Shown here: positions 1 through 37,417 of the stretch, one piece after another | Position numbering within the stretch: the first letter of the stretch is position 1 | Layout: each line of letters opens with the position of its first letter | The notes under the pieces: model-generated | The model's input: the letters and a program-made list of their open reading frames with translations, nothing else | Databases searched by the model: none | Told to the model about the DNA's origin: nothing | Translations under genes and position numbers: made by a program | DNA from: Pseudonocardiaceae bacterium | GTDB taxonomy: Bacteria > Actinomycetota > Actinomycetes > Mycobacteriales > Pseudonocardiaceae | Reading direction: 5' to 3' | Length of the DNA stretch: 37,417 nt | NCBI GenBank assembly: GCA_036270375.1 | Contig: DATBCR010000714.1 | Location: 1-37,417, forward strand

Positions 1-492
1 CTCGTCCAGGAAGATGATCTCGGGCCGGCCGATCAGCGTTATGGCCAGATCCAGCTTCCTGCGCATACCCCCGGAATAGGTCGACGCCATCTTCTGGGCC
101 GATTCGGTCAGGTCGAATCGCTCCAGCAAGTCCGTGACTACCCGCTTGGCTTCGCCGGAGCTCAACCGCTTGAGGTCCGCCATCAGCTGGAGGTTCTCCT
201 GGCCGGTCAGCAGTTCGTCGACCGCCGCGTACTGGCCGGCGAGGCCGATCCGTTGCCGTACCTCGCGTGCCTGTCGCACCACGTCGTAGCCGGCGACGCG
301 TGCGGTGCCGGCGTCCGGCTCAAGCAGCGTGGCCAGGATGCGCACCGTCGTCGTCTTGCCGGCGCCGTTCGGGCCGAGCAGGCCGAGCACCGTGCCCGCG
401 CGGACGGCCAGGTCGACGCCGGCGAGGGCGTCGTGCTTCCGGTAGGACTTGCGCAGGCCCTCGGTCTCGATCGCGTATTCGACGTTTTTCAT
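1..492 (-). CDS. ABC transporter ATP-binding protein (DrrA-like, ABC-2 exporter type); first 164 codons only, gene runs off the left edge
   Basis: Not in the ORF track because it is open at the window edge. My reverse-strand translation from ATG 492 reads [53 protein letters not shown]...[26 protein letters not shown]. It shows Walker A (GPNGAGKTT), the ABC signature (YSGGMRRKL) and Walker B (IIFLDE). Its ATG overlaps the stop of the mbtH-like gene (ATGA). Confidence 0.9.
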
Positions 493-716
493 GACGTCGC
501 GGCGTTCTGCTGCTCCCGCAGGCTGCGGGGTCGCATGTCAAGCCAGTTCTGCTCCACATAGGACAGTGCGTCCGCCCTGCTGCTCGCCGGCAGCGCCACC
601 CGCCAGCCGGCCGGCACCTCGGCGAACGCCGGCCAGAGCGAGAACTGGTCCTCGTGATTGACGAGCACTACGAACGTCCCGTCCTGGTCGTCGAACGGAT
701 TGGTCACTTCCGCCAC
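489..716 (-). CDS. mbtH: MbtH-like protein (partner of NRPS adenylation domains)
   Basis: 75-aa [36 protein letters not shown]...NWLDMRP is the classical MbtH signature with conserved Trp residues. It has a GTG start. Confidence 0.95.
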
Positions 717-1774
717 GGCACACCTCCGCCATCGCCGTCATCGCCGTCGTCGGCGGATTTCAGCTTCGCGGGCGGGGCTGACGGACCGCTGACAGTGGAC
801 TGAGCCGATCCGCCGGCCACCGCGAGCAGTGCGGGCACCGTGAGCACGACGAGCACCGACCCGACCAGAACACCCACGCCGGCCGCAAGGTCGGCCACCG
901 CCGCGACGCAGCCAGCGCCGGCCGCCGCGATGACGGTGGTCGGTGCCGTCGACAGGACCGCCCATTCGATCGCCGGACCGAGGGCACTGCCGGTCAGCGT
1001 CGCGGCACGCATCCGGCCGGCCAGCAGCAGCACAGGCACCGGCAGCGTGATCAGTCCCGGAATCGTTGCCAGGAAAGGAATCCCGGCGATGCGCAGCGCC
1101 GCGACCGCCACCGCGAGCAGGACCGCTGCCAGCGCGAGCGACGGCGCGGGATGCCGGACCGACAACCGGCCGACGAACGACGCCACACGGTTCGGGCGGG
1201 CGCGGACCGGGCCGCCGTACCAGGCCAACAGCGCCGGAATCACGGTGCCGGCCGCGCACAGTGCGGTGCCGGTGGCGACGAGGGCGGCGAAGGATGCGTT
1301 CAGCCCGGCGAACAGCGCGGCCGGCAGAACGACGACCAGCCCCGCCGCCACCACGATTCCGCCGGTGGTCGAGATCGTGACCCGGCCGGCGTAGCGGCGC
1401 GAGTTGGCCCGCTCGGTGCGGAACCGGCGCAACAGCGCGGCCGCGTACACGATCGCGAGCCCAGCGGCCGCTCCGCCGACCAGTGGGCCGTCGGCCGGAT
1501 GAACGGCGGAGCACAGGCCAGCGGCGGCCACACCGGTACCGGCGGCGACGACGGCCAGGACAACGGCGGCACCGACCGTGCCACACACCAGCAGTGCCGC
1601 CAGCAGCAGCACAGGCGGACCGTCGAGCACGGTGTGGGCACCAAACCCGGTGTGCGGGCCGAAACCGCCGACGACGGTCGCCGCGGCCACACACAGCGTC
1701 CAGACCGCGACGGCCAAGCCGGGGTGGGTCGCGCTCCACATCGGCACCGCGGACAGACGGGACTGGTAGCGCAC
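704..1774 (-). CDS. Polytopic integral membrane protein, family not recognised
   Basis: ORF 704..1870 is Ala/Val/Leu/Gly-rich with many hydrophobic spans and an acidic tail ([10 protein letters not shown]). I chose the GTG at 1774 as start because AAGGAG lies 6 nt upstream; the ATG at 1741 is an alternative. GC3 is high in this frame. The 3' end overlaps the mbtH start by 13 nt. Confidence 0.6.
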
Positions 1775-1837
1775 AGGTCGCTCCTTCGAGCCGGCAGGGC
1801 GAGCGACGGCCGAACGGACGCCGGACGCCGAGACGGC

Positions 1838-1872
1838 GAGTGGGTGGCACCCGAACCGGATGCCACCCACTC
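1838..1872 (-). terminator. Perfect 12-bp inverted repeat (gagtgggtggca / tgccacccactc, 11-nt loop) just downstream of the histidine kinase stop
   Basis: Read directly from the sequence. It lies in the 112-bp gap between the HK stop (1887) and the membrane-protein start. There is no U-tract, which is common for actinomycete hairpins. Confidence 0.45.
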
Positions 1873-1886
1873 CTGGAAGGGAATCT

Positions 1887-3239
1887 TCAGTACACGGGCG
1901 GGTTCTGCGGTATCAGGCCGCACGGGACGCACACCACGCACAACGTCGGTCCCCCGGGCGGGCTGAGGACGGACAGATAGCCGTCGAACGCGGCCAGCCG
2001 TTCCTCCACCCCACGCAGGCCGGAGCCCCGGCTCGGATCGGCGCCACCGCAGCCGTCGTCGGTGACCTCGATGCGCAGCATGTCGTCGCGGTAGCCGATC
2101 GCCACCCCCACCTTCTGGGCGTGGGCGTGCTTGACCACGTTGTTCAGCAGTTCCGACACCGTGAAGTAGGCGGCGGACTCCACCGGCGGCACCAGCCGGC
2201 CCGGCAGGTCGGACGTGACGTCGATGTGCAGCGGGCAGTCCATGGCCAGTGCCCGCACGGCGTCGGCGATACCGCGGTCGGCCAGCACCGGCGGATGGAT
2301 GCCGCGCACCAGGTCGCGCAGCTCGCTCAGTGCCTTCGCCGAGTTCGCCTTCGCCTCCGTGAGCAGCGCTCTGGCCGCCCCGGGGTTCTTGTCCAGCAGG
2401 CTTTCCGCCGCCGACAGCGTCATGCCCATCGCGACCAGCCGCACCTGCGCGCCGTCGTGCAGGTCGCGCTCGATCCGGCGCAGTTCGGCCGCCTGGGTGT
2501 CCACAACGGACGATCGGGTCTGGGTCAGATGCCGGACCCGGTTGTTCAGCAGTTCGTTCTCGGTCGGGCGCAGCCACTTGCGGGTCAGCTGGAAGTACGA
2601 GCGGACAAGCGACCGGGCGACGAGCGGCGCCGCGATGATCTGCACGACACCGAGGATCGCCGACAGGATCGCGGTGAACTCGCTGTTGAGCGGGATGAAC
2701 CCGTAGAAGCTGTCGTGCCAGATCGCCGCCCGCTGCCGCCAGATGAATGGCATCGCGAGACCGATCACGCCGTCGATCACCAGTGCCGCCGGCACCAGTG
2801 GGATCAGGGCGCCGCTCCACGGGTCGACGATCGTCCACAGCAGCTCGCGCCAGGTGGCGCTGTCGCCGATCAGCCAGTGGGTGCGCCGCCATGCCGCGCC
2901 GAAGCCGGTACCGAAGTCCGGCATCGGCCTGTCGGGCGCCGGAATCGTGACGCCCGACCATTCAAGGGCCAGCCGGCGCTCCACCCGGGCCAGCCCGCGG
3001 ACCGCGCCGAACGCGGACGGTGCCAGCGGGATGCCGATGCCGAGGAAACACAGGCACGCGACCAGCCCCACCCAGAGGGCGAGAAACGCGCCGGAGAGCG
3101 ACAGCGCGAACAACCCGGCACCCCGCATGATGTAGGTGATGCCGTTGCCCGGCCGCCTCGGCTGACCGTTCACCGCCATGTCGCTCCGCTTTCCCGTTCG
3201 GACCGCCGTGCCATTGTTCGTGCTATTGCTCGTCAACAT
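1887..3239 (-). CDS. Sensor histidine kinase, NarL-partner type (HisKA_3 / HATPase_c) with an N-terminal membrane sensor region
   Basis: H-box ELRRIERDLHDGAQVRLVAMG, N-box ELLNNVVKHAHA, G-boxes DDGCGGA and GSGLRGVEERL. N-terminal TM segments (GLFALSLSGAFLALWVGLVACLCFLGIGI). The ATG at 3179 is preceded by GCGGAG and may be the true start; the first 20 codons of the long ORF have poorer GC3. Confidence 0.9.
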   Translation of the reverse strand: MLTSNSTNNGTAVRTGKRSDMAVNGQPRRPGNGITYIMRGAGLFALSLSGAFLALWVGLVACLCFLGIGIPLAPSAFGAVRGLARVERRLALEWSGVTIPAPDRPMPDFGTGFGAAWRRTHWLIGDSATWRELLWTIVDPWSGALIPLVPAALVIDGVIGLAMPFIWRQRAAIWHDSFYGFIPLNSEFTAILSAILGVVQIIAAPLVARSLVRSYFQLTRKWLRPTENELLNNRVRHLTQTRSSVVDTQAAELRRIERDLHDGAQVRLVAMGMTLSAAESLLDKNPGAARALLTEAKANSAKALSELRDLVRGIHPPVLADRGIADAVRALAMDCPLHIDVTSDLPGRLVPPVESAAYFTVSELLNNVVKHAHAQKVGVAIGYRDDMLRIEVTDDGCGGADPSRGSGLRGVEERLAAFDGYLSVLSPPGGPTLCVVCVPCGLIPQNPPVY

Positions 3240-3312
3240 GATTACATCCTGACCGTCGTAGCGGCGGAAATCGGTAGCACCAGTACCCCTGTTTCCGGTG
3301 TCGACATCGTCA

Positions 3313-4149
3313 TCACGTGGCCGCGCGGTAGCGGCGGAAGCTCAACACCGTGGTCACCGACAGCAGGGCGAACAGGGACACCATGGCCACCACGCCGGGC
3401 TGGTGCCCGGTGAACCCGCTCGCCGGCGCGACCGGATCGCCCCACAGCAGGCGGACCTGGTTGGTCACCGAACTGACCGGATTCCACGCCGCGACCGGCC
3501 GCAACCACCCCGGATACTGGCTGACCGCGAGAAACGCGCTGGACAGGAACGAGAACAGCACGACGACCAGGGCACCGACCGAGTCGATCGTCTCCGGACT
3601 ACGGCACACCAGGCCCACCAGGACCCCGACCCACAGCATGACGAAGATGAACGCCGCCAGCACGCCGACACCGGCCAGCACCGGCAGGACGCTCGTATGT
3701 ACGCGCCAGCCGAGCCCGAGGCCGACGGCCAGCACGACAGCGAGCGCGAGCAGCGACAGCACCAGATCCGCCAGCGTGTGGCCGATCAGCACCGCGATCC
3801 GGGAGATCGGCAGCGACCGGAACCGGTCGACCAGTCCGCCGCGCAGGTCAAGTGCCACCGAGATCGCGGTCGGTCCGACGCTCGCGAGTCCGACCTGGGC
3901 CGCGGCCCCGGCCATCAGGTACTCCGGGTACGAGCCGCCGCCCGGCACCACGATCGAGTTCTTGAACAGGTAACCCATCGCGATCATGGTGACCAGCGGG
4001 TTCATGATCACCCCGACCAGCCGGCCGGGGGCGCGGCGCAGGTGGCGCAGCCGCCTGCCGGCGAGGGAAAGGATCTCCGCGCCGGTGACGGCGGGTCCGG
4101 TCGGTAGCGGCTGCCGGGTGGGGTGCATTGAAACGGTTGCTGCGGTCAT
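3313..4149 (-). CDS. ABC-2 type transporter permease (DrrB-like)
   Basis: Six hydrophobic spans, and LDLRGGLVDRFRSLPISR is typical of the ABC-2/DrrB family. ORF 3313..4392 was trimmed to ATG 4149 (AAGGAAG upstream); ATG 4179 is also possible. No ATPase gene directly precedes it. Confidence 0.85.
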   Translation of the reverse strand: MTAATVSMHPTRQPLPTGPAVTGAEILSLAGRRLRHLRRAPGRLVGVIMNPLVTMIAMGYLFKNSIVVPGGGSYPEYLMAGAAAQVGLASVGPTAISVALDLRGGLVDRFRSLPISRIAVLIGHTLADLVLSLLALAVVLAVGLGLGWRVHTSVLPVLAGVGVLAAFIFVMLWVGVLVGLVCRSPETIDSVGALVVVLFSFLSSAFLAVSQYPGWLRPVAAWNPVSSVTNQVRLLWGDPVAPASGFTGHQPGVVAMVSLFALLSVTTVLSFRRYRAAT

Positions 4150-4728
4150 CAGGTCAACTGCTTCCTTTTCGCTGGTCATTGCTGGCCATTGGTTTGGATC
4201 ATTCGCTCTCCGCACCGGCAGTTGCCTGCGGTGCTGGAGTCCTGGTCCGGCAGTCTGGACCGGTGGCGACCTCGTTCCTGGATGATCTGCTTGACCCGCC
4301 AATGCGGGGTGTACAGGCCGATGTCGGGATCGGCGGCTCAATCCAGGACGTTGATCGCTGCGGCCTGGTCGACGTCCCACGCAACCCCGCACAATGTGCG
4401 GTGAAGCCGATCCCCGTCACGAACACCGAGAGTGCTCGTGCCGGGATGACTTGCAAGGCGTAGGCCGCGCTGACCAGCCGCACCACAGAACATCTGCGGT
4501 CCGACACGTCGTGTAGCGCTTGTCCGGTGAGCAACGTGGCGTAGTGGCATCGGTCGGTGTCGCCCATCGACATTCCCCCCAATATCGCACATGTGTTCGA
4601 TTCCAGTTAACGTCGAGGCGTCGACTGTGCGCAAGCAACAGTGATCGAACGAGTGACAACGACACGACCCCATACACGCCCCACAGTGCATATGTTTCGT
4701 CAGGCACAAGTAAGAAAGCACGTCCTGC

Positions 4729-7700
4729 TCACGGCTCCCTGGTCGGCTGAATCTCGTATGTCCGTTGGGAAAGACGGGCCAGGCTCGCACCGACGATCCG
4801 GCCGATCGCGGCCCGCGCGGCGGGATGCAACATGTGGTCGTGGTCGGCCGGGACGTCGTGGCGGACGATCGGCCCGGCAACGTGCGGCACCCAGCGGCGG
4901 ACCCGGTTGGCCGCCTCGCGCTGTGAGATGCCTTCCGTCGCGACGAAGACATCGAGGCCGCCGGGGCGCCGGGCCGGCGTGAACTCCGTGGCCAGGCGGG
5001 TGTACTCGGCCATCGCGGTGAGCAGTCGGGGCAGTCGGGCCGCGTCGACGGCCGCCATGATGCCGCCGCGATCGCGCAGCAGGGCCAGCACGCCGTCCCG
5101 GGTGAGCACCTCGTCGGACAGGCCGGCGCTGTCGAAGCCGACGTTGTCACAGAACTTGGCCAGCAGTTCCCGTTCGGTCGCGACATGCGTTGCGGTGTCC
5201 GGGAAACTGTCGATGGCGGCCACGTAGTCGACCCGCTCCCCCATCGCCGCGAGCAGCGCGGCCATGTCGTGTGCGAGCAGGCCGCCGAACGACCAGCCGA
5301 GCAGGTGGTACGGGCCACTCGGCTGGATTTCCCTGACCAGCCGCACGTATTCGACGGCGAGATCGGCGAGGTCGCCCGCGATCGGGGCGCCGGTGTCGAT
5401 GTGCGGCGACTGGATGCCGTAGATCGGGCGGCGCGGGTCGACGTGCTCACCGAGCCCGAGGTACGGCAGGCTCAGCCCGAGTCCACTGTGGACGCAGAAC
5501 AACGGTGGCAGGTCACCGGTCGGGCGGATCGGCAGCACGGTGGCGAACGGATCGACGTCGACACCGACGCGTTGGCCGCCGACCTCGGCGACCGTGGCGA
5601 GGCCGGCAGGCGTGCGGTGCACGAACAGGTCGGCCACGTCCACCAGCACGCCCGCCCGGGCCGCCCGGTCGACGACCTGCAGCGAGCGGATGCTGTTGCC
5701 ACCGGCGGCGAAGAAGTCGATATCCATGCCAACGCCGGAGATGCCAAGCACGTCCGCGAACACGTCGCACAGGATCCGCTGCACCGCGGTCTCGGGTTGG
5801 CGGGCGTCACGGGTGTCGATCACCGGTGCCGGCAGCCGGCCGCGATCCACCTTGCCGCTGGGGCTGGTCGGAAATTCGGTCAGCCTTACGACGTAAGACG
5901 GCACCATGTAGTGCGGCAGCCTGGCCTCCGCGAACTCACGCACCGAACGGGCCAGTTCGACGGAATCGGACTCGGTGATCACATAGGCGACCAGGGTGTC
6001 GTCGCGAACCGTTGCCGTCGCGGCGATCACGGCGGGATGGGCCGCGATCGTCGACTCGATCTCGCCGAGTTCGATGCGGAAACCACGCAGCTTGACCTGC
6101 TGGTCGGACCGGCCGACGAAGTCCAATTGGCCGTCCGGCAGCCAGCGGACCAGGTCGCCGGTGCGGTAGATCCGGCCACCGGGCGGGCCGAGCGGGTCGG
6201 CAACGAAGCGTTCCGACGTGAGACCTGCCCGGTTCAGGTAACCCCTGGCCAGGCCGCCCGCGACGTACAGTTCGCCGACGACGCCGACCGGCACCGGCCG
6301 CAGCCGCGCGTCCAGCACGGCAACGCGATGTCCGGTCACCGGCCGGCCGATCGGCGGCCGGGCGGCACCGGACAGCGGATCGCTGACCGTCGCCCACACT
6401 GCGGTCTCGGTCGGGCCGTACAGGTTGAGCAGCATGCGACCGGCCGACCAGCGGGCCGCGACCTCCGGCGGGCACGCCTCCCCGGCGACCGCGAGGACGA
6501 GATCGGTCGGCAGGTCGCGGTCGGCCGGCATGGTGCCGAGGACGACCTGTGGCAGCACGGTGTGCGTGACGGCGGCGCGGGTGATCGCGTCGGCCAGCCG
6601 CGCACCGGTGCGGTCGGCGTCGGCCAGCAGCACAAGCGCACCGCCGGTGAACACCGAACCGCACAGCTCCCACACCACGGCGTCGAAAATGGGCGACGCG
6701 AACTGCAGCATCCGGACCGGACGGCCGGTGCCGACGTACGCGGCCATCGCGTGGCCGAGCCCGGCCGCGGCGGAATGCGGGATGACGACACCCTTCGGCC
6801 GGCCGGTCGAGCCGGACGTGTAGATCACGTAGGCGGGGTGGTCCGGTGACAGCGGCGCGGTCCGGTCGGTGTCGGTCAGGTCGGTGGCCAGACCGGTGGT
6901 CGCGTCGGTGTCGTTCGGCGACACCACCGGCAGGCCGGCCGCGTGCAGTCCGGCGGACGTCTCGGGCACGGCGATGCCGCAGACCGGCCGCGCGTCGGCG
7001 AGCACGTAGTCGATCCGGTCCTGCGGCAGCGTCGGGTCGATCGGCAGGAACGCGGCGCCCGCCTTCAGGACAGCGAGCACGGCGACCACGAAGTCCGGCG
7101 TGCGGGGCAGCGCGAGCGCGACGAACGCCTCCGGGCCGACACCCCGCCGCACCAGGACCCTGGCCAGCCGGTTGGCCCGCGCGTCGATGTCGCGGTAGGT
7201 CAGTTCCGCGCCGTCGCACACCACGGCGATGGCGTCCGGCGTGTGCAGCACGTACCGGTCGAACATGCCAGGCAGCGTGTCGCCGACGGGCGTGGCGGTC
7301 GGACCGGCCCATACCCGGGTCACCAGGTTGGTTTCCTGTTCGCTCAACAGGTTCAGCCCGCTGATCCGAGTGTCCACTTCGGTCACGACGGCCCGCAGCA
7401 CGGTGAGCAGCCGACCCGCGATCGACTCGGCCGTGGCATGCGTGAACAGGTCTGTGCTGTACTCCAGCCAGCCGTCAAGGCCCGAGGGTGCGCCGTTGTC
7501 GGTGTGCTCGTCGAACTGGAAATGCAGGTCGCACTTGGCCGACGTGCCGACGATCGGTTCGACGGCGGCGGTGATGCCGGGCAGGTCGAACTCCGGTTGC
7601 CGGTAGTTGCCGAACACCAGCGCCACCTGGAACAGCGCCTCCCGCGCCAGGCTGCGGTCCGGGTTCAACGCCTGGACCACCCGCTCGTACGGCACGTCCT

Positions 7701-10700
7701 GGTGCGCGTACGCGGCGAGATCCGTTTCCCTTGCCCGCCGGACGAGTTCCGCGAACGTCGGGTCGCCGGACGCGTCGACGCGCAGCACGAGCGTGTTCAC
7801 GAACAGGCCGACCATGTCCGCGAGCGCGTTGTCGGTGCGGCCGGCGATCGCGGTGGCCAGCGGGATGTCCGTCGCGCCGGTGAGTTTCGCCAGCAGGGTG
7901 GTGAGCGCGGCCTGGCACACCATGAACAGCGTCGAATCGGCTTTCCTTGCCAGCGCGACGAGATCGCGGTGCAGTTCCGGCGGCACCGCGAAAGCCACCG
8001 AGCCGCCGCGATGGGTGGTGATCGGAGACCTTGGGTGGTCGGTCGGCAGGGCCAGTTCCGGCGGCAGGTCGGCCAGCGCGGTGCGCCAGTAGTCCAACTG
8101 CCGGTTCAGTTCGCTGTCCGGGTCCGCTGGGCTGCCGAGCACCTGGTCGCGGTGCCACATCGTGTAGTCGGCGTAGCGGACCGGCAGCGGCGCCCAGTTC
8201 GGCTCGACGCCGGCCAGCCGCGCCCGGTAGGCCGTGCCGAAGTCACGCATCAGTGGCACGGCGGACCAGCCGTCCGCGACGATGTGGTGCGCGACGACGA
8301 GTAGCACGTGCTCGGTCGGGGCCAGCCGGAACAGCCGTGCCCGCACGGCAAGCCCGTCGGCGAGGTCGAAGTCGCGCACCGTCTCGGCGGCCAGCCGGCC
8401 CGGCAGGTCGGCGGGCGCGACATCGGAAACCGGCAGTTCGACACCGTCGATTTCCAGGACCTGTTGGCGTGGTTCGCCGTCGACGGCCGGGAACACCGTG
8501 CGCATCGCGTCGTGCCGGGCCACCACGTCGGTGAACGCCTGCCGGACGGCGGCGACGTCGAGCTCGCCGGACAGCCGGATCGCAAGCGGCACATGGTAGA
8601 CGCCGTGCGCGGCGCCGAGCCGGTTGACGAACCACAGCCGGATCTGCGCCGGCGACAACGGAACCACGTCGGGCAGGACGCCCAGCCGCAACGCCGGACG
8701 CGGGCCGTCCGCCGCCGCGATCACCCGCGCCAGGCCGGCCGGGGTCGGCGCGCGGAACAGTTCACGGACCGGTAGTTCGACGCCGAACACCGCACGTACG
8801 CGGCTGACCAGCGCCGTACCGAGCAGCGAATGCCCACCGAGGTGGAAGAAGTCGTCGTGCACGCCGACCGACGGCAGCCGCAGCACGTCCGCGAACAGGC
8901 CGCACAGCAACTGTTCGGCGGGCGCTTCGGACTGCTGGGTATCGGCCACCGCGAGATCGGGTTCGGGCAGCGCGTTGCGGTCGGTCTTGCCGCTCGGGGT
9001 CATCGGGAACCGGTCAAGCACCATGATCGTCCCCGGCACCATGTACTCGGGCAGCGCGGCCGACAGGTGCGCGGCCAGCGTCGCGCGGTCCGGCGGGGCG
9101 GCCGGATCGGCCGGCACGACGTAGCCGATCAACCGCACGTCGGCCGGCCCGTACTCGCGGGCGACGACGGCGGCCCGCTGCACGTCCTGGTGCGCGGACA
9201 GCACCGACTCGATCTCGCCGAGTTCGATCCGGAAACCGCGCACCTTCACCTGGTGGTCGGTGCGGCCGAGGAATTCCAGCCCGCCGTCGGACCGCCAGCG
9301 CACGATGTCACCGGTGCGGTACATCCGGGTGCCGGGACCTCCGAACGGGTTGGCGACGAACCGGGTCGACGTCAGGTCGAACCGGTTGAGGTAGCCGCGG
9401 GCGACGCCGACACCGCCGACGTACAGCTCACCGGGCAGTCCCGGCGGGACCGGCCGCAGCGCCGCGTCCAGCACGTAGTGCGTGTAGTTGGCCATCGGGC
9501 CGCCCAGCGACACGCCGATGCGGTCGGCGGTCAGTTCCGTTGCCGTGCACCAGATCGTCGCCTCGGTCGGGCCGTAGACGTTGTACACCTCGCGGGCGCC
9601 CGCGATCAGCGCTTCGGCGAGCGGTTCCGGCAGCGCCTCGCCGCCGGTGATCACCCGCACGGCGGACAGGTCGGCGCCGACGGCGATCAGTGACTGCCAG
9701 CGGCTCGGCGTCGCCTGCACGACGGTCGCGCGGGACGTGCCGATCAGCTCGGCGAGCGCGGCCGCGTCCGTTGCGACGTCGTCGTCCGCCATGACGAGTT
9801 CCGCGCCGACCAGCAGCGGCATGAACAGTTCCGCGTTGGAGATGTCGAAGCCGAACGTGGTCGCGGACACCAGCCGGTCGGATTCGTCAAGGCCGAACCG
9901 GTCGCACATGTCGAGCAGAATGTTGGCCAGCGCGTTGCGCGGCACGACGACGCCCTTGGGCTTGCCGGTCGAGCCGGACGTGTAGATCACGTACGCCGGA
10001 CTGTCCTCTATGGACTCCACTGGCTCGCGCCCGACGGCGTCCGCCAGCACGGCCGGATCGTCCAGCAGGAGTGTCGGTGTGCCGGCAAGACTCGTTTCGG
10101 CCAGCTTCGCCGATGTAGCGCTGTCACTGAGCACCAGCACGGGTGCCGCGTCGGACGCCATCGCGCTGATCCGGTCGACCGGGTGGTGCGGATCGATCGG
10201 CAGGTACGCCGCGCCGCTGGACAAGACCGCGATCGCGGCCACCACCAGGTCGATACCGCGCGGCAGGGCGATCGCGATCAACCGCTCCGCACCGGCACCA
10301 CGGGCCAGCAGGGCGTCGGTCAGCAGGCGCACCCGCGCGTACAGGTCGCGGTAGGTCAGGGTCTCGGCGCCGCAGCGCACCGCGATCGAGTCCGGCGTGC
10401 GCAGGGCTTGGGCGGCCAGCATCGCGGGCACGGACGCCGAACCGAAGTCACGGCCGGTGTCGTTCCAGGTGTCCAGAACGAGTTCGCGGTCCTCCGGCGA
10501 CAGGGCGTCGACCCGGCCGACCGCCACGTTCGGGTCGGTGGCGTACGCGGCAAGCAATCGGTGCAGCCGGTCGGCGATCGCGTCGGCCTGTTCAGGGGTG
10601 AACACGTCCGGCGTGTACTGCACCAGCAGCGTCATCCGGTCGCCGGGCAGCACGGTGAGGCTGAGCGGGTAGCCGGTCGCGGCGCGGACCTCGGAGGAAG

Positions 10701-11808
10701 TCACGCGCAGCCGGTCGCCGATCTTCGCGACGCCTGCGCCGGCCATCGGGTAGCTCTGGAATGTCATGATCGTGTCGAACAGTTCGCCGACGCCCGCTAA
10801 CCGCTGCACGTCGGCGAGGCCGATGTGCTGGTGCGACAACAGGTCCACTTGCTGGTCTCGGACGGCGGCCACGGTGTCGGCGAGGGAGGCGGCCGGGTCG
10901 AGCACGACGCGCACCGGCAGCGTGTTGGCGAAAAGGCCGACCATCGACTCGACGCCGTCCAGGTCCGGCGGCCGGCCGGAGTCGACGGCGCCGAACAGGA
11001 TGTCGCGCTGTCCGGTCAGGCCGGCCAGCAGCATCGCCCAGCACACCCGCAGGACGGAGTTCAGCGTGCTGCCGCCGGCCCGAGCCCGCATACCGATGCG
11101 GGTGGTCAGTTCTTCGGACAGCTCGACCGCGACCGTCGCCGGAACCGTTGGCGGGCCGACGTTTTCGGCGACCCTGGTCGGATCGGTGACATCAGCCAGC
11201 GTCGCCCGCCACGCGGCTTCGGCCGCCGGCACGTCCCGGTCGCGGAGCAGGGCCAGATAGTCGGAGTACGGGCGGATCGGCGTCAGCGCGTCCGGATCGG
11301 CACCGCTGACGTACAGCGCGAGCAGTTCACGCACCACGATCGCCAACGACCAGCCGTCCAGCAGGATGTGATGCACTGTCCACAGTAGACGATATTGGTC
11401 CGGCCCTGTGCGGATCACGGTGGCGCGCACCAGCGGCGGCTGCGCGAGGTCGAAGCGCGCCACCCGGTCGGCGTCGGTGATCCTGGCCAGTTCGGCGGCG
11501 AGTTCGTCGTCGGGCAGCCCGGACAGGTCAACCTCGGCCACGATCGGCGCGACGTCGGCCGGCACCACCTGGACCGGCTGGCCGTTGCGCCGCCGCCGGA
11601 AGCAGGCCCGCAGGGTGGCGTGCCGGCGCAGCAGGCCGGCCGACGCCGTCCGCAGTGCCACGGCGTCCAGCGGACCGACGAGATCCGCGACGAGCTGCAG
11701 CACGTGCGGATCGACGCCGTCGGCCTCGAACTCGGCCCGGAACAACAGGCCCTCCTGCAACGGCGACAACGGCAGGAACTCGCTCGCTCGCTTCGGCTTC
11801 GCCTTCAT
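4729..11808 (-). CDS. NRPS, modules 3-4 with terminal thioesterase: C-A-T-C-A-T-TE
   Basis: First C: [12 protein letters not shown] and HHILLDGWS. First A: [15 protein letters not shown]. First T: [10 protein letters not shown]. Second C: [10 protein letters not shown] and HHIVADGWS. Second A: [15 protein letters not shown]. Second T: [13 protein letters not shown]: GWSFGG. The basic N-terminus (MKAKPKRA) fits a docking acceptor. GAGGAG lies 5 nt before the ATG. Confidence 0.97.
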
Positions 11809-11838
11809 GGATGCTCCTCAGTGCACGAAATCCAGCTA

Positions 11839-14800
11839 TCAGTCCAGTCCGAATGCCAGCTCGTCGGCCTCGTCGTCGGCCAGCGAGAGCAGTGGAAGTG
11901 CGATTGATTCGCTGAGCGATTCGGTGGTTGAGAGACCCGCAGCGGTCGCACCGACCACCGAACCGACCAACGTCCGTGCCACGCCGGCCAGCGCGGCCAC
12001 GGTACGGTGCCGGAAAACAGCTCCGACATCGATCTCGACGCCGGCCAGCCGCGCCCTGCCGACGACCTGGATCGAGTTGATGGAATCCCCACCCAGTACG
12101 AAGAAGTCGTCGTCCAGCCCGACCCTCGGCACGCCGAGCACGGCGGCGAACACCGTGCACAGCACCTCCTGCGTCGGTGTCACCGGCTCCCGGCCGCCCC
12201 ACAGTTCCAGCAGGTCCGGGTCGGGGATCGGCAGCGCGTCCCGGTCCAGCTTGCCGTGCGCGGTCAGCGGCAGCGCGTCGACGACGAGCACGGTTGCCGG
12301 CACCAGGTAGCCGGGCATCCGTTGGCCCAGCAGGAAACGCAGCTCCGCGGGATCTGGTTCGGCGGCGGCCACCACGTAGCCGACGAGTTTCGCGTTGCCG
12401 GCCGCGTCGTCGATCACGCGCGCGGCGGCGTCCGCGATCCCGTCCAGTGCACGGAGCCCGGCCTCGACATCGCCCAGTTCGATCCGGTGGCCACGCACCT
12501 TCACCTGGAAGTCCCTGCGTTCCAGGAACTCCAGCTGGCCGTCCGGCCGCAGTACGACCAGGTCACCGGTGCGGTACATCCGCGCCCCGGCACCGGCGAA
12601 CGGGTCGGCGACGAACGTCGCGGACGACTTGACCGGGTCGCGCAGGTAGCCGCGGCCGACGCCGGTGCCACCGACGTACAGCTCGCCGGGCACACCGGGT
12701 GGGACCGGGCTCAGCTCGTCGGACAGCACGTACAGCAGGGTGTTGCGGACGGCACGGCCGATCGGCACGCGCGTGCCAGATATCGTTGCGCCGCTTACGA
12801 AGGCGTGTGTCACGTCGTCCGAGCACTCGGTCGGGCCGTACGCGTTGAGCAGTGGGATCCCGGCGAACCTGGCCGCCCAGCGGCGGCACAGGTCCGGCGG
12901 CAGCGCCTCGCCGGTCACCGCGAGCCACCGCAGTGTCGTCAGTGCCGGCATCCGCGCGCCCGCGTCCCAGTCGTCAAGGGTGGCGCGCAGCAGCGACGGC
13001 ACGACCTCTAGTACGGAGACCTCGTCAATGTCCACAGTGGATAAAAGCGCTGTCGGATCACCAGAGGTCTCCCGGGTCACCACGCGGACGGAGCCGCCGG
13101 CGAGTAGCGCGGCCAGCATCTGCCACACCGAGATGTCGAACGTGACGGGAGCGTTGTGCACCACTATGTCGCCCGCGCCGAGCGCGAGATCCTCGACCTT
13201 GGCCAGCAGGTGGTTGACCATGCCGCGCCTGGTTACCATGGCGCCCTTGGGTCGGCCGGTCGAACCGGACGTGAAGATGACGTAGGCAAGATCGTTCGGC
13301 GCGCCGAGCGTCGGGGCGAGATCGGTGAGCGGATCGGTGACCTCGTCCAGCACCATGATCTCCACCGGGTGGTGGGCGGCGGCAGCGACGTGCTCGGCGA
13401 GCGAGCACAGCGACCGGGACACCAGCAGCACGTCCGCGTGCGAGTCGGCGAGCACGGTCGCGGTCCGCGCGATGGGCGCGTGCACGTCCAGCGGCACCCA
13501 CGCGGCCCCCGCGCCGAGCACGCCGAGCACGGCGGCGACGAAACCGGTGCCCGGCTCGGCGAGCACAGCGGCGAGCCGCACGCCGGTCAGTCTGCGGGTG
13601 ATCGCGCTGGCCCGGCCGACGAGCCGCGCGTAGTCCAGCGTGCCGCTGTCGTCGGACACGGCTCGGGTTTCCGGCGCTGCCATGGCGATCACGCGGATCG
13701 CGGTCACCACGTCGCCGTCCGGTTCCGGTTGCCGCACACCCGCGACGGGCAGCCAGTCCTCGGGGGTCGGCAGCACATCCAGACCGCCCAGCCTGCGGTT
13801 CGGGTGGGCTACGGCCTCGGCGAGTAGGCGGACCATCGCGTCGGCGAATCCGGCGACTCTTTCGCGGTCGAACACGTCCGGCGCGTGGTCGAACCGTAGC
13901 CGCAACTGTTGGCCGGGTAGGACGACGAGGCTCAGCGGATAGTGCCGGGCGTCCCGTGCCCATGTCCGCGTGACCCGCATGCCGCGTGTCTCGCCAGCCA
14001 ACGCCGTCGCGTCGGTCGGGAAGTTCTCGAACACCACGGCCGTGTCGAACGGCTCCCCGGCACCCGCGAGCGCCGGCACGCCGGACCGCAGCCGGGCCAG
14101 GCCGACGTGGTGGTGCGGCGCCATCGTGGTCCACTGCCGCTGCAACTGCCGGCACAGCGCCACGATCGACGTGCCGGGTGTGGTCGCCGCGCGCACCGGC
14201 ACCGTGTTCAGGAACATGCCGACCATCACGTCCGAGCCGGCCACCTCCGGCGGCCGCACGGCGACGGTCGCGCCGAACAACACGTCCTGCTTGCCGGTCA
14301 GCCGCCCGACCAGCACGGCCCAGCAGCCCTGTACGACGCTGTTCACGGTCAGGTCCGCCGCGCCTGCGAACTTTCCAAGAGCCGCGGTCAACTCGGCCGA
14401 CAGGTCGACGGTGACGGAGTCCGGCAGCACGGCGGTCCGGTCGGCGCCGGGCGCCACTGTCGACGGTCCCGAGACACCGGCGAGCAGTTCCCGCCACGCG
14501 TCGAGCGCCGCCGCACTGTCCTGTTCGGACAGCCAGCGCAGGTAGTCGGCGTACGGTGGCACGGCGGGCAGGCCGGCCGCGACCGGATCGCCATCGGTGC
14601 CGTAGAGGGCGAACAGTTCGCGTGCCAGGATCGGCATCGACCAGCCGTCCACCAGGATGTGGTGTACTGTCCACAACAGACGGTGCTGATCGGGCGCGGT
14701 ACGCACCAGAGTGCAGCGCATCAGCGGCGGCGCGCTCGGATCGAACCGGCGGACGCGGTCCGCGTCGGCCAGCCGGGCCAGTTCCGCGTCCTGGTCGGCG

Positions 14801-17800
14801 ACATCCGTCAGGTCGATCACCGTGACGTCGATGTCGACCGTCGCCGGGATCACCTGCACCGGGTCGCCCGACACCCGGAACCGGAAGCCGGCGCGCAGGT
14901 TGGGATGCCGGTCCAGCAGCGCTGCCACGGCGGCGCGCAGCGCGGCGACGTCCGTCGGGCCGGCCAGGTCGGCGAGGATCTGCAGGTTGTAGACCTCGTC
15001 GCCGGTCCGGTCGAACTCGGCGTGGAACAGCAGGCCTTGCTGCAAGGGTGCCAGCGGCAGCACGTCGGCCAGACCGTTCGGCTCGGCTTCGAGCGCGGAC
15101 AGTTCGTCCTGCGTGATGTCGACCAGCGGCAGGTCGGACGGCGTGCGCCCGCCCGCGCCGTCCGCGGCGGCGTGCTCGACCAACACGGCCAGTGCGCGGA
15201 ACCAGGTGCGGGCGATGTCTTCCGCGTCGGCGTCGGCCAGGATCTCCCCGGCCCACAGCCAGTCGGCGACCAGGTGTGGGCCGTCGGCGCGGTCCTGGGT
15301 CAGTGGTGTGACGGCCAGGACGTGCCGCAACGGCAGCGTGGGGCCGGTCGCCGTGCCGACGCCGACATCGCCGTCCAGCCGCCACAGCGCATCGGTGTGC
15401 GCGGTTTCGAAGCGGCCGAGGTAGTTGAAGCCGAGTTGCGGCCGGGTTTGGAGTGTGGGGTCGTCGGCGGAATCAGTGAGGTGGCGCAGGATGCCGTAGC
15501 CGATGCCGTGGTCGGGCAGTGCCCTGCGCTGTTCCTTGACGCGCTTGAGAAGCGTGCCCGCCGCCGCGCCGCCGGCCCATGCGTCGGCCAGGTCCAGTTC
15601 GCCGGGATCGAGGGACAGCGGGAAAACGGTGGTGAACCAGCCGACCGTGCGGGACAGGTCGACGTCGTCGGCGATGTGCTCGCGGCCGTGGCCCTCCAGT
15701 TCCACCAGCACTCTGGAGTGGTCACGACGCCAATCGGCAACCGCCATACACAGGGCGGCGAGCAACACGTCGTTGATCTCGGCGTGGAATCGGGCCGGCA
15801 CGACGGTCAGCAGCGGGATCGTCGTGTCGGGCGGGAGTTCGAGCCGCAGCGAGTGAGCCGTGCCGTACGTGTCCCGGGTCGGGTCGAGTGCGCGGGTGCC
15901 GAGCAGCGGGTCGGGACCGGTCAGTTGTGCCTGCCACAGTGGTAATTCCGCTGTCCTGGCACCGGTTTCCGCCTGCTCGGTGAGCAACGCGGACCACCGA
16001 CGGTAGGACGTCGGAACCTGTTCGAGCGCTGGTGCGCCAGGCTCGCATGCGGCTTCGAGATCGGGTACCAGGACGCGCCAGGACACGCCGTCAACGACCA
16101 GATGGTGCACCATCAGCAGCAGTTCGGCGGTGCCGTCCGGCCGGCGGAACAGCGTTGCCGCGACGTTGCGCCCGGCGGCGGGGTCGAGCCGCGCGCGGGT
16201 CGCGTTGACGCGGGCGAGCCGGGCGGGGTCGGCGGTCGTGGCGAGCAGCCGATCGGTCGGGGTGTCGCCGGGTGGTGGCACAGTGAGTGTCCATTGAGGA
16301 CCAAGCACCATCCGGAGCGCGTCGTGCCGCTCGACGATGGTGGCCAGTGCCGTGGCCAGGGTCCGCTCAGTCAGGTCGGCCGGCACCGGCAGCACAACGT
16401 ACTGGGCGTAGTCCCGCATCGCGGCCGGGTCGGCTGCCGTGTCCTCGCGGAGTTGGTGCGCGATCGGCGTCGGTGCGAACTCGCCGACGCCGTCGTCCAC
16501 GACGTGGGCGCGCGGGTCGACCGGCACGGCGGCGCGCGCGATCGCGGCCGGTGTCTTGTGGGTGAACACGTCGTTCGGCGTGATCAGCAGGCCGGCCCGG
16601 CGTGCCCGGCTGATCGCCTGGATGGCCACGATGGAGTCGCCGCCGAGGGCGAAGAAGTTGTCGTCGACGCCGATCCGGTCCAGGCCGAGCGCATCGGCGA
16701 ACGCGGCGCACACCGCGCGTTCCCGGTCGTTCGCCGGCGCCCGGCCTGCGGGTGCGGCGCCGAGATCCACGTCCGGCAGCGCGGCGCGGTCCAGCTTGCC
16801 GTGCGCGGTGAGCGGCAGCTCGGCCAGCACGGCGATCGTCGACGGGACAAGGTGATCAGGCAGCCGGCCGGCCAGTGCCGTGCGCACCGCCGTGCCGTCC
16901 AGCTGGTCGGCGGCCGGCGTGACGTAGCCGACCAGCCTGCGGTGCCCGGTGCGGTCCGCGCGTACCGCGACCGCCGCGTCCGCGATGCCCGGCAGGTCGC
17001 GCAGGGCGGCCTCGATCTCGCCGAGCTCGATCCGGTGACCGCGAATCTTGACCTGGAAGTCCCTGCGTTCCAGGAACTCCAGCTGTCCGTCCGAGCGCCA
17101 GCGGACCCGGTCGCCGGTGCGGTACATCCGCGCGCCATCGGCCGCGAACGGGTCGGGCAGGAACGTCGTCGCCGTGCGGCCGGGGTCATGCAGGTAGCCC
17201 CTGCCGACACCGACGCCGCCGACGTACAGCTCGCCCGGCACGCCGCACGGCACCGGCAGCAGTTCGTCGCCGAGCACGTACAACCGGGTGCCACGCACCG
17301 GCCGGCCGATCGGTGTGCGCCCGACGACGGGTGCGCGGCCGTCCAGTACGGCGTGCGTGACGTCGTCCGAGCACTCGGTGGGGCCGTAGGCGTTGACGAG
17401 CGGCACTTTCGGGAACCGGTCCGCCCAGCGGTCGCACAGGTCCGGCGGCAACGCCTCGCCGGTCGCCACCAGCCAGCGCAGCGCGGACAACTGCGGCTGC
17501 GTCCCACCGGCGTCCCACCAGTCCAGCGCGGCGCGCAGCAGCGACGGCACGACCTCCAGGACCGTGACGGCTCGCCGGTCGGCCAGCCCGAACAGCTCCT
17601 CCGGCGACGCGGCGACGTTCTTCGGGACAACCGTCGTGCGGCCGCCGACCGCGAGTCCCGCAAGCATCTGCCACACCGAGATGTCGAACGTGACGGGGGC
17701 GTTGGCGATGATGTGGTCGGCGTCGGTGAGCCCCAGATCGTCCACTTTGGCCAGTAGGTGGTTGCCCATGCCGCGCCGGTGCACCATGGCGCCCTTGGGC

Positions 17801-19635
17801 CGACCGGTCGAACCGGACGTGAAGATCACGTAGCCGAGGTCGTCCGGCGCGCCGACGGCGGCCCGCCTTGGCTTCGTCGCGCGGCCGAACGGCAGACCGG
17901 CCGACACCACCCGAACCGTGTCCGCGACGGCCACCTCGGCGGCCAGGGCCTCGTGGCCGGGGCCGGCGACGATCAGGCCGATGCCGTTCTCGGCGAGCAG
18001 GGCCGCCGTGCGCGGCATCGGCGCCGACACGTCCAGCGGCACCCATGCGGCGCCGGTGGTCAGGATCGCCAGCACCGCGCCGACGAACCGAACGCCGGGC
18101 GCGGCCAGCAGCCCGACCAGCATGTCCGGGCCTGCCCCGGCGGCCGCCAGCTTGCCGGCCAGGCGGTCGGACCACGCGACGAGGTGCGCGTAGTCGATCT
18201 CCGTGTCGGCGTCCGCGACCGCGATCGCGCGCGGGTGGTGCAGCGCATGGTCCCGTACGCGATCCACAATGGACAGTGGTTCGCTGTCGGCGGGCCCGCT
18301 GCCCCAGTCCCGCAGGCGGTTCGCCTCCGGTTCGGTGAGCAGCGGCAGCCCGCGTACGACGCTGTCCGGCTCGGAAACGGCGAGCAGGTCGAGGAACTGG
18401 GCGAACCGCGCGAGGTGGCCGGCGACGTCCGCCTCGTCGTACAGTGCCGGATTGCCGTTGACGTGTAGGTCGAGCTGGCCGGGCACGGGTTCGGTGACGG
18501 TGATCATCAGGTCGGTGACGGTGCCCGTGGACAGGTTGACCAGCCGTGACCGGCAACCGGGCAGCGGCAGTTCGTCCGTCGCAGGCAGCACGTTCACGAA
18601 CGGCCCGAACGGCCGCTGGTCGTCGGCGCGCAGGCCCATCGCGCGGCGGATGCCGCTGGTCGGGAAACGCTGGTGCCGCAACGCTTTCGCCAGCCCTCGG
18701 GAAGTACCGGCGAGCAGTTCGCCGACCGTGGTGTCGCGGCGGACGGCGATGCGCAGCGGCAGGTAGTTGGCCACCATGCCGGGCACGGCCCGCATCTTCG
18801 CGCCGACGCGCGCGGCCACCGGCAGCGTGAGCAGCGCCTCGTCACCGCCGAGCAGCCGCTGCGTGTAGGCGGCCGACGCGGCGATGACGACGGTCGGCCA
18901 GGTCACCTTGGTCGCGGTCGCCAGCGCGCGCAAGCTGTGCACGGTGTGCTCGGGCAGGCTCGCGGTGCGGCGCAGGTGACCGGTGGCCGGCGTCAGGGCA
19001 CGACCGGACGGGCTGGCCGGGTCGGGGGCGCCGGCCAGCGTCGTCCGCCAGTACTCGCGGTCGGTCGCGAACGCGGGGGACGCCTGGTAGGCGGCGTCCC
19101 CGGCGAGCAGTTCGCGCAGCGGTGGCAGTGCGCCCGCCTCGGTCGGGCCGCCGGTGGCCAGCGCGTGGTACAGCTCGCCGAGCCGCCGCCAGCAGATCGC
19201 GTCGCTGAACCCGTCGCCGACGATGTGATGGCCGAACAGGCAGCACCAGAACCGCTGGCCGCCCAACGTGATCAGGGTCCAGCGGATCACCTCGCCGGCC
19301 GTCGGGTCGAACGGCCGGACCAGCTCGGCGTGTACCCGCCCAAGGGCCGCGGCTTCGGGATCGGCTTCGGCACTGACGTCCAGTTCGGTCATCGGCGGTT
19401 CGCCGACCGGCCGGACGACCTGGCTCGGTCGGCCGTCCACGTCCACGAACCGGGTCCTTGTGTTCTCCATCTCGCCGTACAGCAGGCGGATCGCGGTACG
19501 CAGTGCCGGCACGTCCAGCGGGCCCGTGATGTCCAGGTAGTCGCCCATGTTGTGGGCGGTGCCGCCGGGCCGCATGGTCACGTCGAACCAGATGTCGGTC
19601 TGTGCCGAGGACAGCGGCAGGAACTCGGCGCTCAC
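11839..19635 (-). CDS. NRPS, modules 1-2: starter-type C-A-T-E-C-A-T with an acidic C-terminal docking tail
   Basis: Starter C: [14 protein letters not shown] (EntF-like) and HHIVGDGFS. First A: [14 protein letters not shown]. First T: [12 protein letters not shown]: [10 protein letters not shown]. Second C: [13 protein letters not shown] and HHILVDGWS. Second A: [15 protein letters not shown]. Second T: [11 protein letters not shown]. The tail reads [14 protein letters not shown]. The start was trimmed to GTG 19635 (GGGAGA upstream), which overlaps the sbnA-like stop (GTGA). Confidence 0.97.
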
Positions 19636-20633
19636 CGTGCTCTCCCGGACAGGGTGCGGGCAACGTCGGTGAGCACTTCCTCGCCGTAGATGTCGGCCAC
19701 CCACTGGTCGTGATAGACGGTGTCCAGATAGCGCTCGCCGAGGTCCGGCGCGATAGCGACGGCGACCGGGCGGTCACCATCACGATCGCTGACGTCGTGT
19801 TCGCCGAGCCAGCGCAGCGCGCCGCTGAGCACGGTGCCGGTCGAGCCGCCGAACAGGAAACCCTTGCCGGCCAACGTGCGGCACGCGCGCACCGTGTCCG
19901 CCTCGTCGACGAGTACTACATCGTCCACAAAGGATTCATCCAGGATGCCGGGCCGAACGCTGGTGCCGAGCCCCGGGATCATCCTCGGCGCGGGCGGCGA
20001 ACCGAACGTGACGGAACCGACGCTGTCCACGGCGACCACCCGCACGGACGGCTTGTGCACGGCGAGGTGCCGCGCGCAGCCCATCAGCGTGCCCGTTGTG
20101 CCGGCGCCGACGAACAGCACGTCCAGGTCGGGGAACGCGGCCAGCAGCTCGGGGCCGGTGGTACGGGCGTGCGCGCCCCAGTTGGCCGGGTTGCGGTACT
20201 GGTTGAGCCACACGTACTCCGGGTTCTCCGCGCACAGCCGCCGCACGTGCCGCAGTCGCACACCGAGAAAGCCCAGTTCGACGTCCGGCTCGTTCATCAC
20301 GTGCACCGTGGCGCCGAGCGCCTGCATGAGCTGGCGGGCGGTGAGCGTGCATCGGGCGTCGGTGACGCACAGGAACCGGTAGCCCCGGCTGGTCGCGACG
20401 ATGCTCAGCGCGACACCGAGATTGCCGGACGAACTCTCCACGATCGTGGCGCCCGGCCGCAGCCGGCCGTCCCGCTCGGCCGCGTTCACCATTTCGACGG
20501 CGGCCTTCAGTTTGATGGACCCGGCGAAGTTGAATCCCTCGCATTTCAGGAACAAGGGGGCGGCGGCCAGGTCCGTCAGGTCGACGTACAGCTGTGCCAC
20601 GTTGAATTCCTGGGGGGACGATATGACCTGCAT
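19632..20633 (-). CDS. sbnA: SbnA-type PLP enzyme (cysteine synthase fold; N-(2-amino-2-carboxyethyl)-L-glutamate synthase of the L-Dap pathway)
   Basis: From [10 protein letters not shown] the translation aligns along its length with my memory of S. aureus SbnA: [10 protein letters not shown] (PLP Lys), [30 protein letters not shown] and GGSTGTV. AAGGAGG lies 5-6 nt before ATG 20633. The 606-aa ORF in the track is an artefactual 5' extension. Confidence 0.88.
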
Positions 20634-20650
20634 GGTGACCTCCTTCGCGC

Positions 20651-21679
20651 CTAGACGCCGTACCTGCGCAGCTCGGCGAAGAAGCCGTCGACGGTGGCCA
20701 GTTCGCCACGTCGCACCAGCTCGTCGTAGACGAACCGACCCACCGCGAGGTCGAGCACGCCGAGACCGAACGGGGAGAACACCACGGGCCGCTCGGCCGG
20801 CAGGCGGACCGCGCCGGTGACGACGTCGGCGAGCGTGCCGGTGATGAAGTCGCGGTGCCCGACCTGCTGTTCGGCCAGGTGGACGGAGGTGTTCGCCTTC
20901 AGGCAGTGGTCGACGTCGTCGACGATGTTGGTGGCGTCGAGCACGATTTCCGGCGCCAGGTCGCGCAGCGACACGTGCAGCACCAGCGGCTTGTGCTCGA
21001 ACCAGCCGATTTCCTTGACATGCGGCGTGCCGGCGACAGTGGCGAACACGACGAGATCGGACGACCGGATCAGCTGTTCCGCGCTGTCGTGCACCGTGGC
21101 TGTCATACCGGGCATCGCCCGGTCGAGATAGCCACAGAAACCGACGGCATGGTCGGCGGACAGGTCGTACACGCCTATTTCGTCGAAATCCCAGCCGTTC
21201 GCGGCCAGGAACGTGTGGATGTAGCGGGCGATCAGGCCGGTGCCGATGAATCCGATCCGGCGTGGCCTCGGTTTCGCCGGCCCGGACAGCCGGTCGGCCG
21301 CCAGCGCCGCGGATGCGGCGGTGCGCACCGCGCTGATGATGGAGCTTTCCAGACACGCCAACGGATATCCGGTCCGCTGATCGTTGAGAATCAGCACGGC
21401 GGACGCCCGTGGCAGGCCGACGTGCACATTGTCCGGAAAGCTGGAGATCCACTTCACGCCGTCCACCCCGACCTGCCCGCCCGCCGAAGCCGGCAGCGCG
21501 ATGATCCGGGACTGCGGACGGTCGGGAAACGTCAGGAAATAGGACGGCGGATTCACCGTCTGGCCGGCCGCGTGCAGCAGGTAGGTGGCCTCGATCAGCT
21601 CGACCAGTCGTTTTTCCTGGTCCCGCAGCACATCACGGACCTGGTCCCCGCCGATGACCGCGAACGTCGGTGCTGACAC
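20651..21679 (-). CDS. sbnB: SbnB-type NAD-dependent dehydrogenase (ornithine cyclodeaminase/mu-crystallin family) of the L-Dap pathway
   Basis: RIIALPASAGG..GVKWISSFPDN...ASAVLILNDQRTGYPLACLESSIISAVRTAA and IGFIGTGLIARY (Rossmann fold) match the OCD/SbnB pattern. It is paired with the sbnA-like gene. GTG 21679 is preceded by GAGGGAG. Confidence 0.85.
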   Translation of the reverse strand: MSAPTFAVIGGDQVRDVLRDQEKRLVELIEATYLLHAAGQTVNPPSYFLTFPDRPQSRIIALPASAGGQVGVDGVKWISSFPDNVHVGLPRASAVLILNDQRTGYPLACLESSIISAVRTAASAALAADRLSGPAKPRPRRIGFIGTGLIARYIHTFLAANGWDFDEIGVYDLSADHAVGFCGYLDRAMPGMTATVHDSAEQLIRSSDLVVFATVAGTPHVKEIGWFEHKPLVLHVSLRDLAPEIVLDATNIVDDVDHCLKANTSVHLAEQQVGHRDFITGTLADVVTGAVRLPAERPVVFSPFGLGVLDLAVGRFVYDELVRRGELATVDGFFAELRRYGV

Positions 21680-21748
21680 TTGTCTGCTCCCTCTCAAGAA
21701 CCGGATGGCTCTGCCCGCCCGGACGTCACCCACTGTCGCCAACGCCGC

Positions 21749-21777
21749 TGACACGTCGCTGAGCCGCGACTGATGGG
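21749..21777. promoter_or_regulatory. Three heptamers at exact 11-bp phasing (TGACACG-N4-TGAGCCG-N4-TGATGGG) in the divergent sbnB / response-regulator intergenic region; candidate SARP operator
   Basis: Read directly: repeat starts at 21749, 21760 and 21771. The same architecture and the same heptamer TGACACG recur at 35633-35661. On the minus strand a -10-like GACAGT (21737..21732) follows after 11 nt. Confidence 0.4.
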
Positions 21778-21847
21778 TGCCGCGCGGGGCGTCGGGAGCC
21801 GATAGATTGAGTGGGCCAGCAACTCCACCGAGCGAAAGCAGCAGCCC

Positions 21848-22510
21848 ATGCGTGTCGCCCTCGCCGAGGACCAGTACCTGCTCCGGGACGGCATCAGTCG
21901 GCTGTTGGAGGCCAACGACTTCGAGATCGTCGCCGCGGTCGGCAGCGGCCCCGAAATGCTGGACGCGATGCGCGAGCACCAACCGGACATCAGCATCGTG
22001 GACATCCGACTACCACCGACATTCACCGACGACGGCCTACAGGCGGCGCTGGCGGCCCGGCGGACACATCCGGGCCTGCCGGTGCTGTTGCTGTCCCAGT
22101 ACGTGGAGCAGCTCTACGCCAAGGAGTTGCTGGAGAGCGGCAACGGCGGGGTCGGCTACCTGCTCAAGGACAGGGTGTTCAACAGCGACCAGTTCGTGTC
22201 GGCGTTGCGGCAGGTCGCGTCCGGCGGCACCGTGATGGACCCGGACGTGATCGCGAAGCTGTTGTCCCGCAACGCGAACGAGAGCATCGTCGCTCGGCTC
22301 ACGCCCCGTGAACTTGAAGTGCTCGGACTGATGGCCGAGGGCAGGTCGAACATGGCGATCGCGGCCGCCCTTGTCGTGACGGAACGCGCGGTCGCCAAGC
22401 ACATCAACAACATCCTGGCAAAACTGGACCTGCCACCGTCCGAGGACGACAACCGTCGGGTGCGGGCGGTGCTCGCGTATCTCGAGCACGGCGTGATCCC
22501 GAACTCCTGA
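21848..22510 (+). CDS. Response regulator, NarL/FixJ (LuxR-type HTH) family
   Basis: Receiver domain (VALAEDQ, acceptor Asp in DISIVDIRLPP, LLKD) plus a C-terminal HTH (LTPRELEVLGLMAEGRSNMAIAAALVVTERAVAKHINNILAKL). Confidence 0.95.
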   Translation: MRVALAEDQYLLRDGISRLLEANDFEIVAAVGSGPEMLDAMREHQPDISIVDIRLPPTFTDDGLQAALAARRTHPGLPVLLLSQYVEQLYAKELLESGNGGVGYLLKDRVFNSDQFVSALRQVASGGTVMDPDVIAKLLSRNANESIVARLTPRELEVLGLMAEGRSNMAIAAALVVTERAVAKHINNILAKLDLPPSEDDNRRVRAVLAYLEHGVIPNS

Positions 22511-22542
22511 CCCCTTGTTGGGTCAGGAGTTCGGGATCACGC
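22491..22542. terminator. Perfect 22-bp inverted repeat with an 8-nt loop, overlapping the last codons and stop of the response regulator; likely bidirectional terminator
   Basis: gcgtgatcccgaactcctgacc (22491-22512), ccttgttg, ggtcaggagttcgggatcacgc (22521-22542). I verified the arms base by base as exact reverse complements. Confidence 0.6.
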
Positions 22543-22544
22543 AC

Positions 22545-22641
22545 TCACCGCCAGTGGGTCCGTGCGGCCCAGTTTGCCGGAGAGCAGGCCGGGTCGGTCC
22601 AGTCCTGTTCCGCCTTGTCCGGCCGGCTCCGGTTGGCGAGG
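22545..22641 (-). pseudogene. Decayed 3'-end fragment of an acyl-CoA dehydrogenase gene (paralogous copy of 23957-24002 plus 24268-24318)
   Basis: 22545-22590 matches 23957-24002 at 42/46 nt and encodes GLLSGKLGRTDPLAV*, against GLLSGKLDRTDPLAVSA* in the intact gene. 22591-22641 matches 24268-24318 at 44/51 nt and encodes LANRSRPDKAEQD in a different frame. About 265 bp between the two pieces is missing. Confidence 0.8.
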
Positions 22642-22652
22642 CACCGGGTGGA

Positions 22653-30439: not shown

Positions 30440-32112
30440 GGTGTCGCCACCAGCTTGGCGAGACCTCGGGCGCCACGCCGGCCCGCGCCACGGCTGATCC
30501 GCAGCGGATCCCAGTCGCCGGGCCGATCCGGCAGCAGGTCCGGCGAGCCGAGCACGGCACCGGCATGCACCTCGCGCAGCAGATCCGTGCCCAGCACGGC
30601 GGACGCGCAGGCGAGGCCGCTGACGCCGGACCGCACGATACCGGCACCGAACCGGGTGCTCTGCCCGGCGACGTACAGTCCGTCGACGGCGGTCACCACG
30701 TCCGGCAGCTGCGCCATGCCGCTCCACCGCGCCATGCCGTACGGCGTGCCGCCGGAGGACCGGGTGTAGCGCTCGTTCGTCAGCGGCGTCGAGGTTTCGA
30801 CATGCACGATGTGGTCGCGGAACGGCCCGATCACCTCGGCCGCCCGGTCGAGCAGCGCCTCGGTGAGCTGTTGCTTGATCCGCTGGTACTCCGGGTCGCG
30901 GCGGTAGCGGACGCCGGCGACCGGGCCGCCGGTCAGGCCCCACGGCTCGTATCCCGACGGGCACAGCGTCATCACCTGGAAGTTCGTCTGGCCCGGCGGG
31001 CATGCCGGTCCGCCGGGCCTGTCCTTGAGCGACGCGAAGGACAGGAACACGAACTGCGGGTCGGTGATGTTGCCGTCGGCCAGCTTGCGGAACGCCTCGT
31101 CGACGTCCTCGCACGGCCAGTACCAGTAGTTCGCGTCCGGCACGTCGGCCAGTTCCTTGTCCAGCGCCACATACACCGCCGCCAGCGGCAGCCGCATCTC
31201 GGCGTTGGTGGCGCGTCGGACGTCCAGTTCCGGGAACGTGTCGATGCCGCCGGCCAGTTCCAGCACCGTCCTGCGGTAGTCCGCGTTGGAGATCACGATC
31301 GGCGCGCGCAGCTGCGTGCCGTCGGCCAGCCGCACACCGGTCACCCGGCCCTTGGTCGACTCGATCCGCGACACGGTTGCCTTCGTCCACAGCCGCGCGC
31401 CGTGTGCCTCGAGAACTTCGACGAGCGTCGCCGCGACCTGCTGGCCGCCACCTTCCGGGTAGTAGCTGCCGCGCAGGTAGTCGTCAAGCATGGTGGCGTG
31501 CGTCGCCAGCGGTGTCACGGCGGGTGCGGCTCCGTAGTTGCCGCACTGCGCGTTGATGACGGTCCTCGCCCGCGTCGACAGTCCACAGTGGTCATACAGT
31601 TTGTTGACCGGCCGCAGGATCCACCGCAGGACTTCGCCGCCGGGCGGCGCCGACTTCGGCCCGATCAGGTTGTTGCGCGCGGCGGCCGCGGCCGCCGACG
31701 CGATGCGCACGAACGTCGCGATGCCCGCCGCGTCCGCCGGCAGCGCCTCGGTCAGCCGCTGCTGGTAGCGCGACCAGCCGAACGGCACGTCCACCGTGAC
31801 GCTGGGCAGGATGATCCGGTCGAAGCAGTCGGAATCCATGGGGCGGAACGTGATCCGGTCCGCCGCACCGAGACCGGCGAGCAGCGCGGGCAGCAGCCCG
31901 TCCGGTCCGCAGTCGCCGAGGTAGTGCACGCCCACGTCGAACTCGTAGGACCTGCGCCGCCGGAACACATGCGTGTTGCCGCCGGCCACATCGTGTTGTT
32001 CCAGCACCAGGGCCCGTCGCCCGGTGACGGCGAGATACGCGGCGGCGACGAGGCCACCCATGCCGGCGCCGATCACGATGACGTCCCAGTCGCCGTCCAT
32101 GTCATGAGCCAT
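30436..32112 (-). CDS. FAD-dependent oxidoreductase of the phytoene desaturase (CrtI-like) family
   Basis: N-terminal dinucleotide fold WDVIVIGAGMGGLVAAAYLAVTGRRALVLEQHDVAGGN, about 558 aa, and a C-terminal LYVAGQSTRFGAGI motif typical of CrtI-type amine-oxidase-fold enzymes. Confidence 0.8.
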   Translation of the reverse strand: MAHDMDGDWDVIVIGAGMGGLVAAAYLAVTGRRALVLEQHDVAGGNTHVFRRRRSYEFDVGVHYLGDCGPDGLLPALLAGLGAADRITFRPMDSDCFDRIILPSVTVDVPFGWSRYQQRLTEALPADAAGIATFVRIASAAAAAARNNLIGPKSAPPGGEVLRWILRPVNKLYDHCGLSTRARTVINAQCGNYGAAPAVTPLATHATMLDDYLRGSYYPEGGGQQVAATLVEVLEAHGARLWTKATVSRIESTKGRVTGVRLADGTQLRAPIVISNADYRRTVLELAGGIDTFPELDVRRATNAEMRLPLAAVYVALDKELADVPDANYWYWPCEDVDEAFRKLADGNITDPQFVFLSFASLKDRPGGPACPPGQTNFQVMTLCPSGYEPWGLTGGPVAGVRYRRDPEYQRIKQQLTEALLDRAAEVIGPFRDHIVHVETSTPLTNERYTRSSGGTPYGMARWSGMAQLPDVVTAVDGLYVAGQSTRFGAGIVRSGVSGLACASAVLGTDLLREVHAGAVLGSPDLLPDRPGDWDPLRISRGAGRRGARGLAKLVATP

Positions 32113-32127
32113 CTTGGAAACCGCCTC

Positions 32128-32868
32128 TCAGACCGTCAGACCGCCGTGCACCTCGACCACGCTGCCGGTCAGGTACGCTGCGCGGTCGGACACCAGGAAC
32201 GACACCAGCTCGGCCACCTCGTCGGCCCGGCCGAGCCGGCGCAACGGGATGCCGCCCAACAACTTCTCCCGGGCCGTGGCCGGCATGCCCGCGACCATCT
32301 CGGTGTCGATCAGGCCCGGCGCGACCACGTTGGCCCGGACACCGAACGGTCCGGCCTCCTTGGCCAGTGCCCTCGTGAAGCCGATGATGCCGCTCTTGGC
32401 GGCCGAATAGTTGACCTGCATGGCATTGCCGTACACACCAGCCACAGAGGACAGTGTCACGACGACGCCCCGCTTGCGCTTCATCATGTCGAACACCACC
32501 GGCCGGCACACGTGGAAGACGCCGTCCAGGTTGGTGCGCAACACGTCCGTCCAGTCCGCGTCGGACATCCGCGCCAGCATGCCGTCCCGCGTGATGCCCG
32601 CGGACGCCACGACCGCCGTGACGGGGCCGAGTTCTTGTTTCACCTCGGCCGCCCACTCGCGGGCCTGCCCGGCGTCGGCGACGTCGACCCTGGTGGCCAG
32701 CACCCGGCCGCCGTGCTCGGCCGCCTGCTTGGCGACCAGCGTCGCCGCGGATTCGTCGGCGCGGTAACAGAAGCCGACGTCGAAGCCGTCCTTGGCGAGG
32801 CGCAGCACGCAGGCCGCGCCGATGCCCCTCGACCCGCCGCTGACCAACGCGACACCCTGTCCGCCCAT
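32128..32868 (-). CDS. fabG: 3-oxoacyl-ACP reductase (SDR, FabG-like)
   Basis: 246 aa from MGGQGVALVSGGSRGIGAA, with NLDGVF, SSVAG and YSAAK (the Ser-Tyr-Lys triad). Its start overlaps the KSbeta stop (TGATG). Confidence 0.92.
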   Translation of the reverse strand: MGGQGVALVSGGSRGIGAACVLRLAKDGFDVGFCYRADESAATLVAKQAAEHGGRVLATRVDVADAGQAREWAAEVKQELGPVTAVVASAGITRDGMLARMSDADWTDVLRTNLDGVFHVCRPVVFDMMKRKRGVVVTLSSVAGVYGNAMQVNYSAAKSGIIGFTRALAKEAGPFGVRANVVAPGLIDTEMVAGMPATAREKLLGGIPLRRLGRADEVAELVSFLVSDRAAYLTGSVVEVHGGLTV

Positions 32869-34007
32869 CACACACCCACCGGAATCCGCTTGTCCGCCAG
32901 AGCATCCGAGCCGGCATCCGAGCAGACGTGTGGTACGACAAGCACGCAGCTGACCGCGCCGTCGTCGTCGGACGACGCGATGACCGCTGGCGTCTCGGCG
33001 ATCGACGGGTCGGACTCGACCATCGCGAGCAGCGCGACGAGCGCGAACAACCCGGCCGCCGACGCGGTGTCGCCGATCAGTTCGGACAACCGGACCCGGC
33101 CGGTCGCCGGACCGCCGAACACGTCGCGCAGCGCGGTGTCCTGCCCGGCGTCGGCCGAACTGGCCACCGCGGTGTGCACGTCGGCCGGCGCGATGCCCGC
33201 GGTTCGCAACAGTCCGCCGACCGCGCGCAGGGTCGTCGTGCGCACGTCGTCCACCGGGCCGGTACCGGAGCCGAAGCCGAGGACGGTGGCCAACGGCCGG
33301 TCGCCTCGGGCCGTGACGGCGTCCAGGGTTTCCAGCGCCACCATGGCGCAGCCCTCGCCGAGCGGCACGGTCGGCTGCGCACCGCCGCGCGCACACCGTT
33401 CCAGCAGCGACCGGTCCGCGCTGAACTCCTCGACGGCACCGCACAGCACCCGCCGGGCGCGACCGGTGACCAGCAGCCGCCGCGCGTAGTTCAATGCGTG
33501 CGGGCCGGTGTTGCGGCCGGCCGCGATGGTCGCGTTCGGTCCCTTGATCTGGTGCCAGATCGCGACCTGGCCTGCGGCGCAGTTCATCACGCAGTACGGC
33601 ACCAGCGCCGGCTCGATGTGGTCGGGCCGTTCGCCGACCAGCGACGCCCTTGTCAGGCCCATCATGCTGGCGACACTGCCGGTCGTCGTGCCGAGCACGA
33701 CGGCGGTGTGCTCGCCGGTGGTGTCCACGCCGTCCGGGTGTTCGGCGAGGCGCGCCAACAGGTCCGCCGCCGTCACGACGGCCAGCCCGCTCGCCCGGTT
33801 CATCGCGCGAACCTTCTTGTCGCCCAACGCCTTGCGCACGTCGAAGTCGGGCACAAGGCACGCGGACACGTCGTCGACTGCCCACCGCTCCCGACTTGGT
33901 GCCTGTGCGGTGGCGCGGCCGGCCAACAGACCGGCGGCGAACTCGGCCGGTCCGCTGCCGAACGGGGAGATCGCCGACCAGGCGGTAACCGCGAGAGGTT
34001 AGTTCAT
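32868..34007 (-). CDS. KSbeta / chain-length-factor-like ketosynthase partner (no catalytic Cys); in-frame TAA at codon 3
   Basis: The track ORF starts at TTG 33926. KS-homologous sequence (PLAVTAWSAISPFGSGPAEFAAGLLAGR, aligning with KSalpha VVITGCGVVSSIGMGVREFGAALRAGR) continues in frame up to a TAA at 34001..33999. That TAA is preceded by ATG-AAC, and the ATG (34007..34005) overlaps the KSalpha stop. The active-site position reads ATIAAGRNTG (Cys to Ala). Confidence 0.75.
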
Positions 34008-35284
34008 CACAGCGCCCCCGTTCCGATGGCGGCCGTGTGATCGTCATAGCGACCGAGGATCACGACCGAGTTGTTGCCGCCGAACGCCCAGCCGTTGTTC
34101 TGCACGATCCGCAGGTCCGCGTCGACCGACTCGTTCGGCACGCAGTCCACCGCGCACTCCGGGTCGGTTTCGCGGTGGTTGACCGTCGGCGGGATGAACC
34201 CGTCGGTGATGGCCAGCGCGCAACCGATCGCGGCCAGCGCGCTCGCGGCGCCCATGGTGTGGCCAAGCATCGACTTCATGGACACGACGCGGGGCAGCCG
34301 GGCGCCGTACAGCTCCCGGATCGCCCTGGTCTCCGCGAGGTCGTTGGCCTTGGTTCCGGTGCCGTGCGCGGAGATCAGGTCGACCTCCTCCGGCTTCACG
34401 CCTGCGTTCTCCAGCGCGAGGTTCATGCAGCGGGCGATCCCGGGCTGGTGCGGCGCGACCGGGTGGTACGCGTCGCAGGACAGCCCGTAGCCCAACACCT
34501 CCGCGTAGATCCGGGCGCCACGGGCCAGTGCGGACGTCAGGCTCTCCAACATCACCACGCCCGCGCCCTCGCCGGTGAGGATGCCCATCCGGTTGACGTC
34601 GAACGGCCGGCAGCAGTCCGGCGCGATGCTGCGCAGCCGGTAGAAACTGGCGAACGTCTTGCGGCACACCGCGTCCGCGCCACCGCACAGCGCGAAGTCC
34701 GCGTCGCCGAGGCGGATCGCGTCGAACCCGTTGCCGATCGCGTAGTTGCCAGCGGAGCAGGCGGTCGCGATCGTGGTCGGCTCGACGTCCACGAGGCCGA
34801 GCTCGCCCGCGATCGCGGTGGACAGCCGGGCCGGCGACACCCGGCGTGCCGTCGCCTGGTCCATACCAGTGAACCCGCCGGCCAACTCCTGTTCCACCAA
34901 CGTGTCCAGGTCCCGGCTCTCGCCGTCGGTGGTGCCGACGGAGAGCACTCCCCTCCGCTCGCGCAGCCAGCCGCCGTCCAGGCCCGCGTCGGCGACGGCC
35001 AACCGGGCCGCGGCCACCGAGAACCGGCTCGCCCGGCCGATGTCGGCGAGGTCGACGTCGTGGATCCAGTCCTCGGGCCGGAAACCGGCCACCTCGGTCC
35101 CGTTGCTGTGCGCGAAACCGGTGGTGTCGAACGCCCCGATGGGCGTCACGTTGCTCCGGCCGGCCCGCAGCGCGGCACCGAACTCACGCACACCCATGCC
35201 GATGCTGGACACGACACCGCAACCGGTGATGACGACGCGGCCGGTGCCGTCGTGCCGTTCCTGGTCGGTCAGCTGTGCAGCCAT
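34007..35284 (-). CDS. KSalpha, beta-ketoacyl-ACP synthase I/II type
   Basis: 425 aa from MAAQLTDQERHDGTGRVVITGCGVV. Catalytic residues: ATACSAGNYAIG (Cys), ISAHGTGT (His) and SMLGHTMGAAS (His). Confidence 0.93.
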   Translation of the reverse strand: MAAQLTDQERHDGTGRVVITGCGVVSSIGMGVREFGAALRAGRSNVTPIGAFDTTGFAHSNGTEVAGFRPEDWIHDVDLADIGRASRFSVAAARLAVADAGLDGGWLRERRGVLSVGTTDGESRDLDTLVEQELAGGFTGMDQATARRVSPARLSTAIAGELGLVDVEPTTIATACSAGNYAIGNGFDAIRLGDADFALCGGADAVCRKTFASFYRLRSIAPDCCRPFDVNRMGILTGEGAGVVMLESLTSALARGARIYAEVLGYGLSCDAYHPVAPHQPGIARCMNLALENAGVKPEEVDLISAHGTGTKANDLAETRAIRELYGARLPRVVSMKSMLGHTMGAASALAAIGCALAITDGFIPPTVNHRETDPECAVDCVPNESVDADLRIVQNNGWAFGGNNSVVILGRYDDHTAAIGTGAL

Positions 35285-35321
35285 CGCCGATCCCTTCTGC
35301 GCGTACAAGGTTTGTTGTCGG

Positions 35322-35573
35322 TCACCAGCCGGCCAGACCGGCGACGACCCCGTACGCGCTGCGCACGTCGACCATCTCGGCGAAGTTCTCGTCGTCGATC
35401 TCGACGCCGTACTCCTTCTCCAGTGCTGCCAGCACATCCATCAGGGACAGCGAGTCTGCCTCGTGGTCCTCGCGGAAGCTGCTGGTCTCCGTGACGTCGA
35501 CGGCATCCAGTTCCAGGTGCTCGCAGACGATTTCCTTGATGCGGTCCATCCGATCCGACAGCGCGGCGCTCAT
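35322..35573 (-). CDS. Acyl carrier protein (ACP1), first gene of the operon
   Basis: 83 aa with DHEADSLSLMDVLAALE (the DSL Ser motif). GGAGGACAC precedes the ATG. Confidence 0.92.
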   Translation of the reverse strand: MSAALSDRMDRIKEIVCEHLELDAVDVTETSSFREDHEADSLSLMDVLAALEKEYGVEIDDENFAEMVDVRSAYGVVAGLAGW

Positions 35574-35632
35574 CGTGTGTCCTCCATTCGGCGCACCCTT
35601 GGTTGACGAACGCCAAAGCTATGGCGGTGGGT

Positions 35633-35661
35633 TGACACACGGCTGACACGACGCTGACGAA
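35633..35661. promoter_or_regulatory. Three heptamers at exact 11-bp phasing (TGACACA-N4-TGACACG-N4-TGACGAA) between the divergent ACP1 operon and the SARP gene; candidate SARP operator
   Basis: Repeat starts at 35633, 35644 and 35655. A fourth off-phase copy, TGACGAA, sits at 35604. On the minus strand a -10-like TAGCTT (35621..35616) follows 11 nt after the array, about 40 nt upstream of the ACP1 ATG. Confidence 0.45.
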
Positions 35662-35813
35662 AACGGACTATGCGTTTTCCACAGTCGGCCCGGTGCCCTA
35701 CCCACACCGGTACCGAGTGCGTAAGGCACTGTCCATTCCGTGATCTCGTCGTCAGAGTTGGTGCTGACCACAGGCAACGGCTCAGGTCGGTAGGCAGGCG
35801 GGGAGGGAACAGC

Positions 35814-36578
35814 GTGGCGATTCAGGTGAACATCCTGGGGCCGCTCGTACTCGTGTGCGACAGTCAGGAATACGACGTCGGTTCGGCTCGCTTCCGTACG
35901 CTGCTCGGTCTGCTCGCGCTGGCACCCGGCACGCCCATGTCCACCGACCAACTCGTGGACGAACTGTGGCCGGACCGGGAGATCAGCAACGCGCGCAACG
36001 CCCTGCAGGCGAATGTGGTGCGGTTGCGGCGAAAGCTGGAGTCGATCACCGGCCGGCCCGGCGAGACGCTGATCCGCACCACCACCGTCGGGTATCTGCT
36101 CGACCTCCCTGCCGATGCCGTCGACGCCTGCGGTTTCACCAGTACGGCCGACCACGGCGCCGCGCTGCTGGCCAGCGACCCGGAACGGGCCGCCGCGCTG
36201 CTGGAGCGGGCGCTGCTGATGTGGCGGGGACCGGTGCTTTTCGACGTCACCGGTGGCCCGCGCTGCGCCAACGCGGCGATCCGACTCCGGGAACGGTGGC
36301 TGGCCGCCCAGGAGGATCTTGTCGACGCGAAGCTCGCCATCGGTGGCGAGCGCACCGTGATTCCCCAACTACGACAACTGATCGCGGAACACCCGGAGCG
36401 GGAGCGGTTCAGCGAACTGCTGATGATCGCGCTGTACCGGGACGGCCGGCAGGCCGAGGCCGTCGCGACCTTCCACACGGCACGCAAGTGGCTCGACCGG
36501 GAACTCGGCCTGCAGCCGGGCCGCTCCCTCAGCCGGCTCTACGGCTCCATCCTGCGGCAGGAACCGCAACACGCGTAA
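35814..36578 (+). CDS. SARP-family transcriptional activator (OmpR-type winged helix plus BTAD)
   Basis: VAIQVNILGPLVLVCDSQEYDVGSARFRTLLGLLAL...STDQLVDELWPD...ALQANVVRLRRKL, then BTAD (LLERALLMWRGPVLFDV...ELLMIALYRDGRQAEAVATFHTARKWLDRELGLQPG). GTG 35814 has GGGAGGGAAC upstream. No TTA codon is present. Confidence 0.93.
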   Translation: MAIQVNILGPLVLVCDSQEYDVGSARFRTLLGLLALAPGTPMSTDQLVDELWPDREISNARNALQANVVRLRRKLESITGRPGETLIRTTTVGYLLDLPADAVDACGFTSTADHGAALLASDPERAAALLERALLMWRGPVLFDVTGGPRCANAAIRLRERWLAAQEDLVDAKLAIGGERTVIPQLRQLIAEHPERERFSELLMIALYRDGRQAEAVATFHTARKWLDRELGLQPGRSLSRLYGSILRQEPQHA

Positions 36579-36602
36579 CCGCCCTGCCGACGGGCGCGAT
36601 GT

Positions 36603-36657
36603 CAGCACACATCGGGCTTCGGACAGCACATCGGCACTTGCCAGCACTGCACAGCAC
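36603..36657 (+). repeat. Four CAGCAC repeats in the 100-bp leader upstream of the RiPP precursor candidate
   Basis: CAGCAC occurs at 36603, 36624, 36642 and 36652. The first two extend to CAGCACA(CA)TCGG. GCACT recurs at 36634, 36644 and 36654 with 10-bp phasing. Confidence 0.5.
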
Positions 36658-36678
36658 TCGACACAGATTGGTTGCGCC

Positions 36679-36825
36679 ATGCCCACTATCTGCCTAGAAG
36701 AGTCACCGCAGACGAGCGACCTGGTAATCGAGGAGTTCGACGGGTGGTCCAATCCACCCGCGACGGCGCAGATCGCGCTGTGCATCTGCTGGGCCGAGAC
36801 GACCCCGTCGCTCGTCGTCCCGTGA
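36679..36825 (+). CDS. Candidate RiPP precursor peptide (48 aa), absent from the ORF track
   Basis: ATG 36679 to TGA 36825 encodes MPTICLEESPQTSDLVIEEFDGWSNPPATAQIALCICWAETTPSLVVP. About 85% of codons end in G or C. The acidic leader-like half contains DLVIEEF, and the C-terminal half is rich in Cys, Thr and Ser. The stop overlaps the GTG of the downstream TOMM docking gene (GTGA). There is no clear SD. Confidence 0.5.
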   Translation: MPTICLEESPQTSDLVIEEFDGWSNPPATAQIALCICWAETTPSLVVP

Positions 36826-37417
36826 CCGGATCACACCCGGACCGAGCCGCCGACGCGCCGCGCGTCGGCGGTCTTGGCTTCCTGCGGCACCTGCGGGCCG
36901 AGGTGATCGTGGGCGAGGCGGTCTACCTGTTCGGCGAGCGCAGCGTGACGACCTTGTCGGGCAACGACATCCAGGCCCTCGCAGGCCTGCTGGACGGGAC
37001 GCGGGACGTGCCGGCGCTGTGCGCGGCGCTGGCCGACCAGCTGTCCTCGGCACAGGTGACGCGGCTGGTGGACCGGCTCGTCGCGGCCCGACTGGTCGGC
37101 TGGCAGACGCCGGAAACCGAACCGGGCACGGCGGCCTACTGGGACGCCATCGGCACCGAGCCGCCGGCCGCGGCCACCGGACTGGCGCTCGTGACGGTCG
37201 ACGACGTCGACCCGTCGGCGACCATCGCCGCGTTGCGCGCCACCGGATTCCAGGTGCACGAGACACCGGCCGACCGCCTGCCCGGTGAGCACGGCCTGAC
37301 CGTCGTGCTGTGCGAGGACTATCTCGCGCCGGAGCTCGCCGTCGTCGACGCGACGCACCGTTTGGCCGGATTGCCGTGGCTGCTGGCCAAACCGACCGGC
37401 ACCCAGGCATGGCTCGG
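36822..37417 (+). CDS. TOMM precursor leader peptide-binding protein / E1-like (ThiF-type) cyclodehydratase component, N-terminal part; continues past the right edge
   Basis: Not in the track because it is open at the edge. My translation reads VTGSHPDRAADAPRVGGLGFLRHLRAEVIVGEAVYLFGERSVTTLSGNDIQALAGLLDGTRDVPALCAALADQLSSAQVTRLVDRLVAARLVGW...AAYWDAIG...VVLCEDYLAPELAVVDATHRLAGLPWLLAKPTGTQAWLG. This is the typical N-terminal pattern of TOMM docking / Ocin-ThiF-like proteins. Confidence 0.8.
   Translation, partial: MTGSHPDRAADAPRVGGLGFLRHLRAEVIVGEAVYLFGERSVTTLSGNDIQALAGLLDGTRDVPALCAALADQLSSAQVTRLVDRLVAARLVGWQTPETEPGTAAYWDAIGTEPPAAATGLALVTVDDVDPSATIAALRATGFQVHETPADRLPGEHGLTVVLCEDYLAPELAVVDATHRLAGLPWLLAKPTGTQAWL

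Follow-up and report, generated by a model that had tools for sequence, protein, structure and literature searches.

The window, that is, the whole stretch of 37,417 nucleotides analysed here, holds what we judge, with a probability of about 0.8, to be a complete enamidonin/autucedine/olenamidonin-type cluster that directs the synthesis of a cyclic lipotetrapeptide. The locus differs from the described family mainly by five extra genes, which probably build a different lipid tail. An earlier note on this DNA had stated that no described lipopeptide cluster matches it. That statement has to be withdrawn, since the published ole/aut cluster of Streptomyces olivaceus has the same NRPS logic, the same genes for 2,3-diaminopropionate (Dap) synthesis and the same run of seven genes. 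The case that the note had named as its own refutation, a described cluster with the same gene content at high identity, was found in part: by gene order and size, the core content is the same. The main value of the analysis is the correction of this "unmatched pathway" reading, and it opens no new biological question.

Gene organization and NRPS modules

Genes were called by third-position GC and Pfam over the 37.4-kb window, which has a G+C content of approximately 70%. Twelve genes form a lipid operon, entirely on the minus strand from 35573 down to 23949, in the order ACP1, KS, CLF, KR, CrtI-like flavoprotein, KASIII-like protein, ATP-grasp ligase, PLP decarboxylase, ACP2, degenerate KASIII-like protein, small ACAD, and ACAD. 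They are separated by gaps of 37 bp or less, or their stop and start codons overlap. A LuxR-type response regulator (21848–22510, plus strand; Pfam Response_reg and GerE), in the position of OleO, lies in the region separating the lipid operon from the Dap/NRPS operon.

The peptide is assigned to two NRPSs on the minus strand by Pfam, core motifs and specificity codes. NRPS-A (11839–19635, 2598 aa) is organized as C-A(Dap)-T-E-C-A(Dap)-T with its first C domain in the starter position, and NRPS-B (4729–11808, 2359 aa) as C-A(Gly-like)-T-C-A(Phe-like)-T-TE. Pfam detected three Condensation-family, two AMP-binding, and two PP-binding domains in NRPS-A. The first C domain has the motif HHIVGDG at residue 136, and the E domain is marked by HHLVVDG at residue 1177, EGHGR at residue 1314, RTVGWF, and FNYLG, while the TE domain of NRPS-B carries GWSFGG. 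The two specificity codes of NRPS-A (DIWEVTADDK and DIWEATADDK) are Dap-like with two acidic pocket residues each, and the first of them is kept in 20 homologous loci that have SbnA/SbnB nearby or Dap-type NRPSs. In NRPS-B, DIAQIGVIWK is Gly-like and DAWTAALVWK is Phe-like, the latter agreeing with the Phe code of GrsA at only 6 of 10 positions.

Supply of L-Dap is encoded by two minus-strand genes. The SbnA-type PLP enzyme (19632–20633; Pfam PALP) scored 379.1 bits against NCBIfam TIGR03945, above the equivalog cut-off of 349.95, and the SbnB-type dehydrogenase (20651–21679; Pfam OCD_Mu_crystall) scored 419.7 bits against TIGR03944, for which the cut-off is 326.9. Much of what the earlier note had read from the DNA is borne out by these results: the 12-gene operon is real, with all genes tightly packed on one strand; the end coordinates fall exactly on the NRPS-B stop (4729) and the ACP1 start (35573); Pfam and core motifs agree with four modules over two NRPSs, opening with a C domain at the N terminus and closing with a TE; the predicted N-acyl-(D)-Dap-Dap-Gly-X chemistry is sound, with the E domain in module 1 and codes for Dap, Dap, Gly, and a Phe-like residue; and both enzymes of the in-cluster Dap pathway lie above the NCBIfam cut-offs. 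Three features were absent from the note: the toxin/immunity pair and LuxR-type regulator located between the two operons, the lack of a dehydratase gene, and the in-frame stop at codon 3 of the CLF.

Tuberactinomycins such as viomycin and capreomycin also use SbnA/SbnB-type Dap synthesis and close their macrolactam through a Dap amine. The window resembles them in its Dap genes and in a predicted Dap-amine macrolactam. A cluster of this type was ruled out, as the window lacks the logic of a non-lipidated pentapeptide, has no capreomycidine or ureido genes, has four instead of five modules, and starts with a C domain.

The closest described counterparts are the ole/aut cluster and the compounds enamidonin and K97-0239; the backbone published for ole/aut is D-Dap-L-Dap-Gly-Phe. 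Like that cluster, the window has SbnA/SbnB-type Dap genes and four modules on two NRPSs with E in module 1 and a final TE, giving the same residues except that the fourth is only Phe-like. NRPS-A is approximately 400 aa longer than OleQ (2598 and 2183 aa, respectively), and the domain content of the two may therefore differ. In Table S6 of the ole/aut study, the second ACAD gene is followed by a regulator, a Dap gene, and two NRPSs, and the Dap gene OleG lies upstream of OleH, whereas in the window both Dap genes are just upstream of the NRPS genes. The host of the window looks Amycolatopsis-like, in contrast to the Streptomyces host of ole/aut.

The proposed dehydro-beta-alanine (enamide) cassette

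The cassette OleH–OleN makes the N-acyl-dehydro-beta-alanine (enamide) lipid starter of the published cluster. Both clusters have, in equal order, genes for KASIII, ATP-grasp, PLP decarboxylase, ACP, hypothetical protein, small ACAD, and ACAD. In this comparison, which is by order and size alone, the lengths are 308, 459, 435, 92, 275, 190, and 391 aa in the window and 309, 480, 427, 92, 296, 234, and 387 aa in Table S6. The ATP-grasp ligase, the decarboxylase, the ACAD pair and the KASIII-like proteins are no stray additions but the known cassette for a lipid-linked dehydro-beta-alanine unit. The earlier note had taken the ACPs, KS pair, KR, KASIII-like proteins, ACAD pair, and CrtI-like protein of the operon to supply a custom acyl chain; this is retained as likely for ACP1, KS, CLF, KR, and the CrtI-like protein, the only five genes outside the ole list, and given up for the KASIII-like proteins and ACADs, which belong to the enamide cassette and not to a FAS.

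All seven genes are on the minus strand. The KASIII-like acyltransferase (29513–30439; Pfam ACP_syn_III_C; 309 aa in OleH/AutS) keeps the Cys and His of FabH, while the catalytic Asn is replaced by His (GHCFCAD versus GNTSAAS), a change suggesting that the enzyme transfers acyl groups and does not catalyse a decarboxylative condensation. The ATP-grasp ligase (28116–29495; Pfam PreAtp-grasp, CPSase_L_D2, and ATP-grasp) appears to load an amino acid onto ACP2 (26525–26803; Pfam PP-binding), an OleK-sized putative beta-alanyl carrier that has an identical 92-aa gene call in two related loci (L082 and L083). The solved relative closest to the decarboxylase (26807–28114; Pfam Orn_Arg_deC_N and Orn_DAP_Arg_deC) is BtrK, annotated as L-glutamyl-[BtrI acyl-carrier protein] decarboxylase, with an E-value of 4.6e-84; the next matches, diaminopimelate decarboxylases, reach only 2.7e-48. 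BtrK acts on an ACP-bound amino acid.

The protein in the position of OleL (25693–26520, 275 aa or 296 stop-to-stop), listed as hypothetical in the ole cluster, had no match in a Pfam search. Its AlphaFold2 model (mean pLDDT 87.3) gave FabH, MxnB, CorB, and PqsBC as the best Foldseek matches (E-values of 5e-10 to 7e-9), and in our reading of the homologue alignment D-Q-G replaces the FabH-type active-site Cys. It probably partners the KASIII-like acyltransferase without being active itself. The small ACAD-like protein in the OleM position (25124–25696), whose gene overlaps both neighbours by stop and start codons, matched nothing in Pfam and NCBIfam searches; it is kept beside the ACAD in most loci at 32–57% identity. 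The ACAD itself (23949–25124; Pfam Acyl-CoA_dh_M and Acyl-CoA_dh_1), in the OleN position and with a matching gene call in L083, has acryloyl-CoA reductase as its best NCBIfam model, below the model cut-off (E-value 1.5e-34). It is expected to form the enamide by dehydrogenating the (N-acyl-)beta-alanyl-ACP.

Butirosin biosynthesis provides a parallel, as the genes for BtrI (a small ACP), BtrJ (an ATP-grasp ligase), and BtrK (a PLP decarboxylase) are likewise neighbours, and the decarboxylase of the window, closest to BtrK, adjoins both an ATP-grasp ligase and a small ACP. BtrJ and BtrK use glutamate and form 4-aminobutyryl-ACP, whereas the family product implies aspartate and beta-alanyl-ACP for the window.

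The following pathway is proposed from homology and the published family; the SbnA and SbnB family assignments are established by curated cut-offs. L-Dap would be made by SbnA and SbnB. The ATP-grasp ligase would load an acidic amino acid, by family analogy aspartate, onto ACP2 through its side-chain carboxyl, and the decarboxylase would remove the alpha-carboxyl to leave beta-alanyl-S-ACP2, in parallel to BtrJ/BtrI/BtrK. The KASIII-like enzyme, with Cys-His-His for Cys-His-Asn, probably forms a pair with the inactive KASIII-fold protein and probably N-acylates the beta-alanyl amine with the acyl chain, after which the ACAD pair would form the N-acyl-dehydro-beta-alanyl (enamide) thioester. 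The N-terminal C domain of NRPS-A is predicted to move this lipid unit to the first Dap, which would be epimerized to D; L-Dap, Gly, and the Phe-like residue would follow, and the TE would close the macrolactam. As we read the NMR data published for the family, the first Dap would carry the lipid on its side-chain nitrogen and would close the ring with its alpha-nitrogen.

A new hybrid pathway without a described counterpart is highly improbable; on that reading, the ligase of the ATP-grasp type, the decarboxylase, and the ACADs would be unconnected tailoring enzymes. The ole gene list does lack the ACP-KS-CLF-KR-CrtI-like block, and the best locus in the representative genomes is only 39–83% identical. 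These points are set against seven genes that match OleH–OleN in order and nearly in size, NRPS logic that reproduces the published backbone, and a cassette that is found in 66 of the 80 loci surveyed.

Type II KS-CLF genes and the nature of the lipid tail

Within the enamidonin-type assignment, the five added genes concern the acyl chain. In the proposed pathway, ACP1, KS-CLF, KR, and the CrtI-like protein most likely make or tailor a dedicated chain, instead of only primary fatty acids being used. All are on the minus strand. ACP1 (35322–35573, 83 aa; Pfam PP-binding and NCBIfam acyl carrier protein models), a putative KS-CLF carrier, is preceded by a GGAGG ribosome-binding site. [quoted passage not shown] The CLF-like partner (32868–33998), with only the N-terminal ketoacyl-synt domain in Pfam, resembles Iga12 (6kxd_B, the best PDB match; 37% identity, E-value 2.6e-53); the PDB series 6KXD/6KXE/6KXF is the ishigamide KS-CLF. 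The KR (32128–32868, 246 aa) is FabG-type (Pfam adh_short_C2 and KR; NCBIfam 3-oxoacyl-ACP reductase, E-value 9e-83). The CrtI/CrtISO/RetSat-family flavoprotein (30436–32112, 558 aa; Pfam NAD_binding_8 and Amino_oxidase) matches the NCBIfam carotenoid isomerase and crtI_fam models below cut-off, has gamma-carotene desaturase and phytoene dehydrogenase as best PDB matches, and has 639 homologues, the closest 77% identical. It probably desaturates or isomerizes the acyl chain. It need not be bound to a PKS, because a CrtI-like gene also lies beside the beta-alanine cassette of L085, where there is no KS-CLF.

Pfam detected no FabA/FabZ/MaoC-type (hot-dog) dehydratase in the 37.4-kb window, and the lipid operon has no free space. 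As no dehydratase is encoded, the chain would be either hydroxylated, or dehydrated by a housekeeping FabZ and then desaturated or isomerized by the flavoprotein.

It is possible that the dedicated synthase makes a conjugated polyene as in ishigamide, a tetraenoyl-beta-alanine, with housekeeping FabZ dehydrating and the CrtI-like protein isomerizing or further desaturating. The ishigamide PKS (Iga10–Iga13 and Iga16) shares a dedicated ACP, a FabG-type KR, and the homologous KS-CLF pair with the window, the KS shares 63% identity with Iga11, a polyene-forming enzyme, and the ishigamide chain is amide-linked to beta-alanine as predicted for the window product. CrtI-like genes also lie beside KS-CLF elsewhere: next to several KS pairs in an NRPS cluster (L084), and in an NRPS cluster with FabA-like dehydratases of a Kutzneria genome (L081). 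Polyene-forming type II systems normally own dehydratases, however (two each in L011 and L081), and none is present in the window or in its four closest relatives. The window lacks an Iga16-type enzyme and adds a CrtI-family flavoprotein, and its chain is predicted to pass to the NRPS whereas that of ishigamide is released. The iga cluster itself is absent among the loci surveyed, in which all KSs are 63–65% identical to Iga11.

In L081, ACP-KS-CLF-DH-DH-KR-CrtI-like adjoins NRPSs with Dap, Gly, and Phe codes, and there is no beta-alanine cassette within 10 kb. Kutzneridine A, from another strain (Kutzneria sp. CA-103260), is described as a cyclic lipopeptide with an acetone-derived N,N-acetonide artefact, as in the enamidonins. 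The cinnamoyl lipopeptide type (skyllamycin/WS9326/kitacinnamycin), defined by several KS-CLF pairs, dehydratases, an isomerase, and a long NRPS, was ruled out, as the window encodes a single KS-CLF pair and four modules and lacks dehydratases.

A 3-hydroxy or poly-hydroxy chain built by KS-CLF and KR only is rather doubtful. The KR is the sole companion of KS-CLF and is kept in five loci, and there is a precedent in the pachycephalamide paper, which proposes for an Amycolatopsis strain that KS-CLF and KR alone build fatty acids with hydroxyls at positions 3, 5, and 7 (3,5,7-trihydroxy). That precedent is itself a hypothesis only, the flavoprotein would be left without a role, and described family members carry plain acyl chains.

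The KS-CLF pair may be non-working in this organism because of an in-frame TAA at codon 3 of the CLF relative to the L082 start: positions 34007–33999 read ATG AAC TAA, where L082 has ATG AAC GGG. We found no canonical start that would preserve the conserved N-terminus. Together with the missing dehydratase, this would fit a core pathway that is intact beside a KS-CLF-KR-CrtI-like cassette that is crippled or decaying, the product bearing ordinary acyl chains of primary metabolism as in autucedines and olenamidonins; indeed, ole/aut, which has no PKS, yields complete lipopeptides with C7–C13 acyl donors. We consider such decay unlikely. Apart from this codon, the CLF can be read without interruption over 376 codons, at 89% third-position GC. 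As only one assembly covers the site, the TAA could stem from an assembly error. The dehydratase-free layout also recurs in four further loci of Amycolatopsis-like or uncultured origin (L001, L002, L008, and L082), in which the CLF start is intact.

Tentatively, the Iga-like KS-CLF, KR, and CrtI-like flavoprotein without a dehydratase might constitute an undescribed lipid-tail route, in which a hydroxylated or flavin-desaturated chain would be enamide-joined to a Dap-rich ring, giving structurally new enamidonin-class antibiotics in an Amycolatopsis-like lineage. Enamidonin-class lipopeptides were reported to inhibit multidrug-resistant enterococci at 1.56–6.25 µg/mL. Since their activity is said to depend on acyl chain length, a natural variant that brings its own genes for lipid assembly is worth pursuing in the search for new congeners.

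Related loci and flanking genes

The search in representative genomes found 92 relatives of the ATP-grasp ligase, and the loci of 80 of the 92 were surveyed. The beta-alanine/enamide cassette is widespread in actinomycetes, and its lipid supply varies in at least three ways: no PKS, a type II PKS with two dehydratases, or KS-CLF-KR with a CrtI-like flavoprotein. In the PKS-less Streptomyces loci, taken as stand-ins for the Aut/Ole proteins (WP_194276129–WP_194276149), the cassette and Dap genes are 49–68% identical to those of the window. The order of 18 genes is identical in L001 (an Amycolatopsis MAG; 39–83% identity) and in L082 (57–89%), and the lipid operon is also shared with L002 and L008. 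The survey of cassette and lipid supply offers a framework for mining the enamidonin family.

Both the window and ole/aut have genes for a SARP, a LuxR-type regulator, MbtH, a histidine kinase, and ABC transport. The SARP-family activator (35670–36578, plus strand; Pfam BTAD and Trans_reg_C), divergent from the lipid operon, is 64–71% identical to its equivalents in the same position of L001 and L082, and the LuxR-type regulator is 80–89% identical in these two syntenic loci. The remaining genes are on the minus strand: an ABC ATPase continuing beyond the window edge (1–492; Pfam ABC_tran), the OleC counterpart MbtH (489–716; Pfam MbtH, E-value 4.8e-26), a polytopic membrane protein of 388 aa without a family match and with approximately seven hydrophobic stretches in a hydropathy scan (704–1870), a sensor histidine kinase (1887–3239; Pfam Sensor, HisKA_3, and HATPase_c), and an ABC-2 permease (3313–4149; Pfam ABC2_membrane). 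The export and sensing genes between 1 and 4149 have counterparts in OleA, OleB, OleD, and OleS of Table S6. No malonyl transferase or PPTase gene was found within the window, the latter unlike ole/aut.

A 1.41-kb cassette outside the pathway is inserted between the lipid and the Dap/NRPS operons (22541–24002, minus strand). It encodes a DddA-like deaminase toxin (23078–23830; Pfam DddA-like, E-value 2e-32) and an Imm1 immunity protein (22653–23087; Pfam Imm1, E-value 1.6e-25), both on the minus strand, and is flanked by 50-nt direct repeats (22541–22590 and 23953–24002) whose copies are 90% identical. The cassette is missing from L001 and L082 and is present, at 99.79% identity, in the independent contig L083.

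Gene organization and predicted peptide

As the G+C content of the whole window is ~70%, genes were called by third-position GC and then by Pfam. Nearly all of them lie on the minus strand. Twelve tightly packed genes form a lipid operon (35573 down to 23949, minus strand) that encodes, in order, ACP1, a KS, its CLF-like partner, a FabG-type KR, a CrtI-family flavoprotein, a KASIII-like protein, an ATP-grasp ligase, a PLP decarboxylase, ACP2, a protein with no family hit, a small ACAD-like protein and an ACAD. A divergent SARP gene is located upstream of this operon, and a plus-strand gene for a LuxR-type response regulator separates it from a second minus-strand operon (SbnB, SbnA, NRPS-A, NRPS-B, ABC-2 permease, histidine kinase, membrane protein, MbtH and ABC ATPase). 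These gene calls agree with the earlier note in both coordinates and gene inventory. Positions 704–1870, flanked by the histidine kinase and MbtH genes, encode a 388-aa Ala/Val/Gly-rich protein with approximately seven hydrophobic stretches, which matched neither Pfam nor NCBIfam and has no counterpart among the fetched loci.

Core motifs define NRPS-A as C-A-T-E-C-A-T and NRPS-B as C-A-T-C-A-T-TE, and the E domain of NRPS-A contains the E-specific motifs EGHGR, RTVGWF and FNYLG. The specificity codes of the A domains were read by alignment to GrsA, in which D235 and K517 served as anchors and were correctly placed. The codes of A1 (DIWEVTADDK) and A2 (DIWEATADDK) each contain two acidic pocket residues. 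Twenty related loci showed the same Dap-like code in their first A domain, most of them with SbnA/SbnB inside the fetched flank. The A3 code (DIAQIGVIWK) resembles the canonical Gly code, and the A4 code (DAWTAALVWK) agrees with the Phe code of GrsA in 6 of its 10 positions. SbnA and SbnB of the window both score above the curated NCBIfam equivalog cut-offs. On the basis of the codes and the equivalog scores, the predicted peptide is D-Dap, L-Dap, Gly and an aromatic residue. The Dap-Dap-Gly-X peptide proposed earlier is borne out by the module order, the E domain, the codes and the SbnA/SbnB scores.

Relationship to the enamidonin family and probable action of the seven-gene cassette

The earlier note could match this gene set to no described pathway. 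This view is refuted by the published olenamidonin/autucedine (ole/aut) cluster of Streptomyces olivaceus (aut proteins WP_194276129.1–WP_194276149.1); the ole cluster is identical to the aut cluster according to its authors (olenamidonin paper). Its gene list (Table S6) begins with histidine kinase, transporter, MbtH, ABC, PPTase, SARP and an ornithine cyclodeaminase-type protein. These are followed by a seven-gene cassette, OleH–OleN, of KASIII (309 aa), ATP-grasp (480 aa), decarboxylase (427 aa), ACP (92 aa), a hypothetical protein (296 aa) and two ACADs (234 and 387 aa), and then by a regulator, a Dap protein, two NRPSs and ABC. The Ole proteins are 34–75% identical to their own best database hits (Table S6). 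Compared by this published list, the window shares the seven-gene run in identical order and with near-identical sizes, and the accessory genes are likewise common to both. On this comparison of order and size, the cluster is most likely an enamidonin/autucedine-family variant that brings lipid-building genes of its own. Two other candidates were rejected: pachycephalamide is a pentapeptide without Dap, and the cinnamoyl-lipopeptide cluster does not fit a window with one KS-CLF pair, four modules and neither dehydratase nor isomerase.

In the published family structures (olenamidonin paper), the acyl chain is joined via NH-CH=CH-CO, i.e. dehydro-beta-alanine, and the enamide chromophore lies near 266 nm. 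This unit was reported elsewhere only from bolagladins. The N,N-acetonide ring of the structures is an acetone artefact; starting from autucedine A (C31H45N7O6), we derive C28H41N7O6 for an octanoyl congener lacking the acetone part. The best solved relative of the window's PLP decarboxylase is BtrK, the L-glutamyl-[BtrI ACP] decarboxylase (E 4.6e-84), and diaminopimelate decarboxylases trail widely (E 2.7e-48). Owing to this margin, the window's ACP2, ATP-grasp ligase and decarboxylase together resemble the BtrI/BtrJ/BtrK trio and would produce an omega-aminoacyl-ACP. Judging from the known family product, the trio would form beta-alanyl-ACP from aspartate. We also considered that the trio makes a 4-aminobutyryl starter, fed by the KASIII-like enzyme into the type II PKS. 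This reading was dropped because the ole/aut cassette works without a PKS and the family product contains an N-acylated C3 amino unit.

In the alignment, the KASIII-like protein retains the Cys and His of FabH and has His in place of Asn, which fits a role in acyl transfer, the step ascribed to OleH/AutS in the olenamidonin paper. The "hypothetical" protein at the OleL position (25693–26520), which is conserved in this cluster family, has no Pfam match, and its AlphaFold2 model (pLDDT 87) showed a FabH/KASIII fold by Foldseek. The homologue alignment places D-Q-G where the active-site Cys should be. This protein may form a dimer with the KASIII-like acyltransferase as the inactive half, in the way that PqsB accompanies PqsC. 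A word-based search with it retrieved only 18 relatives, S. olivaceus not among them. The top NCBIfam model for the ACAD is acryloyl-CoA reductase, which is consistent with formation of the 2,3-double bond by this enzyme.

A cassette of KASIII, ATP-grasp, decarboxylase, ACP and ACAD was also present in Cellulosimicrobium and relatives (L056–L062, L065 and L067–L069), where neither Dap genes nor a recognisable Dap-type NRPS was found nearby. At these loci, the acyl-(dehydro)-beta-alanine unit is probably built into other products that have yet to be described.

Additional lipid genes and their distribution

The genes extra to the ole list are ACP1, KS, CLF, KR and the CrtI-like flavoprotein. 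The KS and CLF are closest to chains A (E 3.4e-160, 63% identity) and B (E 2.6e-53, 37% identity), respectively, of PDB 6KXD. The 6KXD–6KXF series represents the highly reducing KS-CLF of ishigamide, a tetraenoyl-beta-alanine. None of the fetched Streptomyces loci is the ishigamide cluster itself, as all are 63–65% identical to Iga11, the ishigamide KS. No dehydratase gene is encoded in the window. The CLF gene opens with ATG AAC TAA (34007–33999; site 33999–34009), an in-frame stop at codon 3, and the corresponding sequence in the metagenome contig L082 is ATG AAC GGG. The conserved N-terminus begins directly after the TAA, and the next canonical start would cost 24 conserved residues. The TAA could be a genuine nonsense mutation, or it could have arisen through faulty assembly.

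A genome scan with the window's ATP-grasp protein as query, from which 80 loci were fetched, revealed three modes of lipid supply. Some loci lack a PKS, as in ole/aut (e.g. L004, L021, L035, L042 and L043), and others combine KS-CLF and a KR with a pair of FabA-like dehydratases (e.g. L011 and L015). The third mode, ACP-KS-CLF-KR-CrtI-like without dehydratase, is found in the window, L001 (Amycolatopsis MAG), L002 (A. minnesotensis), L008 and L082. The nearest relatives of the window are metagenome contigs and Amycolatopsis genomes, the closest being L082 with identical gene order and 57–89% protein identity; an uncultured Amycolatopsis-like actinomycete is thus the probable source of the window. 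Conservation of the dehydratase-free layout across these diverged loci argues that it is functional.

A set of Amycolatopsis loci (L017, L020, L022–L024, L026–L028, L038, L039, L045, L075 and L079) has a separate layout of SARP, ACP, KS, CLF, KR and, immediately next, ATP-grasp, followed by SbnB, SbnA, transporters and NRPS genes. Decarboxylase, second ACP, KASIII-like and ACAD genes are absent from it, and the ATP-grasp ligase may have a different role there.

Homologues of the CrtI-family protein number in the hundreds among actinomycetes (53–62% identity), and an exact-sequence look-up of the window's protein returned nothing on record. One homologue lies in a cluster that contains multiple KS genes (L084). 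Saccharothrix sp. AJ9571 (L085; CP091382.1 6274249–6295946) encodes a 60% identical protein next to beta-alanine cassette genes (ACP, small ACAD, ACAD), SbnA and an NRPS, with neither KS-CLF nor ATP-grasp genes within 10 kb, so the flavoprotein is not strictly bound to a type II synthase. Our guess at its function is desaturation or isomerisation of the acyl chain; a literature search for phytoene-desaturase-like enzymes linked to type II polyene synthases gave nothing useful. Kutzneria sp. NPDC052558 (L081; JBIUAG010000005.1 375272–396954) has ACP-KS-CLF-DH-DH-KR-CrtI-like and a methyltransferase gene, all located between NRPS genes; the A domains encoded there have the same Dap code as the window, together with codes for Gly and Phe. 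This cluster could be related to that of kutzneridine (Kutzneria sp. CA-103260), for which papers citing the compound or the strain give neither structure nor gene list. Should the kutzneridine cluster also contain these extra genes, the window would be no more than another family member.

Toxin/immunity insertion

A 1.41-kb cassette (22541–24002) sits between the ACAD stop codon and the response regulator gene. Pfam identified, both on the minus strand, a small (250-aa) DddA-like double-stranded-DNA deaminase toxin (23078–23830) with H-V-E and P-C-x6-C motifs, and an Imm1 immunity gene (22653–23087). Read by eye from the sequence, the N-terminal ~100 residues of the toxin look helical, and they precede a Pro/Ala-rich linker; a sequence search against solved structures gave just a spurious repeat match. 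Direct repeats of 50 nt (90% identical) border the cassette and duplicate the final 50 nt of the ACAD gene. It is absent from the syntenic L001 and L082, where the gap is 20–100 bp. The insertion is genuine, judging from L083, an independent contig of 8,976 bp that was assembled from a different metagenome, carries the cassette and is 99.79% identical to window positions 22694–31669. The stretch between the end of the response regulator gene and the leftover ACAD 3'-end copy holds an inverted repeat of 23 nt (22491–22542; perfect, 6-nt loop), which looks like a bidirectional terminator older than the toxin insertion.

Follow-up and report, generated by a model that had tools for sequence, protein, structure and literature searches.

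The right-hand end of the 37,417-nucleotide window (the whole stretch of DNA analysed here) raises the question of what is encoded by a 48-codon ORF lying between a SARP-family regulator gene and the start of a TOMM-type enzyme gene, and whether, as the initial annotation proposed, it specifies the precursor of an azol(in)e-type ribosomal peptide (RiPP) next to the enzyme that would modify it. The ORF is present at 36679..36825 on the forward strand, with an ATG start and exactly the peptide sequence previously quoted for it (MPTICLEESPQTSDLVIEEFDGWSNPPATAQIALCICWAETTPSLVVP, 48 aa), and its assignment as a precursor peptide gene draws on a profile match, GC3 and a homologue. GC3 is 0.84 in the ORF frame vs 0.57 and 0.55 in the other two frames, so that the strong bias noted for it falls in the coding range of the window, where accepted genes have values of 0.83-0.91. 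Its TGA stop (36823-36825) overlaps the GTG start (36822-36824) of the next ORF, and the described GTGA junction is seen at 36822-36825. The composition is also as claimed, with an acidic leader (six acidic and no basic residues among residues 1-26) followed by a C-terminal segment (residues 27-48) with two Cys, three Thr and one Ser. The computed mass of the unmodified peptide is 5201.46 Da, which two azolines would lower to 5165.44 Da and two thiazoles to 5161.41 Da. The description of the ORF as easily missed was half right: the gene caller on a Logan contig overran it, putting the start of the downstream gene at GTG 36744, inside the precursor ORF, but the JGI gene caller did call it on another contig (L084).

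The gene downstream of the ORF proved to be the 5' part (198 codons; 36822..37417, forward strand) of a fused PatD/LynD-type heterocyclase gene, which contributes an RRE winged helix and the start of the E1-like region before it leaves the window. In phmmer searches against the PDB, this fragment matched LynD (4v1t, residues 11-192, E = 8e-16), MusD (1.7e-14) and TruD (3.1e-13); its match to the PF21084 winged helix was weak (E = 4e-4, below threshold). No NCBIfam model matched the 198-aa fragment, because the domain of TIGR03882 ("TOMM precursor leader peptide-binding protein"), which begins at approximately residue 181-191 in full-length homologues, starts where the window ends. The window is the whole of a contig from a soil metagenome, and the runs in which its sequence occurs are soil-metagenome runs labelled DNA. 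A look-up with the SARP protein retrieved a Logan contig of 6038 bp (L085), held in soil-metagenome run SRR11836565, that is 100 % identical over window positions 36600-37417 and extends 1347 nt further to the right. On this contig, the ORF from 36822 reaches 647 codons without a stop, includes a CWHC...CVYC pair of Cys motifs, scores 126.5 bits with TIGR03882 (cut-off 36.9) and contains a SagD-type YcaO domain (TIGR03604, E = 9e-62); the TIGR03604 score of 209.2 bits lies under the cut-off of 219.25 because the contig end truncates the YcaO domain, and the orthologue in a syntenic locus, L023, reaches 268.2 bits. Since RRE, E1-like and YcaO parts thus occur in one polypeptide, the enzyme is a fused heterocyclase and not a stand-alone docking protein. 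The YcaO function that had been expected further to the right therefore lies in the same polypeptide. The dehydrogenase, also expected there, is found as a SagB/ThcOx gene in the syntenic locus; the source contig itself ends inside the YcaO domain.

The syntenic locus L023 is from a MAG labelled Amycolatopsis sp. RYN_118. Its proteins are related to those of the window across the shared region, with identities of 64 % for ATP-grasp, 60 % for the isomerase-like oxidase, 68 % for KR, 80 % for KS, 75 % for ACP and 65 % for the SARP, which has the same position and orientation in both. Directly after the SARP gene lies a precursor ORF of 50 aa (MNAHVPDFTSSVELVIDEFDGWSNPIGAAVAPTTICWGEDAATTLPANQA), joined by a GTGA junction to a 774-aa heterocyclase that aligns over its full length with LynD (E = 5e-161) and is 57 % identical to the source enzyme. 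The next gene encodes a 492-aa ThcOx/SagB oxidase, matching CyaGox (5lq4) over its full length (E = 1e-59) and TIGR03605 with 157.8 bits, and is followed by genes for a HisKA_3 histidine kinase and then a LuxR response regulator. Beyond the regulator come an ABC ATPase, a GNAT (3 kb to the right and unique to this locus), FolD, a GGDEF protein and an MFS transporter, which places the cassette at the edge of an NRPS/type II FAS-like cluster. None of the ORFs within 10 kb of the L023 cassette that were scanned, or that matched window genes, encodes a protease. Over the 13 codons of the leader motif, the window and L023 differ at eight nucleotides, all of them third codon positions and six of them synonymous.

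A word-indexed protein search returned only seven homologues and understated the family; a scan of species-representative genomes with the N-terminal part of the heterocyclase returned 410 relatives. We analysed 83 loci, comprising 80 fetched from among these relatives and three obtained by metagenome and genome look-ups. In 41 of them, a small ORF with the motif LVI[DE]x[FL]D stops at the heterocyclase start or no more than a few bases from it; W.NP often comes after the motif, and one to three Cys lie in the short stretch that follows. The stop/start overlap (A/G/T)TGA recurs in 28 of these 41. The small ORF is kept beside orthologous heterocyclases in about 50 of the 83 loci, as the precursor assignment predicted. 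A further group of about 24 Amycolatopsis loci have the SARP, heterocyclase and oxidase genes without a recognisable precursor within 10 kb. An HMM built from 41 precursors of other loci, with the window excluded, was run against the 591 stop-to-stop ORFs of the window and picked out the 48-codon ORF (35.7 bits, E = 2e-10); the next best ORF scored E = 0.058, and a competing precursor gene is thus not found among the window ORFs. Comparative sequence evidence confirms that the 48-codon ORF is a genuine precursor-peptide gene, conserved in its place before a cyanobactin-type heterocyclase gene.

An exhaustive phmmer search with the 48-aa peptide, covering 1.84 billion representatives, gave a single relative (P0009), which indicates that detection of the family calls for a profile. 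This relative, MPTFLAEEPMQSSDLVIEEFDGWQNPPASAQISLCICWSEPAALLVAP, also has 48 aa, is 69 % identical to the window peptide, and is encoded on a metagenome contig (L086) behind a SARP gene whose product is 90 % identical to that of the window. The start, length and GTGA junction are the same in L086 as in the window, while the intergenic DNA has diverged; the AGATTGGT directly 5' of the ATG is conserved. In an alignment of 15 sequences (A3), I17, D21 and C37 are nearly invariant. The conserved leader block of the window peptide is LVIEEFDGWSNP (residues 15-26; 36721..36756, forward strand), an instance of the family motif LVI[DE]x[FL]D.W.NP, which we presume, by analogy with LynD and its leader, to be the site bound by the RRE domain of the heterocyclase. 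Within the core segment, LCICW (residues 34-38; 36778..36792, forward strand), C35 and the conserved C37 are predicted to become thiazol(in)es. The window peptide and P0009 have the same LCICW, and the Thr and Ser residues of the tail are not conserved, which assigns the modifications to C37 and probably C35; ICW is common to the window peptide and the L023 precursor. Modification of the tail Thr/Ser is unlikely, given their loss in a homologue of 69 % identity. Some relatives carry repeated cores: the precursor of L050 has a 13-aa core with a single Cys, VTSSCNFTHGPIP, in four copies, and those of L042 and L056 have two motif-plus-core units each. This repetition suggests a small final product.

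Clustering of the ORFs of the 83 loci gave the composition of the cassette: the heterocyclase is present in 79 loci, the SARP in 73, the ThcOx/SagB oxidase in 54, the HisKA_3 kinase in 53 and the LuxR regulator in 49. The oxidase is absent from 19 of 21 Streptomyces loci. In the kinase, five to six transmembrane helices stand close together immediately N-terminal to the HisKA_3 domain. The shared neighbour families that were annotated (families 0-10, 12, 15, 18, 21, 22, 24, 25, 27, 29 and 30; families 11, 13, 14, 16, 17, 19, 20, 23 and 28 were left out of the annotation) include no conserved protease, immunity gene or dedicated exporter. The SARP of the window (35814..36578, forward strand) has an OmpR-type winged helix and a BTAD domain by Pfam (Trans_reg_C, E = 4e-11; BTAD, E = 8e-40). 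In the related loci its gene is usually divergent, and in the window, L023 and L086 it is co-directional. The initial annotation had allowed that this activator could serve either cluster; because a SARP gene is found next to the heterocyclase in 73 of the 83 loci, we assign it to the precursor/heterocyclase cassette.

Between the SARP gene and the precursor ORF lies an intergenic region (36579..36678, forward strand) that dips in GC to 0.60-0.62 against a window mean of 0.70 and presumably holds the promoter and 5' UTR. It contains direct repeats of CAGCAC (36603, 36624, 36642 and 36652) and of CACATCGG (36608 and 36627), which are absent from the upstream region of L023; since they are not common to that locus, we make no claim that they are SARP boxes. 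A promoter and terminator scan found no sigma-70-type promoter consensus near the precursor ORF, and the precursor ATG is not preceded by a canonical Shine-Dalgarno sequence.

The wider neighbourhood of the cassette is frequently, though not universally, of polyketide or fatty-acid type, and the neighbouring clusters differ in kind. A ketosynthase gene is found no further than 10 kb away in 31 of the 51 loci that have a precursor; 18 of the 31, mainly from Streptomyces, carry such genes to the left and right of the cassette, while 18 of the 51 have neither a ketosynthase nor an AMP-binding gene within this distance. Streptomyces cassettes sit among genes for KS/CLF, carboxyltransferase, ACP, PPTase, acyl-CoA dehydrogenase, AMP-binding and ABM proteins; type I-size ketosynthase ORFs are near the cassette in L060, L080 and L011, and NRPS-size ORFs in L044 and L060. 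The neighbours in the window and L023 are type II FAS/PKS-like genes plus NRPS, and in both the cassette directly abuts an ACP-KS-CLF-KR set. This set belongs to the left flank of the window, together with NRPS genes, MbtH, ATP-grasp, KASIII and an amine-oxidase-like gene; a PALP enzyme gene and an ornithine cyclodeaminase-family gene stand side by side in the same flank and would constitute a diaminopropionate pathway. The proposal of a separate RiPP locus thus agrees with a cassette that has its own regulators, but the ketosynthase genes in 31 of 51 loci suggest that "separate" may be too strong.

Based on these results, we consider it very probable that the ORF product is a precursor that cyanobactin-type enzymes turn into a small ribosomal peptide of the linear azol(in)e type, with thiazol(in)e rings, and the initial reading of an azol(in)e-type precursor beside its enzyme is supported by the YcaO domain, by conservation and by the lack of another precursor among the window ORFs. 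The precursor and the fused heterocyclase would be translated together through the overlap of the precursor stop with the enzyme start codon. The acidic leader motif would then dock on the N-terminal RRE winged helix, as homology to LynD suggests, and the YcaO domain would use ATP to convert Cys37, and probably Cys35, to thiazolines, in keeping with the chemistry of the enzyme family and the conservation of these Cys residues. The FMN oxidase of ThcOx/SagB type encoded next, a gene known here from the syntenic locus L023, would oxidize the thiazolines to thiazoles, and the leader would be removed by a protease encoded elsewhere, as the cassette has none. Expression is presumably driven by the SARP together with the polytopic HisKA_3 kinase/LuxR pair, which is known from the cassettes of relatives. 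What the sequences show directly is the gene, its conservation, the kind of enzyme and the make-up of the cassette; the choice of modified residues, the final structure and the activity are inferred. Set against this reading are the missing ribosome-binding site and promoter consensus, the lack of a conserved protease or exporter, the Amycolatopsis loci in which no precursor is recognised, and the absence of the oxidase from most Streptomyces loci.

Three other explanations were weighed against this one. That the small ORF is a chance, untranslated reading frame, with the heterocyclase starting further upstream at GTG 36744, would agree with the missing Shine-Dalgarno sequence and with the start chosen by the gene caller on the Logan contig, which gives an overlapping ORF. 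We consider it highly improbable: the ORF matches the precursor profile, its substitutions relative to L023 fall at third codon positions only, its start, length and stop are kept in L086 despite the diverged intergenic DNA, and the stop/start overlap is conserved across the family. Furthermore, homologous heterocyclases begin 9-13 residues before a GFKRHLR motif, which lies 17 residues from a start at 36822 and 43 from one at 36744, so that 36822 fits far better. A hybrid product, in which the modified core or a piece of it receives an acyl group from the neighbouring type II FAS/PKS-like or NRPS machinery, or is loaded onto it, to give a lipidated azole peptide, follows a logic comparable to that of goadvionin-type PKS-RiPP hybrids. 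It is suggested by the ketosynthase genes near 31 of the 51 precursors (flanking 18 of them), by the Streptomyces cassettes set between KS/CLF, ACP, PPTase, AMP-binding and related genes, by the abutting ACP-KS-CLF-KR genes of the window and L023, and by the GNAT gene 3 kb to the right in L023. However, no coupling enzyme of GNAT, condensation or ligase type occurs among the shared neighbour families, the L023 GNAT being unique; the neighbouring clusters differ in type; and the L023 cassette sits at a cluster edge, followed by FolD, GGDEF and MFS genes. Such a product, proposed from gene architecture, seems improbable to us, although less so than a chance ORF.

The third explanation, that the cassette is mainly a signalling or regulatory device and not an antibiotic cluster, is compatible with a RiPP precursor and would add to the preferred reading: the peptide would act in the manner of agr or nisin autoinduction, as a pheromone-like signal to the kinase, which would act through the LuxR regulator and the SARP to turn on the neighbouring PKS/NRPS genes. 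The precursor, modifying enzyme, kinase, response regulator and SARP travel together, the kinase packs five to six transmembrane helices before its HisKA_3 domain, no immunity gene, exporter or protease is conserved, the cassette stands beside clusters of differing kinds, and L050 repeats a 13-aa single-Cys core four times. These points are features of gene architecture, and two-component systems also regulate producers in ordinary RiPP antibiotic clusters, while a polytopic HisKA_3 kinase of the DesK kind may respond to something other than a peptide. Moreover, 18 of the 51 precursor loci have no ketosynthase or AMP-binding gene within 10 kb, and no such system is described in the literature searched in full text; we know of no agr-like, cluster-situated peptide signal in the actinomycete phylum. 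Signalling is thus a minority reading, which we hold to be unlikely but more credible than a hybrid product. As a tentative extension, the cassette might be a portable peptide-autoinduction module carried beside PKS/NRPS clusters or, in the form embedded among KS/CLF genes in Streptomyces, might supply a peptide that becomes a polyketide building block.

The preferred reading, a thiazol(in)e peptide precursor, has consequences beyond this locus. Judged from its genes, the cassette is widespread in actinomycetes and its precursor is of the linear azol(in)e/cyanobactin-like RiPP kind. The locus offers a precursor and its enzyme as a clean pair open to direct testing, from a branch of azol(in)e peptides that is widespread but uncharacterised; cultured carriers of the cassette include Streptomyces sp. 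NBC_01520 (locus L038), S. ficellus and Amycolatopsis marina. No existing family model covers the short-leader precursors, which gene finders often overlook or call wrongly. Linkage to a SARP and a two-component system, often with PKS/NRPS genes alongside, makes the precursor gene somewhat more notable; it suggests a possible handle with which to switch on silent clusters, and peptide-based signalling in actinomycetes may even lie behind it. The literature searched, comprising full text and the TOMM landscape paper (PMC4603692), with few subscription-journal papers covered, does not describe the cassette or its product, and it yielded no characterised product for either the short-leader form or the form covered by TIGR04351.

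In its regulatory genes, the cassette follows the same gene logic as is generally known for agrBDCA and for NisRK-dependent nisin autoinduction, with a precursor, a modifying enzyme, a polytopic histidine kinase and a response regulator; however, the YcaO heterocyclase is unrelated to AgrB, and signalling by the cassette is read from gene architecture. The closest likeness in enzymology is to the cyanobactins. The heterocyclase has the fused RRE, E1-like and YcaO architecture of LynD, TruD, PatD and MusD, and the L023 oxidase aligns over its full length with CyaGox, the oxidase of the ThcOx/CyaGox type. Cyanobactin pathways also rely on the PatA/PatG subtilisin-like proteases, whereas none was found near the cassette (annotated families; 10 kb around L023), and on precursors with the recognition sequences of PatE, whereas the window peptide carries LVIEEFDGWSNP instead and has no PatE-like cleavage sites. 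The cassette further differs in its actinomycete hosts and in its SARP and two-component system. Cyanobactin membership therefore fits the heterocyclase but not the remainder of the pathway, as the proteases and a PatE-type precursor were not found, and for want of these two components the cassette is best placed among the linear azol(in)e peptide (TOMM) clusters. A thiopeptide assignment was rejected, as neither a lanthipeptide-type dehydratase nor a [4+2] pyridine synthase was found within 10 kb of the cassette in L023, in the ORFs that were scanned or that matched window genes, or among the annotated families.

The window peptide matched no NCBIfam or Pfam precursor model. The nearest described precursor type is that of TIGR04351 ('TOMM_nitrile_2', a 'putative TOMM peptide'; NHLP-like, Streptomyces), which shares with it the LVI[DE]xLD motif and a single conserved Cys approximately 15 residues later, as well as the position directly before a homologous heterocyclase, the stop/start overlap and the SARP and kinase/regulator neighbours. 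This model was matched by 8 of 15 relatives in the A3 alignment (best E = 5.7e-15), and all eight long-leader NHLP-like precursors in A3 (from Streptomyces and related genera) match it. Precursors of the TIGR04351 type have a nitrile-hydratase-like N-terminal part of approximately 60 residues; in contrast, the window peptide lacks this part and has W.NP after the motif. Streptomyces loci of that type are mostly without the oxidase that is found in L023. Membership of the window peptide in TIGR04351/NHLP was rejected, there being no match at E <= 1.

The linear azol(in)e (TOMM) class itself is characterised by a precursor with a leader and a Cys/Ser/Thr core and by an E1-like plus YcaO cyclodehydratase, and both are present here; an FMN-dependent SagB-type dehydrogenase, which azoles require and azolines can do without, occurs in 54 of the 83 loci, including L023, and the source contig ends before the position at which it would lie. 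Azol(in)e rings in the mature peptide, a further mark of the class, are predicted here. Goadsporin-type LAP cores are rich in Cys, Ser and Thr, whereas the cassette family conserves one or two Cys only, and L023 has no dehydratase gene. Such a dehydratase is also encoded in goadsporin clusters, and low doses of goadsporin are reported to stimulate secondary metabolism (PMC4603692). Goadsporin and other actinomycete LAPs nevertheless share the central plan of the cassette, in which a fused cyclodehydratase and an FMN dehydrogenase act on a ribosomal precursor.

The DNA between the regulatory gene (SARP) and the precursor gene of the window carries short direct repeats at 36600-36660, where CAGCAC occurs four times (window positions 36603, 36624, 36642, 36652) and CACATCGG twice (36608, 36627). 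Comparison with L023, the syntenic locus labelled Amycolatopsis sp. RYN_118, and with L086, a metagenome contig encoding a closely related SARP and precursor, showed these intergenic repeats to be absent from both; AGATTGGT, immediately 5' of the precursor ATG, is common to the window and L086.

Several related loci encode multi-core precursors in a single ORF. The L050 precursor (9498-9968) has one FVLEDFD motif followed by four copies of VTSSCNFTHGPIP, and those of L042 (7775-8503) and L056 (9459-9965) each contain two full LVIDHLDRP..LYGCATGMAPLP units. Elsewhere the precursor lies about 5 kb upstream (L048, L059 and L067). In the Amycolatopsis orientalis group, approximately 24 loci (L008, L009, L012-L014, L017, L021, L022, L027, L040, L051-L053, L057, L061, L063, L064, L068-L071 and L075) retain the SARP, heterocyclase and oxidase genes, yet no recognisable precursor was found within 10 kb; most of these loci also lack the kinase and regulator genes.

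The Streptomyces form of the cassette, exemplified by L038 (1882-20545), lacks the oxidase in 19 of 21 loci and is flanked by genes for KS/CLF pairs, a carboxyltransferase, an ACP, a PPTase, an acyl-CoA dehydrogenase, an AMP-binding enzyme and an ABM monooxygenase; together, cassette and flanking genes look like a larger conserved cluster. Among the loci compared, only L023 has a GNAT (Acetyltransf_3) gene (16998-18056, minus strand), located 3 kb past the cassette on its right-hand side; this gene would matter only if the peptide were acylated.

To the left of the cassette, the window encodes a DddA-like double-stranded-DNA deaminase toxin domain (23078-24211; PF14428, E = 3e-32) adjoining an Imm1 immunity protein (22653-23405; PF14430, E = 2e-25), both on the minus strand. 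These genes sit midway inside the NRPS / type II FAS-like cluster, and they look like a polymorphic toxin–immunity pair in an unusual location. Beside the NRPS genes, also on the minus strand, a PALP enzyme gene and an ornithine cyclodeaminase-family gene are adjacent to each other (19632-21982); this pairing suggests what we take to be an SbnA/SbnB-like route to 2,3-diaminopropionate, an NRPS building block.
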